Positions 1-64,000 of a DNA stretch of 64,000 bases are shown piece after piece. Location: the NCBI GenBank assembly GCA_963675665.1, contig OY776510.1:4928001-4992000 (forward strand). The letters are read 5' to 3'. The notes beneath the pieces were generated by a model, which worked only from the letters and a program-made list of their open reading frames with translations, was not told the origin of the DNA and searched no databases. Both the position numbers and the translations under genes were made by a program. Position 1 is the first letter of the stretch, and the number at the start of each line of letters is the position of its first letter. Origin of the DNA: Spirochaetia bacterium (GTDB lineage Bacteria; Spirochaetota; Spirochaetia; UBA9216).

Positions 1-638
1 AGGGTCGCCCTGTCGGGGATAAGTCCTGCAATATGACTGCCGATTTTTTCTTCAATCTCGCCGATTTTCGGAAGCGGGATTTCGATCGGATCGTAATTGG
101 TTTCTACTATATAATCTACTTCCGACACATGGATAAATGAACCATGTGTACGCGGCATTTTCGGGTTCACCTCTGCTACTACAACCCTTGCTTTTTCAGC
201 GGCCTGCATTGTGTAATCCACCGATATCCCGTAACTCATAAAACCATGCTCATCCGGAGGCGAAACCATTATGAACGCTACATCCGAATCAATAGAACCG
301 TCGCGGATACGTCCCGGAAGTTCGGAAAAGAAGCACGGAATAAAATCTCCCCGCCCTTCATTGATCGACCCCCTGGTTGGGCCTCCCGCAAATATTGTTG
401 TATGTTTGAATGTTCCTTCCCATTCCGGCCCGCAATACCAGCAGTCGTGAAGCGGAACCATATGGAAGACTCTGACGTCTTTAAGTTTATCCGCGTGATT
501 TTTTAATTCATTTGTAAGCTCAACCGGCACTCCGGCGCAGTGACCGAGGACAATCTGGTCTCCGGATCTTACGCTTTTTTCAACAGCCGTCTTGAGATCT
601 GTTTTCTTGTTGTTGTACAGAATCTTCCAGTCTGCCAT
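1..638 (-). CDS. Acetyl-CoA hydrolase/transferase family, likely 4-hydroxybutyrate CoA-transferase (Cat2/AbfT); runs off the window start
   Basis: Not in the ORF track. Manual translation from ATG 638 gives MADWKILYNNKKTDLKTAVEKSVRSGDQIVLGHCAGVP...GRGDFIPCFFSELP...VSPPDEHGFMSYGISVDYT...VAEVNPKMPRTHG; lies downstream of abfD. Confidence 0.85.
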   Translation of the reverse strand, partial: MADWKILYNNKKTDLKTAVEKSVRSGDQIVLGHCAGVPVELTNELKNHADKLKDVRVFHMVPLHDCWYCGPEWEGTFKHTTIFAGGPTRGSINEGRGDFIPCFFSELPGRIRDGSIDSDVAFIMVSPPDEHGFMSYGISVDYTMQAAEKARVVVAEVNPKMPRTHGSFIHVSEVDYIVETNYDPIEIPLPKIGEIEEKIGSHIAGLIPDRAT

Positions 639-700
639 ATCTAACTCCTATAAAAAGTCAACCACAAGCTAAAAATATAAGCTTATGATCTAGTCGGATA

Positions 701-1813
701 TCAACCGACCATTACAGCTTCCCATGCTGCTGCCTGCATTTCCCTGTATTCTTTTCTAAAAGCCATTTTCATCGGATCAAACGGCTCTCTGGTTTTTAAA
801 ATTGTATATACCAAAGTGCTCATCTTGCGGGCGGCAGCTATTACACTCTTACCCGAGCCTTTCTGCTTCTTCATCGCTGCATACTTCGTCATTATTCGGT
901 ACGTCCCGGTCTTCTTTTGCATACGAACCATTCCCATCACCATCTGTACGAAGGCTGTCCTCAGTTCTACAGGCCCACGCTTTGTTATATGTCCATGATG
1001 TATTGTCATATTTGAGTTCTGCACCCATGGCACAAGCCCGGCGTTTGCTGCATATTTCTTCGCACTATCATATCTGCCGATATCGTCTGTATAGGCTCTT
1101 ACTGTTGCTGCTGTTATTAGACCCACGCCTGGTATTGTCTGCAGAAGCTCAACATCTTCATCGTCCTCCACAAGCTCAGCCAAAACCTTTTCAAGCTGCT
1201 TGACTTGCGATGCCTGATTATCTATCATATCCAGTAACGGTATTACCGTTTTGGCAGCGCTTCCGTAAAAGTCGTGGTCCTCGAGACCGTTCAGGATTCG
1301 CTGCCTTTCTTTTTTACTCTGCAGCTGTCCGCGTTTGGTCTCTATTCCATAACCAAGTAATAAGCCATGCACCTGGTTCTTTAACGACACAACAGATTTT
1401 ACCAGTATCGACCTGGATTTCAGCACCCTTCGAATATCCTCACTCTCTTGGGAACATAATATCGATTCAGGCAGCATGTCTTTCTCAAGAAACTCCGCCA
1501 GGGTGCGTGCATCATGTTTGTCTGTCTTTTTTACAGATTCATTCACTACCTTGAATTTCAAAGTATTCACTACAACCACTTCGACTCCAGCCTTTAACAG
1601 TTTATTGCGGAAATAACGGGCATTCCCGGTTGTTTCCACCGCTGCTCTCAACTCATATTCCTCTTCACAATATTCATCCAGCATTTTCAGAAATGCTCCA
1701 TAACCATTTCCGCTGGTCGGATACATTCCCAATTGATCAATTTTTCGGTCTTCACTTAAAAGGCATACTGTAAACTGCGTTTTGTGAAGATCCACGCCAA
1801 TACTCATCTTCAT
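701..1813 (-). CDS. IS110-family DEDD recombinase/transposase
   Basis: GVDLHK, VETTG and KTDKHDA (DEDD RuvC-like motifs); LQTIPGVG and GLVPWVQNS C-terminal Tnp domain. Confidence 0.96.
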   Translation of the reverse strand: MKMSIGVDLHKTQFTVCLLSEDRKIDQLGMYPTSGNGYGAFLKMLDEYCEEEYELRAAVETTGNARYFRNKLLKAGVEVVVVNTLKFKVVNESVKKTDKHDARTLAEFLEKDMLPESILCSQESEDIRRVLKSRSILVKSVVSLKNQVHGLLLGYGIETKRGQLQSKKERQRILNGLEDHDFYGSAAKTVIPLLDMIDNQASQVKQLEKVLAELVEDDEDVELLQTIPGVGLITAATVRAYTDDIGRYDSAKKYAANAGLVPWVQNSNMTIHHGHITKRGPVELRTAFVQMVMGMVRMQKKTGTYRIMTKYAAMKKQKGSGKSVIAAARKMSTLVYTILKTREPFDPMKMAFRKEYREMQAAAWEAVMVG

Positions 1814-1848
1814 GTTCTATCTCCAATAGTTTGAAGCAGTGCCTATAC

Positions 1849-2001
1849 GGTGAATTGTTCCATTCTCCTATCCGGTCTCGCAGACCATTGAATGTTTCGG
1901 TTACGGCTCTTCAATCTCCTAAACGGTCTCGCGGACCAGTAAAAATGTCGAACAGTAACCTTACTGCCTCAATTAAAGTTAAGGCAGTATATCAATTCAC
2001 C
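1849..2001 (-). ncRNA. Putative bridge RNA of IS110 copy 1
   Basis: Reverse complement of 22723-22875; closing stem GGTGAATTG/CAATTCACC encloses two GGTC(C/T)GCGAGACC hairpins flanked by target- and donor-matching segments. Confidence 0.7.
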
Positions 2002-2026
2002 AGCTCATGAAGACTTTTTATCATTC

Positions 2027-2169
2027 CTCCTATAAAAAGTTTCCGCATGGATGCGGGTTTTAAGAGGTGAAGTAGTAAATCTAAACTGCGTAGCAGTTTA
2101 AACTGCATTGCAGTTTAGATTTACTACTTCAAAATGATAAAATAACATGGAAGTTATTTTATCATTCCT
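2027..2169 (-). repeat. Short multi-hairpin element with IS110-like ends (candidate MITE), copy A, in tandem with IS copy 1
   Basis: On the minus strand it begins AGGAATGATAAAA (same as the IS left end) and ends ACTTTTTATAGGAG (same as the IS right end); three hairpins, two with (A/T)TCCAT loops. Confidence 0.75.
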
Positions 2170-2226
2170 CCTATAAGATTTTTTGCCAAAATTCTGAAAT
2201 ACAGCTTCCAGGGCAGTTTATTAACA

Positions 2227-2255
2227 GATCAAGCTGCGTAAAAAGCAGCTTGATC
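2227..2255 (-). terminator. Hairpin downstream of abfD
   Basis: GATCAAGCTGC-gtaaaaa-GCAGCTTGATC, perfect 11-bp stem; weak U-tract. Confidence 0.5.
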
Positions 2256-2268
2256 ATTCCGTTTATTT

Positions 2269-3732
2269 TCAATCCTTTATGCCGGCGAGATCTTTTGCAT
2301 ACTGTTTCTTTCGCTGAACATCTGCCTGACGCGAGATCATTATACGCTGGGCCTGGGGCGAGCCGGCACCGTGCATTGATTCGGTGAGATAGCCTACAGC
2401 AGCTCTTCCCATTGTCAGGTTTTCAATAAGACGAAGAAGTTTAAGCCTGTCTTTTGTTTCGACGCCCTCAACTCCGCCGAGAAATTTTTTGACCATTTCA
2501 GCAGTTTCCGGATTAGCAAGGTCTTTTGCATTCGGGGCCGTTACCATCAGACCGCCTGCAATATCCTGAAGAAGACGCGCAATCTCATAAGGGAAACGGG
2601 TAACGTTCTGCTTGCAGACATTGGCCAGCAGCAAATCGATCAGATAGTTTCCGGATTTGGTCTTCTGACCGAGCCAGCAGCATGCTACTGAACTTGACCA
2701 TATTGTTTCATTGAGATGGTTCATTTCAACAATCTTGTCTTTAACATGTGAAGCTCTTGCACAGCCGTTGTATTCCGCAATCAGCTGCGCAGCGCCGATA
2801 GCAACATCGCCTACGCCTGTTTTACATGCATAACTCGAGCGATGATAGCCGGCAAATCTTTCAACCAGCATATTTGTAAAATCATATTCGCCGTCCATGA
2901 AGATCTTTTCATTCGGAACAAAAACCCTGTCGAAAACCATCAGGGCTTCCTGTCCTCCGAAGTTGGGACTTCCGGCATCCATGTTCTCTCCATCCGGATC
3001 TTCAAGAAGTCTTGTATCACAGGACTGGCGGCCGTAAATATAAGTAATCCCTGGGTCGTCAGATTCAACAACACAGCAGACTGCGAAGTCTTTATCCTCT
3101 TCGGTCATTGTAACTGTAGGCATAATCAGGGCCTGGTGCGAGTTGATACAGCCAGTCTGATGGGTCTTGGCGCCGCTTATTACAATACCGTCGTCGCGTC
3201 TTTCAACAACATGCACATATACATCGGGGTCAGGACACTGATGAGGCCTTTTGCTTCGGTCGCCCTTCGGATCTGTCATACAACCGTCTACAACAAGATC
3301 CTTTTCTTCCACCTCAAGCATGTATTTCTTGAATCTTTCATGATAGTCTGTTCCGTATTTCTCATCCATTTCATAAGTTGTAGAGAAAGTTGCATTGAAC
3401 GCATCCATACCTACACAGCGCTGAAAACATGTGCCGCATTTCTGGCCGAGAAGTCTCTGCATCCCTACTTTCTTGTACAGCTCCTCAGGACTCTGGTGAA
3501 TATGACAAAACCTGTTTATTCTTTTGCCTGTGAATGAAGATATTTCGGTCAGATCATCTCTGTATTTTGAACCTTCCTCTGCAAGCTCATAAGTAAGTGC
3601 AATCGAATTGATAGAAGCTGCAATGATCGGGTGATCATACGGATTCTCAAGTTTTTCGCCGGCCATATATACATTCAATGGTCTTCTGTTTCTCAGGCTT
3701 GCGCGGTATTCCTTACCGGTCATCAATCCCAT
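2269..3732 (-). CDS. abfD: 4-hydroxybutyryl-CoA dehydratase/vinylacetyl-CoA isomerase
   Basis: CGTCFQRCVGMD Fe-S motif, MTDPKGDRS, ESMHGAGSPQAQR; start reassigned to ATG 3732 after GGAGG. Confidence 0.92.
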   Translation of the reverse strand: MGLMTGKEYRASLRNRRPLNVYMAGEKLENPYDHPIIAASINSIALTYELAEEGSKYRDDLTEISSFTGKRINRFCHIHQSPEELYKKVGMQRLLGQKCGTCFQRCVGMDAFNATFSTTYEMDEKYGTDYHERFKKYMLEVEEKDLVVDGCMTDPKGDRSKRPHQCPDPDVYVHVVERRDDGIVISGAKTHQTGCINSHQALIMPTVTMTEEDKDFAVCCVVESDDPGITYIYGRQSCDTRLLEDPDGENMDAGSPNFGGQEALMVFDRVFVPNEKIFMDGEYDFTNMLVERFAGYHRSSYACKTGVGDVAIGAAQLIAEYNGCARASHVKDKIVEMNHLNETIWSSSVACCWLGQKTKSGNYLIDLLLANVCKQNVTRFPYEIARLLQDIAGGLMVTAPNAKDLANPETAEMVKKFLGGVEGVETKDRLKLLRLIENLTMGRAAVGYLTESMHGAGSPQAQRIMISRQADVQRKKQYAKDLAGIKD

Positions 3733-3799
3733 ATTTTTCCTCCCGGCGCCGTATTCCGGTGCCAATTACAATAATTTTTATATAAAGGGCATAATCCCC

Positions 3800-4459
3800 T
3801 TAATATTCTATTCTGACGGTCCTGATAGTGTGTTCATCAAGATCATAAAAATATGCAAGATGCCTGTTTATAAGAGCAATCACTCCGTCGGTGTCGCGTT
3901 CTTTTAGCTTGTCTATCATGTCAAAATGAAGTTTTATCATATTCAGACTCAAATCGGAGTCGACATAATAAACAAACTGCATCAGCCTGACTTTCAGATA
4001 AAGGTCTTCCATAATTTTACACAGGTTCTCGTTTTTTCCGATTATGGCCAGGCCTAAATGAAACTCGCATTCAAGACGAATCCAGTTGAAAATATCGCCG
4101 TCTTTGGCGGCCTGATAACAGGCGTCGGCAACTTTTCTCAATTCGTCGATTTCAGCATTGTTTCCGAAACGTACTGCAAGCTGGACGGCCAGGGTATCAA
4201 GGGCTATTCTTGTAAGCCCCAGGTCTGTCTTGGCTCTCCTGTCAAAAGTTACGACCTCCGCGCTGCGGTGAGGATAAAGTTTAACTATCCCCTCTTTGGC
4301 CAGGCGCTGAACAGCTTCGGTTACAGGCGTACGGCTGACGCCGAGTTTTTTTGACAGGGCGTCAACTGCCAGTTTATCCCCGCAGGCAATATCCTGCCTT
4401 AAAATCATGTCCGTGATCTGTCTGTAAACTGTTTCTCCGAGCATCTGCCGATCTGCCAT
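3800..4459 (-). CDS. GntR-family (FCD) transcriptional regulator
   Basis: LGVSRTPVTEA winged HTH plus FCD domain (FH...N...H...H). Confidence 0.9.
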   Translation of the reverse strand: MADRQMLGETVYRQITDMILRQDIACGDKLAVDALSKKLGVSRTPVTEAVQRLAKEGIVKLYPHRSAEVVTFDRRAKTDLGLTRIALDTLAVQLAVRFGNNAEIDELRKVADACYQAAKDGDIFNWIRLECEFHLGLAIIGKNENLCKIMEDLYLKVRLMQFVYYVDSDLSLNMIKLHFDMIDKLKERDTDGVIALINRHLAYFYDLDEHTIRTVRIEY

Positions 4460-4473
4460 GAAATTTCACACCT

Positions 4474-4539
4474 TTGCATGTATTTTTACAGATTGCATGC
4501 AATCTTATTACATATTATACGATCCTGCGTTTTTGTCAA
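4474..4539 (-). promoter_or_regulatory. Promoter of the GntR gene with a palindromic operator
   Basis: Minus-strand TTGACA (4534-4539) followed by TATAATAT; perfect 16-bp palindrome AGATTGCATGCAATCT at 4490-4505 and a partial site TTGCATGTA at 4474-4482. Confidence 0.55.
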
Positions 4540-4540
4540 G

Positions 4541-4577
4541 AAAAAAGAGGGCTGATTAGTAAATCAGCCCTCTTTTT
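4541..4577. terminator. Rho-independent terminator after gabT
   Basis: AAAAAAGAGGGCTGATT-agta-AATCAGCCCTCTTTTT. Confidence 0.85.
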
Positions 4578-4593
4578 AAACAGGTAGAGGATT

Positions 4594-5859
4594 TTATTTT
4601 AGAACTTTCTTCAACGCCTTACCAAATCTTGAAAGGCCGATAGTCATTTCGTCTTCGCTTATTACCAGAGGCGGAATCCACCTGATAATATTTCCGAAGG
4701 TTCCGCATCCGAGCATAAGCATATTCTCTTCAAGCGCCGCGGCAATTACCGCTTTGGCGGTTTCAGCATCGGGCTGTCCGTTTTTCATAAATTCTGTTGC
4801 CACCATGCATCCGCGTCCGCGAACATCGCCGATAACCGGATACTGTTTCTGAAGTTCCCGAAGGCCTTTCATAAGCTGCTCTCCGCGTGCCGCTGCATTT
4901 TCAGCAAGCTTTTCTTCCTTCATTACCTTAACAGTAGCAGCTGCAGCTGCGCATGCCATGGTATTGCCGCTGTAGGTACCGCCATGGGTTCCGGCCCTCC
5001 AGTTTTCCTGTAGCGTACGTTTATACGCCAGGCCGGAAATAGGGATTCCTGAACCCAGGCCCTTGGCCATTGTCATAATATCAGGAAGAACATTCTCATG
5101 CTGAATTGCAAAAAACTTTCCGGTACGACAAAATCCCGACTGCACTTCATCGGCTATCATCATTATACCGTGCTCATCGCAGATCTCCCGAACTGCCTGC
5201 AGGAAGCCTGCCGGCGGCACTACATATCCGCCCTCGCCAAGCAGAGGTTCAATAATTATTGCTGCTGTCTCGCTGGGCTTTGTCTGCCCGAGAAGGGTTC
5301 TTTTCAGTTCCTTAATTGCAAAGGCTTTTGTTGTTTCATCATCCCAGCCGTAGTAAAACGAATACGGATACGGAGAAACAAATATTCCCGCAGGCAGGGG
5401 CATATAACCTTCCCGGTAAACGGTCTTGCTTGTCGTCATTGCCATTGTAAGATGTGTCCGGCCGTGAAAACTTCCGTTAAAAACAATTACATTCTGCCTT
5501 CCGGTAGCATGCTTTGCCAGTTTAACCGCGGCTTCAACCGCTTCAGCTCCGCTGCTTGCAAAGAAGAAAGTATCAAGCCCCGAAGGCACAACCGTTTTAA
5601 GCTCTTCAACCAAATCGACCATGGGCTGATGATAGACAATGTTGAACTGACCAAACAGAAGCTTGTCAGCCTGCTTCTTTATTGCTTCCACAACTTTCGG
5701 GTGACAGTGCCCGGTATTTGTTACACCTATGCCGCTGGTAAAATCAAGATATTTATTCCCTTGTTTATCATAAAACCAGCAGCCTTCACCACGTTCGACC
5801 ATTATATTTGTCGAATGCGTCCATACCGATGATATTTCCTTAATTTCCTGAGGATTCAT
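4594..5859 (-). CDS. gabT: 4-aminobutyrate aminotransferase (class III PLP enzyme)
   Basis: SGAEAVEAAVK, FHGRT, EPLLGEGG, DEVQSGFCRTG, MAKGLG, GGTYSGN; next to abfD. Confidence 0.82.
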   Translation of the reverse strand: MNPQEIKEISSVWTHSTNIMVERGEGCWFYDKQGNKYLDFTSGIGVTNTGHCHPKVVEAIKKQADKLLFGQFNIVYHQPMVDLVEELKTVVPSGLDTFFFASSGAEAVEAAVKLAKHATGRQNVIVFNGSFHGRTHLTMAMTTSKTVYREGYMPLPAGIFVSPYPYSFYYGWDDETTKAFAIKELKRTLLGQTKPSETAAIIIEPLLGEGGYVVPPAGFLQAVREICDEHGIMMIADEVQSGFCRTGKFFAIQHENVLPDIMTMAKGLGSGIPISGLAYKRTLQENWRAGTHGGTYSGNTMACAAAAATVKVMKEEKLAENAAARGEQLMKGLRELQKQYPVIGDVRGRGCMVATEFMKNGQPDAETAKAVIAAALEENMLMLGCGTFGNIIRWIPPLVISEDEMTIGLSRFGKALKKVLK

Positions 5860-5944
5860 GGTGCTCTCCTAAATTCAAAAATATTAATAATATTATGAAG
5901 AGTACCACATTCCGGATAAACACGGCTATGTTTTATTTATATCA

Positions 5945-8383
5945 TTATTCTGACAGACAAAGCTCAGAGGCTTTTTTTACAGCGGCGACACCGTCGGCAG
6001 CGTATTCAGCGCCGATTGATTCGGCCCATTCACGGGTAACAACAGCGCCTCCGGCGATAATCCGGCATTTAAGCCCCCTGACTTTAACAAGCTCAATAAC
6101 CTCGGGCATACGGATCATGGTTGTGGTCATCAGGGCCGACAGCCCGATAAGATCAGCCCTGTTTTTTTCAGCCGCATCAACTATTTCTTCTGCCGCAACA
6201 TCCTTGCCCAAATCTATTACATCAAACCCGTAATTGCGAAGCATCAGAACTACAATATTCTTGCCGATATCATGAATATCACCCTTAACTGTTGCAAAAA
6301 CCAGGGTCCCCTTCTTTTTAACGTCTCCCGCCGCCTTGAGCAGAGGTTCAATTACGGAAAAACCCTTTTCCATTGTTTCGGCGCTTGCTATCAGCTGCGG
6401 CAGAAAATACCGTTTTTCATCATAGTATTCGCCTACTTTCATGATAGACGGGATCATAATATCCTTCAGGAGGCTTGACGGCTGGTACCCTGCCTCAAGC
6501 GCTTTACGGCACAGGTCTTCGATATCTTCCCTGCGCCCTTCTATAACAGCTTTTGATAATAATTCATCAAGGCCCATCTCCGCTTCCGGTCGAACCTTTA
6601 CGGGAGGCGCCTTTACTGCTGATGTGCTGCTGAATTTATCTATATATGCAAGCGAATCCCGGTCACGTCCCGTCAGTACATTTGCCGCAGCCCTGGTATT
6701 CATCAGAAGCTCATGCGAAGGGTTGGCAATTGCCCATGTCAGTCCTGCCCCTGCCGCCATTGCAAAAAAAGCCGAATTAATCCAGCCGCGTTCCGGCAGC
6801 CCGAACGACACATTGGAAAGGCCCAGTACGGTGCCGAACCCCTGTGTGGCCGCCCAATGCACTGTTTTAAGCGTTTCAGCAGCAGCCTGCTGATTGCTGG
6901 ATACGGTCATAACCAGTCCGTCGACAATCAGATCGCTGCGTCTGTAGCCCAACTTCTCAGCCTCTTTCCAGACTTCCTGAATAAGCTCTATCCGACGTTC
7001 CGCCTTGTCCGGCAGTTCATTATCAGCTATCGGCAGCACAACAAGCATTGCCCCGTAACCGGCTGCCGCAGGCAGAAGTTTAGCCAGCTTTTCCTTCTCG
7101 GCCGATATCGAATTGATCAGCGTTCTTCCGGGGTAATACCTTACTGCCGCCTCAACAACATCCGGATCAGATGAATCGATTACAAGCGGAAGATGCACCG
7201 CCGGAACCACCGTTGAGATAATGTCGAGTATCGTTTTCTTTTCATCGATACCCGGCATTCCGGCATTAATGTCCAGAAGGTCGGCCCCGCCTTCCGCCTG
7301 CTCCCGGGCAAGCTTTCGGATATAGCCCATATTTCCGTTCCTCAATTCTTCCTGCAGCCTTTTCTTGCCTGTAGGATTTATACGCTCGCCGATTATGCGT
7401 ATCGGACCGTCGGCGCCGGTCTGAAGAAGATCAGTAGCGGAGCAGAGACATGCCGCATCCGGCGCCTTGCGCGGAACAGGTTTTAGCCCTTTCAGACTTG
7501 AAGCAAGCATCCTGATATGTCCGGGTCCGGTACCGCAGCATCCGCCCATGATGTTTACCCCGGCTTCGACAAAAGCCTCGCCGAACGAACCGAAGTCGTT
7601 CGCCTGCATTGGAAAAACAGTCCTGCCGTCTTTTATAACCGGCATTCCGGCATTGGGTTTCGCCATAACGGGAATATCAACTACGCTGCATATCCGTCTC
7701 AGGTTCTTCAGCATCTCGGCCGGACCGGTTGAACAGTTAAGCCCTACAGCGTCGGCGCCCAGGCTTTGAAGAATAACCGCCATTGCCTCGGGAGTTGTTC
7801 CATTGAGGCTTCGGCCGGATTCGTCAAAGGTCATGGATACCATTTTAAAACTGTCGGTCAGCTCTTTAACAGCAAGCAAAGCTGCCCGGCATTCCTGGAT
7901 ATCGATCTGCGTTTCAATAACAAAAAGATCAACTCCGCCTTCAAGAAGACCCTTTACCTGTCTTTTATAACCGTTTACGGCATCTTCAAAATCAAGATCC
8001 CCAAAGGGCATGATAAATCTTCCGGAGGGGCCAATATCTCCGGCAATAAAAGGTCTGCGTCCGCCCTCTTCAGCGATGGACTCCGCTGTTTTTACCGCGT
8101 TCTCCGCGATAACCCGGTTTACTTCTTCCGTCCGCTCAAGCGCCCCGAATTCTTCAAGCTTCCAGGGCGATCCGCCGAAGGTGCATGTATAAAGGATATC
8201 CGAACCGCTTTCCACGTAGGATCTGTATATTTCAGCCGAAACCTCCGGGTTCTCACATGACCACAGTTCAGGGCTGACGCCCGCCGGAAGACCGCGTTTC
8301 TGCATTTCTGTTCCGGTAGCCCCGTCGAGTATAACTATCCTGCTTTTAATCAGGTCTTTAATCTTCTGTTTTGTCTCGTTCAT
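5945..8383 (-). CDS. metH: B12-dependent methionine synthase (Hcy-binding, pterin-binding, cap and B12 domains; no fused reactivation domain)
   Basis: LDGATGT, GLNCS, GGCCGT, IGERINPTG, GDIHDIGKNIV, SALMTTT. Confidence 0.9.
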   Translation of the reverse strand: MNETKQKIKDLIKSRIVILDGATGTEMQKRGLPAGVSPELWSCENPEVSAEIYRSYVESGSDILYTCTFGGSPWKLEEFGALERTEEVNRVIAENAVKTAESIAEEGGRRPFIAGDIGPSGRFIMPFGDLDFEDAVNGYKRQVKGLLEGGVDLFVIETQIDIQECRAALLAVKELTDSFKMVSMTFDESGRSLNGTTPEAMAVILQSLGADAVGLNCSTGPAEMLKNLRRICSVVDIPVMAKPNAGMPVIKDGRTVFPMQANDFGSFGEAFVEAGVNIMGGCCGTGPGHIRMLASSLKGLKPVPRKAPDAACLCSATDLLQTGADGPIRIIGERINPTGKKRLQEELRNGNMGYIRKLAREQAEGGADLLDINAGMPGIDEKKTILDIISTVVPAVHLPLVIDSSDPDVVEAAVRYYPGRTLINSISAEKEKLAKLLPAAAGYGAMLVVLPIADNELPDKAERRIELIQEVWKEAEKLGYRRSDLIVDGLVMTVSSNQQAAAETLKTVHWAATQGFGTVLGLSNVSFGLPERGWINSAFFAMAAGAGLTWAIANPSHELLMNTRAAANVLTGRDRDSLAYIDKFSSTSAVKAPPVKVRPEAEMGLDELLSKAVIEGRREDIEDLCRKALEAGYQPSSLLKDIMIPSIMKVGEYYDEKRYFLPQLIASAETMEKGFSVIEPLLKAAGDVKKKGTLVFATVKGDIHDIGKNIVVLMLRNYGFDVIDLGKDVAAEEIVDAAEKNRADLIGLSALMTTTMIRMPEVIELVKVRGLKCRIIAGGAVVTREWAESIGAEYAADGVAAVKKASELCLSE

Positions 8384-8388
8384 AAAAA

Positions 8389-8508
8389 CTCCTATAGAAA
8401 CTCGACTTTAATCGTAAGCCATGGATGGCCGGTTGCAGAAGTGAAGTTTTCAAACAAAGTTTGGAAACTTCAAAATGTTAAAAATACATGGATGTATTTT
8501 TAACATTC
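8389..8508 (-). repeat. Multi-hairpin element copy B, directly upstream of metH
   Basis: GAATGTTAAAAATAC-atccat-GTATTTTTAACATT, TTGAAGTT...AACTTCAC, GCC-atccat-GGC, ending TTTCTATAGGAG before the ATG. Confidence 0.7.
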
Positions 8509-9102
8509 AGCTGAAGGCAGTATCCCGTAAATTGCTGTCACCGATTTCTCGGGCATCAGCAGACAGGATTCGTTTATCCTGACGCCGATGGCCTCAAGCC
8601 CCAGCATCCGGTATATATCCTTCTGAAACCTGATGTCAAAATCTCCGTAACCTGCCGAGAAACGTCTTGAAGTCAACGCCCTTGCTTCACGTACAAGTTC
8701 ACGGGAAAAAATCTCGGCAAGCCGGTTCAGTCCTTCGTCAACTATCTCGCTTGCCGCAGCATCAGTAACGACCGCTTCGGTCAGTTTCCCTGCTTCTTTA
8801 TACCGCTCAATTTCATCAGTAACGGAACTGCCGCCGGTTATGCCCATAATCAGCAGTTGGTCCGATTCAGCCAGAAAATTGTTGAGTTTGCTGCTGTTAA
8901 ATATTTCAGCTATCGACGTTTCAACTCTAAGCGAAACGGCTTTCAGTTCAATCAGATCAGCGGTTTTCTCTATCAGGGAATCTACTTCAGCCATTGTTTC
9001 TGCCGGTATCCGGCTTGATCTGCTGATATATCCAAGCCGTTTAAGTATTCTGCTGCGCGGTACTTTAACCGGCAGATATGGAAAGCGTCTGACATCTGGC
9101 AT
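8500..9102 (-). CDS. Stand-alone methionine synthase reactivation (SAM-binding) domain
   Basis: RRFSAGYGDF...LMPEKSVTAIYG; adjacent to metH. Confidence 0.85.
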   Translation of the reverse strand: MPDVRRFPYLPVKVPRSRILKRLGYISRSSRIPAETMAEVDSLIEKTADLIELKAVSLRVETSIAEIFNSSKLNNFLAESDQLLIMGITGGSSVTDEIERYKEAGKLTEAVVTDAAASEIVDEGLNRLAEIFSRELVREARALTSRRFSAGYGDFDIRFQKDIYRMLGLEAIGVRINESCLLMPEKSVTAIYGILPSAEC

Positions 9103-9210
9103 TGTTTGAATATAACAATTTTATTAAAACTTGGCACTAGTCTTTCAGCCGTACTTGAATATTATCTGATTATCGTGTTAATTTCTGTATATTCAAGTGA
9201 CAAGACACTT

Positions 9211-9342
9211 AATGATGACAGGCGCGCTACACCTGTCATCATTTTGAAGTTTCTGGAGCTACGCACCAGAAACTTCACTCTGAGATTTCGGCGGATAAGC
9301 TGTTTTTCAGCATCCATCACACAAAAAATTTTTCGAGAGGAG
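9211..9342 (+). repeat. Multi-hairpin element copy C, upstream of the solute symporter
   Basis: AATGATGACAGG...CCTGTCATCATT, TTGAAGTTTCT...AGAAACTTCAC, CATCCAT, ending TTTTCGAGAGGAG before GTG 9349. Confidence 0.62.
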
Positions 9343-9348
9343 ATCAAA

Positions 9349-10704
9349 GTGACGAGTTTTATAATTCTACTGCTTCTTTACGTTGCCGCAGGCACAGGAA
9401 TCGCGATCTATGCAGGACGCAACAGGGGATCCGATAACCAGGAATCTTATTTTATCGGCGGCCGGGGGATAAGCTGGATTGTCAGCGCACTCACCTATGC
9501 AGCAACCACCTACTCTTCGTTTATGATGGTAGGACTGGTAGGGTTATCCTACTCGACAGGAATAGGCGCGATGATCTTTGAAATGACATATCTTGCTTCA
9601 ACGATAGTTCTGCTGTCGATATACGGAAGAAAAATCTGGAAAATGAGCAGGGATGAAAATATGGTTTCGCCGATGGAGCTGTTCTCGTCGCGTTTCGGCA
9701 AAATTACCGGAACTGCCGGCGCGCTCATTTCAGCTGCGGCCCTGATTCCGTACACTGCGGCACAGGTAATCGGCCTGTCCATCATTTTCAGCAATTTCGG
9801 AATCAGCTACGGCACCGGGGTCGTTATTGCCGCTGTTCTTATATGTATCTGGTCTCTTATCGGGGGCCTCAGGGGCGTTGCGCTGACCGATGCCGTGCAG
9901 GGACTTTTCATGATAGCGGTTGCCGTTATCGGCGTGCTCTGGGCCGGAAACAGGTTCGGCGGAATAGAGACATCAACCTTTCCGAACAAGGTCTGGACTC
10001 CCGTGTTCTTTATCAACCTGACCCTTCCGTGGGCTTTTTTCGCACTGACCAACCCCCAGGTTGTACAGCGGCTTTTTATTGTGAAAGACACAAAGGGCCT
10101 CAGAAAGATGATTATCCTGTTTGCCGTTGTCGGCGCGGTTTACACCGCGATTACCTGCCTGTTGGGATTTTCAGCCAAATTCGGCACGCTTAACGGTACT
10201 TTTGCAGAGGTTACCAGCCGCGACAATGTAATTATCGGGATTCTCCAGCTGATGGGCAAAGGACTTGGGCTTGCAATAGCTCTGAGTATAATCTTTGCGA
10301 GCATTTCGACATCGAACTCAATAATCCTGACGCTCTCTTCAATGTTCACCCGCGATGTTGTCCGCGACACCAAAAAGACATGGTACGGCCGGGTTTTTAT
10401 CGTGTTGATAACAATTCTGGTAGCACTTTTCGCATTCAGAAAAACCTCGTATATCGTTGAGCTTTCGGTTTCAACATCGAGGATTCTGATGTGCTTTCTT
10501 CCGCTGTTTTTCGACATCTTTCATTTTAAAAAGGGCGGCCGAACAACAGGGCTTCTTACCCTGCTTGGAGGGGCCGCGGCCGCAATTGTTTTCGGTAAAA
10601 TGGGACTGGCGCTCAGCTCGGTATGGACCCTTGCAGCAGCATTCGTGTTCTATTTCATCGGCGTATTGATTGACAGTAAAACAAGGGTAAAAACCTCAAT
10701 TTAA
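9349..10704 (+). CDS. Sodium:solute symporter (SSS/PanF/PutP-like)
   Basis: YFIGGRG, ATTYSSFMMVG, GGLRGVALTDAVQG; many TM helices; start reassigned to in-frame GTG after GAGGAG. Confidence 0.88.
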   Translation: MTSFIILLLLYVAAGTGIAIYAGRNRGSDNQESYFIGGRGISWIVSALTYAATTYSSFMMVGLVGLSYSTGIGAMIFEMTYLASTIVLLSIYGRKIWKMSRDENMVSPMELFSSRFGKITGTAGALISAAALIPYTAAQVIGLSIIFSNFGISYGTGVVIAAVLICIWSLIGGLRGVALTDAVQGLFMIAVAVIGVLWAGNRFGGIETSTFPNKVWTPVFFINLTLPWAFFALTNPQVVQRLFIVKDTKGLRKMIILFAVVGAVYTAITCLLGFSAKFGTLNGTFAEVTSRDNVIIGILQLMGKGLGLAIALSIIFASISTSNSIILTLSSMFTRDVVRDTKKTWYGRVFIVLITILVALFAFRKTSYIVELSVSTSRILMCFLPLFFDIFHFKKGGRTTGLLTLLGGAAAAIVFGKMGLALSSVWTLAAAFVFYFIGVLIDSKTRVKTSI

Positions 10705-10718
10705 CGTATCTACTGATC

Positions 10719-10758
10719 AGGGGCAAAGCGGACTTTGCCCCTTCCCCTTTCTCTTCTT
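10719..10758 (+). terminator. Terminator between the convergent symporter and hsdR genes
   Basis: AGGGGCAAAG-cgga-CTTTGCCCCT plus a pyrimidine tract. Confidence 0.7.
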
Positions 10759-10764
10759 TAATGA

Positions 10765-13700
10765 TTAACTAACATCAGCCCTGCTGTTAAATCTGTCTAT
10801 CTCAGCGACAAGGTCTTTTGCTATATCCATATGCCCTGCGAACAGGTCGATGATATTGCCGTATTTATTGAAAGGCTGGCCGTTGAGCAACTCCTTCTCT
10901 ACAAGACCATTCTGGATAATATGTCTGACAATCATCTTTACAAACTCCATCTGGTTCGAGTTTAGAGATTCATTGCTGAGAAATTTTGAAAACTGCTCAT
11001 TGGCAGCTTCAGGTTCGAGACCTACTATCCTGATTACCAGGTCAAGCAGAGGCTGTTCGCCAAAGGCATTCTCATAATCTTCCTTTGAGCCGAGAGTATT
11101 CCAGAGAAGATCTTCGAGGTGTTTGATATCCGGCTGGGTCAGCTTATGGTTATTGCGTAACTTGAATACAACAATGTCGTCAGCATGTTTTTTCAGGTAA
11201 TCATTCACCTTTTTCCGGTAGTCCTTAAACTCGCCAGCGGAATACTCACCTTCATTCTCATGAACCTCCAATACTTCATCCCTGAAGTTTGAGTAATAGG
11301 TTTTCTTCGATTCATATTCTATAAATTTAATAAGTTCACGCAGCGCCCGGCGAACCTCTTCATGGTCCAGGATATCAGCATTCTGCCAATATTCTTCAGT
11401 CTGCACTTTTCGGATTATCTCTTCCCGGGCTTTTACCGCGTTTACCGTACCCTTCCGTGACAGGTGGTCGGCTGTGGAGATAACCCTTGCCCTGGGTTTG
11501 GATGCTATCCTGCCGGTAATCTGGGCATAGATAATCGTGTACATAAGATAGTCAAACCGCTTGGCTAGTTCATCATCATCGGTAGAGGTTATGAGAGGTG
11601 CAATATGAATGCTTAATTCCCTGGTATCTGTATCAGACAGGGTATTCCATCTGTCTCTTTTATTGAAGGTGTTTATATATTTCAGCCTGGTCTTTGCATT
11701 AAACCGGGAATGATCAATTCTGTTTACTGAGCCCCACAAATCATCAGCAAGACTTTTATGGTAGGCAATATAGTCATCGGTCTGGTAATCAAGAGTTTGA
11801 AGCTCTTTGATGATATCTGTCCTGATACAGAAAAGATTCTCGGTCAGCGACCGCGCCATTGATGCTTCTTTACCGTGTTTGTTCTCCCTGAAAAACTCGA
11901 AGTTTGAACAGTAGTCGAAGATTCGAAAACCGTCCTTATCAAGACCTACTCCGAATAAGTCGGGGCAAAGCCGTGTGCCGCGACCGATCATCTGGTGAAA
12001 CTTGGCCTTGGAGCGAACCTTCTTAAAGAAGACAAGATTCACTATCTCGGGGACATCTACCCCGGTATCGAGCATATCAACTGAGACAGCAATCTGCGGA
12101 AATTTATCTTTGGTTGTAAAATCCTCATAGACCCGGTCTACATACTTGATATCGGTATAGATGGGTTTGGCAAACAGGTCCCTGTATTCCGGGTACTTGA
12201 TATTGAAGCGTTTGATAATAAACTCGGCGTGTTTCTTGTTCTTGGCAAAGACGATAGTCTTCCCCAGTTTATCACCGCCTTCTATCTTGATTCCCCTTTC
12301 CATCAGATCATCTATTACCAGATCAACGGTATCATTATTAAACAGAAATGAGTTAATCTCTTCACCGCTTATATCGGTAACGTCATCGTCAAAGGTTTCC
12401 TCAAAGAGCTCCTTCTCTTCATCGCTCAGATCTTCATAATGAAGCCCTTCCTCGGGGAGCTTAAGACGTGTTTCAATTGTGTGATACGGGACCAGGAAGC
12501 CTTCCTCTATAGCCTCGCCAAGCTCATAAGCAAAGGTGGGCACATTGTTTTCAAGGTCAAAAACTGTATAGGTATTTTTATCAATATCGTTCTTCGGGGT
12601 AGCTGTAAGCCCCACAAGAGAAGAATCAAAATAGTCAAAGATAGCCTGGTATTTCTTATAGATACTTCGGTGAGATTCATCAACGATAATCAGATCAAAA
12701 TGGCCGACAGTAAACAGGCGCGAACCGTCTTTGCGTTTCGTTTCGTCTATGGCGTTCATCATTGTCGGATAGGTGGAGAAGATCATCTTGCTTTCCGGCG
12801 AATCTTTCTCATCAAGGAGGTTGCAGAGTGAGAGATTGGGCAGCAGATTGCTGAAGTTTACTTTTGCCTGCTTTACCAGCTCACGGCGATCAGCGAGGAA
12901 TAGTATGTTCTTTACCCAACCCTGACGCAGCAGAACGTCGACGAGAGAGATAGCTGTACGGGTTTTTCCGGAACCGGTAGCCATAACCAGCAGGGCTTTC
13001 CGGTGGCCTTTCTCAAATGTATCGCACACGGCCTGGATGGCCATCTTTTGGTATGCGCGGTTTGTAACAGCATCGTTTATCGAAATGCTTTTCAGGCTCT
13101 TACGGTTTGTTCGCCTGTAATGTGTCCACTGGAGATCTTCTTTTGTATAGATACCCGAGACCCGGCGCTCAGGGTAACTCTGATCATCCCACAGGAAGTA
13201 TTCAAAACCGTTTGTATAGAAGATGACCGGCCGCCGGCCGTACCTCTTTTCAAGGCAGTCTGCATAGAACCGTGCCTGCTCTTTTCCGACATGAGGGTCG
13301 GCACTTGTCTTTTTTGCCTCTACAAGGGCAAGAGGCTTTCCATCATCTCCGTAGAGAACGTAATCGACAAAACCAAGCCCGGTATCGTTAGGCATACCGC
13401 TGACTTCTTCCTCAATAATACAGGCCGAACCTATAGTCCATCCTGATGTTTCGAGTTCCAGGTCGATAAACATCCTGCGGGTCTCAAACTCGCTGATTTC
13501 TTCAACATCGAAAACCCTGCCCTGCTCATTATCCTCGCGTTTTGCAGTAAGTTGTTTTCGAAGCTCTTCGTTTTCTTTTCGTATCTCTTCAAGCTTGCGG
13601 TCTTTTGAACCAAGCTCTTCGTTTAGTTCAAGAAGCTGCCGGCGGGTGCGTTTTTCCTGAATACCGTCCGGCAGTATTGTTTCATTAAAGGGCGTGTCGG

Positions 13701-14088
13701 TACAGGAATCGGAATAACAGTAATCTATCCAGGAGGTAAAATCATGCAGGCATTTAAGTGAATAGACAGCCTGCTCCTTTTTAACAGGAGATGTTGTATG
13801 AACGGCCTTATTTCCAAGGTCCTTGATGTATTTAAGCCCACGGAACAGGCGCATATCGATCAGGTCGCGGAATGAGTAATCATGAATAAGGCTTGAAAGG
13901 TTGTCCTGGTACGGAAGCTTGAGCTCATTATCATAGCTGTAAAGCCATTTAACGGCAAGCTCCAAAGCGCGCCTGGCAAGAATAGCGGTTGAGGCATAGG
14001 AAAATGCAAAACTCTTTTCCGCTTCAATACAAGCGCCGGTAAAACTGTTGTAATAGTCATGCTTGTTTAAATAATTAAAATTTCCCAT
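10765..14088 (-). CDS. hsdR: Type I restriction enzyme R subunit (DUF4145-like N-terminus, PD-(D/E)xK nuclease, SF2 helicase, EcoEI-type C-terminus)
   Basis: VDYVL...VEAKK, MATGSGKT, DESHRS, GLTATP, QMIGRGTR. Confidence 0.95.
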   Translation of the reverse strand: MGNFNYLNKHDYYNSFTGACIEAEKSFAFSYASTAILARRALELAVKWLYSYDNELKLPYQDNLSSLIHDYSFRDLIDMRLFRGLKYIKDLGNKAVHTTSPVKKEQAVYSLKCLHDFTSWIDYCYSDSCTDTPFNETILPDGIQEKRTRRQLLELNEELGSKDRKLEEIRKENEELRKQLTAKREDNEQGRVFDVEEISEFETRRMFIDLELETSGWTIGSACIIEEEVSGMPNDTGLGFVDYVLYGDDGKPLALVEAKKTSADPHVGKEQARFYADCLEKRYGRRPVIFYTNGFEYFLWDDQSYPERRVSGIYTKEDLQWTHYRRTNRKSLKSISINDAVTNRAYQKMAIQAVCDTFEKGHRKALLVMATGSGKTRTAISLVDVLLRQGWVKNILFLADRRELVKQAKVNFSNLLPNLSLCNLLDEKDSPESKMIFSTYPTMMNAIDETKRKDGSRLFTVGHFDLIIVDESHRSIYKKYQAIFDYFDSSLVGLTATPKNDIDKNTYTVFDLENNVPTFAYELGEAIEEGFLVPYHTIETRLKLPEEGLHYEDLSDEEKELFEETFDDDVTDISGEEINSFLFNNDTVDLVIDDLMERGIKIEGGDKLGKTIVFAKNKKHAEFIIKRFNIKYPEYRDLFAKPIYTDIKYVDRVYEDFTTKDKFPQIAVSVDMLDTGVDVPEIVNLVFFKKVRSKAKFHQMIGRGTRLCPDLFGVGLDKDGFRIFDYCSNFEFFRENKHGKEASMARSLTENLFCIRTDIIKELQTLDYQTDDYIAYHKSLADDLWGSVNRIDHSRFNAKTRLKYINTFNKRDRWNTLSDTDTRELSIHIAPLITSTDDDELAKRFDYLMYTIIYAQITGRIASKPRARVISTADHLSRKGTVNAVKAREEIIRKVQTEEYWQNADILDHEEVRRALRELIKFIEYESKKTYYSNFRDEVLEVHENEGEYSAGEFKDYRKKVNDYLKKHADDIVVFKLRNNHKLTQPDIKHLEDLLWNTLGSKEDYENAFGEQPLLDLVIRIVGLEPEAANEQFSKFLSNESLNSNQMEFVKMIVRHIIQNGLVEKELLNGQPFNKYGNIIDLFAGHMDIAKDLVAEIDRFNSRADVS

Positions 14089-14787
14089 TTATTAATTCAA
14101 ATCCTTTCTCAGTAAGCCGATATTTCTGTGTCGGGCTATTCGGAGAATTCGGCTCGGTACGTTCTATAATACCTTCCTCCAAAGCCGGACGAATATAGTT
14201 TTTCTCAAAATTATCACGCCCTTTAAGATTCAACGCATCCATCATCTCTTTTCGAGACATATCGTTAACCATTAGAAGTCTAATCACTTGAGCTACTTGC
14301 CCTGTTACTTGCCCTGTTACTTGCCCTGTTACTTGTCCTGTTACTTGCCCTGTTACTTGTCCTGTTACTTGTCCTGACTTGTCCCCCCGAGTCGGTACCG
14401 GGTCGGTACCGGGTCGGTACCGGGTCGATAACTGGGTCGGTATTGGGTCGGTACTGGATCGACTCCGGTTATCATATAGTCACGGTGAAGAACCGCGTTT
14501 ACTATTGATTCACACACAGCCTCTTCAGGAACCTCGGGGATATCTTTACACTGCACGTCCTTGATTTCATAACGCAAACGGGTATTTCGCATGATAAAAA
14601 GAACGGCATTATCAAGAGTACAGCCGGTAATCTTACCATCATCGCTGACACCGAGAAAAACAGTTCCGCCTGATGCGTTGGCAAAGGCGCACATCTTTTT
14701 TGTCAAAGAGCTTGAAAGCCTCTCCTTAAACTCAGTGCGATAGCCCTCGCCATTCTTCAGAATAAAATCCAGTTCTTCCGGGGTCAT
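14075..14787 (-). pseudogene. Fragmented Schlafen/AlbA_2 ATP-binding regulator with a C-terminal wHTH; internal deletion and frameshift
   Basis: N-terminus GEGYRTEFKE...AFANASGG.VFLGVSDDG jumps to E.IVNAVLHRDY; the C-terminus (YIRPALEEGIIERTEP.SP.SPTQKYRLT) is in another frame. Confidence 0.72.
14294..14463. repeat. Tandem repeats: about 7 x 12-bp TTACTTG(C/T)CCTG and about 6 x 11/12-bp GGGTCGGTA(C/T)-type units
   Basis: Directly visible; the 12-mers encode (QVTG)n on the minus strand. Confidence 0.9.
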
Positions 14788-14821
14788 TAGTCCCTGTTTT
14801 TCCCTTTTTACAATTTACATT

Positions 14822-14860
14822 AGGGTAAATCTCTAAAAACTGCAGTTTTTATTGATTCCC
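14822..14860. repeat. Palindromic CTCTAAAAACTGCAGTTTTTA-type repeat
   Basis: TAAAAACTGCAGTTTTTA perfect palindrome; related to 55102-55159 and to the IS1111-type target site. Confidence 0.55.
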
Positions 14861-14968
14861 ATTATAGTTTATCGGTCAGTGTAGAAAATTGAAAGCATTT
14901 TATTAAAGGGATGCTGACAGCCCTGAAAACCAAATATAAAACAACATTTTTCATGAAAACGATTATCC

Positions 14969-16084
14969 CTATTCCGGGAAGAGCTCTCCCCGGAAGGCGC
15001 GCTGCATGAGACTGTTGTAGTTATCTTTCATCTGCTGAAGTGACTCCTGCATAAGGGCTTTTTGCGCTTCTATCTTCTGCACTTTTTCAGCAAACTCGTT
15101 TTGAAGAGAGATAGGTATTTTATAAACCTCCTCTTTATGAATTATGTTCCTGTTCAGGGTGGGTACACCTGTACCATTATAAAATCTGGCTAATTTAAAA
15201 AAACTCAGTAAATAAGCTATGTAGACAATATTATTTCCATATAAATCTTTTGAAAAAAGAGTCGTATTTAAAGGCCAATATGATTCAAATGTATATTCTA
15301 CTAAACCAATTGTCCCTGAACGTCCTGTAATAACTCCCCCATTTAAAACTTTTGCTTCATTATGCTTACCAAGAATCCCATTGGAACCATAAACATTTAT
15401 ATTACCATTCTGATTTCTACAATCAACTGGAAGATCATGCCCTCTTTGTAAGAATACGACTTCCTCTAACCTGGTTGTCTCCCACCCCTTCGGATTGGTC
15501 ACCGGGTCTCCGAACATATCGTAGAAAACGCTCTGCACCAGGTCGTCCAGCAGTTTCAGCTGCTGCTCGCGAAAATCGATCAGTTCCTGTGCCTTGTCCA
15601 GGACCTGGACGATTTCCTTCTGGATGGGGAGAGGGGGGATAGGGATTTGAAGCTCTTTCAAACTTGATACATTAAAACTTGCTTGATTTACTGATTTTTT
15701 TGTTATTCGAGGAATTTGAAATTTAAAAAAATCACTGCAGAAATAGTAATATGCAAATCTGCCTAAAATTTTCCCTCTTGAAGGTCTTAGGTTTAATAAA
15801 TTCATTCCATGAATCAGAGGTTCTTCTGAGTCATAAATAGCTACCTTGCCTAAATGCTTTTCGCTATTAATATGTGACATCAAAATATCATCTTTTTTTA
15901 ATAAGAAATCTTTATATTCGTCTATGTTTGTAATACCTGCGTATCCGAACCTTTCTTTATCAATATATCCATCTGCGATAGTTTCAATTCGAGTTATTGG
16001 AAATCCTTCGTCACCGTTTTGTTGAATACTTTTCCCATTCCGAATTAAATCAAAAGTATCGCCAATACTTGAAATAATCATCAC
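14969..16084 (-). CDS. hsdS: Type I RM specificity subunit with two TRDs
   Basis: IPIPPLPIQKEIV...FYDMFGDPVTNPKGW conserved spacer; C-terminal SLMQRAFRGEL. Confidence 0.95.
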   Translation of the reverse strand: MMIISSIGDTFDLIRNGKSIQQNGDEGFPITRIETIADGYIDKERFGYAGITNIDEYKDFLLKKDDILMSHINSEKHLGKVAIYDSEEPLIHGMNLLNLRPSRGKILGRFAYYYFCSDFFKFQIPRITKKSVNQASFNVSSLKELQIPIPPLPIQKEIVQVLDKAQELIDFREQQLKLLDDLVQSVFYDMFGDPVTNPKGWETTRLEEVVFLQRGHDLPVDCRNQNGNINVYGSNGILGKHNEAKVLNGGVITGRSGTIGLVEYTFESYWPLNTTLFSKDLYGNNIVYIAYLLSFFKLARFYNGTGVPTLNRNIIHKEEVYKIPISLQNEFAEKVQKIEAQKALMQESLQQMKDNYNSLMQRAFRGELFPE

Positions 16085-16189
16085 AGAATCACCTGCTTCA
16101 GTTCTGTCAATGAATCGCCTATCTTCCTGCGCCCCACCTTACAGGCATTATGTGTAATTTCATTATAAATATCTGCCAATATTTTCACC

Positions 16190-16218
16190 TTGATTTCTTC
16201 CCAAATTTGTAATATATT
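16190..16218 (+). promoter_or_regulatory. Sigma70-type promoter for the small RNA
   Basis: TTGATT-17 bp-TATATT, ending 5 bp before the hairpin. Confidence 0.55.
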
Positions 16219-16223
16219 TTCTT

Positions 16224-16286
16224 TAGCGGTTGCCAGCGAATCGTCTTGGTACGGTTCCACAAGAATTGGGCAATCGCTATTTTTTT
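16224..16286 (+). ncRNA. Candidate DUF3800-associated small structured RNA, convergent with DUF3800
   Basis: Outer stem TAGCGGTTGCC/GGCAATCGCTA, inner stem TCTTG/CAAGA, then a T7 run; upstream promoter present. Confidence 0.6.
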
Positions 16287-17044
16287 GTCTCTGCACTTAC
16301 CCACTCCAATATTTTACCGCCTTTAACATATCTATCAATATTTGTTGCAATACTCTCAATCAACGGGAATGTCTGCCTATGAATGGAACTTACATTTTTA
16401 CCAAGTTTTGCTTCTTCCATTTTTCGGATGTAGTAAAGAACCAAATCAACAAGCTGTACTGCATAACTCTTTTTGGATTCAATAAAAAAACCTTTTTCGA
16501 TTATGTTATCCAATTTCATATGCAAATCTTCAGTCAAACGCAGTGTTTTGAGTGATTTCTCTATATCAAGGTGACTTTTACTGTCATCAAATATGAATAT
16601 TCCTAATTCTTTATTCTCACTAAGCCAGTCATCAACTTTTAAGCTGATGAAAGGAAACGCCATAATATATGGATTTATCTTTATGCCGGAACCATAACTT
16701 TGCTCACAAAATTCTGCGTAACGTTTCTTTTCAATCTTCCTGTAAAAAACTGGTATTTTATTCTTTTTTATGAGATTTATAAGATTATCACGTAAGCCTA
16801 TAGTTTCCTTCAGTTCCAGATTTTTAAATGGACCCTTTCTTGCAACCAGATCCATAGTATGAAGTTCAAATTCCTCTTCTTCATATCCCGGCAGGGAAGC
16901 TGTCATAATTTTACGAAACTGCTTTTCAATTGATTTCCACTGTTCCTGAGCAATCAGTATGGCACCTAATACAAAAACCGGCTGTTGAGGATCTGAAAGA
17001 TTCAACCCTGTATCACCTGATTCATCGACATATACCAGAATCAT
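16277..17044 (-). CDS. DUF3800 family protein (predicted RNase H-like fold)
   Basis: N-terminal YVDESG, central FIFD, C-terminal VQLVD; start overlaps the hsdM stop. Confidence 0.85.
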   Translation of the reverse strand: MILVYVDESGDTGLNLSDPQQPVFVLGAILIAQEQWKSIEKQFRKIMTASLPGYEEEEFELHTMDLVARKGPFKNLELKETIGLRDNLINLIKKNKIPVFYRKIEKKRYAEFCEQSYGSGIKINPYIMAFPFISLKVDDWLSENKELGIFIFDDSKSHLDIEKSLKTLRLTEDLHMKLDNIIEKGFFIESKKSYAVQLVDLVLYYIRKMEEAKLGKNVSSIHRQTFPLIESIATNIDRYVKGGKILEWVSAETKK

Positions 17045-18495
17045 CTAAGCATCACCTTTAGTTCGTCAATTCCTTTTAATATCTTAGTCTCCAGCTTGCC
17101 CATCTCAGTCATTATCACCTCCGGATCATCATACTCAACCTCGTTATACTCAATTTCCTTATAGCGATTAATAGACAGGTCATAGTCATTGGCAACTATC
17201 TCATCCTTGGGAACAAAGAACGAAGCTTCAGTCCGCTTCCTGCCCTCTTCCTCTTCGGGATTATGAAAACGTGATATGATATCAGGGATATCATTCTGCT
17301 CTATAGGCTGGCGCTTATCATCCAGAGAATAGCCGTCCGCTTTCATGTCATAGAACCAGACCTTATCTGTTCCTCCTGCCCCGGTTTTGATAAAAACCAT
17401 TATTGCAGTTGATACGCCGGCATAGGGTTTGAACACCCCCGAAGGCATTGAGATGATTGCCTGAAGCTGATGATTCTCTACAATCTCTTTACGGATTGCC
17501 TTGTGGGCATTGGAGCTGCCGAAAAGAACACCGTCGGGCACAATCGAGGCAGCCCGGCCGCCCTTTTTAAGTATTCGTAAGAACAGCGCCAGAAACAGCA
17601 GCTCGGTCTTCTTCGTCTTTGTCACCTTTAACAAATCAGCAGATACCGCTTCATAATCAAGCGAACCCTTGAACGGCGGATTAGCCAGCACCAGGGTGAA
17701 ACGCTCATCATCGGTATTCATCTGCGACAGCGAATCACGGTACTCGATATTCGGGTTCTCTACCCCGTGGAGCATCATGTTCATTGCCCCGATTCTGAGC
17801 ATGGTAGTGTCCATGTCATAACCGTGAAACATCCCGCTGCCGTAATGATCTTTGAGCTCCTGGATGGTCATAAGATCTTCATTGTTATCAAGGATGTATT
17901 CACCGGCTGTAACAAGAAAGCCCGCAGAACCCGCTGCCGGGTCAATTATCGTATCAGACGGGGTCGGTTGCATCAGCTCTACCATCATTTTAATGATATG
18001 ACGAGGGGTCCTGAACTGGCCGTTTGTACCGGATGTTGCGACCTTGGATAGCAGATATTCGTAGAGATCTCCCTTGGTATCCCTGTCTTTCAGAGGGAGT
18101 GTATCAACATTGGTAACAACCTTCTCAAGCATCTGGGGTGTGGGAATCATAAAGATGGCGTCTTTCATGTACTTGGAATAAGCCGAGTCCTTATCTCCGT
18201 GCATATCCTTAATGAAAGGGAAAACCTGCTTCTGAACCGTATCGAACATCGCGGCAGCATCCTTCTGCTTGAAGTTCTTCCAGCGGAGTTCGGGCTGATT
18301 ATCGGGAAAGATCTTTGTAAAGGATGTGCCCAACAACGAGGCGTTTGCCTCAAGATCGTTCTGCCTGTCATCCAGGCTTTTTATGAATATAAGATAGGTG
18401 ATCTGTTCAATGACCGACAGCGGGTTTGTTATCCCCCCGGTCCAGAAGATCTCCCATATCCTGTCTACTTTGTTGCGTACTTCGCCGGTTATCAT
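17041..18495 (-). CDS. hsdM: Type I RM m6A methyltransferase subunit
   Basis: GQFRTPRHII, DPAAGSAGFL, LANPPF. Confidence 0.96.
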   Translation of the reverse strand: MITGEVRNKVDRIWEIFWTGGITNPLSVIEQITYLIFIKSLDDRQNDLEANASLLGTSFTKIFPDNQPELRWKNFKQKDAAAMFDTVQKQVFPFIKDMHGDKDSAYSKYMKDAIFMIPTPQMLEKVVTNVDTLPLKDRDTKGDLYEYLLSKVATSGTNGQFRTPRHIIKMMVELMQPTPSDTIIDPAAGSAGFLVTAGEYILDNNEDLMTIQELKDHYGSGMFHGYDMDTTMLRIGAMNMMLHGVENPNIEYRDSLSQMNTDDERFTLVLANPPFKGSLDYEAVSADLLKVTKTKKTELLFLALFLRILKKGGRAASIVPDGVLFGSSNAHKAIRKEIVENHQLQAIISMPSGVFKPYAGVSTAIMVFIKTGAGGTDKVWFYDMKADGYSLDDKRQPIEQNDIPDIISRFHNPEEEEGRKRTEASFFVPKDEIVANDYDLSINRYKEIEYNEVEYDDPEVIMTEMGKLETKILKGIDELKVMLR

Positions 18496-18571
18496 GATTG
18501 CTCCAGTATTTTATGATTGGTTTATCATAAATCCAAACAGGAAATGGAACAAGAGGATTTTTATGACCCTC

Positions 18572-18649
18572 TCATCCTGTCCCCAGCTCATTATGCACAC
18601 TTATAAAACTTCCGACGATTTTATTTGATAATTCTTCATACAACAGCAT
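18572..18649 (-). pseudogene. Truncated GxxExxY-family protein remnant
   Basis: AGGAGG SD followed by MLLYEELSNKIVGSFISVHNELGTG*, which stops at the GxxExxY motif. Confidence 0.55.
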
Positions 18650-18829
18650 GTTTTGCCTCCTGTTTTTATTAAAAACCCGGGAGGACAGCAAGATGAAAAG
18701 AGCAGCCAAGGATTGTACGGATTAGAACAGATAACAAACAGCATCCGTGAACCGCTTCTCCGCTATACCGTGGCCATTAATATCTTAAAAGGTATTGAGC
18801 AACCCGCTGCATGAATGTATCCTTAAACC

Positions 18830-19387
18830 ATGCAGAAAGAGCTGTTTGATGAAACACCGGGATCACCCGTGATTGAACCCGGGGAATCATATTACAACGA
18901 AGATTTTTCGGGAATTGATTTCTCCGACGCAGACTTCTCAAATGCCGATTTTGAAAACTGCAGATTTACAGACTGCAACCTGTCAAATATAAACGTAAGC
19001 GGAACAAAATTCAGCGAAGTCAGCTTCATCAATTCAAAACTGACGGGAATACCCTTTTACCAGTCAAACCCCTTTGCCATAGAGGTCTCATTCATTAAGA
19101 GCCGGCTGTTCAGCTGTAATTTTACCGAAATGAAACTCAAAGACACCGTGTTTAAAAGCTGTGAAATAACGGAATGCTGGTTTCAGGAAACCGACCTGTC
19201 CGGCTCCGACTTCTCAGGCTCAAAATTCAGAAATACACTTTTTCATAACAGCCGCCTGGAAAGGTGCAATTTCACCGAAGCAGAAGGATATACGATTAAC
19301 CCCGTAAACAACAATATCAGAAAAGCAGTTTTCTCAATTCCTGAAGTGCTTAACCTGCTTAATGACTTTGATATTAAAATCGAATAA
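18830..19387 (+). CDS. Pentapeptide repeat protein
   Basis: Serial (S/A)DFS.-type pentapeptides. Confidence 0.88.
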   Translation: MQKELFDETPGSPVIEPGESYYNEDFSGIDFSDADFSNADFENCRFTDCNLSNINVSGTKFSEVSFINSKLTGIPFYQSNPFAIEVSFIKSRLFSCNFTEMKLKDTVFKSCEITECWFQETDLSGSDFSGSKFRNTLFHNSRLERCNFTEAEGYTINPVNNNIRKAVFSIPEVLNLLNDFDIKIE

Positions 19388-21284
19388 TCTTCCCGGGACT
19401 ATCCAGCTCATAACCGCCCAGTTTTTCAAGTTCGACTGCAAATTCATCCGATTTAAGGCATTCTATAAAAGCTTGCATTGCCGGATGTTCCAGCATATCA
19501 ACACGCACAATAAAATCATATTCTTCCCGCCCTACCGGAATAAAATCAAGCCCGTTTATTGCCGCCGCGCTGTACACGCCAAGCCCGGCATCAGCCGTGC
19601 CCGACTTTACTGCCGACGCAACAGCCATATGGGTGCTCATCTCGCGCTCATATCCGGTGATTGAATCGGCATCAATTCCGGCTTTCTGCAGCAGGTAGTC
19701 AAGAAGGACCCTTGTTCCGGAACCGCGTTGGCGGTTTATATAAACCAAACCTGAGGATAGATCTTCGATACCCTTGAGACCTTTCGGGTTGCCCGGTTTG
19801 ACGATTAATCCCTGCGTACGGCCCACTCCTTTTATAAGGGCGGCGTCCTCCGGCTTGAAATACCTGCCGAACAGGTATTCATTATACCGACCGTCTTCAG
19901 GATTAAGCAGGTGCGACGGCGCCAGGTGGCACTCGCCCTTGCGGATGGCCATTACCCCGCCCATACTCCCCATATGGGTCGACGACAGGCTGGTATGGCT
20001 GCCGCTTTTATGCATCAGCTCGGTTATAACGTCAAGCAGAAGATCATGACTGCCGATACTGACCAGCCTGTTCTCAATCTCCGCAACAGGACGCGTAAAC
20101 CTGATCTCAACCTCGCTACCGGCTTCATACCCCTCGGATTCCTGGGGAACTTCAAGAATACCGTCCGCCTGCACCAGGCTCATTGTTACGCCGGCCCCGC
20201 GGCTCAGCGGGCTTACAATCATACGATCGCCGACAACCCCGCATTTAACCCGGACAAACTCACGGTGCTCCAGCGAAGAAGCAATCCGGCGGCTGAGGAT
20301 ACCCGTCCTGAACTCTTCCCCGGCGCTGCCGAGACCCTGCATACTTTCAAGCAATGGCTTTACAAGCCTGTCAAAGATCACATAGCCGGAAACCGGGTAA
20401 CCAGGAAGACCTATTAGAGGTTTAATTCCGGCTCGGCCGAAGATGGCCGGCTTTCCGGGTTTTACCGCAACGCCGTGAAAAAGCAGCTCACCGAAACCGG
20501 CAATAATGTCCGCGGAATAATCTTCGGATCCGGCGGACGAGCCTGCAATAAGAATGACAGCATCGGCCTGTTTCAGTGCTGTCGAAAATGCCTGTTTTAT
20601 CAGCTGTCGATCATCAATTACCGGCTTCATTCTCAGCGGAACAGCACCGGCGTCAGTTACCATTGCTGCAAACATCCTTGAGTTTGAATCAATAATGTTG
20701 CCTGCGGTCATAGCTGAGGGATTCTCTATTATTTCAGTACCGGTAGGAATAATGGCAACAACCGGTTTTCTGAAGACCTCTATTTCGGTAATTCCGCCCG
20801 CAGTAATTGCCCCGATATCAACCGGTCTGATTCTGTGATACGACGGGATTATCAGTTCGCCCGCCGAAATGTCTTCGCCCACATGACGAACATGCTGCCA
20901 GAGGCGCGCCGGAGCCTTTATCACAACCCGTTTCTCATCTGCTTCAAGAAGATCTTCAACCATTATGACGGCATTCCACGGTTCCGTTACCGGATCGCCG
21001 GTATCTACATACCTGAAGCCTGCTCCTGCCTTCAATTCAAGATGGTTTCGATCATGCGCCGCTTCGGTATCGGCTGCTATCACGGCTATTCCGTCCATGG
21101 CCGATGCGTTGTGATTGGGCGAAGACAGTACTGCCGTTACTGCGGCTGCGGAAACCCGGCCGAGTGCGTCATAAACGGGAACTGTTTCAGTTCCTATCCC
21201 TTCGCCTGAAGGAAAAGACCGGAACAGAAGCTCGCGGGCATCCTCGAATTTAAGATTATCCAGATAAACCTTTCGTCCCTTCAC
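19374..21284 (-). CDS. moeA: MoeA fused to a periplasmic-binding-protein-like domain (molybdopterin biosynthesis)
   Basis: SAMDGIAV, PTGTE, KPGKP, GLPGYP; C-terminal GSHD...NRQRGSGTR. Confidence 0.9.
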   Translation of the reverse strand: MKGRKVYLDNLKFEDARELLFRSFPSGEGIGTETVPVYDALGRVSAAAVTAVLSSPNHNASAMDGIAVIAADTEAAHDRNHLELKAGAGFRYVDTGDPVTEPWNAVIMVEDLLEADEKRVVIKAPARLWQHVRHVGEDISAGELIIPSYHRIRPVDIGAITAGGITEIEVFRKPVVAIIPTGTEIIENPSAMTAGNIIDSNSRMFAAMVTDAGAVPLRMKPVIDDRQLIKQAFSTALKQADAVILIAGSSAGSEDYSADIIAGFGELLFHGVAVKPGKPAIFGRAGIKPLIGLPGYPVSGYVIFDRLVKPLLESMQGLGSAGEEFRTGILSRRIASSLEHREFVRVKCGVVGDRMIVSPLSRGAGVTMSLVQADGILEVPQESEGYEAGSEVEIRFTRPVAEIENRLVSIGSHDLLLDVITELMHKSGSHTSLSSTHMGSMGGVMAIRKGECHLAPSHLLNPEDGRYNEYLFGRYFKPEDAALIKGVGRTQGLIVKPGNPKGLKGIEDLSSGLVYINRQRGSGTRVLLDYLLQKAGIDADSITGYEREMSTHMAVASAVKSGTADAGLGVYSAAAINGLDFIPVGREEYDFIVRVDMLEHPAMQAFIECLKSDEFAVELEKLGGYELDSPGKIIRF

Positions 21285-22510
21285 AGTATATATACCTTTA
21301 CAGCCGTTCCTTTATTAATACCTTCCGAATTGCGCGGGATCCGCACCGTTCCGAAAGCTTCGGCAAGCATTGTTATCAGTCCCGATTCTCCATGAACAGG
21401 AACCGCCATATTTCCATCTGCAGTATGCTCCAGTTTGACAAACTGCCAGGTTTCACGCCCCGGGGCCCCGCTTATATTTTCCGTCAGAACGGCCTCCGTA
21501 TAGGTCTCAGGCGGCGGCACGGACCGGTTAAGCAGACAGACCAGATGCCGGACGATTATGCCGAAAACTACAAGCGCCGAAACCGGATGCCCGGGCAGGC
21601 CGATTACAGGCTTACCCGCAGCGTTCGCGATAATGGTGGGTTTTCCCGGTTTGAAAGCAATTCCGTGGCATAATACCCCGGGAGAACCAAGCGCCGTTAT
21701 CGCCTTAAGCGAGTAATCCTTCACGCCTACTGATGAGCCGCCTGACAGCAGCACAATATCGCTGTTCCTGTGGCACTCACGAAGAACGTCAGTCAGCGCC
21801 TGTTCATCATCCTGTATTATAAAACGATCGTATACATCACAGTCCAATTGTTCGACTGCGGCTGAGATAGTATAGGTGTTAATATCCCGGATCTGACCCA
21901 ATGCCGGCTCCTCGTCCGGACCGACAATCTCGTCGCCGGTTGAGATGACGGAAACTACCGGTTTGCGGTAAACTTCAACTTCGGTACAGCCTATTGAAGT
22001 AAGAACTCCCAAATCGGCCGGTTTTAGTTTTTTCCCGGCTTTTAGAACAACCGTTCCTTTTACAATATCATCCCCGATATTTATTACATTTTCCCTGACG
22101 GTTGCCGGCCTGAAAATGGAAATCTCGTCATCGGTAAGTTTTTCAATATATTCAATCATGACTACAGCGTCGGCCCCGTCCGGAACCATGCCGCCGGTAG
22201 GGACGTAGACAGCTTCACCCGGTTTCAGTTCCATTCCGGCAGTCTGTCCCATAGAAACCTCGCCTTTCAGCTGCAGAAACGCAGGCAGGGTTTCCGAAGC
22301 CCCTGAAACATCCGATGCTTTAACGGCATAACCGTCTTTTGTCGAACGTCTGAATGCGGGCACTGTCTCAGCAGATACCGCATCGGCTGCAAGAAACCTT
22401 CCCGAAGCATTTTCAACCGGTATTATTTCAATATCCAGGGGATATGTTTTAAAGTTCTCTTCCAACAGCTTTTTTGCTTCCGCTATTGTAACGACACTTA
22501 GTAACTCCAT
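21281..22510 (-). CDS. moeA: Molybdopterin molybdotransferase
   Basis: STKDGYAV, STGDE, SGGSSVG, KPGKPT, GLPGHP. Confidence 0.92.
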   Translation of the reverse strand: MELLSVVTIAEAKKLLEENFKTYPLDIEIIPVENASGRFLAADAVSAETVPAFRRSTKDGYAVKASDVSGASETLPAFLQLKGEVSMGQTAGMELKPGEAVYVPTGGMVPDGADAVVMIEYIEKLTDDEISIFRPATVRENVINIGDDIVKGTVVLKAGKKLKPADLGVLTSIGCTEVEVYRKPVVSVISTGDEIVGPDEEPALGQIRDINTYTISAAVEQLDCDVYDRFIIQDDEQALTDVLRECHRNSDIVLLSGGSSVGVKDYSLKAITALGSPGVLCHGIAFKPGKPTIIANAAGKPVIGLPGHPVSALVVFGIIVRHLVCLLNRSVPPPETYTEAVLTENISGAPGRETWQFVKLEHTADGNMAVPVHGESGLITMLAEAFGTVRIPRNSEGINKGTAVKVYIL

Positions 22511-22616
22511 ATTTTATCTCCTGTTTTTTAATAAAACATATCAGCCGATGAAAAACAAGAGCTCCGTTTTTTATTTCTTTATTTTACACATTGTATTATA
22601 TTTATTATATATAGAG

Positions 22617-22697
22617 AGGGAATTATGAAAAATCTTCCATGAGTTTTCATAATTAACTACACTGATCTGCCGCTTATGGCGGAATATATTATAGGAG
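22617..22697 (+). repeat. Degenerate multi-hairpin element copy D, in tandem with IS copy 2
   Basis: AATTATGAAAAATC-ttccat-GAGTTTTCATAATT, AACTACAC, TCTGCC-gcttat-GGCGGA, ending TTATAGGAG. Confidence 0.5.
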
Positions 22698-22722
22698 GAA
22701 TGATAAAAAGTCTTCATGAGCT

Positions 22723-22875
22723 GGTGAATTGATATACTGCCTTAACTTTAATTGAGGCAGTAAGGTTACTGTTCGACATTTTTACTGGTCCGCGAGACCG
22801 TTTAGGAGATTGAAGAGCCGTAACCGAAACATTCAATGGTCTGCGAGACCGGATAGGAGAATGGAACAATTCACC
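22723..22875 (+). ncRNA. Putative bridge RNA with target- and donor-binding loops
   Basis: Target loop CATTTTTACT (22777-22786), hairpin, TAGGAG (22803-22808); donor loop CATTC (22830-22834), hairpin, ATAGGAG (22853-22859). Confidence 0.72.
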
Positions 22876-22910
22876 GTATAGGCACTGCTTCAAACTATTG
22901 GAGATAGAAC

Positions 22911-24023
22911 ATGAAGATGAGTATTGGCGTGGATCTTCACAAAACGCAGTTTACAGTATGCCTTTTAAGTGAAGACCGAAAAATTGATCAATTGGGAATG
23001 TATCCGACCAGCGGAAATGGTTATGGAGCATTTCTGAAAATGCTGGATGAATATTGTGAAGAGGAATATGAGTTGAGAGCAGCGGTGGAAACAACCGGGA
23101 ATGCCCGTTATTTCCGCAATAAACTGTTAAAGGCTGGAGTCGAAGTGGTTGTAGTGAATACTTTGAAATTCAAGGTAGTGAATGAATCTGTAAAAAAGAC
23201 AGACAAACATGATGCACGCACCCTGGCGGAGTTTCTTGAGAAAGACATGCTGCCTGAATCGATATTATGTTCCCAAGAGAGTGAGGATATTCGAAGGGTG
23301 CTGAAATCCAGGTCGATACTGGTAAAATCTGTTGTGTCGTTAAAGAACCAGGTGCATGGCTTATTACTTGGTTATGGAATAGAGACCAAACGCGGACAGC
23401 TGCAGAGTAAAAAAGAAAGGCAGCGAATCCTGAACGGTCTCGAGGACCACGACTTTTACGGAAGCGCTGCCAAAACGGTAATACCGTTACTGGATATGAT
23501 AGATAATCAGGCATCGCAAGTCAAGCAGCTTGAAAAGGTTTTGGCTGAGCTTGTGGAGGACGATGAAGATGTTGAGCTTCTGCAGACAATACCAGGCGTG
23601 GGTCTAATAACAGCAGCAACAGTAAGAGCCTATACAGACGATATCGGCAGATATGATAGTGCGAAGAAATATGCAGCAAACGCCGGGCTTGTGCCATGGG
23701 TGCAGAACTCAAATATGACAATACATCATGGACATATAACAAAGCGTGGGCCTGTAGAACTGAGGACAGCCTTCGTACAGATGGTGATGGGAATGGTTCG
23801 TATGCAAAAGAAGACCGGGACGTACCGAATAATGACGAAGTATGCAGCGATGAAGAAGCAGAAAGGCTCGGGTAAGAGTGTAATAGCTGCCGCCCGCAAG
23901 ATGAGCACTTTGGTATATACAATTTTAAAAACCAGAGAGCCGTTTGATCCGATGAAAATGGCTTTTAGAAAAGAATACAGGGAAATGCAGGCAGCAGCAT
24001 GGGAAGCTGTAATGGTCGGTTGA
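22911..24023 (+). CDS. IS110-family DEDD recombinase/transposase
   Basis: Protein identical to 701..1813. Confidence 0.96.
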   Translation: MKMSIGVDLHKTQFTVCLLSEDRKIDQLGMYPTSGNGYGAFLKMLDEYCEEEYELRAAVETTGNARYFRNKLLKAGVEVVVVNTLKFKVVNESVKKTDKHDARTLAEFLEKDMLPESILCSQESEDIRRVLKSRSILVKSVVSLKNQVHGLLLGYGIETKRGQLQSKKERQRILNGLEDHDFYGSAAKTVIPLLDMIDNQASQVKQLEKVLAELVEDDEDVELLQTIPGVGLITAATVRAYTDDIGRYDSAKKYAANAGLVPWVQNSNMTIHHGHITKRGPVELRTAFVQMVMGMVRMQKKTGTYRIMTKYAAMKKQKGSGKSVIAAARKMSTLVYTILKTREPFDPMKMAFRKEYREMQAAAWEAVMVG

Positions 24024-24084
24024 TATCCGACTAGATCATAAGCTTATATTTTTAGCTTGTGGTTGACTTTTTATAGGAGCAAAA

Positions 24085-24702
24085 ATGCAGGTGTCTTTTA
24101 AAAAGATACTCCTGAGTATGCTGCTGTTTGCTGCGGGAAGTGCAACTTTTTTATCCGGAGACGATACTACGAATAATTACCTTTCATTATACGATTTCAA
24201 TAGCATGAATAACAATTCACAGTACGAATGGCAGGATTTTACTGATCAGGTAATGGGAGGGAAATCGGAAATATCCACATCCCTGCTTCAGGAGGACGGG
24301 GAGTTTTTTCTGCGGATGGAAGGCGAAGTGTCTTTAAAAAACAACGGAGGCTTTATTCAGACCCGGCTTCAACTGAGCAGGGGATTTGGAACCCTGGATG
24401 CTTCTGATTATGACGGAATCAGATTGCTGGTAAGGGGAATAGAGTCCGGCTACTACCTGTTTTTCAGAACAACAAGCACCATTCTGCCTTGGCTGTATTA
24501 CTCGGCCGGTATCGATGTAAAACCCGGATGGCAGGTAATCGACATACCATGGTCGGCAGTAACCAAAGGAGCTTACGGTTCAATGGGAAATTTCAAAACA
24601 TCAAAACTGAAAAGTATAGCTGTTGTTGCTTTCGGACGGGAATTTACAGCTCAGATTGATCTTAAACGAATAGGTTTATATAAAAAGGATCCTGAACTTT
24701 AA
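24085..24702 (+). CDS. CIA30-family protein with a signal peptide
   Basis: TDQVMGGKS...VSLKNNGGF...YDGIRL. Confidence 0.85.
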   Translation: MQVSFKKILLSMLLFAAGSATFLSGDDTTNNYLSLYDFNSMNNNSQYEWQDFTDQVMGGKSEISTSLLQEDGEFFLRMEGEVSLKNNGGFIQTRLQLSRGFGTLDASDYDGIRLLVRGIESGYYLFFRTTSTILPWLYYSAGIDVKPGWQVIDIPWSAVTKGAYGSMGNFKTSKLKSIAVVAFGREFTAQIDLKRIGLYKKDPEL

Positions 24703-24707
24703 CTGAA

Positions 24708-26090
24708 TTAAACTTTATTCGGATGATTCCTTATATAGGTTTTTGTATCAAATTTTCTTTTACATCCACTTTCATTCATATAGCGAATCTTTCCGAATAC
24801 AGCCCGCTCTCCCCAGGCCCTGTCGTGCAGCCCGCCGATTGCCCACGCGCAGCCGGCATAACCGTTCGGATCATTACCGTCAATTGAATACCTGTCATTC
24901 AGCTTAACTGCAGTCCGCATTGCCTCTGAAGCATCATGAGACCACTCCAGAATTTTCTTTGCCCAGTACATCCGCATATATCCGTGCATCCGTCCTGTAT
25001 TAACCATCTGAAGCTGGGCGGCATTCCAGAGATCTTCATGCGTTTCAGCCTGTTCAAACCGGCTGAAACTGTACAGATATTCACGCCTGTCAAGTGAATG
25101 CACACCGAGACTGTGCACCGCCCAGGAAGGGAAACCTTGGATGTTATCATAATCAGGATTATAGAGGCAGAAATTGTCGGACAGCTCTCTTCGCACAACC
25201 AGTTCATCCAGGAAACCGCCTTTAAGCGAGATCTCCCCCAGAAAGCCTGCAGCTTCCAGCGCCGCGGTTTGCGGGGCAACCTGGCCGAAATGCAGATAGG
25301 GCGACAGCCCTGATTGACCGTTTTTATTCGGGTCGTTTCTGTCTTCGGGGTATTTACCAAGTCCGTTTTCAATAAAACTGTATAGAGTTTTCAGTCCCTG
25401 CTCACTGCCCGGTATCAAACCGTTTACAGCGGGAATGTTTTTATCCGCATTATACCTTATTGCGATTTCTTCCCAATCGGGATCATTCCCCGGCAGGCCT
25501 GCCGAAGTTTTTATACCGGCAAAAACATCTTCAACTGCAGGAAAGGGGACCAGAAACCCGGAAAGCACAGCTTCAATCCTTCGTCTCAAGGTGTGGGCCC
25601 CGAACTCCTGTTTACCCGAAATATATCTGCAGGGAACTATATTATGGCTGTCCACTTCGATTACCGGAATTGACAGTTCGGCAGCCAGGGCCTTCTGCTG
25701 CTGCATACTTTCACGCAGCGGATTAAAATCACAGACGACAGCAGCAGCCTGAACCTGTTGAGAATACTGCCTGATCATTTTATAAGGCTCTGATCCGGAC
25801 AACACCCTGAAAGCAATATTCAGTTCACAGGACCTTTTATAAACTTCTTTAAGTCCTCCAATCAGGAAATCAAAACTTCGTGCCGTTTCACCGAAGAGTT
25901 CAGGCCATAATGTAAACACCACAACAAGGCGGTAATTTCCGCGTCCGGCAAGATCTGCCGCATGAAGAAGCGACCAGTTATCATCGATCCGCTGCTCGCG
26001 CGACATCCAGTATATTACACTGCCTTCCGGTGGCATTTTACAGCTGTTCAGGTAATAAAGTCTGCGATCATCAACAACGATGTCTTTCAT
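24708..26090 (-). CDS. phrB: Class II CPD DNA photolyase
   Basis: YWMSREQRIDDNW, SGLSPYLHFGQ, MHGYMRMYWAKKILEW, DGNDPNGY. Confidence 0.93.
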   Translation of the reverse strand: MKDIVVDDRRLYYLNSCKMPPEGSVIYWMSREQRIDDNWSLLHAADLAGRGNYRLVVVFTLWPELFGETARSFDFLIGGLKEVYKRSCELNIAFRVLSGSEPYKMIRQYSQQVQAAAVVCDFNPLRESMQQQKALAAELSIPVIEVDSHNIVPCRYISGKQEFGAHTLRRRIEAVLSGFLVPFPAVEDVFAGIKTSAGLPGNDPDWEEIAIRYNADKNIPAVNGLIPGSEQGLKTLYSFIENGLGKYPEDRNDPNKNGQSGLSPYLHFGQVAPQTAALEAAGFLGEISLKGGFLDELVVRRELSDNFCLYNPDYDNIQGFPSWAVHSLGVHSLDRREYLYSFSRFEQAETHEDLWNAAQLQMVNTGRMHGYMRMYWAKKILEWSHDASEAMRTAVKLNDRYSIDGNDPNGYAGCAWAIGGLHDRAWGERAVFGKIRYMNESGCKRKFDTKTYIRNHPNKV

Positions 26091-26314
26091 CAGTTCCTTT
26101 TTAAAAAAGCCTCATAGGCAGCTATAGCTGAACTGATTTCAGCATCCTTAACCATTCCCCGGCCGGCCCAGCCTAGTCCTTCATAATTATACAGGGCTGC
26201 AAGTTCATTCTCAATTTCATTTTTATCGAAAGATGATCTGCAGGCCTTTCGCTCAAGAGCTTCCATTGTAGTCTGATAACTGATGCTGTATGTTTCTTCG
26301 ATGTTCATACTCAT
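26090..26314 (-). CDS. Small hypothetical protein
   Basis: Overlaps the stop and start of its neighbours (translational coupling). Confidence 0.7.
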   Translation of the reverse strand: MSMNIEETYSISYQTTMEALERKACRSSFDKNEIENELAALYNYEGLGWAGRGMVKDAEISSAIAAYEAFLKRN

Positions 26315-27810
26315 CTCTCCTGTCGATAAAGTTCCGTTAATTCCAATCCTCCAGTGTTAAATAATTCCAGAAAAGCCAGGACCTTTTCATCCTCAAGCTG
26401 CCTGATATCATACTCTCTTTCAAGCAAATCGAGCTCTATGGCTGCAACCGCGGCTTCCGAAGTCAGACCTGCTTCAAACCGGATCCTCTCGCGTTCCAGC
26501 AGAATCCTGTCATATTCAAGCCCCCGCAAAAGAAGTTCGAACTTTTCTTCGATAAGCCTGATATTCCTGATTGCCGCAGCGGTCTGGATTTCAGACGCTT
26601 CCCTTGCCGAATCAAGGCGCTGTCGGGCCGCAAGCAAAGCAGTCCGCTCCGACTCTTTCTTTTTTCCTGATTCACCCCAGTCAAGAGCAGAAAAAGAAAC
26701 CGAAAGACTTACACTGAGATCCATTTCAGCTGAAACTGCATCACTGAAGGCAGTTTCTATTTCCGTTGCAGCATCGGTGTCGGATCTTCTATACAGGGCA
26801 GAGACCTCAACAACAGGTTCTGTTCCGTTCTGAACAGCAGTTCCTGCCAGCTCGATACTTCTTGCAGCGGAGGCAGCTAAAATCACACTAATGCTTTTTT
26901 GAGGATCAACTTCCGCGTTAACGTCCGAATCAAAAGAACCCAAATCAATTTGTTCGTCTCCGATATTCTTTAATCCCGTCAGCTGAACAAGATCTTCTTT
27001 TGCCGACTCTATTTGAAACTGAATCTCGATCAAGGCCTCCTGCTGCCTTCTTATCTGCAGTTCTTCCGAAAGCCTGTCGAGACTGCTGACCCGTCCGGCC
27101 TGTTCATCCTGACGGGCAAGTTCCAGCCTCTTTTGAGCAAGACCTATCCGTTTCTCAAGAACCAGGTATGAATTTCTCAGACTGTTCAGAACAGCTGCCG
27201 TTCGGGCAACAAGAATAACCAGGCTGTTTTCAAAGGACTGAAGGTTCAGTTCAGCCTGCCTGAGGGACAGTTTTGCAAGCTCATCGGATAGCTTCAGGTT
27301 ATCAACTCTCAGAGGTGTGGCGTTTATCCTGTCGATAAAAAGCGGCTGTCTGAAATAAAGTGAGAGCGCAGGGCTGACAAGATAATTCCAGTCGGCACCG
27401 TCAGCTTCAGCCAGCGACAAGTCCAGATTTCCGGCGCCTGTAAGACCCAGGCTTCCCCCGGTAGGAATATTCGCATCTATGATTATTCCGCCGCCTGCTT
27501 TATGGCGTTTATAGCGTTCGGACTGAAAGGTATCGGCGGAAAACTCATTCGCATCAGAATATCTGTACAGGGGGTTGTTTCCGCCGTCGGTGGTAAATCC
27601 TATCTTCGGCAGGACCCCGGCCCCGGCTGATTCGTAATTCAGTTTTTCAGCAGCAACATCATAACCGGCAGCTGCAATATCCATATTATATTCAAGGGCA
27701 TTCCGTATCAGGTCGGATAATTCGACAGGTTCCGCCGCAACCGTAAAAACCGCAGCAATTAATAATACCGTTGATAATACCGATAATCTGTTGGTTTTTG
27801 AATTCATCAT
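26311..27810 (-). CDS. TolC-family outer membrane efflux protein
   Basis: Signal peptide, coiled-coil repeats (RFEAGLTS); start reassigned to the ATGA overlap with the RND stop. Confidence 0.85.
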   Translation of the reverse strand: MMNSKTNRLSVLSTVLLIAAVFTVAAEPVELSDLIRNALEYNMDIAAAGYDVAAEKLNYESAGAGVLPKIGFTTDGGNNPLYRYSDANEFSADTFQSERYKRHKAGGGIIIDANIPTGGSLGLTGAGNLDLSLAEADGADWNYLVSPALSLYFRQPLFIDRINATPLRVDNLKLSDELAKLSLRQAELNLQSFENSLVILVARTAAVLNSLRNSYLVLEKRIGLAQKRLELARQDEQAGRVSSLDRLSEELQIRRQQEALIEIQFQIESAKEDLVQLTGLKNIGDEQIDLGSFDSDVNAEVDPQKSISVILAASAARSIELAGTAVQNGTEPVVEVSALYRRSDTDAATEIETAFSDAVSAEMDLSVSLSVSFSALDWGESGKKKESERTALLAARQRLDSAREASEIQTAAAIRNIRLIEEKFELLLRGLEYDRILLERERIRFEAGLTSEAAVAAIELDLLEREYDIRQLEDEKVLAFLELFNTGGLELTELYRQER

Positions 27811-30800
27811 TCTTTGCCTCCGTAAAGAGTTCCATAAAGCGCGGGAATAAAAACAAGTGCAGTAACAGTTGAAAAAATAAGCCCGAACACAATGGTCGTG
27901 GCCATCGGCTGCCATACAACCGATCTGCCTCCGATACCTGCAGCTGTAGGGAGAAGCCCCGCTATTGTTGTAACGGACGTCAGAATTATCGGGCGCAAAC
28001 GGGTTGAAGCCGCTTCTGTTACCGCTTCTGAAACCTTTTTACGCTGCTCCCGCAGCTCGTTGATAAAACTCACAAGCACAATTGAATCGTTAACTGCAAT
28101 TCCGGCCAGAGCCACCCCCGCGTAGAGAACAGTGGTTGAAAAAGGGGTTCCTGAAACAGCAAGGTAAAGAATTACCCCGGCAAAAGAGAAGGGAACAGTA
28201 AGCATAATCAGTACCGGCTGTGTAAATGATTTAAACTGGGCCCCGAGGATCAGGTATATAAGGAAAACACCTATCAGGAAAAGTCTCAAAATCTGGATAA
28301 TCAGGTTGGACAGCTCGGCAAATTCTCCGCCGATTTTCAGACTGATATCCGGATAAAGAGAACTTGCTTCAGTATTGAAATACGCCTCGATTTCCCTGTT
28401 TATCCCGGGAACAAGATCATCGTCATAAGCATCTGCAGAGATTGTTATCTCTCTTTTTCCGTCTACCCGTTTAATTGACGACACACCCTTGTCCTGAATT
28501 ATATTTCCTATTGCGCTGACGGGAATCAGACGTCCGTCTTTTGTTGGAATCTTCATCTGCCTGATTGTTTCAAAACCGGCTGTTTCGTCAGGGTTATATC
28601 CGACTACAACATCTATCTCTTCATTATTTCTGAACAGAGTCGTTGCCGTGATACCGTCGTATGACGCCCTGATATAATTCCCGATTTCCAGCGCCGACAG
28701 GCCGAGTTCACTCGCCCTCTCCCCGTTTATCCTCAGCCTGGCTTCGGGTTTTCCAACCTCAAGGTTATCTTTTACGTTTATCAGGTTGCCGGACTCGCGA
28801 AGTTTTTGCTGAAGCATACCGGAAACCAGCTGCAGATGTTCATAATTATCTCCTTCAATCCTTATATTAAAAGCCTGTTCAACAGGCGGTCCGTTCGCGG
28901 CTTTTCTGAAAAGGACCTGTTCCGGGCCGGGAACTTCAAGAACTGCAGTCCTGGTATCATCCATTATGCGTGCAATGGAACGTTTTCTGCCTTCGCTTCT
29001 TTCAGTCAGATCAACAGTAATCTGGGCGATGTTATTGCCGGTTGTATTGCCGGAACTCCCCCCGGCAAAACCTATGCTGGAGGTTACGGACACTATTTCG
29101 TCGTTACCGATAAACGGTTTTATTTTATCTTCAATCTTCGAGACAACCTCTGTGGTCTTTTCAAGGGTAGTTCCCGGTACCATTTCAATATCAATATAGA
29201 ATAGCGAATAATCCTCGGCGCTGAAAAGGTCCTGTCCGAGAAACGGGACAAGCGAAACTGAACCGACAAAGAAAACGGCAAATATAATCAGCACTGTTTT
29301 TTTACGTCTGTAAACAGAAGCTACAAACTTCTCATAAGCATTTCGGAATGCGACAAACCAGTCTTCTTTTCTCTTTCTGTGCCCTCCCGGCCATTCGGCA
29401 TAATGATTGGGAATAAAAAAGATTGCTTCGAAGGTTGACGCTGCAAGCGCTATGGATACCGTCAGGGGAATAACTCTCAAAAACTTCCCTATTGTTCCCG
29501 GAAGTATCATCAAAGGAAGAAAAGCCGCAACCGTTGTAGCTGTTGCCGCAATTATCGGGACTACAACCTGGTTTACACCCTTAACGGCAGCATCGGATCG
29601 CTTGAGCCCGGCCTGCTGAAACCGGTAACTGTTCTCAATAATAACTATTGCATGATCAACTATAAGTCCCAGCACCAGAACAAGTCCAAAAAGGGTATTG
29701 GTATTAAAGGTCTCACCAAGGTAATCGAGAATAATAAAAGTTATGGCAAATGTGACCGGAATTCCGATTGCCGTCATCAGCGCATTTCTCAATCCTATAA
29801 AAAAGAAGAGGATCAGCACCAGCAGAAAAAGTCCAAGCAAAGCATTGTTAAGCAGAACCCCTATACTGTTGCTTATTTGAACGGTAGAGTCATTCTGAAC
29901 AGTGAAGCTGATTCCCGGGTAATTCGATTCATCCATATTCTCAATTATTGATTTAACACCGTCAGCAACAGTAACCGAGTTGCCGCCGGGAACTTTTGCA
30001 ACCCTGAGAATTACAGCTTTTTCCGAATTAAATCTTGCATAATTGCCGTCACGTTCATAATCTTCAACGACCTCTGCCAGGTCTGAAATTCTCAGTGAAC
30101 CGGAACCGGTATTTCTTCTGACAATCAGGTTCGAGAGATCTCCGGCATCTACAACTTCCCCGATAGTCCTGAGCAGATATTCCCTGTCCGAATCGGAAAA
30201 GCTTCCGCCCGGGAAATTCCCGGCATTGGATTGCACAGCCTGAATAATCTCGTTCAGGGAAATTCCCAGGGCTTCCATTCTCGGTTTCTCGGCATTAATA
30301 AAGATCTTCTTTTCCCGCCGGCCTACAGCTTCAACACCTGACACATCAGTGATATTTTCTATCCTGCCGCTTATCGCAGCGGCAGCGGAGACAAGCCCTG
30401 CATATTCAACATCGCCGTAGATTACCGCTTCGATTACAGGGAGAAAATCCGATGACGAAAAATCATCAACCAGAGGGTTCAGGGTTCCGTCCGGCAAATC
30501 CACTCCGGAAAGTCGGGTCTGTACATCCTGAAATAACGTTTTAAACTGCCGGTCATCAATTCCGTCGTCAAATTCAATCCTTATAACGCTTAATCCTTCG
30601 CTGCTCACAGACTGAATGCGTTTAAGATCATCCAGCCCGTCCATCTCGTTCTCGATTCGAATCGTAACCGAAGCTTCAACATCCTCTGCAGAAACTCCCG
30701 GGTACGGAACAATTATATTGGCCCAGTAAAAGGGAACTTCCGAAAACTGTTCGCGCGGAAGCTGCAGCATACTGAATGCACCGAGAACAAGCAGGGTCAC

Positions 30801-30854
30801 CATCAGAATGGTCAACAGAACATTATTCGATACTGAAAATTTACCTATGTTCAT
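27807..30854 (-). CDS. RND efflux permease (AcrB/AcrD/AcrF family)
   Basis: GLIVDHAIVIIEN, GIAVNDSIVL, RLRPIILT. Confidence 0.95.
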   Translation of the reverse strand: MNIGKFSVSNNVLLTILMVTLLVLGAFSMLQLPREQFSEVPFYWANIIVPYPGVSAEDVEASVTIRIENEMDGLDDLKRIQSVSSEGLSVIRIEFDDGIDDRQFKTLFQDVQTRLSGVDLPDGTLNPLVDDFSSSDFLPVIEAVIYGDVEYAGLVSAAAAISGRIENITDVSGVEAVGRREKKIFINAEKPRMEALGISLNEIIQAVQSNAGNFPGGSFSDSDREYLLRTIGEVVDAGDLSNLIVRRNTGSGSLRISDLAEVVEDYERDGNYARFNSEKAVILRVAKVPGGNSVTVADGVKSIIENMDESNYPGISFTVQNDSTVQISNSIGVLLNNALLGLFLLVLILFFFIGLRNALMTAIGIPVTFAITFIILDYLGETFNTNTLFGLVLVLGLIVDHAIVIIENSYRFQQAGLKRSDAAVKGVNQVVVPIIAATATTVAAFLPLMILPGTIGKFLRVIPLTVSIALAASTFEAIFFIPNHYAEWPGGHRKRKEDWFVAFRNAYEKFVASVYRRKKTVLIIFAVFFVGSVSLVPFLGQDLFSAEDYSLFYIDIEMVPGTTLEKTTEVVSKIEDKIKPFIGNDEIVSVTSSIGFAGGSSGNTTGNNIAQITVDLTERSEGRKRSIARIMDDTRTAVLEVPGPEQVLFRKAANGPPVEQAFNIRIEGDNYEHLQLVSGMLQQKLRESGNLINVKDNLEVGKPEARLRINGERASELGLSALEIGNYIRASYDGITATTLFRNNEEIDVVVGYNPDETAGFETIRQMKIPTKDGRLIPVSAIGNIIQDKGVSSIKRVDGKREITISADAYDDDLVPGINREIEAYFNTEASSLYPDISLKIGGEFAELSNLIIQILRLFLIGVFLIYLILGAQFKSFTQPVLIMLTVPFSFAGVILYLAVSGTPFSTTVLYAGVALAGIAVNDSIVLVSFINELREQRKKVSEAVTEAASTRLRPIILTSVTTIAGLLPTAAGIGGRSVVWQPMATTIVFGLIFSTVTALVFIPALYGTLYGGKE

Positions 30855-31942
30855 TCACGACCTCCCGCGCCCGCTGGAAAACTCGGGATAACAGCTGCAC
30901 CGTCGCTCAGACTTTTCAAGCCTGAAGCAACAACAGATTCGCCGGCGTCAATACCGTCAACGACTTCCAGCCTGTTGCCGGAGACTGTTCCTGGTTTGAT
31001 TTTCCTGAGTATAGCCGTATTTTCTTCTATAATGTAAACATATTTATCCGGGCCGATATCAAACACGGAGGATGCCGGGATTATAATCGCGGTAGGGTTA
31101 TCGGCAAGATCGATAGACACATCTGCTGAAAATCCGGATCTTATGTCAACACCGTAAGGATTGGCCGCTTCTATAATAACGCGAAAACTGCCTGTACTTT
31201 TATCACTCGACAGGGCTATTGCGGCAACCTGTCCTTCAAGCTGCTTCGATCCGGTTTCAATAAGCGCTTTTGCCCCCTGCTTTATTCTTCTGACTTCATC
31301 ATCACCAAGGAACAAATCAACCTTTATACCTGACAAGTCTATTACCCTGCCTATACGGGCGCCTTCGCTGATATAATTACCGATTCCTATACTGCTTTCC
31401 ATATCGGCAAGATACCCGTCGAACGGAGCTTTAACAACGGTATTCTGATAACGCTTGACGGCATCCCTGTACAATGCTTCGGCCCCGGCAAACTGCCCCT
31501 GGACCCGAACCAGTTCAGCCTCGCTTGCACTTCCTCCGTCATAGGCGCGTTTAACCGAGTTGTAATCAATTTCGGCGCTTCTGAACTGCTGTTCAGCCTG
31601 AAGCATCGACAGCTTCGCGACATTGCTGTCTACACCGAGAACAGCATCACCCTTATCAATAAAACTTCCTATTTCAGCATAAACTTCAACTATATTTCCT
31701 CTTGTTTCCGAAATAATTACCGCCTCATTCTTTCCGCGGATAAGTCCCGATGCATTAATGGTTGATATAGCCATACCGTACTGAGCCTTCACAGCCTCGA
31801 CAGCCACTCCGGGTTCTTCCGGTATATATAAAGATGCAGCTGTGCCTACGTCTGAAGAACCGGCCCTGTTTATATAAAGGAAGATCCCGACAGCAACCAC
31901 AATTATTATAACTACTATTATTACAACACGTCCGACTTTCAT
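30851..31942 (-). CDS. RND periplasmic adaptor (MFP)
   Basis: N-terminal TM anchor, VKAPFDG lipoyl half-motif. Confidence 0.92.
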   Translation of the reverse strand: MKVGRVVIIVVIIIVVAVGIFLYINRAGSSDVGTAASLYIPEEPGVAVEAVKAQYGMAISTINASGLIRGKNEAVIISETRGNIVEVYAEIGSFIDKGDAVLGVDSNVAKLSMLQAEQQFRSAEIDYNSVKRAYDGGSASEAELVRVQGQFAGAEALYRDAVKRYQNTVVKAPFDGYLADMESSIGIGNYISEGARIGRVIDLSGIKVDLFLGDDEVRRIKQGAKALIETGSKQLEGQVAAIALSSDKSTGSFRVIIEAANPYGVDIRSGFSADVSIDLADNPTAIIIPASSVFDIGPDKYVYIIEENTAILRKIKPGTVSGNRLEVVDGIDAGESVVASGLKSLSDGAAVIPSFPAGAGGRE

Positions 31943-31993
31943 TAATCAGTCCTCCTGCTTTTATTTTATTAAAAAAGCTCAATTAAATGATAA

Positions 31994-32060
31994 TACCACT
32001 ACTTGTGATAATCAAGTTAATTTTCACGATTTATCTTGTTTTTTATCACTATATGTGGTA
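31994..32060. promoter_or_regulatory. Two 17-bp operator-like palindromes in the divergent promoter region
   Basis: TACCAC-tactt-GTGATA (31994-32010) and TATCAC-tatat-GTGGTA (32044-32060). Confidence 0.6.
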
Positions 32061-32070
32061 TTTTTTTCAT

Positions 32071-32967
32071 ATGGATTTCGAATCAGGTATCAGCAGACAG
32101 TTAAAACGGCTAAGAAAGCAGAGAAACCTTACTCAGAACGAGCTTGCAGATATAATCGGCATCGGACAGACGGCTATTGCAAACTATGAAAACGGAAAGA
32201 GATTTCCTGATGAAAAGAACCTGGTGAAAATTGCAGATTACTTTGAAACCTCGATAGACAGGCTGATCGGCCGTAATTTCAGGCCTTCCGAACCTATCAT
32301 CAAAAAACAATCCGGGTTCAACTACACTCCTTCCGGCCTGGAAGAGAAAGCCGGTGAGTATTTAACCAAGTCTCTGCAATCAGGCAGCAAGGGTATCGAT
32401 TTGATATTGGAGCTTCTAAACCGGGGATATACTGAAGAGCAGATTATGCTTGATCTTCTTGAGGCATCTCTCCAGAAAACAGGGGACCTATGGGCGGAAG
32501 GCCAATATAACGAGGCTATGGAACATCAGATCAGCAGCGCCGTAATTCAATCAATCATGATGTTGCAGACATATTTTAAAACCGGGCCGGGGTCAAGAGG
32601 CAGCCTGGTTGCTTTAACGGCAGCCGGCGAACAGCATAATATCGGTTTGAGAATGATAGCCAGATTTCTTGAGATAGACGGCTGGCAAAGCTACTTTTTA
32701 GGCTCTTCCGTTCCGGCCAGATCACTTAAGGAGTTCATAAAAACCAATAAAATAAATCTTGTCTTGATATCGGTAACACTCAATGAAAATGCGGATTCCG
32801 CGTGCTCGCTTATTAAAGCAGCCAAATCATGCATTAAACCGCCCGTTGTTATAGCAGGCGGAAGCGCCTCGATTCGCAATTCAGAACAACTCCTTGATGC
32901 AGGAGCAGATTATCAGGAAATAAATGCCGTTAAAATAGTTGAGTATTCAAGGAATATAAAGACCTGA
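32071..32967 (+). CDS. XRE-HTH plus cobalamin-binding domain regulator (CarH/LitR-like sensor module)
   Basis: LTQNELA...QTAIANYENG HTH; W-x9-EH (WAEGQYNEAMEH) and EQHNIG; start reassigned to 32071. Confidence 0.85.
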   Translation: MDFESGISRQLKRLRKQRNLTQNELADIIGIGQTAIANYENGKRFPDEKNLVKIADYFETSIDRLIGRNFRPSEPIIKKQSGFNYTPSGLEEKAGEYLTKSLQSGSKGIDLILELLNRGYTEEQIMLDLLEASLQKTGDLWAEGQYNEAMEHQISSAVIQSIMMLQTYFKTGPGSRGSLVALTAAGEQHNIGLRMIARFLEIDGWQSYFLGSSVPARSLKEFIKTNKINLVLISVTLNENADSACSLIKAAKSCIKPPVVIAGGSASIRNSEQLLDAGADYQEINAVKIVEYSRNIKT

Positions 32968-33061
32968 TATTGAAATCCTGTAAATAAGTTTCTATGATAT
33001 AAACAGCCATGTTTATTATCAGCGGAGGTCACTGTTGGGAGAAAGTTATTTTGGCGGAAAT

Positions 33062-34927
33062 ATGCTGAGGATAAAAATATCTGCAGCTGCAGGTCTTATT
33101 CCTCTTGTGCTTTTTACCCTGAATCAGTTTATTCTTCAAATATTCAATACAGCCCATCAGGAACTTTCGTTACGGATAAGTTACGCAGTGCAGCCTACAA
33201 TTTACCTGCTGTATCTTGTTGCGGCCGTGATAATTGTATTTGTTATTATGAGGCAACTTTCCCCGTTGTTCAGTTATTTCAATAATGGGAACGGCTATGA
33301 AAAAGCCAGAAAATCAACACTGAAAATTCCCTGGATTCTTATCCTTGTGAATTCGGGACTGTGGATCATGGCAATAACACTGTTCTACGGACTTCAGGGT
33401 TTTAACTCAAAAGGCGGAGTTCCTTATTTCTGGAGCCTGACGACAAACAGTATCTCGGGAGCGTTAAGCGCGGTGCTCGCAGCGCTTGTTATTAACAGGA
33501 TGCTTATTCCGGCAAAGATCAGGCTTGCAATGACGGATATAAAAGAGGGTGAATATGATCTTTTTATAAGATTAAAAATACCCATTGTGTTTGTAACAGG
33601 TTTTATTTATACGATATTGAGCCTTATTTATGCCGCCAGGTTTTTCAGTTTTGCAGCGGCCGGCCTAATTCCGCCGCTTCCCGTAGGTTTTGACACGGCG
33701 ATAATAATCACAGCCCTTGTCGGAGCCGTTCCGGTCACTCTTAACATGATCCTGGCTGTAACTGAAGACAGGATTCAGCATAAATTTCTGTTGAAAAAGA
33801 TGAAGGTTCTGACCAGCGGCAACGGAGATCTGGGGAACAAGGTCTCGCTCATAAACTTCGATCAAACCGGCGCGCTTGCTGCAATAATCAACTCATTTAT
33901 AGAGAAAATACGAAGCCTGATTGTCAAAGCCGACAATACAGGAAGGCTTATAGTAAGCACTTCAAACGATATCAATAATCTCCTGACGGAACTGAACAAT
34001 GCCGCAAGAATAATGCTTGAGGCCATTAATTCGGTTGACAACAACATGAATGCGCAGGAAGGTGAAATAAACCGGGCCCGGAATTCTCTGTCTGCTTATT
34101 TTAATGCATTGGCAGATCTCACCGATAATATCAATTCCCAGTCGGAATCGGTAGAACAGACATTTAAAGCGACTGAATCTATCGCCGAATCAATTCGCAG
34201 TGAAACAGTCATGGTAAAAACGGTTGAAAAACAGACGGGAGAATTAAACGGAATCACATCAGGCGGTAACGCCCATATCACAGATTTTATCGAGGCGGTT
34301 AAAGCTGTTGAAAGGTCGTCACAGGTTGTAGAAGAGATTCTCGGGCATATGAAATCCCTCAGCGAACAAATCGACATACTCGCCATGAATGCGGCAATCG
34401 AGGCAGCCCATGCCGGGGAAGCAGGAAAAGGTTTTGCAATTGTAGCCGACGAAGTCCGGCGGCTGTCGGAAAACAACTCCGAACAGTCAAATCAGATTGC
34501 GGCCCAGATGAATATAATGCTGTCGGCAATAAAAGAAGGCAACAGTAAAACAGATCTTGCCCGCAATGCATTTCAGGACATCAATAATAACGTAGAGAAA
34601 ACATCAAACCACTTCAAAGCAATGCTTGAAAGCAGTATAAAGGAAGAGAGCGCTGTTGAAGAACTTATGACGACGGTCAGAAACCTTGTTCATATAACGA
34701 AAGCACTTGAGACAATAGCCGATGCACAAAAAAAGCATAATGAAGATATGAAAACGCTGATTGAGCAGGTTTTTAACAGATTCGGAGGGATTAAGCACTC
34801 GATGAATGAGCAGCGTGAACACAGAAACGTGGTAAGTGATAACCTGGAGCAGATGAAATTAATCACTGCAAAAAATCTCACGGCTGTACAGGAACTGAAT
34901 GAGATACTAGCACAATTCACTCTATGA
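33062..34927 (+). CDS. Methyl-accepting chemotaxis protein
   Basis: About 6 TM helices, HAMP, LAMNAAIEAAHAGEAGKGFAIVADEVRRL. Confidence 0.93.
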   Translation: MLRIKISAAAGLIPLVLFTLNQFILQIFNTAHQELSLRISYAVQPTIYLLYLVAAVIIVFVIMRQLSPLFSYFNNGNGYEKARKSTLKIPWILILVNSGLWIMAITLFYGLQGFNSKGGVPYFWSLTTNSISGALSAVLAALVINRMLIPAKIRLAMTDIKEGEYDLFIRLKIPIVFVTGFIYTILSLIYAARFFSFAAAGLIPPLPVGFDTAIIITALVGAVPVTLNMILAVTEDRIQHKFLLKKMKVLTSGNGDLGNKVSLINFDQTGALAAIINSFIEKIRSLIVKADNTGRLIVSTSNDINNLLTELNNAARIMLEAINSVDNNMNAQEGEINRARNSLSAYFNALADLTDNINSQSESVEQTFKATESIAESIRSETVMVKTVEKQTGELNGITSGGNAHITDFIEAVKAVERSSQVVEEILGHMKSLSEQIDILAMNAAIEAAHAGEAGKGFAIVADEVRRLSENNSEQSNQIAAQMNIMLSAIKEGNSKTDLARNAFQDINNNVEKTSNHFKAMLESSIKEESAVEELMTTVRNLVHITKALETIADAQKKHNEDMKTLIEQVFNRFGGIKHSMNEQREHRNVVSDNLEQMKLITAKNLTAVQELNEILAQFTL

Positions 34928-34939
34928 AGGACAATTTGA

Positions 34940-35560
34940 ATGACGGATGATCAAATAAAAAAGTTGTTCCACGATTTAAAAAACGATCTTGCTGCAATGA
35001 CGGCGCTTCCGAACCTGCACCGGATTTACAAAAACAATATTACATCGGAGGATATGCTTGATCGTCTCACTGAAAGACAACTTGTAATTTCAACAGCATA
35101 TGAAAAACTTTACCAGGGCGGAGATTTTGAATATCTGAATCTTCCTGAATTTATAGACTCTCTTTTATCAAAACAGAACAGATTTTTTTTATCGCATCAT
35201 ACCGGGGTAAAATTGTACAAATCGGTGGCATCTATAAAACTGCCTGTAAAAAAAGCCATAGCGCTCTGCCAGATCCTGACTGAATTGCTGTCCAACTCAT
35301 ACCGTCATGCTTTCGTAAATTCCGAAGGTGAAAAAACCATTAAACTGGATATTTCTTCAGGAAATGACGGAAAACTGAACCTGAAATACAGTGATAACGG
35401 GTGCGGTTTTTCTGAAGATTTTGAACCGGTAAAAGCACGGTCCCTGGGAATGCAGTTTATAATTTCACTGGCAAAACAGCTTGGGGCTAATATAGCGTTC
35501 AACACCGATACACTGACGCAGGGAATTGAGTTTTCTCTGGAATTGGATATGAATAATTGA
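34940..35560 (+). CDS. Sensor-less HisKA_2-like histidine kinase
   Basis: HDLKNDL H-box, ELLSNSYRHAF, DNGCG, SLGMQ. Confidence 0.8.
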   Translation: MTDDQIKKLFHDLKNDLAAMTALPNLHRIYKNNITSEDMLDRLTERQLVISTAYEKLYQGGDFEYLNLPEFIDSLLSKQNRFFLSHHTGVKLYKSVASIKLPVKKAIALCQILTELLSNSYRHAFVNSEGEKTIKLDISSGNDGKLNLKYSDNGCGFSEDFEPVKARSLGMQFIISLAKQLGANIAFNTDTLTQGIEFSLELDMNN

Positions 35561-35631
35561 TCACGGCGGGATTCGAACCCACGGCCTCCTCCTCCGGAGG
35601 GAGGCGCTCTATCCAGCTGAGCTACGTGACC
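35558..35631 (-). tRNA. tRNA-Arg(CCG)
   Basis: GGTCACGTAGCTCAGCTGGATAGAGCGCCTCC-CTCCGGA-GGAGGAGGCCGTGGGTTCGAATCCCGCCGTGATCA; CCA not encoded. Confidence 0.95.
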
Positions 35632-35649
35632 AAACAGAATAGTTTATAA

Positions 35650-35678
35650 AACATACTCCCGCAAAACAAAGTTGTCAA
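35650..35678 (-). promoter_or_regulatory. tRNA promoter
   Basis: TTGACA-17 bp-TATGTT. Confidence 0.65.
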
Positions 35679-35709
35679 CAGGTGCCGCAACAGAACCGGC
35701 AGGCTCTGC

Positions 35710-35932
35710 GTTTCCATAATTTTCACAGTCATAATTCGGAATGAAACCGGTAAGGATCTCTTATAAACCGGGCAAGTGTGCAGCCCATGTTATGACTGAT
35801 AACATATGGCGCTGCCGGGGGCCCTGACGGCGGCGAAAAACATCTGTGTCTTCACAGCAGTTTTTCGCCGACATCGGGGTCAGCGGGTACTGTGTTTCCA
35901 TAATTTTCACAGTCATAATTCGGAATGGAAAC
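35710..35932. repeat. Two 38/39-bp direct repeats enclosing a hairpin-rich 146-bp segment
   Basis: GTTTCCATAATTTTCACAGTCATAATTCGGAATG(G)AAAC at 35710-35747 and 35894-35932. Confidence 0.85.
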
Positions 35933-35953
35933 AAATCTGCCGATATTAATGAC

Positions 35954-36514
35954 ATGAAAATTAAATACAACGCACCATTATCACTAACCTTTGCAATAAT
36001 AGCTTCTCTTCTTGTGCTTATAGATCAAATCAGCGGGGCACACCTGATTCCGACTTACTTTATGGTTCCGGGACGGGGAATGTTCAATACAGGAGATCCT
36101 CTCGACTGGATGACACTTTTTACCCATACCCTCGGCCACTCCAGTTGGAACCACCTGCTCAGCAATATGGCGCTTCTGTTGCTTCTTGGGCCCATACTCG
36201 AAGAAAAATACGGCTCGGTTACGCTTTTTGTGATGGTCTTTATTACCGCCATAGCAACAGGACTTCTGAACGCTTTTTTATTTCCGACAGCGCTGCTCGG
36301 TGCAAGCGGAATTGTTTTCATGATGATTCTGCTTACATCGTTTACAAACAACCGCAACGGAGAGATTCCGTTAAGCTTCATCATGATTCTGATACTTTAC
36401 CTGGCTGCCGAGATAGTAAATGCTTTCAGCTACGACGATATATCCCAGTTTGCACATATTGCAGGCGGTGTCTGCGGGAGTCTTTTTGGATTTCTGCGCC
36501 CGAGAAAGAGATAG
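35954..36514 (+). CDS. Rhomboid-family intramembrane serine protease
   Basis: H.SW.HLLSNM, GASG, AHIAGG; start reassigned. Confidence 0.9.
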   Translation: MKIKYNAPLSLTFAIIASLLVLIDQISGAHLIPTYFMVPGRGMFNTGDPLDWMTLFTHTLGHSSWNHLLSNMALLLLLGPILEEKYGSVTLFVMVFITAIATGLLNAFLFPTALLGASGIVFMMILLTSFTNNRNGEIPLSFIMILILYLAAEIVNAFSYDDISQFAHIAGGVCGSLFGFLRPRKR

Positions 36515-36559
36515 ATTTGCAAAGTTGAATATCTTGCTCTTTTCTGCTACTCTGTCGAA

Positions 36560-37627
36560 ATGATAGAGAAACTTGAAGAAATAGAAGCACGCTTTAACAA
36601 ACTCGAAACCCTGATAAGCGATCCCGATATAATGAAGGACATGAAACGCTACAAGGAGGTCGCACAGGAGCATTCGCATCTGGTTGATGTTGTAGCCGAA
36701 ATAAGGAATTACAAGAGGATAGCCGCCGAAATTGAAGACGCCAGGCTCATGATTGAAAACGAAACAGATTCAGACATGAAAGAGATGGCGCATGACGAAC
36801 TTAAAGGGCTGGAAAATTCCTTCAGGAAAAGCGAGTCCAACCTTAAAACGCTGCTTATACCAAAAGATCCGATGGACAGTAAAAATATAATCATGGAAAT
36901 CAGGGCGGGTACCGGAGGAGACGAAGCCGCTCTTTTCGCATCGGATCTTTTCCGAATGTACTCCAGGCTGGCCGAAGCCCGGAAATGGAAGGTAGAAATC
37001 ATGTCGAGCAATGAAATCAACCTCGGCGGCTTCAAGGAAATTGCGTTCTCTATCAGCGGTAAAAGTGTTTACGGAGATCTCAAATACGAAAGCGGTGTAC
37101 ATCGTGTGCAGAGAGTTCCGGCAACAGAGTCAGGCGGCAGGGTGCATACCTCGGCAGTAACCGTTGCGGTCCTTCCTGAAGCTGAAGATACCGATATCGA
37201 AATCAAGCAGGAAGAACTGAAAATTGATGTTTACCGATCTTCAGGCCCCGGCGGGCAGAGCGTTAACACAACCGATTCGGCAGTGCGGATAACACACATC
37301 CCTACCGGAGTTGTTGTAACCTGCCAGGATGAAAAATCCCAGATAAAGAACAAAGCCAAGGCGCTTAGAGTATTGAGAGCAAGGCTGTTTGAGGCTGAAG
37401 AAGCCCGTAAGGCGAAAGAGCGGGCCGATGAACGAAAAAGTCAGGTCGGCTCAGGCGATCGTTCCGAAAGGATACGGACCTATAATTTCCCCCAGAACCG
37501 TCTGACGGACCACCGGATAAACCTTACGCTGTATAAGCTGGAATCGGTTATGGCCGGAAGTCTTGATGAAGTTATCGAAGCTCTGAAACTCAGCGACAGG
37601 GAAGAATACCTTAAGGCCAACCAGTAG
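36560..37627 (+). CDS. prfA: Peptide chain release factor 1
   Basis: VPATESGGR (PxT motif), GPGGQSVN. Confidence 0.97.
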   Translation: MIEKLEEIEARFNKLETLISDPDIMKDMKRYKEVAQEHSHLVDVVAEIRNYKRIAAEIEDARLMIENETDSDMKEMAHDELKGLENSFRKSESNLKTLLIPKDPMDSKNIIMEIRAGTGGDEAALFASDLFRMYSRLAEARKWKVEIMSSNEINLGGFKEIAFSISGKSVYGDLKYESGVHRVQRVPATESGGRVHTSAVTVAVLPEAEDTDIEIKQEELKIDVYRSSGPGGQSVNTTDSAVRITHIPTGVVVTCQDEKSQIKNKAKALRVLRARLFEAEEARKAKERADERKSQVGSGDRSERIRTYNFPQNRLTDHRINLTLYKLESVMAGSLDEVIEALKLSDREEYLKANQ

Positions 37628-37636
37628 AAAACCATA

Positions 37637-38500
37637 ATGACTTACAGACAGGCAATGACTGAGGCTGCAGACAGACTTCGGTCGGCCGAAATAAGATTCT
37701 GCGAAACTCCCCTTCTTGATGCCTCCGTTCTTCTTGCATTTGCAGCAGGAAAAACACGTGAAAATTTATTTGCTTCTTATCCGGATGAAATACCTGCTGA
37801 AATCCTTAAACAATTCAACAGCCTGCTGGCCAAACGGCTTGAGGGCATGCCGGTCTCCTATATCCGTAATATAAAAGAATTCTTTGGACGGGATTTTTAT
37901 GTTGATGAATCAGTACTGGTTCCCAGACCCGACACCGAAATTCTAGTCGAGAAGGCTATTGAACTTATTGACGCAAATAATACCGAAAAGGTTCTCGACC
38001 TGTGCACAGGTAGCGGGTGTATAGCAGTATCGCTCAAGCTCGAACGAAGTATTATTGATATAACCGCATCTGATATTTCAGCAGAAGCGTTGAAAACAGC
38101 AAAACTTAATGCTGAAAATCACGGAGCAGATGTAGAATTTACCCAAAGCGATCTTTTTGAAAAGATAAACGGCCGTTTCGATATGATCGTCACAAATCCT
38201 CCATACCTGACATCTGCCGATACCGCTGAAATGCTCGGAACCGGCTGGCCGGAACCTGCAATTGCACTGAACGGCGGTGACGACGGACTGGATTTTATCA
38301 GGATAATAATCAATTCTTCACTGGATTATCTCAAAAATAATGGCTATCTTTTAATTGAGGCAGGCCCGAATCAGGCCGTGCCCATATCAAAACTTCTTGA
38401 TTCGGAAGGATTCGTTGATATCGGGATAACCAAAGACCTCGCGGGAAGAAACAGGGTAACAAGCGGCAGGATAAGTGGAACATACGATTACGAAATTTGA
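37637..38500 (+). CDS. prmC: Release factor glutamine methyltransferase
   Basis: VLVPRPDTE, DLCTGSG, NPPY; follows prfA. Confidence 0.95.
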   Translation: MTYRQAMTEAADRLRSAEIRFCETPLLDASVLLAFAAGKTRENLFASYPDEIPAEILKQFNSLLAKRLEGMPVSYIRNIKEFFGRDFYVDESVLVPRPDTEILVEKAIELIDANNTEKVLDLCTGSGCIAVSLKLERSIIDITASDISAEALKTAKLNAENHGADVEFTQSDLFEKINGRFDMIVTNPPYLTSADTAEMLGTGWPEPAIALNGGDDGLDFIRIIINSSLDYLKNNGYLLIEAGPNQAVPISKLLDSEGFVDIGITKDLAGRNRVTSGRISGTYDYEI

Positions 38501-40475
38501 AAATAAATTAACCGCATACAGGCCGACCGAGAAAGCCAAAATTATGAAAGCGGCCCTCTGGGCGGAAAATAAACACGGCGATCAGAAACGTGCCAGCGGC
38601 GAACCTTTTTTCATCCACCCCCTCAAGGTTGCCGATTTTCTTGTGGAATTCGGAATGGACCATGAAACAATCATTGCCGCACTGCTTCATGACGTACTTG
38701 AAGATACCGGGACTTCCGAAAATGAAATGCGAAAGGATTTCGGCCGTAACATAGTTGCCCTTGTCGACGGCGTAACAAAAATTTCCATAGTCAAAGCGAA
38801 AAGCAAAAGCATTCAGGAAACTGAAACTATGCGTAAAATGCTTATCGCAATGACGAAAGATATAAGGGTAATAATAATAAAACTGGCCGACAAGCTGCAT
38901 AACATGCAGACGCTTCAGTATCTGCCTGAAAAAAAGCGTAAAAGCATAGCAAACGAATGCCTGGAAATATACGCGCCTCTTGCCGGACGACTTGGAATTT
39001 CGGGACTGAAAACGGATCTGGAAGATCTTGCCCTGAAACATCTTAAACCTGATGTATACAAGCAGCTTTCCGGAACCATACATCTTGCACAGCATGAAAA
39101 TGTCAATTACCTTCGAAAGGTAGAACGCACCATTCTGCGCGAAGCACATAATGAAGGCATACAGATTGAAGTAAGCACCCGGGCAAAGCATATTTATTCA
39201 GTTTACCGAAAAATGAAAAAACGCAAGAAAGCTGTCGATGAAATTAACGACCTTCTGGGCATCAGAATCCTCTGCAACACGCCCACAGAGTGCTATACAA
39301 TACTCGGTGTTGTCCATCGTCTTTGGCCCCCTATTGAAAACAGGTTCAAGGATTACATTGCAATGCCCAAATCGAACCAGTACCAGAGCCTTCACACAAC
39401 GGTAATGTGCTATGAAGGGCGCCGTCTTGAGGTCCAAATCAGGACCTACGCAATGCATTACACCGCGGAATACGGAGTAGCCGCCCACTGGATATATAAA
39501 AACACCCACAAGGGTGAAAAACTGAAACCGGAAGACCTGGCTATTATAAACAAGCTGAAACGTTGGAATGAACAGCATGTTCCCCAGGGCGAATTCTGGG
39601 AAGAAATAAAAAGCGAATTGCTTCGCGATTCAATTTATGTTTTTACCCCCAAGGGTCATATTGTTGAACTGGCAAAAGACTCAACCCCGGTAGACTTTGC
39701 ATATCATATCCACACAGAGATCGGCAACCACTGTATCGGCGCCAAAACAGACGGCTCAATTATTCCGCTGAACACGCCGCTGCGCAATACCCAGGTCGTT
39801 GAAGTAATGACTTCTCCCCGCGGAAAACCCAATATAAACTGGCTGAGGTTTGCAAAAACCTCAAAGGCAAAAAATAAAATCCGGCAGTGGATTAACAAGC
39901 ATAATGAAGACCTTATTATCGAAAAGAACATTATTGCCAAAAACAAGCCGGCGCCTCCTAGGGATCTTCCGGTTGCCGAAAAAAAACCTGCCGGAGATCC
40001 CGGTGAAGTAATTAAAAGGGTTATAGATTCCGCCCGGGTACGTTTCCGCATCGGCGATGAAAAAAACATGATGATCAGCCTTGCCCATTGCTGCAACCCT
40101 GTTACCGGCGACAATATTATCGGCTATGTATCGCGCGGACGCGGAATTATTGTTCACAAAAGAGACTGTCCGAATTTAAAGCATATAGAGGAATTCAAGG
40201 AGCGAAGCATTGAAGTTGAATGGGAGGCCGTATCTCCGACGGCATCACGCCGCTTTGAGGTGACTTCAAAACTGACGAATGATTTATTTTCTGAAATTGA
40301 AGGATCAATCCGCAAATTCGGAGGGCATCTTATTGAAGGAAAACTTGAGGAAACCGACAAGGGAAACCTCAAGGGCAGCTTTACAATGGAAATGAACCGA
40401 ACGATTGATTATAAACAGATTTTAAAGAGTATCCGAATGATTCCTTCAGTTCTCAACATCAGGCCTCTTTCCTGA
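38475..40475 (+). CDS. rel: Bifunctional (p)ppGpp synthetase/hydrolase (long RSH)
   Basis: HD motif LLHDVLED, KDYIAMPK.NQYQSLH, TGS, CC zinc finger, ACT. Confidence 0.93.
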   Translation: MEHTITKFENKLTAYRPTEKAKIMKAALWAENKHGDQKRASGEPFFIHPLKVADFLVEFGMDHETIIAALLHDVLEDTGTSENEMRKDFGRNIVALVDGVTKISIVKAKSKSIQETETMRKMLIAMTKDIRVIIIKLADKLHNMQTLQYLPEKKRKSIANECLEIYAPLAGRLGISGLKTDLEDLALKHLKPDVYKQLSGTIHLAQHENVNYLRKVERTILREAHNEGIQIEVSTRAKHIYSVYRKMKKRKKAVDEINDLLGIRILCNTPTECYTILGVVHRLWPPIENRFKDYIAMPKSNQYQSLHTTVMCYEGRRLEVQIRTYAMHYTAEYGVAAHWIYKNTHKGEKLKPEDLAIINKLKRWNEQHVPQGEFWEEIKSELLRDSIYVFTPKGHIVELAKDSTPVDFAYHIHTEIGNHCIGAKTDGSIIPLNTPLRNTQVVEVMTSPRGKPNINWLRFAKTSKAKNKIRQWINKHNEDLIIEKNIIAKNKPAPPRDLPVAEKKPAGDPGEVIKRVIDSARVRFRIGDEKNMMISLAHCCNPVTGDNIIGYVSRGRGIIVHKRDCPNLKHIEEFKERSIEVEWEAVSPTASRRFEVTSKLTNDLFSEIEGSIRKFGGHLIEGKLEETDKGNLKGSFTMEMNRTIDYKQILKSIRMIPSVLNIRPLS

Positions 40476-40479
40476 ATGG

Positions 40480-40606
40480 AGGAATGATAAAATTACATCC
40501 GTGTAATTTTATCATTTTGAAGTTTGAAAATTAAACTGCGTCACAGTTTAATTTTCAAACTTCACATCTTCCATCTGCCTTCCATGGCAGGAAGTTTTTA
40601 TAGGAG
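40480..40606 (+). repeat. Multi-hairpin element copy E with IS110-like ends, upstream of trmJ
   Basis: AG-GAATGATAAAATTAC-atccgt-GTAATTTTATCATT, TTGAAGTTTGAAAA...TTTTCAAACTTCAC, CTGCC-ttccat-GGCAG, TTTTTATAGG-AG. Confidence 0.78.
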
Positions 40607-40611
40607 ATTTC

Positions 40612-41373
40612 ATGAAAGATTTATCGTTTATAAGAATTGTTCTTGAAAATCCCCAGTCAGGTAAAAACGTCGGTTCGGTTTGCCGTGCCATGAAGAACAT
40701 GGGGCTCAGCCGGCTTTATATTGCCGGAACGACTGAGGTTGATATGAAAAAAGCTTCCGTAACCGCAATTCATGCGGCGGATCTGCTTGAGAATGCTGTT
40801 TTCTGCGGCTCGGTTGAAGAGGCCCTCAAGGACACAACCGTTTCAGCCGCTGTTTCAAGACGCCGCGGGAAAAAGCGCAAGTATTTCAGTATGCTGCCCG
40901 AGGAGTTTGCCCGGCTGGCGCTCAGGTACTCAACCGGGCCCACCGACACCGTAATTCCCGGCAATAATACACACAGTGATGTCGCTGTAGTATTCGGCAA
41001 TGAAGTTTCAGGCCTGAACGACCATGATATGGCACTTTGCAACACAGCGGTGCGCATACCGTCTTCAGATGATTTTCCGTCGCTTAATTTATCACACGCG
41101 GTTCAGATTATAGCCTATGAAATTTACCGGGAAGCCCTGAAGGACGACAAGTATTGCGGTTACCGTCCGATAGGACGTGAAGAAATCGACGGCCTTACAG
41201 AAAATATTGCCGACAATCTCCGCCGGCTGGGCTTTTTTAAACAGGTGGACGATACCGACATGAGAACCTTTTTCCGGGATATATTCTCACGCGCGGCCTT
41301 GTCTGCGGGAGAAGCCAACCGGATAGGAAAAATATTCACAAAAATCAGGGGCCTGGCCTCACGCCGCGGCTGA
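40612..41373 (+). CDS. trmJ: SPOUT tRNA methyltransferase, TrmJ-like
   Basis: NVGSVCRAMKNMG, VFGNE.SGL, SLNLSHAVQ. Confidence 0.85.
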   Translation: MKDLSFIRIVLENPQSGKNVGSVCRAMKNMGLSRLYIAGTTEVDMKKASVTAIHAADLLENAVFCGSVEEALKDTTVSAAVSRRRGKKRKYFSMLPEEFARLALRYSTGPTDTVIPGNNTHSDVAVVFGNEVSGLNDHDMALCNTAVRIPSSDDFPSLNLSHAVQIIAYEIYREALKDDKYCGYRPIGREEIDGLTENIADNLRRLGFFKQVDDTDMRTFFRDIFSRAALSAGEANRIGKIFTKIRGLASRRG

Positions 41374-41413
41374 GAACTCTTCTACATGGGCCTCATCAGA
41401 ACGCAAATGTTTA

Positions 41414-42808
41414 TTACAGCGAATCCGCAATATTTATCAGTTTGTCTCTGCGCGTAAACGCCATTACCGACGCGGCGCGGGCAATATGTTCTACAATATA
41501 TTCAGGCAGGTTTTGCAGATAAGTCAAGGCAGACATATTTTCATTAAGATAGTCTCTTGAAGCATCAATACACTGCTCTTTCCGATTTTCCTCGATATTG
41601 CAGTAAATGAATAACGACAAAGGTGAGTTCTGCAAATCAAAATCGGAGGAATCTGAACGACCGTATTTAAACAACTGATAGAGTTTCGTATTTTCAATTT
41701 TCCTGATTCGGGGACAATCCTCAATTTCAGGGAGATGATATGTAAGCCTGCACCATTCTTTACCGGGATTTATATCTCCCATAAAAAACGATACCGGGGT
41801 GTCTCCTCCTGAAAGTTCAGCCAGCGCCTGAAGTATTCCTGCGCTGATCATCTTAATTCCAAGATATTGACTGGCTATAGAAAGGTTGATTTTTGTCCTG
41901 CTTATCAGCGATTCATACTCATCCGCGGCAGGATAATCGGCATACTGCTGAAACACCGTTTCGGGTTTTAAAAACGACAGAAAACCTTCCATTTTTCGAA
42001 GCGCCGCTGCATAGCTTCTGATTGTATACAAACCATGAAAAAAAAGCTCCGGATTGGATTCCGGCAGCAGTTTCCAGGTATTATCCAGAAAGTGCGCAGA
42101 ATCCTCCTCCGCGAAATTGTTAATGTCTCTGTTGGATAACGTTACAGCCGAGATAACAGTCTGAATAATATCCTCTTCAACCAGCCCCAACCGGAACAGC
42201 TCATTGGTTTTCTGAATACGCATTTTCAACTGTTCGGCGGGAGACCGGCCTTCAGAATCAGGGGCGCGGAAAGGTATTGTCATTTCTATTCCCGCTGTAG
42301 CAATTAACAAATCCGCGTCCTTCACCGCTCCCACAAGAAGCGAATTCATTACAAGCGCGCTGAGGAACTCATTCAGCCCGGCATAGGGAGATAAAACCTG
42401 CCCGGGCGAAAAACCGAAAACCGATGCTGTACCGTAAAAGGCTCTGTCAGAGGGGTCAATATCATTACGAATTTCTATCCGATCCCCGTCAACAATGAGA
42501 TATGGTATCAATATGGATTCAATATCTTTATGAAAACCGTTGTCTACCTGATAATAAACCAGATCATGAAAAACAGCAGCCAGCGAAAGATGAGGGTCTT
42601 TGCCGTCGGCAAGATCAAAAATATGCTCCGGGGTATGAAAACTTCTGTTCTGCATTCTCATAGCCTGGTAAACAAGAATACCCATATTCTCAATGGTATT
42701 ATCGTCTACTGACGCCTTCAGTTGCTTAAGGGCATTTTGGAGCAAAGAAATAGTGCTGTGTATAGCACCTTCAGGAATTTCGGAGGGATTAAAATCACAT
42801 TTCGCCAT
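41414..42808 (-). CDS. Hypothetical protein with an HD-like metal-binding motif
   Basis: FHTPEH...FHDLVY; 464 aa. Confidence 0.6.
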   Translation of the reverse strand: MAKCDFNPSEIPEGAIHSTISLLQNALKQLKASVDDNTIENMGILVYQAMRMQNRSFHTPEHIFDLADGKDPHLSLAAVFHDLVYYQVDNGFHKDIESILIPYLIVDGDRIEIRNDIDPSDRAFYGTASVFGFSPGQVLSPYAGLNEFLSALVMNSLLVGAVKDADLLIATAGIEMTIPFRAPDSEGRSPAEQLKMRIQKTNELFRLGLVEEDIIQTVISAVTLSNRDINNFAEEDSAHFLDNTWKLLPESNPELFFHGLYTIRSYAAALRKMEGFLSFLKPETVFQQYADYPAADEYESLISRTKINLSIASQYLGIKMISAGILQALAELSGGDTPVSFFMGDINPGKEWCRLTYHLPEIEDCPRIRKIENTKLYQLFKYGRSDSSDFDLQNSPLSLFIYCNIEENRKEQCIDASRDYLNENMSALTYLQNLPEYIVEHIARAASVMAFTRRDKLINIADSL

Positions 42809-43031
42809 ATACAGTCACCTTATAACTTTCATTTTCATATATTATATCAGAAATTGCTTTTATGCGTGACAAAAAAATTAGTAACGACAGCTCCCGTAAC
42901 ATCTCTTATGCTTCAGCTTTTTTTAATACTGAACGAAGGTTCATGCTGCAAAAGACTTGAACAGACGAAAGGATTTAATATAATTAATACATAATATTAT
43001 TTTTGATAAAATAAATTTTAAGGTAATTAAT

Positions 43032-44720
43032 TTGAGCCGTATCAGTATAAAAATAATATGCTCAATAGTACTGAGCGTTTTCATTGTGGCCATTACTATT
43101 GGAGCAATAAGCTCATCGCGGGCCGCAATGATAATACAGGAAGAGACCTACCTGAAATTTCAATATATGGCGACAAGCTACGCAAACAGGTTCAGTCTTC
43201 TTCTGTCAGAAGTAGAAACTGCAATACATACTTTATCATCAACTGTAACCAGTGATTTTAAAACGGATGATTTCAGGAACGATATTAATTACCGCAGTTA
43301 CTATATGAACAAGACAAACGGCATTCTTCTGGATATTATCCTCCAAAACACTTCAATACAGGGAATATATCTTGCGATTAATCCGGAGATAACCGGCAAA
43401 GTATATGAATCCTGGTATATAAACAATGGAAATGAAAATTTCATATACCAGGAGCCCGAAGATATTTCCACATTTTACCCGGAAAACGAAAATATGAAAT
43501 GGTATTATGATCCAATCAGGACGGGAGAAGGTGTCTGGTCCATGCCTTACACAGACGCTACCATTAATATAAAAATGATTTCATATACAAAGGCTATCTA
43601 CGCAGGAAAGCAGCTGATCGGTGTTGCAGGAATAGACCTGTCCTTTAACGATATATTTAAAACTATCTCGGAAATAGTACTGTATGATTCCGGGTACGGG
43701 ATACTTACTGATTCCAGTTATCACGTAATCGTACACCCGGAATTACAGGAAGGTACGGATATAAGCAAACTGCAAAATGAGAACTTTAAATCCGTTATTA
43801 ACTCTCTGAAACAAAATAATACTGATGTACTTTTATACAAATATCGTAATATTGATAAAATAATGGGCTTTTCAAAACTTACCAATGATTGGGTTTTTTT
43901 GGCAGTAGCTGACCTTGCGGACATTAACACTCCTGTAAAAAGACTTCGTCAGGTTATTACGGTAATTGTAATTATAGTTATCCTTTTCGGCGCTGCTGTC
44001 GGACTTTCCATTTCCAAATCCATTACAGGTCAGCTGAATATACTCCATGAAATGACAGACCGGATAGGTAATGGAAATTTCAAACTGCCTTCTGCCCCTG
44101 AAACAAACGACGAAATAGGAAACCTGGCACGAAGCTTCAGGGTAATGAGTCAGAAGCTGGAAGCATCACAAAAGGATCTTCTTGAACTCAACAACAGCAT
44201 GAAGATTTTAGCCTTCCATGATCCGTTAACCAGATTACCAAACAGAAGATACGGAATGGATGCTTTAGAAAAAATGGTAAATAACTATAATGCAGAAAAT
44301 TTTGATATCTGCGGAATCATGTCTATCGATCTTGATAATTTTAAAGACATTAACGACACAAAAGGACACGACGTCGGTGATAAAATTCTGATACAGACTT
44401 CAGAAATGATGAATCACCAAATCAGCAGTCATGACCTCCTGTGCAGGATAGGCGGAGATGAGTTTCTTCTTCTTTTTCGAAAGGTACCGTCAGTATCTCA
44501 TGTAGAGGCGATGGCAAAACGTATCCTTAATGCTGTTAAAGAACCTGTTCTGATAGATTCCTGTGAAATTCATTCCGGCTGCAGTATCGGAATCGCCATT
44601 CTCGATACTGGAAACAACGACATTGATAAAATACTGAAGAATGCTGATTTGGCATTATACTCAGTCAAGAAAAGCGGCCGAAATAATTATTGCCTGTACA
44701 CAGACGATTCAGAAACATAG
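43032..44720 (+). CDS. Diguanylate cyclase (TM-dCache-TM-HAMP-GGDEF)
   Basis: WYY...WSMPYTD Cache domain; DPLTRLPNRR; intact GGDEF. Confidence 0.92.
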   Translation: MSRISIKIICSIVLSVFIVAITIGAISSSRAAMIIQEETYLKFQYMATSYANRFSLLLSEVETAIHTLSSTVTSDFKTDDFRNDINYRSYYMNKTNGILLDIILQNTSIQGIYLAINPEITGKVYESWYINNGNENFIYQEPEDISTFYPENENMKWYYDPIRTGEGVWSMPYTDATINIKMISYTKAIYAGKQLIGVAGIDLSFNDIFKTISEIVLYDSGYGILTDSSYHVIVHPELQEGTDISKLQNENFKSVINSLKQNNTDVLLYKYRNIDKIMGFSKLTNDWVFLAVADLADINTPVKRLRQVITVIVIIVILFGAAVGLSISKSITGQLNILHEMTDRIGNGNFKLPSAPETNDEIGNLARSFRVMSQKLEASQKDLLELNNSMKILAFHDPLTRLPNRRYGMDALEKMVNNYNAENFDICGIMSIDLDNFKDINDTKGHDVGDKILIQTSEMMNHQISSHDLLCRIGGDEFLLLFRKVPSVSHVEAMAKRILNAVKEPVLIDSCEIHSGCSIGIAILDTGNNDIDKILKNADLALYSVKKSGRNNYCLYTDDSET

Positions 44721-44724
44721 TTTC

Positions 44725-45525
44725 TTACAAATCATCCAGTTCAAACTCAAGTGTAAACAGGGTTCCGCTGTTATAATCTGTATAGCTGTAATCGGCATTT
44801 ATCTGGGTTGAGAGCGCTTCAATAATGCTCATACCGAAGGTTTCAGAGTTCTCCTTATCCGAATTTTCAAAAAGCCCTGACCCTTCATCACTAATACTTA
44901 CTTTTATTGATTTTAAACTGCCTGAGGCGCGCTCCACTTTAATCACTAGCTCACCCTTGTCATCCGGAAAAGCATGCTTAAAAGAATTTAAAACTACCTC
45001 GTTTATAATTAATGCAAACGCTATACCATTATCAAGAAGAAGGATAATTTCTTCATCCGGAAAATCAAATCTCAGCCTGACATTCGGCTTTCCGGCATAA
45101 GCTCTTAGCTCTATCGCAAGATTCCTGATCATCGCAAGCATGGTTACATCGGTATAATTCTCAGAAAAAATGGAATCCTGATAAACCATAGATACAGTTT
45201 CAACCCTGCGTAAAGATTTATTAAAGTGAGAAAGTTCAATATCGTTTGCATGTAATGATCCCAGTGATAATAAGCTTGTAATCAATTGCAGATTATTCTT
45301 TACCCTGTGATTTAATTCATGTATAAGCCCGTTTTTTTCATTCAGAAGATTTTCCAGTTCGTTTTCCCGTTCCTCGAGGGTTCTTACTGTAGCCATCAGA
45401 AGCTTCTGCTTATCCTCAAGATCCCTGACTTTCTCCTGCAGCTGGGAATAATAGCTTTTTTTAATAGAAGAATCTCCCAGTCCTATTATCTTCTTTCTGA
45501 TGTCGTCATCGGAGGAGTTTTTCAT
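44725..45525 (-). CDS. HisKA_2 histidine kinase with an N-terminal GLG..S.KKSYY coiled coil
   Basis: ELNHRVKNNLQ, NSFKHAF, DEGSG. Confidence 0.85.
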   Translation of the reverse strand: MKNSSDDDIRKKIIGLGDSSIKKSYYSQLQEKVRDLEDKQKLLMATVRTLEERENELENLLNEKNGLIHELNHRVKNNLQLITSLLSLGSLHANDIELSHFNKSLRRVETVSMVYQDSIFSENYTDVTMLAMIRNLAIELRAYAGKPNVRLRFDFPDEEIILLLDNGIAFALIINEVVLNSFKHAFPDDKGELVIKVERASGSLKSIKVSISDEGSGLFENSDKENSETFGMSIIEALSTQINADYSYTDYNSGTLFTLEFELDDL

Positions 45526-46675
45526 AGATACTGATTATATCCTTTTCGGTTACCGGCATGGGATTGGTTACTGTACACGCATCCTGGATTGCTTTTTCAG
45601 CCAGTTTTTCAAGAACATTTGGGCTTATATCTTTCGAATCAAGGGAAGTCCTGATACCGATTTCTTTTTTCAAATCTGTTATCGAATCAACCAGTAAGTC
45701 AAGAACTTCATCTGCTCCTGCTTCGGATAAATCTTTGTCGATCATCATTTCTGCCAGTTTTCTGTATCGTTCCGGTTCAGCCTCAAAATTATATTTAACA
45801 ACCGGCTCAAACAGCATACCGTTACAGTAACCGTGGGAAAGATCATAAAAACCACCAAGAGCATGCGACATTGAGTGAATCAACCCAAGGCTTGCATTGG
45901 AAAAAGCCAGTCCGGCATGTAGACTCCCCTGCATCATTCCTGTTCTCGCTTGAATATCATCCGGCGATTCAACAGCGCGTTTGAGATTTTTAATGATGTA
46001 TTCAACTGCTTTTTCGGCATGCAGATCGGTAAGAGAGCTCGTGGCATTGGAAACATAAGCCTCAAAAGCATGAGACAGCGCATCGATTCCCGTTTCAGCA
46101 GTCCGTTCCCTGTCCATCGTAACTGAAAGTAATGGGTCGATTATACTGGCGTCCGAAACTATCCCCTTGCTTACTATTGCCATTTTATATTTTTGGCTTG
46201 TATCAGTGATAATAGCGAATTGTGAAACATCAGCAGAAGTCCCGGCTGTGGTCGGAATCGCAATCAACGGAGGAACCGGCTGCTCAACCTTATCTACGCC
46301 CTCAAAATTCTTAATTGCTTTTTTATTTGAAACTACAATACCTATACCCTTGGAACAATCTATCGGGCTGCCGCCTCCGAGCGCCACCAGCATATCACAG
46401 CCGTTTTCAAGATATACTTCTACCCCTTTATCTATTTCCGTATCCTTCGGATTAGGTGTTACATCATAGAAGGGAACAAAACTGATACCTGCATTGTTAA
46501 GAATATTTTCAAGATGTGATGTCCAGCCGACATTCTCTATTCCGCGATCTGAAACAAGCAAAACCTTCCGACCGCCCGTATTCCTGATATACGAAACACA
46601 TTTTTCAAGAGATCCCTTACCAAAAAGAATTTCCGGTGCGACAAATTTTCTTAATTCATCATACGCTTCACTCAT
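45506..46675 (-). CDS. Iron-containing alcohol dehydrogenase-like protein (ErcA-like)
   Basis: LRKFVAPEILFG, GGGSPID, PTTAGT.ADVSQF, H.MSH..GG.YDL.HG. Confidence 0.85.
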   Translation of the reverse strand: MSEAYDELRKFVAPEILFGKGSLEKCVSYIRNTGGRKVLLVSDRGIENVGWTSHLENILNNAGISFVPFYDVTPNPKDTEIDKGVEVYLENGCDMLVALGGGSPIDCSKGIGIVVSNKKAIKNFEGVDKVEQPVPPLIAIPTTAGTSADVSQFAIITDTSQKYKMAIVSKGIVSDASIIDPLLSVTMDRERTAETGIDALSHAFEAYVSNATSSLTDLHAEKAVEYIIKNLKRAVESPDDIQARTGMMQGSLHAGLAFSNASLGLIHSMSHALGGFYDLSHGYCNGMLFEPVVKYNFEAEPERYRKLAEMMIDKDLSEAGADEVLDLLVDSITDLKKEIGIRTSLDSKDISPNVLEKLAEKAIQDACTVTNPMPVTEKDIISIYEKLLR

Positions 46676-46774
46676 ATATAAACTATAAGATATTAAAATT
46701 CATATTTCAAATGATTATCGAATAATATATATTACTTACCTTTATGATTTTCAAATACCCAATGTAAATGCATA

Positions 46775-47752
46775 TCAGCTACTGACAGTTATCCGAACAC
46801 CTTCCTGCAGACTGTATCTTGGTATATAACCGTCGGCCTTTGCCTTTGAAATATCATGATAATAGAAACTTCGGGCAATACCGTCCACAATATCGGTGGT
46901 CAGCTGCGGTTCAAAACGTAAAACCTTCCCGGCCAGCTCAAACAACGATGCAATAAAATATGCAAACCAGTACGGAAGCGGAATAATCCGCCTGTTCTTG
47001 CCGATTTCCTCTCTTAAAATCATTAGAATTTCGCGAAGGGTTACCGGGTCATCATCCGAGATAACATACATATTGATGCCGGAATCATTATTCTCCATGA
47101 GCTTAACCATGGCCCACGCGAGGTTCCCGACAAAGCAGAGCGGAAAGAAGTTCTTCTGGTTCCCGATAATAACCAGGGTCGGAGTTTCCATTTTTTTAAA
47201 AAGTACAGATGCGGCGGTAATCGGATTTGCCCTGGGGCCGAAAAACGGCGGAGGACGGAAAATTATCACCGTTATTTTACCTTCGGCCAGTTCTTTGATT
47301 TTATTCTCCGCCAGGAGTTTTGTTTTCCCGTATAAGGTCCGGGGTTTGCATACCGAGTTTTCCGTAATAGGCTGAGACTCCGACCCGACGGGACCTACAG
47401 CAGCCATGCTGCTTGGAAAAACAAATTTTGAAGCCCCTGCGATTATCGCTGCTTTCAGAACATTCTCAACACCGCCGACATTCAGTCCGTAATACTCTTC
47501 TTCGGTAACAGGCGCTTTGCCGAGATAAGCTGCCAAATGGTAAACAATATCACCCTCTTGCAGAATGGACTGAATGCTTTGCTGATCCAAAACATCGCCG
47601 ACCTGAAAATCCGCACCGAGAGAATCAATGTATTCGTGACGGGCCTCTTTACGGTCAACACATAAAACCGGATACCCCTGCTCAAGCAGCAATTCAATGA
47701 GATGAGATCCAAGAAAACCGGCACCTCCGATTACAACAACCCTGTTTTTCAT
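46775..47752 (-). CDS. NAD-dependent epimerase/dehydratase
   Basis: GGAGFLG, YGKTK. Confidence 0.88.
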   Translation of the reverse strand: MKNRVVVIGGAGFLGSHLIELLLEQGYPVLCVDRKEARHEYIDSLGADFQVGDVLDQQSIQSILQEGDIVYHLAAYLGKAPVTEEEYYGLNVGGVENVLKAAIIAGASKFVFPSSMAAVGPVGSESQPITENSVCKPRTLYGKTKLLAENKIKELAEGKITVIIFRPPPFFGPRANPITAASVLFKKMETPTLVIIGNQKNFFPLCFVGNLAWAMVKLMENNDSGINMYVISDDDPVTLREILMILREEIGKNRRIIPLPYWFAYFIASLFELAGKVLRFEPQLTTDIVDGIARSFYYHDISKAKADGYIPRYSLQEGVRITVSS

Positions 47753-48757
47753 CTATCTACCTGCCTTTTGCCTGTATTCTTTTATAACATCAATAAAAGT
47801 CCCGCTTAACGTATACTGCGGATCAAAACCTATATCGCTTTGTGCTTTCGCTATACTGTAGTAGCGGAATTTAGCGCCCGGGGCAAATACTTCATAAGTC
47901 AGTTTGGGTTCTTTTAAAGAAACAGCCTCCATCATGGAAATAATCCCCGACAGGAATCGTACTGTTTTGAAAGACATAATTTTTTTCGGCGGCTCAACTT
48001 TCAAAAGATTACAAATTGTATGAAAAAAATCTTCATAGGAGATGTTCCAGTTTGTTAAAAGATACTGCTCTCCGATATTCCCGTTTTCAGCAAGCTTTAC
48101 AAGTCCGAGGGCAAGGTCTCTTACATCAAGGGCGGCAAATCCCCCGGGCATTATTGCCGGGACCTTCCCTGTTTCAAGGTTTTTAACCAGTTGAAAAATT
48201 CTTTCGTCTCCGGGCCCGAAAAACGTTGACGGATTTGCAATAACAGCCGGCAAGCCCCGGGCAGTTGCATCTTTTACAAGATTTTCCGCTTCATGCTTGG
48301 TTGTCATGTAAAAACAGTTTCGGGCTTCCGTCCAATCAAATTGTAATGTTTCATCGGCCGGGTTATGTTCATCGTTATTATACCCCAGGGCAGCAGTAGA
48401 ACTGACATAAATCATTTTTTCAACAGAAGCAGTCCGGCATGCTTCGATAACATTTCGGGTTGCATTCACATTAGCCTTGTAAAGCCGATTCCGGTCTTTA
48501 CGCCAGAAAGAAACCATAGCAGCGGTATGGAATACAGTATCGATTTCCTGAAAGTATGGAGCGAAAGACGAATAATCATTCAGGGAAATATCATAGAGAA
48601 TTTCTATTCTCTGGTCCTGTTTAAAATCTTCAAGGAAAAATGGGCGCCGGCTTCTGGCGAGAATACGAATCTGAGCGTCCGGATATGCCTTCCTGAGCTG
48701 AACAACCAGATGCTGACCAAGAAAACCAAGACCGCCTGTTATAACTATTTTTTTCAT
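47753..48757 (-). CDS. NAD-dependent epimerase/dehydratase (dihydroflavonol-reductase-like)
   Basis: GGLGFLG, YMTTK, DVRDLA. Confidence 0.88.
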   Translation of the reverse strand: MKKIVITGGLGFLGQHLVVQLRKAYPDAQIRILARSRRPFFLEDFKQDQRIEILYDISLNDYSSFAPYFQEIDTVFHTAAMVSFWRKDRNRLYKANVNATRNVIEACRTASVEKMIYVSSTAALGYNNDEHNPADETLQFDWTEARNCFYMTTKHEAENLVKDATARGLPAVIANPSTFFGPGDERIFQLVKNLETGKVPAIMPGGFAALDVRDLALGLVKLAENGNIGEQYLLTNWNISYEDFFHTICNLLKVEPPKKIMSFKTVRFLSGIISMMEAVSLKEPKLTYEVFAPGAKFRYYSIAKAQSDIGFDPQYTLSGTFIDVIKEYRQKAGR

Positions 48758-48979
48758 ATAGTTATTCTAACCCACAGTTAGTAAAAATGAAATTTAAAAA
48801 TATATAAGTGTTACGACTCTGTTATGCTATAATCAGGGGCAGACAACTGACTGAGATACTGCGATGAGCACATTTTTACTGAGCATGCCGATTTTTTTGC
48901 CTGAAAACCGGATAAATTGTAAAAAGCAGGGAATGGATTTCCGGTGCCGGTAATAAATGATTTTGTATAAGGATACCCA

Positions 48980-50158
48980 ATGATGAAAGACAGATCTCTT
49001 TTTATAATTAACTGTTTTCTGATGATTCAGCACTCAATAACTCTTCTTATCCTCGGTCCGATGATCCCGGAAATAATGGAAGAATTCGGAATCGGCGAAG
49101 GTACAGCAGGATTACTCCTTAGCGCCGGGTCGCTGGGTTCGGTAACAGGACCGCTTGTTGCCGGTTTCAGCATTGACCGTGCAGGAATGAAGATAGCATT
49201 AACCGCAGGACTTCTTGCAGAAGTGCTGTTTCTGATACTTTTCGGTCTGACACCGCTGTTCTGGGCTGCTGTTGTATTCAATTTTCTGCTTGTATTTTTT
49301 TCCGGCCCGGCAGAAACTTCGGTAAATATCATACCTGCAATGATCAAAACGACTAATCCCGGCAGAATAATGAACCTGGTGCATCTTTCTTTCAGTATCG
49401 GCGCCTTTATAACCCCTGTTTTAATCGGGTTATGCCTTTCCTCGAACGGTTCCTGGCGCAACATCCTCTTCGCAGCTGCAATTCCTGCGGGAACACTTGC
49501 CGTGATTTTCGCGTTTTCCGGTTTTCCCGCCGGGAAAACCAGGACACAGATCCATGAATTATCAGCCGGTTCTGCCGACGAAAAATCGTTCAGCATATCG
49601 CTGCTTCTGAAAAACCCGACCCTTATGCTCGGAACACTAACACTGTTTCTTTACGTAGGCGGAGAATTGGGATTTTCCGCCTGGAGCGTTAATTATCTTG
49701 AGGCCAAACTCGGTTTTTCAAAAATGCAGGCAAGCTTCGGGTTATCGCTCTTCTGGATTGGTATAATGATCGGCAGGCTGATCAATTCAATTCTAAGCGG
49801 TAGATTCTCGGGAATGCTGTTGATTAGTTTTTCATCATTGCTTGCCGTAGCCGCAGGAATCCCCTTTTTGTTCGCCGCTTCAATACCTGTAGTCTATTTA
49901 CTGATGTTTCTTATAGGCCTGGGGGTAGCCGGCGGATATCCTAATACAATGGTAGAAATAAACCGGCGATTTCCTGACAACATCGGCTCTGCCACAGGGA
50001 TTCTCGCCTTCGGAGCAGGCCTCGGCGCCATGATTTTCCAGTGGTTAATGGGTATAACTGCGGAACAAATCGGAATGACGGCGTCAATGCTTATTCCGTT
50101 TATCCTGTTCACACTAATGGTTCCGGTTTTCAGGGGCGCTGTAGCGGCCCGTTCCTGA
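48980..50158 (+). CDS. MFS transporter
   Basis: About 12 TM helices, GFSIDRAG. Confidence 0.88.
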   Translation: MMKDRSLFIINCFLMIQHSITLLILGPMIPEIMEEFGIGEGTAGLLLSAGSLGSVTGPLVAGFSIDRAGMKIALTAGLLAEVLFLILFGLTPLFWAAVVFNFLLVFFSGPAETSVNIIPAMIKTTNPGRIMNLVHLSFSIGAFITPVLIGLCLSSNGSWRNILFAAAIPAGTLAVIFAFSGFPAGKTRTQIHELSAGSADEKSFSISLLLKNPTLMLGTLTLFLYVGGELGFSAWSVNYLEAKLGFSKMQASFGLSLFWIGIMIGRLINSILSGRFSGMLLISFSSLLAVAAGIPFLFAASIPVVYLLMFLIGLGVAGGYPNTMVEINRRFPDNIGSATGILAFGAGLGAMIFQWLMGITAEQIGMTASMLIPFILFTLMVPVFRGAVAARS

Positions 50159-50221
50159 GGCCCGTTCCCTGCTGTACGGCGCCCTTTTGACAATACTCTG
50201 ATAATCAAATATTGTTTAATT

Positions 50222-50485
50222 ATGGAATATGTCGTTTGCCCGAACTGCCAGAGCAAATCATGGTACGACCGCGCTGCTCTCGGCGATAACAAACACACAA
50301 TGCGCTTTAAATGCACCCGCTGCGGCAAGCTTATAAAGCTGACCGGATGTTCAAAATGCGGCGCTAATGAATGGATAAGAGAAAACGACCTCTTTGAGAA
50401 AGGTGCAAAAAAACCCGTAGTCCGTTATCGATGCGGGGGTTGCGGCCGCATTGTCGGAATGTATCTTGACCATGATGAAGTCTGA
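50222..50485 (+). CDS. Small zinc-ribbon protein (4 x CxxC)
   Basis: CPNC, CTRC, CSKC, CGGC. Confidence 0.7.
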   Translation: MEYVVCPNCQSKSWYDRAALGDNKHTMRFKCTRCGKLIKLTGCSKCGANEWIRENDLFEKGAKKPVVRYRCGGCGRIVGMYLDHDEV

Positions 50486-50525
50486 CAGGCTCAGGGTTTA
50501 TAAGGTTTTCTGCCACCCCGGTTTA

Positions 50526-51488
50526 TTATGCAGCCCTGTCCGGGATCTTTGATCTGAGAGCGTCCAGCAGCTCCCGGCCGGACGGCCTTTTTCTAACCCT
50601 TCCCGTAGAATCAAAAACCGTAAGCCCCTTCAGGATGTCCAGGTCCGCCTGCCTCAGGATGATCCATTGCTCACCGATCCCGGAAAACGGACGGCATTCC
50701 CTGACCAGGCTCTGAAAACTGTAACAACCGTCGCTGTGCCCGATTGCCGGGTAGTATTCCCTCCGTATCATACTCAGCCTTGATTCGTTTAATTCCGTTT
50801 TTACTGCGAATGCCCAGCAGTTTTCGCTAACGGCGAGACGGATACCCGGAAAGCCGAGCCTGAACGATAATAATTCAAAATGATTTTTATTTTCCGGGAG
50901 TTTATACGGAGGAAAGAACAGGAACTGATCGCTTTTACTTTTTCTGAAAGAAAGCCTGTCCGAAAGCCAGGGTTCAACTGATTCGGAATTCAATTCAACT
51001 GTATTCCGCCGGTATTCGAAAGCGGAATCGCAGAATTCACGCCAGCTATATTCGGGCTCAAACCGGTTTTTAATCAGACCGTAACGCTGTTCAAACCAAA
51101 TCATCATACCGGTGTCAAAGGGAACAAGAGTACTGTACTCTTCTGTACTGAAAGCTTCGGTATACCAGCATTTGTGTGCATCATATGACTTGCAGACCAG
51201 ACTTTGATAGGAAGATCCGTGGATTGAACATTTTCCCTCTTCAACAAGATGGCTGCAAGTCCTCCCGAGATATATTGCCCATTCACCTGTTTTTTTCAAG
51301 GCCGGGTATATTCCGTCATAACAGGAACTTAGAACAAGATCTGCAAAATTACTCTGCCCGCCAAGCGGCATTGCGGCAAGCGGCAGGTTTTTACAGCAGG
51401 GCGTACCGGAACATACCGAACACGGCGAATCCTTCCAGGGCTCCTGTCTAATGAGCAGGTCTCCCGAAACAGCTATCTTTTCTTTCAA
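50526..51488 (-). CDS. Cys-cluster protein (YkgJ/CxxCxxCC-like)
   Basis: CSVCSGTPCC...C..L...KCSIH...VCKSY. Confidence 0.65.
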   Translation of the reverse strand: MKEKIAVSGDLLIRQEPWKDSPCSVCSGTPCCKNLPLAAMPLGGQSNFADLVLSSCYDGIYPALKKTGEWAIYLGRTCSHLVEEGKCSIHGSSYQSLVCKSYDAHKCWYTEAFSTEEYSTLVPFDTGMMIWFEQRYGLIKNRFEPEYSWREFCDSAFEYRRNTVELNSESVEPWLSDRLSFRKSKSDQFLFFPPYKLPENKNHFELLSFRLGFPGIRLAVSENCWAFAVKTELNESRLSMIRREYYPAIGHSDGCYSFQSLVRECRPFSGIGEQWIILRQADLDILKGLTVFDSTGRVRKRPSGRELLDALRSKIPDRAA

Positions 51489-51630
51489 TCAGAAAATCTC
51501 CAATAGATGACGATAACCGGGAATACGGTTTTTGTAAAGTACATATGGGAGGGGGCTTCGGACACAGTTTCTGTTGTTTTATATTATTACCAACAGTATA
51601 ATTAGATATCAAAACGATTCAGGAGGAATT

Positions 51631-52605
51631 ATGAAAAATCATTTTTATTTTCTGTTCATCATCCTGATCTTTACATCAATTGAACCTCTTTTCGGACAAT
51701 TTCATGATGCAGATATTAAAAAACTTTCAGAATATACCGGCTCACAGGTAAGGCTCCGAACTGAAAGCGGCGCTACTTTTCAGGGTATTTTGTATTCTGA
51801 CGATGCGGAATTTGTTACAATTATCGATCGGGACGGCCAGGCGGTTACAATCCTGAAAGAGAAACTGTCTGAAGCCTGGATAAGTGATCCGGGGCTTGAT
51901 AAAAAATCCTATTTTCAGGATTCTGCCGCTAACAGGCTTCTGGTAATGCCTACAGGTTTCCCGATGGAGCCTGAAGAATTTCATATTGCCGATCAGGAAA
52001 TTGCAGCAGTTACAATGAGCTATGGCGTTAACGATAACATCTCCCTGTGGGGAGGAATCAGCATACCCGGGGCCCTGGTAAGCGCGAGATACATTCTGCA
52101 AATCGGTGAAAAATCAGCAATTTCCGTCGGTTCGTTTGCCGGTCTTTCCTGGCTGGAATTCCTGGGCCTGCTGATACCCTATACTGTTTTTTCAACGGGG
52201 TCGCCGGAAAACAATTTTACAGTCGGGGCGGGAGCTGTCTTCGGTTTTGACGAGGCTTCTTTTGAGTTGAATGCAGCCATACTGGCGATCGGAGGCAAAA
52301 CGGTCCTTTCAGACACAACTGCCATAGTCACCGAAACATGGATTATTTGGGGAGAAATGCGGAATTTCCCTGCCGGTGAATCTACTGAAGATATACCTTA
52401 TACCAGTTCCTGGGATTATCTTCCGATTGCCGCTGTTCCGGGAATTGCCTTTCGCATAGCCGGAGAAAAATTCAGCTGGGACATCGGAGCAGTTCTGCCC
52501 CTTATGGCCGAGAAACAGGAGGGGAAATATCATATTGAAGGAATAGGCGGAGAGACCGGATTTATCCCCATCCCGCTGATATCGCTGACATACAGAATAG
52601 ACTGA
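51631..52605 (+). CDS. Hypothetical exported/outer-membrane protein
   Basis: AGGAGG SD, signal peptide, beta-strand-rich C-terminus. Confidence 0.65.
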   Translation: MKNHFYFLFIILIFTSIEPLFGQFHDADIKKLSEYTGSQVRLRTESGATFQGILYSDDAEFVTIIDRDGQAVTILKEKLSEAWISDPGLDKKSYFQDSAANRLLVMPTGFPMEPEEFHIADQEIAAVTMSYGVNDNISLWGGISIPGALVSARYILQIGEKSAISVGSFAGLSWLEFLGLLIPYTVFSTGSPENNFTVGAGAVFGFDEASFELNAAILAIGGKTVLSDTTAIVTETWIIWGEMRNFPAGESTEDIPYTSSWDYLPIAAVPGIAFRIAGEKFSWDIGAVLPLMAEKQEGKYHIEGIGGETGFIPIPLISLTYRID

Positions 52606-52657
52606 TAGAAAAAGTACGGATTCTGCTGCAAATATTGTATCCAAATATGCTATAATA

Positions 52658-53431
52658 ATGTTCATGAATAGCAAGAAAACAAATATGAAAGACCGTGTAG
52701 TTCTGATTACCGGTGCGGGGCGCGGAATAGGAAGGGCCTGTGCACTCACTTTTGCCGAAGCCGGCTGCGATATAGCACTTGGCTTGAGAGATCAAGAAAA
52801 TGCTCCCGACCTTGTTGAAGAAATAAAATCCAAAGGTGTCAGGGCCTTCCCCGTCCAGATGAATATCAGCCAAATGGATGAAATCTCTGCAGCGGTTGCT
52901 GAAGTAGTCAGCTATTTCGGACGAATTAATATCCTGGTGAACAACGCCGGAATAGGCGCTCCGAACCCTGCTGTTAAGGTAACTGAAAAAGATTTCGATG
53001 AAACAATTAATGTTAATCTGAAGGGAACATTTTTTACTTCCCAGGCTGTAGGGAAACAGATGATAAAACAAGGTACCGGCGGAAGTATAATTAATATGAG
53101 TTCTCAGGCCGGGTTTGTGGCTCTCGATACAGAATCCGTTTATTGCATGACCAAAGCTGGGATTTCACACCTTACCAAGTGTCTTGCGCTGGAATGGGCC
53201 CCTTATAATATCAGGGTCAATGCTGTAGCTCCGACCTTTATAAAAACACCGGGAACAGTAAAATGGCTGAAAAATGAAGAATTCCGCAAATCCGTACTTC
53301 AGCGAATTCCGCTTAACAGGACCGGGATCCCCGAAGATGTTGCCGATCCCGTGTTATTCCTTGCTTCAGACGAAGCTTCAATGATAACCGGTACGACACT
53401 TATGATAGACGGGGGATGGACGATTCAGTAG
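52658..53431 (+). CDS. SDR-family oxidoreductase
   Basis: TGAGRGIG, NNAG, YCMTK. Confidence 0.92.
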   Translation: MFMNSKKTNMKDRVVLITGAGRGIGRACALTFAEAGCDIALGLRDQENAPDLVEEIKSKGVRAFPVQMNISQMDEISAAVAEVVSYFGRINILVNNAGIGAPNPAVKVTEKDFDETINVNLKGTFFTSQAVGKQMIKQGTGGSIINMSSQAGFVALDTESVYCMTKAGISHLTKCLALEWAPYNIRVNAVAPTFIKTPGTVKWLKNEEFRKSVLQRIPLNRTGIPEDVADPVLFLASDEASMITGTTLMIDGGWTIQ

Positions 53432-53569
53432 GTAATATCGTTATAGCGACATTTATAACATTACCTGCGCTGGCTCCTTTTAGAAATTTAAATATTAAGG
53501 GAACCTCTGATATGATGTGACCCATGTCAAGTTAAAATATCCAGGTTTTATCTATAAGATCCCCCCCCT

Positions 53570-53772
53570 GTCCAGGACAGGAAGAAAGATAGAACAACGT
53601 TTATGCGGCGATAGACCACTCTGATATTCGCGGATTGGTTACCGCAGGTCAATGGGATCGTCGGGAGCTGCCTCTGTCTAAAACCGAGGATCAATATTAT
53701 TATTGCCTCATAGAGGTGCCGAGGGTTCTCCTTTATCACTGTTGTTGTTCTATCCATCCTTCTGTCCTGGTA
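53570..53772 (-). ncRNA. Putative bridge/seek RNA of the IS1111-type element
   Basis: Minus-strand guides GGCACCTCT (53712-53720), GTTTTAG (53678-53684), ATATCAG (53621-53627); closing stems CCAGGACAG/CTGTCCTGG and GATAGAACAAC/GTTGTTCTATC. Confidence 0.7.
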
Positions 53773-53794
53773 GCTTATTAACCAACTATCGAAG

Positions 53795-54898
53795 TCATGC
53801 GACTTCTGTTCTACCTACCATCATTCCCCAAATAAATCCTGATAATTCTCTGGCAACTGCCGTAACAGTTTTCTGAGGGCATACCCCTCTACGAATCATC
53901 CTGAAATATTTCTTACTCAACCTTCTGCCGGCTTTATCAGCATAAGCTATTGTTTCAGCAGATTGTCCTTTCCTTCTCGCTGTCAGTCGTTTCGATGGCG
54001 AATACCTTTGGTAATGCCAGCTTGATTCCACTAACAGCCGTCGTAGCCTGGAGTTGCCGGCCTTCGTAATCCCGCCAAGCTTCCGGCCCTCTCCGCTTGA
54101 GTATTCTGACGGCACAAGTCCAAGATACGCCATGAAGGATTCCGCTTTTTTAAATCTTCTGAAATCTCCTATCTCGCATACAAATGTTAATGCTGTTAAT
54201 GTCTCTATACCTTTGAAACATCGAAGCCGGGATACCCTTTCTTTATATCTGTCTTCAGCAGCAATCTCTTCTATTTTTTCCTGCAACCGTTCAATCTTTT
54301 CCTCTAATTCCACAATCGCAAGATAATATTCTTTTAAAACTTCTTTATGCATTACCTGTTCAAACTGCAAGTTTTTCAACCAGGTTCGATGCGCCCCTGT
54401 CCAGTACTTTTTCCCAATATCATATTTCTTCCCGTTCCTTAGCAGAAACTGTAAGAGCCTCTGTTTCTGTTTCCTCAAATCAATTTTCATATCGTTACAC
54501 ATCCTCATGTAATCACGAACTGATTCATCTGTGCGTGTCGGTATATTCACCGGTGTTATTTCCTGATTCCTTAATGCTCTGGCTAATTTGACTGCATCCC
54601 TCTTGTCTGTCTTTATTCGGTCTCCGGGTTTCCTCGGCAATAATGATGGTGCTGCTACGTAACAGATAATTCCCATATCTTCAAGTAATCTATAAAGTGT
54701 AAATCCTGTAGGGCCTGCTTCGTAACAACACAGAATATTTTCTCCATTCTCTTTAAGTCGCTTGAAGAATCTTTTAATATTTCCGGGTTCGTTCCTGAGC
54801 TCTCTTTCAAACTCAGGATTCTGATAATTATCTCTGAATACCGCTACTGCGATTGATTCCTTGTGGACATCCATCCCTACATAAATTACACTATTCAT
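53795..54898 (-). CDS. IS110-family DEDD recombinase/transposase (second type)
   Basis: GMDVHK, YEAGP, KTDKRDA, GLVPSEYSSG; start reassigned to ATG 54898 after GGAGG. Confidence 0.95.
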   Translation of the reverse strand: MNSVIYVGMDVHKESIAVAVFRDNYQNPEFERELRNEPGNIKRFFKRLKENGENILCCYEAGPTGFTLYRLLEDMGIICYVAAPSLLPRKPGDRIKTDKRDAVKLARALRNQEITPVNIPTRTDESVRDYMRMCNDMKIDLRKQKQRLLQFLLRNGKKYDIGKKYWTGAHRTWLKNLQFEQVMHKEVLKEYYLAIVELEEKIERLQEKIEEIAAEDRYKERVSRLRCFKGIETLTALTFVCEIGDFRRFKKAESFMAYLGLVPSEYSSGEGRKLGGITKAGNSRLRRLLVESSWHYQRYSPSKRLTARRKGQSAETIAYADKAGRRLSKKYFRMIRRGVCPQKTVTAVARELSGFIWGMMVGRTEVA

Positions 54899-55101
54899 AG
54901 TGGCCTCCGTTCCTTTGTATGTGGCGTGTCTGCGCTTTGCCATTAGCCATTGTGTAGGCTAATCCACGATTTTGCAAACACGGCGGTCACTTCATATTGT
55001 CTAATAATCCTAAATTGGGCTTATCAGAGTTTTGAAACACTCTGTGTTTCCGGGAGTTTATTTATTTCCTTATCAGTCAATAAATAAACATCCAATACAT
55101 C

Positions 55102-55159
55102 TAAGGAAGACTTCGAAAACTAAAGTTTTATAAAACTGCAGTTTTTAGAAGTCCCCTTA
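55102..55159. repeat. Palindromic GGGACTTCTAAAAACTGCAG-type repeat
   Basis: TAAGG.AGACTTC.AAAAC...GTTTTTAGAAGTCCCCTTA imperfect palindrome. Confidence 0.6.
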
Positions 55160-55187
55160 ACTCAAACTATTAATATGCATCAGATTT

Positions 55188-56003
55188 TCATTCAAAAACA
55201 TAATGAATCCTTGATTTTATCTGATTGTACATTGACCCCGGCATGCCAATTGTCATATCCTCGGGATTAAATCCTCCCCACCCAACAGCACCAGGGTCAG
55301 ATAACATCACATTTGCTTTCCCATTCCTGTAAGGATATGCTGTTGTGGATAGACACATGCCCATTGCAGCTGTATGATTCAGACATATATAATTCATCAG
55401 TCTCTGCATCCACTTTCGTTTCATCGTTGATGTAACAAGTGCCAGCACAGGAACTGATTGTACAAATCCGGATGCAAAAACTTTATTGAATGCAAGTATA
55501 TTTTTTTGACGCTTATCATTTTTATCTGAATCCTTGTCTGCTGAGGTTCCCGGAATAAATCTGTCATTTATTGAAAAAGCAATTTGCCCAAGGAATTCAT
55601 CGTCAAGATTCTCAGGTCCGAGCGTGACAACAATATCTTCCATTACAGATTTTGGTACTGTTATGGAAACAACATCAGGGTTACAAATGTCTGTAATTAA
55701 TGGATGCCGGGTCATATTCATATCAGCATTAAAAATGAAAATAGCACGGTTCTTCTTCTCATATCTTATGGAAACCACACTATCAATATCGTTTTGAGGA
55801 TCACGCAATCCGAGCGCAACAAATCCCCATGCACACACTTTCAGAGATTCCTCGGTAATTAGAAGGCCTTCATTATATCTTCCTGCAAGCAATAGCCCGA
55901 GAGCTTCGCAATAGGAGCGAACTTCAGGTGTCGGCAAATCAGTTTTCGGTATTTCCTGATAAAATTTAATTCCTATCGGAATACGATTATGTTTTGTTTC
56001 CAC
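55188..56003 (-). CDS. Hypothetical protein, DUF169-like
   Basis: PIGIKF, SYCEA, CAWG..ALG, C...TAYPY..G..N. Confidence 0.55.
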   Translation of the reverse strand: METKHNRIPIGIKFYQEIPKTDLPTPEVRSYCEALGLLLAGRYNEGLLITEESLKVCAWGFVALGLRDPQNDIDSVVSIRYEKKNRAIFIFNADMNMTRHPLITDICNPDVVSITVPKSVMEDIVVTLGPENLDDEFLGQIAFSINDRFIPGTSADKDSDKNDKRQKNILAFNKVFASGFVQSVPVLALVTSTMKRKWMQRLMNYICLNHTAAMGMCLSTTAYPYRNGKANVMLSDPGAVGWGGFNPEDMTIGMPGSMYNQIKSRIHYVFE

Positions 56004-56357
56004 TTTTTAATCCTTCCGACCGCAAGTGCAATTCGGACAGGTAAGTATTGGCCGCTTTTTTCTTTTTATAATAGAACCTGAAAAACACGCTGTCAAGTTT
56101 ACTGTTCCCTTGAAACAGCAGTTAAGAACGCATTGTTGAAAATTTTAATGGCAAGAGCGAAATTTACACAGTTTACCAAGTTTCTTTAAATTACTTTATT
56201 TGATTTATCAAATCAACCGGCAGGGGAGGTCATAACCCGGAGACAGTGTATCCTGATTCTTTATTTCCTTATACCGGAGAAATGAGTACTCCCGGTGTAT
56301 AAGCAGGAATGCCGGTAAAAACCGGCTTTCCTGTGTAAATAATATTTTTATGCAGCC

Positions 56358-57242
56358 CTAAAGGCCAATCATGAACATTCTGTTTCTCATAAACTCGATA
56401 GACTTTTTCATCATTTCGTCCAGCTGTTCCTGAGTTGCGCCGTTTGATAAATCCCGCCAAAGTGAAACCGCATCGGCAATTCCGCCTCCGAAAAGTACAA
56501 ACGGTTCATAACTGATAGTTCCTTTATAACCTGTCTGCTTAAGAGCCTTAAGCATGGCATCCCAATCGGCGGAGCCGAATCCCGGCAGTTTCCTGTTATT
56601 TTCACCGACATGCAGATGTCCCAGCTTGTCGCCGGCTATATACAGAGCTTCGATCATGTCATTTTCTTCGATGTTCATATGAAAGGTATCAAGGTTGATT
56701 TTTGCGTTAGGACTGCCCACTTCATTGACAAAATCAACAGCTTCCTGCGCAGTATTAATCATAAACGATTCGAACCGGTTTACAGATTCAATACAGTATA
56801 AAATACCGTTGTCTTCCGCATATTTTATGGCTTCCTTAACGCTTTTAAGCGCAATATCGCGGCGGATATACTTTTCGTCAATGGTTTTGATTTTCGAACT
56901 CCAGGCTGAGTGAGTCAGCCCGCCCCACACACGCCCGTTTAAATAACTGACGATTTCAAGAGTTTTCCTTACGTGTGCCAACCCATTTTGACGAATTGAT
57001 TCGTCAGCAGAAGATAAATCCTGGTCTTCTCCGAGCCCTGTAGAAAACTGAAGTTCAATACCCAGATCACCGGAAATAGATTTGTACTCATCTATTTTTT
57101 CCCTGGGATGATTTACCAGATAAGCAGTAAACAGTTCAATTGCGTCAAACCCCAGGCTTGCCGCTTTTTTAATCAGGGGCGAAAAATCATTTTCCGGCCA
57201 CTCTTTTACTAAAGAAATTGAGTTAATTCCAATCTTATTCAT
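56358..57242 (-). CDS. D-psicose/D-tagatose 3-epimerase family protein
   Basis: ESVNRFE, LDTFHMNIEE, HLHVGENNR, YEPF. Confidence 0.88.
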   Translation of the reverse strand: MNKIGINSISLVKEWPENDFSPLIKKAASLGFDAIELFTAYLVNHPREKIDEYKSISGDLGIELQFSTGLGEDQDLSSADESIRQNGLAHVRKTLEIVSYLNGRVWGGLTHSAWSSKIKTIDEKYIRRDIALKSVKEAIKYAEDNGILYCIESVNRFESFMINTAQEAVDFVNEVGSPNAKINLDTFHMNIEENDMIEALYIAGDKLGHLHVGENNRKLPGFGSADWDAMLKALKQTGYKGTISYEPFVLFGGGIADAVSLWRDLSNGATQEQLDEMMKKSIEFMRNRMFMIGL

Positions 57243-57340
57243 AAAATCTCTCTATCCTCCGTATCTTTTCAAATAACCCTTAGGTTTTATTAACAGTAAT
57301 ATACTTCAATTTTTAAATGTACAATTCATGGTTATTAAAA

Positions 57341-58330
57341 TTATTTACCCTCGAAGATCTTGTACTTCGTTGCATCAATTAGTACAGCAATGATAATCAT
57401 CGCACCCCGTAACGAATCAATCCAATACGGTGATACATCTACCAGATTCAGGCTTGTACTGATTGTGCTTAACAACAATACACCACCGAGAGAATTCAGA
57501 ATGCTGCCCTTGCCGCCGAATAGGCTTACACCGCCTAAAATGGTAGCTGCAACCGCCTCCATTGAATACCCTGAAGTCATGTTTATCAGAACTGAATTCA
57601 ATTTGCCCGCAATCAGTAATCCGGCAAGCGATGATAACATGCCGCTTAATATATATGCTGTTGTTATAATTTTGCCGGTTTTCACACCGGCAACTCTCGC
57701 CGCAACCGGATTTGCTCCTGTTGCCTTCAGTTTCTTTCCGTATGCGGTTTTGGATACAAATATATGAAATATTGTATAGCAGACCAGTAATACAACAACT
57801 CCGACAGGAACAAGTCCTGCAATTCGCTGAGAACCTAGAAAGGTAAAACCTTTCGGCATTACGAAAAAGTTTTCACCTTCCGATATGAGGAGGGCAATTC
57901 CGCCGAAGCCCAGCATCATACTTAGTGTATATATCATCGCGTCCAGTTTCATAACTACAACAAAGAAACTGTTGATCGCACCGACAAGAGCCCCTACAGC
58001 AAGCAGCGCTATAATACCGATTACAAAATTCAAGCCCAATCCGCTGCCCATTCCGATTGCATACGGCGCAATAAGCTTCGCGGCAACAACAGTCGACAGG
58101 ATCATTGTTGATTCTGCCGTCAGATCCAGCTTGCCTGACATCATACACAACGCCTGACCGATAACAAGCACGCCCAGCAATACAGATTTATCAAGAATAT
58201 TGATGAAGATATTGTATGACCGGAATCCCGGTAAGGATATTGTACATATGATCAGCATGATCAACAATAAAAACCATATTAAATTGTCGCTGATAATCCT
58301 GGTAAGGACTCTGTTATTTATGCTTCTCAT
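57341..58330 (-). CDS. Sugar ABC transporter permease
   Basis: GANPVAARVAG, GGVSLFGGKG. Confidence 0.92.
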   Translation of the reverse strand: MRSINNRVLTRIISDNLIWFLLLIMLIICTISLPGFRSYNIFINILDKSVLLGVLVIGQALCMMSGKLDLTAESTMILSTVVAAKLIAPYAIGMGSGLGLNFVIGIIALLAVGALVGAINSFFVVVMKLDAMIYTLSMMLGFGGIALLISEGENFFVMPKGFTFLGSQRIAGLVPVGVVVLLVCYTIFHIFVSKTAYGKKLKATGANPVAARVAGVKTGKIITTAYILSGMLSSLAGLLIAGKLNSVLINMTSGYSMEAVAATILGGVSLFGGKGSILNSLGGVLLLSTISTSLNLVDVSPYWIDSLRGAMIIIAVLIDATKYKIFEGK

Positions 58331-59819
58331 TGTCAGTTCCTCCTTCAAATGCCATCAACAACTCATTTATTGTAAGCCCCTCATTTTTATATTCGCAGAC
58401 AAGTTCACCATCCCTTAGAATAAAAACCCTGTTGCTTAGACTCAGTATTTCATCCATTTCAGATGAGATCAGGATAATACTCTTCCCTTGTTCGCAAAGT
58501 TGTCTCATAAGTTTATAGATCTCATCTTTCGCCCCGACATCTATTGCTTTTGTCGGTTCATCCATAATCAAAATCTGGGGGCATAGTTCGAGTAATTTTC
58601 CTACAACAACTTTCTGCTGGTTGCCTCCGCTGAGGTTTTCCGCAAGTTGCTCAATGCCGGATAGTTTAATATTCAGATTTGCAACGCTTTTTTGTGTTAT
58701 CTCCCGTGCATTACGCTCGTTGTAAAAGCCTAATCCGGTTTTAAGCTTATCGATACTCGGTAAAGCTACATTTTCTTTTACGCTGAAAGGCATTATCAAC
58801 CCTTCACCTCTTCTGTCTTCAGTCATGTAGACTATGCCCAGATCTATTGCCTTTTTGGGAGAGTCTATGACAACTTCTTTACCGTTCAGCATTATCATTC
58901 CTGATTCAATCTTATCAAGACCTGAGATCGCTCTTGCTATCTCGGTTCTTCCAGAACCCGTCAACCCGGCCAAACTGATAATCTCGCCTTTTTTCAAATT
59001 AAAACTTATCTTGTTCAGTTTCTCAAGGGTGGTCAGGTTCCTTGCCGACAGCACAACTTCATCTGAAGGAACAGGCAATTCAGATACTGTACTTAAATAG
59101 TCGCCTACCATTAATTTTGTTATTTCTTTTTTATTGAGACCAGAGACCTCTCTAGTCTCAACGTTTTTACCGTCCCGAAGAATAGTAACTTTGTCACAAA
59201 GATCGAATATCTCCTGCAGGTAGTGTGATATATAAATAATTGCTACATCCTGTTGCTTAAGTTTGCGGACAAAGCCGAACAATATCTCAATTTCATGTTG
59301 AGACAGTGCAGGTGTAGGCTCATCAAGAACAATTATCTTAGGTGATGCGAAAAGAGCACTTGCAATACCAAGCATCTGCACTTCACCGACACTCAAATTT
59401 TTAATCTTTTCTGTCGGGGCAAAATGCAATTCGACCCTTTGCAAAATATCCTTTGATGTTTTGCACGCTTCTTTCCAGTTGATTGCGCCGCTTATTTTTA
59501 GTGGCATTTTTCCCATCAACAGATTTTCAGCAACAGACAGCTCCTCAACAAACTCTATATGCTGCGATACAACTTCTATACCGCAAGCTTTACTCTCTCT
59601 TATGCTGTCAAAATCTACATCTTCACCGTCAAGAATGATTGCGCCTGAATCTTTTTTATACAGGCCGCACAATATTTTCATCAATGTCGATTTACCAGCG
59701 CCGTTGCTTCCGACAACCGCATGAATTTCACCCTTTTTGGCTGAAAGGCAAACATCTTCGAGCACTTTGACACCGGAAAACGATTTACATATATTTTTCA
59801 TCTCAAGAATTTTGCTCAT
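58314..59819 (-). CDS. Sugar ABC transporter ATP-binding protein
   Basis: GSNGAGKST, LSGGNQQKV. Confidence 0.95.
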   Translation of the reverse strand: MSKILEMKNICKSFSGVKVLEDVCLSAKKGEIHAVVGSNGAGKSTLMKILCGLYKKDSGAIILDGEDVDFDSIRESKACGIEVVSQHIEFVEELSVAENLLMGKMPLKISGAINWKEACKTSKDILQRVELHFAPTEKIKNLSVGEVQMLGIASALFASPKIIVLDEPTPALSQHEIEILFGFVRKLKQQDVAIIYISHYLQEIFDLCDKVTILRDGKNVETREVSGLNKKEITKLMVGDYLSTVSELPVPSDEVVLSARNLTTLEKLNKISFNLKKGEIISLAGLTGSGRTEIARAISGLDKIESGMIMLNGKEVVIDSPKKAIDLGIVYMTEDRRGEGLIMPFSVKENVALPSIDKLKTGLGFYNERNAREITQKSVANLNIKLSGIEQLAENLSGGNQQKVVVGKLLELCPQILIMDEPTKAIDVGAKDEIYKLMRQLCEQGKSIILISSEMDEILSLSNRVFILRDGELVCEYKNEGLTINELLMAFEGGTDNEKHK

Positions 59820-59820
59820 A

Positions 59821-60870
59821 TTATTCGCCTTCTCTATCAACAATTTCCGATTGCCTGTAAAGCTTCTTGATGCGCATTTCCGCTTTATGAATAATCGAGT
59901 ATTTAATACTGTCTATATTTATTGCAAACAGGATCAGCAGACCGCTAATCGTCTGCATCCAGAATGCTGAAACATTCATTAGCTTCAATCCGTTGTCAAT
60001 GACTCCCAGCAGTAATACACCGCCAAGCACTCCCAGAAAATTACCGACGCCACCTCTCAAGCTTACACCGCCGATAACGCATGCAGCGAAAATCATGAAT
60101 GTCATTCCAGTGCCCATGGACGCATTAACGCTGTTATACTGACCGGCCATCATAATTCCTCCAAGGGCAGCGAGAATACCGCTGAATACATAAGCAATAA
60201 TGATTACCCGCTCATGCTTGATTCCGGATTCAATTGCAGCCTTGATATTACCGCCGACGATGAGAACATTTCTTCCGAAGGATCTGTGCCTCAAAATATA
60301 TTCCGCCAATATAAATAATCCGATAAATAAAAAAACCATCAGAGGAATTTGCCAAACTTTATACTGCCCCAAAAATGTATAAAACCTGGGCAGCCCTGAA
60401 ATTGTCTTTCCGCTGGTCAATATTATCGCTATACCGCGTAATGTAATTGACATGGCAAATGTAGTAATTAATGGATTCATTCTCACTTTCACAATGAAAA
60501 ATCCATTTATCAAACCAATTAACCCGCCGGACAGCAACGCAATGATAATCGCAATCATGGGATGCACAAGTTCACCAAGTAGTTCTTCGGATATAAAACA
60601 TGTACCCAGTATGACAGCAAATGCTAAAGTCGCCTCTTGTGACAAATCCAGCTTCCCGGTCATCAGACAAAAACTTTGGCCTATTGCAAGAACTCCCAAA
60701 ATAGCACTATAAAACAATACATTGACAAGATTTCTGGGTGTAAAGAAGAATTTATTTGATAGTATCATTATTAAAAATATCACAATAAAAATTTCCCATA
60801 TGAAATTGTTAAATATGGAAATAACAAGCTGATTTTTCTTTTTTATAAGATTTATTTGCTGCTTGTCCAT
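59821..60870 (-). CDS. Sugar ABC transporter permease
   Basis: GGNIKAAIESG, GGVSLRGGVG. Confidence 0.92.
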   Translation of the reverse strand: MDKQQINLIKKKNQLVISIFNNFIWEIFIVIFLIMILSNKFFFTPRNLVNVLFYSAILGVLAIGQSFCLMTGKLDLSQEATLAFAVILGTCFISEELLGELVHPMIAIIIALLSGGLIGLINGFFIVKVRMNPLITTFAMSITLRGIAIILTSGKTISGLPRFYTFLGQYKVWQIPLMVFLFIGLFILAEYILRHRSFGRNVLIVGGNIKAAIESGIKHERVIIIAYVFSGILAALGGIMMAGQYNSVNASMGTGMTFMIFAACVIGGVSLRGGVGNFLGVLGGVLLLGVIDNGLKLMNVSAFWMQTISGLLILFAINIDSIKYSIIHKAEMRIKKLYRQSEIVDREGE

Positions 60871-61065
60871 TAGAACGCTCCTTGCATATGAATTCCCAAC
60901 ACTTATATATGGACAAAATCGACTCACTGATATTTTATCGATTAGGAAAATTATAGCTGCCTGAATACGTCTGTTTTCTATTGATGAATATAAAGCAGCT
61001 CATTACCAACTCTAAAAGGGATTTCAATCACCTTTTTTGGTCAACTATCATTACAAAAATAAAAA

Positions 61066-61098
61066 ATATGTTGCCGAAAAAATGCTTCGGCAACATAT
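61066..61098 (-). terminator. Hairpin/terminator after the binding-protein gene
   Basis: ATATGTTGCCGAA-aaaatgc-TTCGGCAACATAT with a minus-strand T-tract. Confidence 0.75.
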
Positions 61099-61107
61099 TA
61101 CTCTATG

Positions 61108-62151
61108 TTACCTTGAAACCTGATTCGCCCAATAAGCTGGATTATCAACATTTGAAGCATCTACCGGAATAGTGCTCAGTAACAGGTTCAAACCGTACTC
61201 ACTGTCTTCTATAACAGCCGGGCTCCAGAATGCATCCGATTCGATTGTGTCGCCGGCTTTATATTCTTTGCCCTCAACAATCTGCTCGTAAGCAATCTGG
61301 ACGATTAGACCGAAGTCTGTAAGCGGCTGGTTAACTGTAGAAGCAACTTTCTTTTCTCTTATATAGTTGAACATAATTGTCGTCCCATCAATCCCACATG
61401 TATAGATATGACCCGCTGTATCAACTTTTTTCATATTGCCTGTAGATTCTATAACCGGAATTACGCCAGCACCGGTATAGTCGCTTGCATAATAAATTGC
61501 ATCGATATCTTCAGAAGAAAGAACATCCTGGGTAACTTCGCCTGCTGTAACCGGATCCCATTTGGTCGGTTTTTCAATCACTGTGATATTCGGATACTGG
61601 TCAACTGTAGAATGAAACCCATTTCTTCGCTCATGGGCTATGTCGGCTGTCATGTCTCCAAGCAGCTCAAGGATAGTTCCTTTCGGCTCGTTATAAATCT
61701 TTTTAAGGCCTTTTACCAGTTCTTCACCAGCCTGAGCGCCCGCCATGAAATTATCAGACATAACTGTAAACTGGATAGGCCCCTCAATACCTCTGTCTAC
61801 AGAATAGCACGGGATACCTGCAGCATCAGCCTTTTTAACTACTTCACCAACAGCTTTGCTGTCTGCCGGTACGATGATTATCGCATCCACATTCTGAGTT
61901 ATGTAGTTATCAATAACTCCGATCTGCTTCTGGGTATCTTCGTCACAATAATTCACTAAAAGCTTGATTCCAAGCTTCTCGGCATAATTCTTCATACCGA
62001 TTTCGATTGCCAGATGACTCTCCGCTTTAGGTGTCCAGCCGGCAAAGCCGAATGTGAGACCATCATCTGCACTGACTTCCTGTTTCCCTCCTGCAAACAA
62101 CGCAAAAGGAATAACAGCCAACACTAAAACAAGAACAACAATCTTTCTCAT
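61108..62151 (-). CDS. Sugar ABC substrate-binding protein (RbsB-like)
   Basis: Signal LFAGGKQE; VDAIIIVPADS, SDNFMAG, ERRNGF, GIDG. Confidence 0.92.
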   Translation of the reverse strand: MRKIVVLVLVLAVIPFALFAGGKQEVSADDGLTFGFAGWTPKAESHLAIEIGMKNYAEKLGIKLLVNYCDEDTQKQIGVIDNYITQNVDAIIIVPADSKAVGEVVKKADAAGIPCYSVDRGIEGPIQFTVMSDNFMAGAQAGEELVKGLKKIYNEPKGTILELLGDMTADIAHERRNGFHSTVDQYPNITVIEKPTKWDPVTAGEVTQDVLSSEDIDAIYYASDYTGAGVIPVIESTGNMKKVDTAGHIYTCGIDGTTIMFNYIREKKVASTVNQPLTDFGLIVQIAYEQIVEGKEYKAGDTIESDAFWSPAVIEDSEYGLNLLLSTIPVDASNVDNPAYWANQVSR

Positions 62152-62383
62152 CTTAATTTTCTCCTTCAACCATAGTAAGTTGCTGTAATAGATTTAAAAA
62201 ATATTATAATATTAATTTCTATTTTGTCAAATAAAATAATATTTTATTTTATTCAGAAACAGGAAACAACGTGTAATAACATTAAATTTCGTTTTAAATT
62301 ATTAAAAAATACGAAAAATTGAAAAAAAAGGCTGTTCTATTATGTATAACAAAACAGCCCCGATTCAGTTTGATTTTAATATT

Positions 62384-62956
62384 TTATCTCTTTACTGCGT
62401 CAAGTTCACCATTAACAGTAAGAATGCTACCGCTTAAAGCCGCTTTTAGATTTCCTTTCCAGTAAAACATGGCTGATGGATCAGCAACATCTGCCTCGGT
62501 TTTTCCGTCGGTAACCTTCTGGAAAGTGCCATCGGTAAGACTGATATTTCCGTTTCGATCGGTTACTATCTTGTAAAGTGAACCCCGATGAGAATATTCA
62601 ATGGTAATAACGCCGTTTGAAGCCTTTGTTGCCTTGAGACCGTCATTCTTTGCCTGATCAGCTCCTGCAACTCCAAACAGGAAAAGACCTCTCAGGCCAT
62701 CCGGAAATACTTTCTTTCCTTCCACATCATTTCTGTAAGGCTGAAAAAGATGTGTTGAGCCTTTTAATGAAGCTGCAGAAACACCATCGTAATGGTCCTG
62801 CTCTACCGCCATATAGCGAATGGGACCGGTAAAAGTGAAGTAACTGCTCCTTGTTGCACCTGAGATATCTACCTTGAAATCAATTTTCAAATCCTGTGCA
62901 AAGGATCCGGCTGCCACAGCTATAATAAAGATAAGAATAAATACTAATTTACGCAT
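62384..62956 (-). CDS. Hypothetical exported protein
   Basis: Signal peptide, SD present. Confidence 0.7.
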   Translation of the reverse strand: MRKLVFILIFIIAVAAGSFAQDLKIDFKVDISGATRSSYFTFTGPIRYMAVEQDHYDGVSAASLKGSTHLFQPYRNDVEGKKVFPDGLRGLFLFGVAGADQAKNDGLKATKASNGVITIEYSHRGSLYKIVTDRNGNISLTDGTFQKVTDGKTEADVADPSAMFYWKGNLKAALSGSILTVNGELDAVKR

Positions 62957-63139
62957 ATTTTCCCCTTAATAATAGTATAGTAATATTATCAGGTATTATC
63001 GTTATTTAGTCAAATTAATATTGATAGAATGGTTAAACAATTACCAGACAACCCGGGAAATGAACTATTCCTTCCCGATACCGGGAAATTACAGTTATAA
63101 AATTTATATCCTTTGCATTCTATCTGTTATCCCAGTACT

Positions 63140-64000
63140 TTACCCTTTAAAATAATATTCGATTCTGTCGAAAGCCTTGTTTATCATTTCTTCGGGTACG
63201 CAGAACGACATTCTGATATGCCCCTCGCCCGTCGGGCCGAAAGCAACGCCAGGGGTTGTGGACACCCGGACCTTATCCAGAAGCTTTCTGCAGAATTCGA
63301 AAGAGTTCTTTCCCTCTTCTCCGAGGACCTTCGGAAACATCAGGTACGAGCCCTCGGGTTTTACATATTCGAAACGGGAGCTCAGCCGATCAAGCCTTTC
63401 GCACATCAGGTCCCTGGATTCCTGATAATGGAGCCTGAACTCTTCAACACATTCCTGGCTGCCCTGAAGCGCCGCAATTGCCGCGTATTGGGAAGCAACC
63501 GGTGCGCAGATTGAGAAAGGAATATGGGCCTTTTTAATCTGAGTGATATTCTGAGCCGCCGAATGAAGATACCCTACTCGCCATCCCGTCATAGCGTACG
63601 TTTTAGTGAAGGTATAATTCGTGACTACATGGTCTTTCATCCCGGGAATTGACGCAATACTGAAATGTTTTTTACCGTCGAAGGTAAAATATTCATACGC
63701 CTCGTCGGTAATGATGGTCAGATTATTTTTCAACGCTATTTCAGCCAGTTCCCGAAGTTCGGCTTCAGAGAAAACGGTGCCCGTCGGATTACTCGGCGTG
63801 CAGAACATTACGGCCTTTGTTTTACTTGTGATTGCCTTTTTGATTGCATCAAAATCCAGTTTGTAATTATTCTTTTCCTGCAGCGGAACAAGCACCGGAG
63901 TTCCCGATGCAAGCCTTACCTGCGTGATGTGCGTCGAATAGGTCGGCGTAGGCAGGATAACCTCATCGCCCGGATCGATCACGGCCATGACCGACGCCAT
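63140..64000 (-). CDS. Class I/II PLP aminotransferase (AspC-like); 5' end lies outside the window
   Basis: PSNPTG, DEAY, TFTKTYAMTGWRVG. Confidence 0.92.
   Translation of the reverse strand: MASVMAVIDPGDEVILPTPTYSTHITQVRLASGTPVLVPLQEKNNYKLDFDAIKKAITSKTKAVMFCTPSNPTGTVFSEAELRELAEIALKNNLTIITDEAYEYFTFDGKKHFSIASIPGMKDHVVTNYTFTKTYAMTGWRVGYLHSAAQNITQIKKAHIPFSICAPVASQYAAIAALQGSQECVEEFRLHYQESRDLMCERLDRLSSRFEYVKPEGSYLMFPKVLGEEGKNSFEFCRKLLDKVRVSTTPGVAFGPTGEGHIRMSFCVPEEMINKAFDRIEYYFKG

Follow-up and report, generated by a model that had tools for sequence, protein, structure and literature searches.

The window, a stretch of 64,000 nucleotides from the genome of a Spirochaetia bacterium, holds five copies (A to E) of a repeat made up of three hairpins, and two copies of an IS110-family insertion sequence (IS), here called IS-A. 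The repeat was scored with two covariance models: R1, which includes the Shine-Dalgarno (SD) tail, and R2, which covers the hairpins P1 to P3 only; early scanners built on regular expressions and stems were noisy and served for the picking of seeds only. The elements in the window are:

645..2026, minus strand: IS-A copy 1, separating copy A from the start codon at 638
2012..2174, minus strand: copy A, full element (R1 100.7 bits; also found by R2)
8374..8515, minus strand: copy B, full element (R1 104.7 bits; also found by R2)
9203..9355, plus strand: copy C, diverged element (R1 54.4 bits, R2 43.6 bits)
22613..22712, plus strand: copy D, degenerate (R1 49.0 bits; no R2 match)
22698..24079, plus strand: IS-A copy 2 (IS110-family), 1382 bp including one AGGAG
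40475..40621, plus strand: copy E, full element (R1 121.6 bits; also found by R2)

All five copies lie where the initial annotation had placed them, with R1 scores between 49.0 and 121.6 bits; R2 recovers A, B, C and E and misses D. The plan described there is also correct: P1, a TT linker, P2 (TGAAGT..ACTTCA), P3 with a WTCCAT loop, a T-rich stretch, AGGAG and a start codon. Copy E is placed between the stop codon of a relA/spoT-like gene and a SpoU-methylase gene. Its 5' border consists of GGAG directly followed by GAATGATAAAA, its 3' border is TTTTTATAGGAG, followed by ATTTC-ATG, and removal of the copy in silico leaves GGAG-ATTTC-ATG, just as the initial annotation stated. Copy A has a long P2 with AAACTGC..GCAGTTT repeats; copy B is located directly 5' of a metH-like gene (start codon at 8383) and has the 5' border CAGCTGAATGTTAAAA, without GGAG; copy C precedes a sodium:solute symporter gene that starts with GTG, has ATGACAGG/CCTGTCAT as P1 interior and a decayed P3; and copy D, judged by eye, has kept P1 and P3 and lost P2. 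The IS-like ends that had been reported for the repeat are present on both sides of A and E, roughly in B (GAATGTTAAAA ... TTTCTATAGGAG) and weakly in C. Both IS copies in the window indeed abut a member of the family: IS copy 1 is joined to the 3' AGGAG of copy A and IS copy 2 to the 3' AGGAG of copy D. In the reads of organism B (run X4; window 1-20000) the depth over IS copy 1 is 0. A joint from 664 to 1994 was also seen; with a shorter side of only 21 letters it is not reliable.

The five copies are real and belong to a family that is far larger. With R2, and hence without the ribosome-binding site, 91 non-overlapping copies were found in the 5.15 Mb genome, and the two models put the copy number of the whole genome at about 91-99; the earlier count of about five fits the window and not the genome. 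None of the elements contains an ORF. Identity between dispersed copies does not exceed 92%, and values of 93-99% occur only between tandem neighbours.

The family is already present in Rfam as TD-2/TD-1, which the initial annotation had missed. Copy E corresponds to TD-2 (RF03162) at 40479-40591 on the minus strand, with 52.4 bits at a gathering score of 48.7. Among 20 other genome copies 14 match TD-2 at E<=0.01 and 10 score at or above 48.7 bits, and copies A, B and C have no Rfam TD match at E<=10; the assignment goes by these scores (copy E and 10 of the 20 others) and by the order of the hairpins with AUGGA-type loops 1 and 3. The likeness includes the hairpin order, the AUGGAU loops on the TD-2 strand, the multiple copies, the occurrence in spirochaetes and the modular stems of variable length. 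The differences are that the gene-sense strand here runs opposite to the TD-2 model, that the copies here lie at an SD and start codon with GGAG on both sides, and that a subset has IS110-like ends. The TD-1 and TD-2 motifs (clan CL00124) were described in 2007, in a paper in which they are found in Treponema denticola only, their function is left open and TD-1 is said to be 'usually in a 5' regulatory configuration' (Weinberg et al. 2007, PMC1950547).

That the stems differ between copies and yet remain paired is borne out on 35 genome copies, which were chosen by a scanner requiring P1 and P2 stems: 94.3% of the stem cells were paired versus 73.2% in shuffles, and the stems held 161 double changes versus 37.7, a number that none of 500 shuffles reached. 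When orthologous copies are compared, pairing is retained in 104 double changes and lost in 38. Conservation is seen in the P1 and P3 loops (WUCCAU) and at the P2 base, and P3 with the T run is terminator-like by sequence. Together with the 5' regulatory configuration ascribed to TD-1 (Weinberg et al. 2007, PMC1950547), these features are what could be expected if the repeats were chiefly functional RNA leaders (acting in stability, processing, termination or translation) or, antisense as in TD-2, small RNAs with AUGGA loops, their mobility being incidental. We consider this improbable: G:U pairs are no commoner than A:C (12 versus 10 among 891 stem cells), so that neither strand is marked as the RNA strand; the orthologous copies are 49-80% identical and long flank alignments of the same loci mostly 70-81%, which looks like turnover and not like conservation; and the downstream genes are of many kinds (few are named, the rest were judged by eye). 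A palindrome at the level of DNA fits the conservation of the stems as well as RNA does.

The position of the copies with respect to genes is strict. An SD with a start codon (ORF of 60 aa or more) follows within 45 nt past P3 in 64 of the 91 R2 copies, versus 1/91 on the antisense side and 4.2% of random positions, and the location directly 5' of start codons, first noticed on the copies in the window, holds genome-wide. In 10 further R2 copies P3 is followed by another copy and in 5 by the IS. Upstream of P1 there is a GGAG within 8 nt in 41/91 copies (control window: 1/91; random 10-mers: 1.4%), and the element therefore lies between two copies of the SD. This upstream GGAG is new here, as are the copies of relatives that are absent from this genome and the ends that match those of the IS.

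Empty sites, for which the initial annotation had named the rel-trmJ and metH regions of relatives as a check, were found at other loci and on the side of this genome. For 40 element loci of relatives the corresponding sites in this genome were sought; 14 could not be compared, and of the 26 comparable loci 19 were filled in both species, at roughly 25% nucleotide divergence, and 7 were absent here, absences that, in a comparison made without an outgroup, may stem from insertion or from precise deletion. In four clean cases (L063, L088, L090 and L095) a single GGAG is found versus GGAG-element-GGAG, with the borders exactly at GGAG and homologous flanks on both sides; L085 is near-clean.

IS-A shows the same preference for ribosome-binding sites. 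It has the Pfam domains DEDD_Tnp_IS110 and Transposase_20 (E-values 9.3e-18 and 1.4e-17) and occurs in 15 copies that are 99.5-100% identical, each with a start codon 5-7 nt after the right end; copy 2 has the left end GAATGATAAAAAGTCTTCATGAGC and the right end TTGACTTTTTATAGGAG, with the ATG of the host gene 5 nt on, at 24085. Within the clade of IS-A the same ends are kept at 80 loci in several phyla, a start codon lies 3-9 nt past the right end in 47 of 49 visible right ends, and GGAG precedes the left end in 51 of 57 visible left ends. In this genome the IS prefers the 3' ends of the elements, which it adjoins in 6 of its 15 insertions (scored with R1). Two loops of a candidate bridge RNA were predicted in the IS:

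22777..22812, plus strand: putative bridge-RNA loop 1 (target-binding), CATTTTTACT - stem GGTCCGCGAGACC - GTTTAGGAGATTG
22829..22864, plus strand: putative bridge-RNA loop 2 (donor-binding), ACATTCAAT - stem GGTCTGCGAGACC - GGATAGGAGAATGG

Throughout the clade the 3' triplet of loop 1 was compared with the triplet that precedes AGGAG where the IS has inserted: 122 of 171 positions agree, versus 61.2 +/- 12.8 for permuted guides, and none of 2000 permutations reaches 122. The (A/G)ATAGGAG of loop 2 equals the IS right end in 14/14 aligned relatives, and its CATTC, which pairs with the left-end GAATG, reads CGTGC in the sole relative with a GCACG left end; otherwise loop 2 is constant across the clade, as are the IS ends. 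The loops of the predicted RNA thus covary with target and donor. As described for IS621/IS110 (PMC11208160), there are DEDD and Tnp domains and, within the 5' non-coding region, two internal loops in which one arm is same-sense to the left target/donor and the other complementary to the right side, and the guides covary with the target. IS-A differs in that the left target TTTAGGAG and the left donor ATAGGAG are nearly one word, and in that its right guides show no visible pairing to a core dinucleotide; a core dinucleotide pairing the right-hand guides as in IS621 was looked for and none fits. A further difference concerns the same-sense guide, which occupies the 3' side of both loops in IS-A and the 5' side in IS621. 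The crossover could fall anywhere within AGGAG, as the sequence alone does not place it. Among IS110 members, landing between SD and ATG in a single orientation has a parallel in IS900, IS901 and IS902 of Mycobacterium avium, whose reported insertion site lies between ribosome-binding site and start codon; we know of no passenger family of these elements. In the literature we found no paper that links the TD motifs to IS110 and none that describes an SD-reading bridge RNA.

The elements have the target site and the orientation in common with the IS (64/91 in sense; IS 15/15 before a start codon), and a subset shares its ends: 14 of the 91 copies have both the GGAG-GAATG and the ATAGGAG end, the other 77 lacking one or both. 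The best copies share 15-23 nt with the left end of the IS and 14 nt with its right end. The 15-mer GGAGGAATGATAAAA has 34 exact occurrences in this genome, of which 15 lie in IS copies, and 9 in the congener G004, where the IS was not found, versus 0 occurrences of the reversed control. In two MAGs with 9-10 related IS copies there was no excess of the 15-mer, and hence such passengers are not seen there.

Because they lie between a duplicated SD and the start, and because ends and landing site are common with the IS, the elements look like old passengers without a transposase. They are related to, and were probably once moved by, bridge-recombinase IS elements of the IS110 family that belong to the SD-landing clade, and on balance we incline to the view that they are old non-autonomous relatives of this clade that were retained as 5' leaders. 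We infer that an IS110 recombinase did the moving; the copies may since have been kept as nearly neutral sequences, or as useful structured 5' or intercistronic leaders. An element, GAATGATAAAA...P1-P2-P3...TTTTATAGGAG, would have entered just after the AGGAG of the ribosome-binding site of a gene, where its 3' AGGAG would stand in for the old one with the spacing to the start codon unchanged and the translation signals thereby preserved, and the old AGGAG would stay at the 5' border. In a circle formed by a member of the subset the joined ends would give ATAGGAG-GAATG, complementary to the IS's donor-binding loop, and the regenerated TTTATAGGAG would be a landing site in turn, which would explain both the tandem arrays and the IS copies at the 3' ends of elements.

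Several observations count against passengers of this kind. The 77 of 91 copies without one or both IS-like ends are one; another is that an autonomous partner was not found in 10 other genomes of the family despite element-rich congeners, this being the sole genome, of 11 from the family, in which the IS-A transposase was found. Each of five congeners has 20-72 R2 matches, and the IS was found in none of them, four of these five genomes being drafts of 320-480 or 40-50 contigs. Since dispersed copies are at most 92% and IS copies 99.5-100% identical, no recent spread driven by the IS is seen. The donor of an IS110 element needs only about 20 bp, and therefore mobility does not explain the conserved P2 base and WTCCAT loops. 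The family also extends to another genus, with at least 24 TD-2 matches per genome (complete genomes of 2.7-2.8 Mb); an IS-A homologue was not found in four complete genomes of this genus, and GGAG borders were absent in five copies inspected there.

An alternative view is that the repeat is resident in the host (of TD-1/TD-2 type and REP-like) and spread by other means, the IS merely landing on it because the element 3' ends carry TTTATAGGAG, and the 5' likeness being secondary or due to chance in A-rich arms. It is possible, and we doubt it. In its favour, the family has a wider distribution and a greater age than the IS, both species are filled at 19 of the 26 comparable loci, and 6 of the 15 IS copies lie at the 3' end of an element even though only a small share of the genes is preceded by one; in addition, another hairpin repeat is the target of a second IS110 member of this genome, and the targeting of REP sequences by IS110 members has precedents (reference list of PMC11208160; ISPpu9, PMC12288879). 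REP/BIME and REPIN-RAYT systems likewise consist of many short palindromic intergenic copies that are long-lived, inherited vertically, show compensatory stem changes and serve as IS110 targets. They differ from the present family in its strict position and orientation with respect to start codons, its GGAG borders, and the Y1/RAYT gene, which was not found here. A host repeat offers no mechanism for insertion in one orientation exactly after GGAG. The 5' identity of 15-23 nt spans the junction of GGAG with GAATGATAAAA, and the 15-mer occurs 9 times in G004 versus 0 for its reversed control; moreover, the IS ends are conserved across phyla and were thus not copied from the repeat of this genus.

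A Y1/RAYT transposase (PF01797) was sought as partner of the repeat and rejected: the search, which was positive in 6/14 control genomes, gave no match in this genome (G000) or in four of the five congeners (G001, G002, G004 and G005). This bears as well on transposition through a single strand, of IS200/IS605 type or by a RAYT. In the IS200/IS605 scheme insertion takes place 3' of a short word and subterminal hairpins are bound by the enzyme, a role that would fall to P1 and P3 if the elements inserted 3' of AGGAG in this manner. The elements do lie 3' of a fixed short word and end in the same word, and P1 and P3 carry one loop in common; given the missing PF01797 (Y1_Tnp) match in those genomes, and element ends that match an IS110 element instead, we regard this explanation as very improbable.

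The two alternatives of the initial annotation, passengers mobilised by the IS and a host repeat that the IS targets, each hold in part. Mobilised passengers agree with the lack of an ORF, the shared ends in a subset, the landing site and orientation and the empty sites at GGAG, and current mobilisation by the resident IS is not supported; the targeted repeat agrees with the IS at element 3' ends in 6/15 insertions. Both a natural MITE-like element of the IS110 family and mini-IS mobilised in trans are in print. The former, MITEPpu9 (ssr9) of ISPpu9, an IS110-family element of Pseudomonas putida, is short, without transposase and flanked by IS-end-like sequences, is proposed to be moved by the transposase in trans, sits both beside the IS and alone, and has 8 copies that contain an sRNA gene and land in REP sequences (PMC12288879). 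The family described here differs in having about 90 copies, at SD sites, that are much older than the resident IS and occur also in genomes in which no IS was found.

If the host repeat were the right explanation, the family would be an ordinary REP-like repeat targeted by an IS110 member. For old passengers of the SD-landing clade we tentatively suggest a wider reading, itself somewhat doubtful, in which the orphan TD-1/TD-2 motifs of spirochaetes could be natural cargo of bridge recombinases: ATAGGAG-GAATG donor cassettes written at ribosome-binding sites by an SD-reading bridge RNA, each bringing a replacement SD and a structured leader. The motifs have been without explanation since 2007, and a testable one is offered here, namely insertion of IS110 type at the Shine-Dalgarno sequence, with the SD restored by the element. 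The data point to a clade of bridge-recombinase IS elements that extends over several phyla and has a target guide that reads the ribosome-binding site. From natural passengers of such an IS one would learn what a minimal donor is in nature and how genes can survive when RNA-guided recombinases reshape their 5' leaders; if the reading is true, an IS110 clade has installed regulatory leaders before genes across a whole bacterial family.

The five copies (A to E) of the three-hairpin repeat that the initial annotation had described in the window proved real, and so did their common plan: P1, a TT linker, P2 (TGAAGT...ACTTCA), P3 (loop WTCCAT), a T-rich stretch, AGGAG and a start codon, ahead of which, in copies A and D, stands the resident IS110-family IS (IS-A).

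Features of the window
2012-2174, minus strand: element copy A
8374-8515, minus strand: element copy B
9203-9355, plus strand: element copy C
22613-22712, plus strand: element copy D
40475-40621, plus strand: element copy E
645-2026, minus strand: IS-A copy 1
22698-24079, plus strand: IS-A copy 2
53502-55004, minus strand: second IS110-family IS, 387-aa protein, six further copies in the genome
35558-35631, minus strand: tRNA gene (66.5 bits), unrelated to the elements

We collected 35 clean copies genome-wide with a crude stem scanner and aligned them (alignment A1, and A2 without the Shine-Dalgarno (SD) tail). RNAalifold predicted 25 pairs from these copies, 22 of which showed compensatory changes. 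Within A2, 94.3% of the stem cells were paired (vs 73.2% in shuffles and 43-52% with the partners slid 1-3 columns), a percentage that is inflated because the seeds were chosen for their P1 and P2 stems; the double changes, like P3, are touched less by this bias and numbered 161 against 37.7 in shuffles, a value reached by 0 of 500 shuffles. The family is modular: P2 or P1 is missing from some copies, and others carry nested palindromes inside P1 or tandem AAACTGC..GCAGTTT units inside P2. The nested palindrome of type AAAGTACTTCGTACTTT, seen in some P1 stems (genome copies 1148511, 2884866, 4787860 and 2714714), resembles a small insertion in its own right. P3 and the T run are terminator-like by score. 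The second IS110-family IS of the window lies within another hairpin repeat (AACCTCTAAAAACCC..GGGTTTTTAGA-IS-GAGGTT), and its copy at genome 2621202-2622704 splits a nested palindrome in the P1 of an element.

The 891 stem cells comprised 828 Watson-Crick, 12 G:U and 10 A:C combinations. As G:U is not in excess, the counts single out neither strand as the RNA, and maintenance of the palindromes as DNA is an equally good fit. Orthologous copies were 49-80% identical, with long flank alignments at the same loci mostly at 70-81%, and 104 double changes between them keep a pair vs 38 that break one (from rough pairwise alignments and MFE structures that include pairs beyond P1-P3). In several orthologous P1 stems nearly all letters differ while the pairing is perfect, which suggests copy replacement at the same site, or fast evolution of the palindrome, rather than slow compensatory drift.

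The genome contains at least 99 matches (E ≤ 0.01) to covariance model R1 (SD tail included) and at least 94 to model R2 (P1-P3 only), or at least 91 once three opposite-strand overlaps are dropped; these counts are lower bounds since each search scored 150 of about 2,800 first-look candidates. R1 found all five window copies and R2 missed D. The context count below was made on R2 matches and therefore cannot be biased towards the SD by the model; the same SD and start test gave 1/91 on the opposite side of the element (antisense) and 4.2% at random genome positions.

Context 3' of P3 for the 91 R2 matches
64: SD-like word and start codon of an ORF of at least 60 aa, within 45 nt
10: another element copy
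5: IS
7: SD-like word and start of an ORF of at least 60 aa at 47-152 nt
5: no SD-like word and ORF start by the test used

The elements also form tandem arrays of 2-5 copies, joined head to tail via a shared (A/C)AGGAG, in which neighbours are 90-99% identical vs at most 92% for dispersed copies.

Element tandem arrays (genome positions)
1652318-1652898
2973043-2973373
836219-836460
4576514-4576759
4279323-4279577

Copy E had a minus-strand match to Rfam TD-2 (RF03162), scoring 52.4 bits (gathering score 48.7), and among 20 other genome copies 14 matched at E ≤ 0.01, 10 of them at or above this threshold; for copies A, B and C no Rfam TD match was found at E ≤ 10. Every TD-2 match among the genome copies was antisense to the downstream gene. 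Weinberg et al. 2007 (PMC1950547) described TD-1 and TD-2 from Treponema denticola only (28 and 36 copies) and assigned them no function; the two overlap partially as reverse complements, TD-1 being 'usually in a 5' regulatory configuration'.

The borders of the elements carry signs of insertion. Of the 91 copies, 41 have GGAG within 8 nt 5' of P1, about ten of these 41 being inner array members (controls: 1/91 in a window 40-50 nt upstream and 1.4% of random 10-mers). We compared 40 element loci from three same-genus genomes (congeners) with this genome: 19 were filled in both, 7 were absent here and 14 lacked a two-sided flank match. At L063, L088, L090 and L095 both flanks align, and a single GGAG, spacer and ATG in this genome stand opposite GGAG-element-GGAG, spacer and ATG in the relative; L085 is almost as clean, and L076 and L094 are blurred at the 5' side. 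The seven presence/absence loci may reflect insertion or deletion alike.

IS-A occupies comparable sites. Its 15 copies in this genome are 99.5-100% identical and encode a protein with DEDD_Tnp_IS110 and Transposase_20 domains. All 15 follow AGGAG directly with the left end GAATGATAAAAAGTC and end in TTGACTTTTTATAGGAG, from where the spacer to ATG measures 5, 6 and 7 nt in 2, 12 and 1 copies, respectively; IS-A therefore lies within the ribosome-binding site and provides a new AGGAG. IS900-type elements are reported to insert between the ribosome-binding site and the start codon. An R1 match adjoins the left side of 6/15 IS-A copies, and one further (seventh) left flank resembles a decayed element by eye. 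By eye, too, GACTTTTTAT at the right end and ATAAAAAGTC at the left end form an inverted repeat, and joining the ends (22698-22712 with 24062-24079) would create a junction-spanning sigma-70-like promoter (TTGACT, 17-nt spacer, TAAAAA). Contigs of two runs (X1 and X3; depth 7.9 and 5.1) join 664 to 1994 within IS-A copy 1, skipping 1329 bases with TAAACA between; as the shorter side has only 21 letters, the join may stem from misassembly or from an IS with an internal deletion.

Transposase relatives (80 loci, L096-L175, at 52-79% identity) retain both ends, GGAG followed by G(A/C)A(T/C)GATAAAAA and TTGACTTTTTATAGGAG, and land just 5' of start codons in Spirochaetota, Desulfobacterota, a Dehalococcoidales MAG, a Dysgonamonadaceae MAG and others. 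GGAG precedes 51 of 57 visible left ends, and a start codon lies 3-9 nt past 47 of 49 visible right ends.

The 5' non-coding region of IS-A contains two similar loops, candidate target (loop 1) and donor (loop 2) loops of a bridge RNA. The bridge RNAs of IS621 and other IS110 recombinases are laid out alike (PMC11208160), each of their two internal loops having one arm in the sense of the left target or donor and one that complements the right side. When the base triplet directly 5' of AGGAG in the 3' arm of loop 1 is compared across the clade with the corresponding triplet of the insertion site, 122 of 171 positions agree; guides permuted among lineages gave 61.2 ± 12.8, and 0 of 2000 permutations reached 122. 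CAT, the complement of ATG, opens 14 of 14 aligned loop-1 5' arms and could pair with the start codon, in a register that misfits most sites. Loop 2 is invariably (A/G)ATAGGAG, the IS right end, and its 5' arm CATTC complements the left end GAATG; one aligned relative has the arm CGTGC with left end GCACG. The insertion sites in this genome read TATAGGAG, the right-end/donor word, in 9/15 cases and TTTAGGAG, the target-loop word, in only 3/15, so most IS-A insertions seem to be in donor-like sites. Both GGAG followed by GAATG and a terminal ATAGGAG were present in 14 of 91 element copies, A and E among them; such ends, if joined, would form a word complementary to loop 2.

Exact occurrences of the 15-mer GGAGGAATGATAAAA (reversed control: 0 in all genomes counted)
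This genome: 34 (15 within IS copies)
Congener G004: 9
Congener G001: 2
Oceanispirochaeta MAG (10 IS loci fetched): 11
Syntrophales MAG (9 IS loci fetched): 9

Several observations speak against a simple MITE of IS-A. Among 11 genomes of the family only this one yielded the IS-A transposase, while R2 matches numbered 20-72 per genome in five congeners and 1-9 in four of the five other genomes; a run from a related organism (X4) had depth 0 over IS-A copy 1. Complete 2.7-2.8 Mb genomes of another genus contained at least 24 TD-2 matches each, and 21 and 11 R2 matches in the two searched; four genomes of that genus yielded no IS-A homologue, and five element copies inspected there have no GGAG borders. 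Together with the divergence of the dispersed copies, the hairpin module is therefore older and wider than its tie to IS-A, and any IS110 enzyme that did move the elements was an earlier one of the IS-A clade. A Y1/RAYT transposase was considered as partner and none was found in this genome, G001, G002, G004 or G005.

The elements had been read as passengers of the bridge recombinase or as a host repeat targeted by the IS; the underlying observation stands and this interpretation is supported in part. MITEPpu9, which occurs naturally as the MITE-like partner of an IS110-family IS, has been described (PMC12288879), and mobilisation of mini-IS in trans is on record. In the open-access literature we found no paper on a TD-2-type repeat that has both SD borders and IS110-like ends, together with an IS clade with an SD-reading guide, and this combination seems to be new. 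We lean slightly towards the view that the elements are old non-autonomous relatives of the SD-targeting IS110 clade that have been kept as leaders.

Follow-up and report, generated by a model that had tools for sequence, protein, structure and literature searches.

The window analysed here, a 64,000-nt stretch of the genome of a Spirochaetia bacterium, contains a 1382-bp insertion sequence (IS) of the IS110 family at positions 22698-24079 on the forward strand. It is copy 2 of the window and one of 15 near-identical copies in the genome (99.9-100% identity). IS copy 1 occupies 645-2026 on the reverse strand. It adjoins the end of a miniature element, and an ATG (638-636) follows 6 nt further on. 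Since the two copies are inverted relative to each other, a direct-repeat search of the window found nothing. A megablast search of plasmids with the element gave no match. At the left junction, TATAGGAG is joined to GAATGATAAAAAG, with a host Shine-Dalgarno (SD) sequence AGGAG at 22693-22697 (+) and the first base of the IS at 22698. At the right junction, TTGACTTTTTATAGGAG is followed by CAAAA-ATG; the last base of the IS is 24079, and the right part of the target (24080-24087, +) comprises the spacer CAAAA and the ATG, at 24085, of a CIA30-domain gene (24085-24702). Orthologues of the CIA30 gene in the same genus show identities of 68-69%. The right-end terminus TATAGGAG (24072-24079, +) would serve the downstream gene as a new SD. 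Subterminal inverted repeats lie 5 nt from each IS end, ATAAAAAGTC at 22703-22712 and GACTTTTTAT at 24065-24074 (both +), and the recombinase open reading frame (ORF) is preceded by 213 nt and followed by 56 nt of non-coding sequence. The initial annotation had placed the feature at 22696-24087, a span that also takes in the start codon and, on the left, the final AG of the SD; the feature is real, and the IS itself is confined to 22698-24079.

The recombinase gene (22911-24023, +) encodes 370 amino acids with the Pfam domains DEDD_Tnp_IS110 (PF01548, 9e-18) and Transposase_20 (PF02371, 1e-17). Residues D8, E60, D98, D101 and S267 align with D13, E62, D104, D107 and S243 of the IS621 chain; these are the published catalytic residues D11, E60, D102, D105 and S241, provided that the chain has two additional residues at its N terminus. 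All five catalytic positions are invariant in 26 relatives. In addition, a -35-like hexamer TTGACT is found near the right end (24063-24068, +) and a -10-like hexamer TAAAAA near the left end (22704-22709, +). When the ends are abutted as in a circle, the order TTGACT, 17 nt, TAAAAA is read from the sequence alone, and by analogy with IS621 a junction promoter may form at the RE-LE circle joint. This joint was not seen in the contigs of runs X1, X3, X4 and X5, which as contigs drop rare forms.

We compared the insertion sites of all copies in the genome. All 15 copies lie at WWWAGGAG followed by N5-7 and ATG, in the same orientation as the gene that begins there, and the ATG after each copy opens an ORF of 93-729 codons. 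The left flank is variable up to the WWW, and AGGAG is then invariant in 15/15 copies. Since AGGAG is common to the flank and the right end of the IS, the crossover (core) would lie inside it, most likely at the last two bases, AG, of the SD. As a background, WWWAGGAG sites without an insertion were scored for an ATG 5-7 nt downstream that opens an ORF of 80 or more codons; 205 of 1104 such sites in the same genome (19%) qualified, and the chance of 15/15 at this background is 0.19^15, or about 1e-11. An empty site is present in a near-identical strain: in run X5, a contig of 24.7 kb passes from 22688 straight to 24071, skips 1382 bases and has identical flanks, with nine letters that fit either side of the joint. 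The 15 junction pairs and the X5 contig show that insertion is precise, without target duplication and with a short core common to donor and target. These results agree with the initial annotation, which had both window copies inserted in an AGGAG SD just before a host ATG and had counted matches to the predicted ideal target of 13/14 for copy 2 and of 9/14 plus one G-U for copy 1; the counts proved correct against the aligned copy junctions. It had also proposed to look for SD and ATG enrichment over all copies, which is found (15/15 versus 19%). Because the other copies and the homologues sit at an SD and an ATG (15/15 copies; of the homologous sites with the same guide type, about 78 of 80), the insertion sites elsewhere do not contradict that reading.

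The family was sampled through 160 related loci (recombinases of 55-88% amino acid identity, from several phyla by record title). Both conserved ends, GAATGATAAAAAG and TTGACTTTTTATAGGAG, are kept in 118 of the 160, as are both subterminal inverted repeats; the 42 loci in which the two ends were not both recognisable were left out. The right end finishes in TATAGGAG in every one of the 118 loci, and the downstream gene thus keeps an SD. For the guide comparisons, 24 of 119 left ends could not be parsed, a few parsed rows with a mis-called hairpin were filtered by the length of the 3′ side, and sites with a right flank shorter than 12 nt were dropped. From the permutation tests, 3 of 80 pairs were dropped (no ATG, or an ATG less than 5 nt away).

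The non-coding left end is predicted to fold into the body of a bridge RNA at 22723-22875 (+), with an MFE of -62.3 kcal/mol and a z-score of -4.3 (0/200 shuffles were as good). The fold consists of an outer stem (22723-31 with 22867-75), a 5′ stem-loop (22736-61), a target-loop arm (22763-22825) and a donor-loop arm (22830-22864), all on the forward strand. Compensatory changes occur in 15 of 26 consensus pairs among 76 sequences. The structure has two internal loops, a target loop followed by a donor loop, each capped by a hairpin. In the first hairpin (GGTC-CGCGA-GACC, 22787-22799, +), GC is exchanged for AU and UA for CG in alignment columns 106-110/118-122; in the second (22838-22850, +), columns 160-163/171-174 have GC replaced by AU in 28 sequences and UA by CG in 19. 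An Rfam search of 22500-24300 at E<=1 gave no matching family. This region would be the source of the RNA. Most of what the initial annotation had read from a single element was borne out here: its fold region agrees with the outer stem, its positions for both loops and both hairpins are correct, and its assignment of the first loop to the target and the second to the donor is supported by covariation with flanks and element ends, with the stems backed by compensatory changes. The guide/target covariation that it had put forward as a check is found for both loops (0/5000 shuffles for the target-loop halves).

The 3′ side of the target loop, G-TTTAGGAG (GTTTAGGAG, 22800-22808, +), covaries with the left flank. 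Its NNAGGAG has the sense of the left flank, and it would therefore pair with the bottom strand. We tested this left guide in 48 unique guide/flank pairs with 22 different guides. Guide and flank match at position -7 in 38/48 and at -6 in 44/48 pairs, and over positions -8 to -6 there are 92/144 matches compared to 49.9 in shuffled pairs (maximum 68), a value reached by 0/5000 shuffles. In the present element the left guide reads UUU, and 10 of its 15 targets have TAT at -8 to -6. The 3′ side is followed by AUUG (22809-12), which is AAUG in most relatives.

The 5′ side of the target loop, CAT-TTTT-A-CT (CATTTTTACT, 22777-22786, +), reads the other flank. In the predicted pairing, the core AG is read by CU, the ATG by CAU and the spacer by UUUU, and the single A would be a hinge. 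CAT is part of the guide in 80 pairs (34 guides), and in 78 of these an ATG lies 4-11 nt downstream, while 11 of 13 pairs without CAT there (12 guides) lack the ATG; since the non-CAT guides belong mostly to one clade, this association rests on few independent events. Several of the non-CAT guides fit their own right flank, for example L181 at 7/8. The remainder of the 5′ side (CAU + 5 nt + CU) covaries with the spacer if the two are aligned by the ATG instead of by the core. Aligned on the ATG, spacer matches number 198/385 versus 160.7 ± 6.3 expected (reached by 0/5000 shuffles), and at non-A guide positions 34/79 versus 19.2 (1/5000 shuffles). Shifted registers give 119-174 matches and, at non-A positions, 6-21/79, with a peak only at shift 0, a control that addresses in part the between-genome differences in base composition which shuffling of the guides keeps. 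In the core-aligned register the signal is weak (160/385 versus 146.8, reached by 119/5000 shuffles) and at non-A positions not significant (21/79 versus 18.2). The contiguous register of the initial annotation, which has a 5-nt spacer, does not hold up, as it fits just 2/15 sites here and 12/80 family-wide. Spacer lengths among the 80 are 5 (12 sites), 6 (41), 7 (11) and 8 (10). The predicted pairing is anchored on the ATG, and the gap next to the core is variable. Because a contiguous guide predicts a 5-nt spacer and the sites vary, a looped-out geometry has to be assumed, for which we know of no direct precedent on the DNA side. Pairing with the spacer is loose, at about 2.5 matches in 5 positions.

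The donor loop corresponds in the same manner to the element's own ends. Its 5′ side (CATTC-A-AT, 22830-22837, +) is complementary to GAATG, with which the left end begins (22698-22702, +), and its 3′ side (ATAGGAG, 22853-22859, +) has the sense of the right end. Both this ATAGGAG guide and the right end finishing in TATAGGAG are conserved in the family. GAATG ends are accompanied by a GAATG guide in 23/24 cases, and in 8 of 13 variant combinations with the left ends GCACG, GTATG, GCATG, GAACG or GAGTG the guides are changed to match. No pairing is found between the 5′ side of the donor loop and the first core base (AU against AG).

We observed site specificity, an empty site with a precise joint, guides that covary with flanks and termini, stems with compensatory changes and conserved catalytic residues. 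We consider it likely that this is an active IS110-family element which moves by bridge-RNA-guided site-specific recombination with a target loop programmed for translation-initiation regions. The main proposal of the initial annotation, an RNA-guided recombinase aimed at such regions, is thus supported by the sites and the guide covariation, with the RNA itself predicted. The 5′ side of the target loop would act as a bipartite guide. Its CU would bind the core AG that closes the SD; a single hinge base follows, and beyond it a stretch of 7-8 nt with CAU at its far end would bind the start codon together with the preceding 4-5 bases, with 0-4 extra host spacer bases looped out. The donor loop would read the circle junction, ATAGGAG joined to GAATG. 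Since the crossover would fall inside the SD and the right end of the element is itself TATAGGAG, insertion would leave the gene with an intact SD-spacer-ATG, oriented like the recombinase gene. The target would be regenerated, which makes tandem insertions possible. No terminator-like site was found in the right end of the IS, and the downstream gene would presumably be expressed by read-through.

A broader proposal can be made only tentatively, and we hold it with slightly less than even confidence. According to this proposal, a bipartite guide with a flexible hinge holds the crossover dinucleotide in the SD and anchors its other part on the ATG at a variable distance, and the element thereby recognises a functional class of site and rebuilds it. 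It may in this way spread across phyla with little harm to its hosts, stack in tandem and mobilise miniature derivatives, and its mix of IS110 and IS1111 features might point to a separate lineage.

An alternative for the choice of sites is that RNA or protein reads the SD side only, about 7 nt of NNAGGAG with A/T-rich surroundings, and that the ATG follows from real ribosome-binding sites (RBSs) and from selection against insertions inside genes, with the CAU being structural or inherited. The varying distance to the ATG (5 to 9 nt) and the modest number of spacer matches are compatible with this, and the CAU could pair, as in the MFE structure, with the AAUG on the loop's 3′ side. The RBS-like fraction of sites also increases with A/T richness; it is at most 0.54 in the strictest left-motif or A-rich subsets (n>=30). 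Even at 0.54 per site, however, 15/15 has a probability of about 1e-4, and SD-only recognition together with A-richness is therefore insufficient as a full explanation. Selection also does not account for guide-spacer covariation that is anchored on the ATG (0/5000 shuffles, with the peak confined to shift 0). Furthermore, retargeted relatives keep the AAUG of the 3′ side but lose the CAU, which shows that the CAU is not needed for the fold. We regard this alternative as unlikely.

Recognition of the ATG by the guide is also to be weighed against a role of the miniature element. One such element with the same termini (2027-2167, -) adjoins IS copy 1, whose target is its 3′ TATAGGAG. The miniature (MITE-like) derivative is about 110 nt long (108-141 nt), has three hairpins and contains no known sRNA gene; an Rfam search with it gave just sub-threshold microRNA-like noise. 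It sits at ribosome-binding sites, in tandem arrays of up to five, and was found in 5/5 same-genus genomes searched, in which the IS itself was not found. A miniature element immediately precedes five of the 15 IS copies, and its TATAGGAG end is the commonest target. The resident 110-nt repeat might then be the real target, like REP sequences for IS621, with ribosome-binding sites hit because the repeat ends in an SD. However, 10/15 copies do not adjoin any detected miniature element, and a miniature-element profile found no match in the flanks of the 160 related loci from other organisms, which are still at SD and ATG. This makes the repeat a very improbable target. Least probable of all, by a little, is that the left-end structure, which is located in the 5′ UTR and has a long-range alternative pairing with compensatory changes, merely regulates the recombinase mRNA while the protein alone picks the sites, since the loop bases follow flanks and element ends family-wide, as they do in the published descriptions of the experimentally proven IS621, ISEc21 and IS1111 systems.

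The guided element reconstructed here can be compared to the known bridge-RNA systems. By the published descriptions of IS621 and IS622 (PMC11208160, PMC11208158), it resembles them in its DEDD RuvC-like and Tnp domains with the same five catalytic residues, in the absence of target duplication with a core common to donor and target, in a left-end ncRNA whose target loop precedes the donor loop, in loops that each read both strands and overlap at the core, in a core that is CT in the mirrored frame, and in a -35/-10 pair split between the ends, which here is a sequence-based prediction. The short stretch after the 3′-side guide is likewise comparable to the handshake guide described for IS621 (PMC11208160, PMC11208158). 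In contrast, the order of the guides is reversed relative to IS621 and ISEc21 as both are described (PMC11208160, PMC11187229). Unlike in the IS621 accounts, the 5′ side here would read the top strand (right) and the 3′ side the bottom strand (left); in both loops the 3′ side is oriented like the left flank or right end, and the arrangement would be IS621-like only if the opposite DNA strand were read. Also unlike IS621/IS622 as described, the long guide appears to be in two parts, between which the DNA side has a gap of variable length, the ends bear subterminal inverted repeats, and the left half of the donor copies the left half of the target, by which the target would be regenerated; the target is a functional class of site (SD and ATG), compared to the REP sequence of IS621. 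The IS621/IS622 recombinase is distant from the present one (E of about 1e-15 to 1e-22, mainly over the C-terminal domain). Subterminal inverted repeats and a top-strand match 5′ of the bottom-strand match are features described for the IS1111 type (Siddiquee 2024, PMC11187229), and a junction promoter, which here is putative, and natural reprogramming among relatives are reported there for the IS1111 type and ISEc21. The long non-coding region precedes the recombinase gene, an arrangement described for the IS110 type (ISEc21), whereas in IS1111 it lies downstream. With IS1111-like repeats and order and an IS110-like upstream region, the element mixes features that separate the two groups in the account given in PMC11187229.

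Targeting of translation-initiation sites by an IS110-family element is already known from IS900 of Mycobacterium avium subsp. paratuberculosis, which is described as inserting in an orientation-specific manner into CATGNNNNNNTCTCCTT (PMC8141618), the reverse complement of SD-N6-CATG. The same source, citing Doran 1997, describes IS900 as targeting translation-initiation signals and rarely inserting inside genes. As in the present element, IS900 is described as inserting between SD and start codon with a fixed orientation, and there the host signals serve hed, an ORF on the strand opposite the transposase (PMC8141618). Unlike IS900 by that description, the recombinase here is co-directional with the host gene in 15/15 copies, and the right end rebuilds the SD. 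In the literature searched, the IS900 motif and the title of Doran 1997 alone dealt with RBS targeting by IS110 elements, and the main texts searched nowhere linked bridge-RNA guides to SD and ATG or to the IS900 target. The present results offer a possible RNA-guide explanation of this decades-old observation on IS900. If the proposed guide is correct, an RNA-guided recombinase can aim at a motif that lies before most genes of SD-using bacteria and leave that motif preserved. A crossover in the SD and a carried replacement SD would explain both the wide host range, as seen from record titles, and the tandem arrays. Tolerance of a gap beside the core would, if true, bear on the design rules for bridge recombinases and on off-target prediction in genome engineering, and the element might be a natural tool for placing cargo directly upstream of start codons with the translation signals kept.

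The miniature derivative can be compared to MITEPpu9 of ISPpu9, which is described as a miniature non-autonomous element with IS110-family ends, present in several copies, some of which adjoin the IS (PMC12288879). Unlike MITEPpu9 as described there, the miniature in this genus is 108-141 nt long, lies at ribosome-binding sites, forms tandem arrays and lacks a known sRNA gene. This repeat family, not noted before, occurs in the 5′ leaders of dozens of genes in the genus.

The element is a 1382-bp IS110-family insertion sequence (22698-24079, forward strand), and the window holds a second, inverted copy (645-2026, reverse strand). Its 370-aa recombinase ORF (22911-24023, forward strand) contains both domains of the IS110-family Pfam pair, DEDD_Tnp_IS110 and Transposase_20, and the solved IS621 and ISCro4 recombinases match a profile of 26 relatives (E about 6e-22). 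Residues D8, E60, D98, D101 and S267, which are invariant in 26/26 relatives, align on the catalytic residues named in the IS621 structure paper (PMC11208158), a mapping that assumes a PDB chain with two extra N-terminal residues. At the left junction, TATAGGAG is followed by GAATGATAAAAAG, and at the right junction, TTGACTTTTTATAGGAG by CAAAA-ATG; therefore, AGGAG, the Shine-Dalgarno (SD) sequence, is common to the host flank and the right end of the element.

The whole genome (one contig, 5.15 Mb) carries 15 copies that are 99.9-100% identical. Every one of them follows a left flank ending in WWW-AGGAG and itself terminates in TATAGGAG, and the downstream ATG, which is 6 nt away in 12 copies, 5 nt in two and 7 nt in one, opens an ORF of 93-729 codons that is co-oriented with the recombinase gene. 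As background, an ATG at 5-7 nt with an ORF of at least 80 codons follows 205 (19%) of the 1104 WWWAGGAG sites that carry no copy, and a stricter left motif or an A-rich right side raises this fraction to at most 0.54 (subsets of at least 30 sites). The 6-nt spacer accounts for 43% of the ATG-bearing background sites vs 12/15 copies. The initial annotation had claimed insertion at an SD just before a start codon, and this holds for 15/15 copies vs 19% of the background.

Contigs of four public sequencing runs were compared with window 22400-24400. In one run from a differently labelled organism (X5), a 24.7-kb contig joins 22688 to 24071, skipping 1382 bases, with nine letters at the joint that fit either side and 0 differences in 289 and 330 flanking bases. 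Therefore, the insertion is precise, without duplication, and polymorphic between near-identical strains. At E<=1e-40, the recombinase was not found in 10 same-family genomes searched, five of them from the same genus, and it was found in 3/60 relative genomes searched overall. The X5 sample, which has the empty site, also shows a loose end at window 22723 and contains a different family member, whose first 26 nt of the left end are the same and which from there on resembles a Syntrophales-type element (locus L048).

Among 8000 scored candidates, 2451 protein relatives were found at E<=1e-30, and 160 related loci were taken, 80 from species-representative genomes and 80 from metagenomes, with labels of Spirochaetota, Desulfobacterota, Syntrophales and others. 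Both ends (GAATGATAAAAAG on the left, TTGACTTTTTATAGGAG on the right) are nearly unchanged in 118/160 loci. The flanks read almost throughout as xxxAGGAG, the element, then N5-9 and ATG, and at 56/65 sites outside this genome the reading frame after the ATG spans 60 codons or more, or stays open as far as the available sequence extends. An Oceanispirochaeta MAG and a Syntrophales MAG carry multi-copy sets on contigs of megabase size, which excludes a binning artefact as the source of the pattern.

Everything on the RNA itself is computational. The predicted fold of the 213-nt left end (-62.3 kcal/mol, z -4.3, equalled by 0/200 shuffles) has an outer stem that surrounds a 5′ stem-loop and two arms, and both arms consist of an internal loop with a GGUC-N5-GACC hairpin at its tip. 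Across the 76 distinct left ends aligned, 15/26 consensus pairs show two-sided changes that keep pairing; for instance, AU replaces GC in 28 sequences and CG replaces UA in 19 within the second hairpin, and UA replaces CG in 20 within the stem of the first arm. Among relatives, the G-U pairs within this 5′ stem-loop favour the strand with the sense of the recombinase, and Rfam gave no match. The predicted fold and its compensated pairs, together with guides that track the flanks, are thus in line with the bridge RNA that had been proposed. In addition, the 3′ arm of the 5′ stem-loop (about 22754-22760) can pair with about 22885-22891, just upstream of the recombinase's own SD, with compensatory changes in 7-30 sequences at five of six pairs (alignment columns 74-80 and 210-215); such a helix, whether alternative or closing, may link the folding of the bridge RNA to translation of the recombinase.

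The 3′ side of the first (target) loop reads G-NNN-AGGAG-AAUG, and the bases ahead of AGGAG track the left flank: UAC with TACAGGAG in the Oceanispirochaeta element, CAA with AAAGGAG in the Syntrophales element, AAC with GACAGGAG at L165, AGGGGAG with AGGGGAG at L194 and CCGCGGAG with GCGCGGAG at L175. Across 48 unique guide/flank pairs (22 guides), positions -8 to -6 gave 92/144 matches vs 49.9 when shuffled (maximum 68; 92 reached by 0/5000). Matches numbered 10 of 48 at -8, 38 at -7 and 44 at -6, which puts the stretch being read at about 7 nt. In this genome, the guide UUU faces TAT in 10/15 targets, so -7 is often mismatched here.

The 5′ side of the same loop reads CAU, 5 nt and (C/A/U)U, the reverse complement of which is the core (the presumed AG crossover bases), 5 nt and ATG. 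CAT occupies the guide place in 80/93 unique guide/site pairs (34 distinct guides), and 78 of these 80 sites have an ATG 4-11 nt after AGGAG, with spacers of 5 (12 sites), 6 (41), 7 (11) and 8 nt (10). CAT is absent in 13 pairs (12 guides), and 11 of those sites lack the ATG; in one of the two ATG-bearing pairs (L168), the guide is one base longer and still ends in CAT, at a site with a 6-nt spacer. The CAT-less guides come mostly from one clade with flanks resembling CACGGAG-GCACAGAG repeats, and their 5′ sides match their own right flanks (7/8 at L181). Therefore, the 5′ side is the right-half guide. In this clade (L170, L171, L175, L176, L180-L183, L191 and L194-L196), whose labels point to Treponema from insect guts, both target guides are altered and the elements lie in the repeated sequence without a start codon; L171 has a second copy directly in tandem.

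A contiguous guide, as first annotated, predicts a 5-nt spacer, which is seen at only 2/15 sites in this genome. Aligned on the core, guide and spacer agree at 160/385 positions vs 146.8 expected (119/5000 shuffles), and at 21/79 non-A guide positions, which is not significant. Aligned on the ATG, agreement is 198/385 vs 160.7 ± 6.3 (0/5000 shuffles), composition differences between genomes being not fully removed, and 34/79 vs 19.2 at non-A positions (1/5000); sliding this register by 1-3 bases gives 119-174 and 6-21/79. Covariation supports a target loop that reads an SD side and an ATG side, in an ATG-aligned register rather than the contiguous one. We infer that an ATG-anchored alignment with a bipartite guide would explain the variable spacer: CU would sit on the core AG, a one-base hinge would follow, the distal 7-8 nt would pair with the start codon and the preceding bases, and surplus spacer bases would be looped out.

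The second (donor) loop reads CAUUC-A-AU, hairpin, (G/A)AUAGGAG-AAUGG. Its 3′ side is identical to the right-end terminus, whereas the 5′ side can pair with the five bases that open the left end and varies with them (guide CGUGC for GCACG, CAUAC for GTATG, CAUGC for GCATG, CGUUC for GAACG and CACUC for GAGTG). The correspondence is exact in 8/13 variant combinations, and 23/24 GAATG ends have the GAATG guide, which supports, at the level of sequence, the earlier proposal that this loop reads the element ends. One RNA base lies between the core-side dinucleotide and the paired stretch, consistent with the hinge idea. With the ends abutted in a circle, 17 nt would separate the right-end TTGACT from the left-end TAAAAA, a candidate junction promoter resembling that described for IS621 (PMC11208158).

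With a crossover within the SD and an element that terminates in TATAGGAG, the gene would retain SD, spacer and ATG. No terminator-like site was found between the recombinase stop and the downstream gene, so read-through could keep the gene expressed. A 108-141-nt miniature element (GAATGATAAAA, three hairpins, TTTTTATAGGAG), whose first hairpin is built from the same repeat as the subterminal inverted repeats of the IS, has 74 matches in the genome (profile from nine copies), three of them in the window at 2027-2167 and 8389-8508 (reverse strand) and 40482-40606 (forward strand). Of the 74, 35 are full length and 53 reach the 3′ end; directly 3′ of the 53 lies the IS in 5 and another miniature copy in 8, and 38 of the remaining 40 have an ATG 3-9 nt downstream. 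Elsewhere on the contig of this genome (C1), the element occurs, for example, at 1652333-1652895 and 2973058-2973366, with an array of five copies at 1652333-1652783 and one of three at 2973058-2973266. The miniature element occurs in 5/5 same-genus genomes searched (3-48 matches each) in the same setting between AGGAG and N-ATG, while the IS itself was not found there; a search of the 160 distant related loci detected no miniature element in their flanks. It resembles an older, non-autonomous derivative that carries the donor ends of this IS family, putatively mobilised in trans, and is comparable to the ISPpu9 MITE, a miniature derivative of another IS110 element recorded in PMC12288879.

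Translation-start targeting is not new, as it is already known from IS900; a 1997 paper by Doran, going by its title, reportedly describes IS900 as targeting translation-initiation signals for its hed gene. PMC8141618 gives CATGNNNNNNTCTCCTT as the IS900 insertion motif and places hed opposite the transposase, whereas in the present element recombinase and host gene run in the same direction. Compared to IS621 as published (PMC11208160, PMC11208158), both loops have the guides in reverse order; on the opposite strand, they look exactly like those of IS621, with a long guide ending in the CU core and a few more bases after the short guide. According to Siddiquee et al. (PMC11187229), IS1111-type and IS110-type RNAs carry the two strand matches in opposite orders, and the IS1111 type is distinguished by subterminal inverted repeats. 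The present element shares with the IS1111 type this order and perfect 10-bp subterminal repeats (ATAAAAAGTC at 22703-22712 and GACTTTTTAT at 24065-24074, each 5 nt from the end), and, unlike the IS1111 type, it shares the upstream non-coding region of the IS110 type (ISEc21), as described there. A literature search on IS110 and bridge RNAs found no paper linking bridge-RNA guides to SD plus ATG. Taken together, the genome-wide and family-wide sequence evidence supports the proposed RNA-guided recombinase aimed at translation-initiation regions. Beyond the initial annotation, the analysis adds a right guide that is probably anchored on the ATG and tolerant of gaps, a reversal of the guide order, and a right end that would rebuild the SD, along with tandem miniature elements; IS900 and the established mechanism of bridge/seek RNAs limit how new this is.

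A terminator-like hairpin with a T-rich tail (22666-22683), 10 nt upstream of the targeted SD, is similar to the third hairpin of the miniature element, and the miniature profile called no copy there. An ATG within the conserved GAATGAT end, 2 nt after the retained host SD, opens a 10-codon ORF (MIKSLHELVN, 22700-22732), and this gap looks too short for normal initiation. Finally, two other runs (X1 and X3) contain a contig that comes from a different place in the same organism and matches window 22695-22730 and 24060. In it, 36 nt resembling the left end (4 differences) are joined through 6 other letters to the terminal 20 nt of the right end, perhaps a derivative formed by deletion or a further miniature form.
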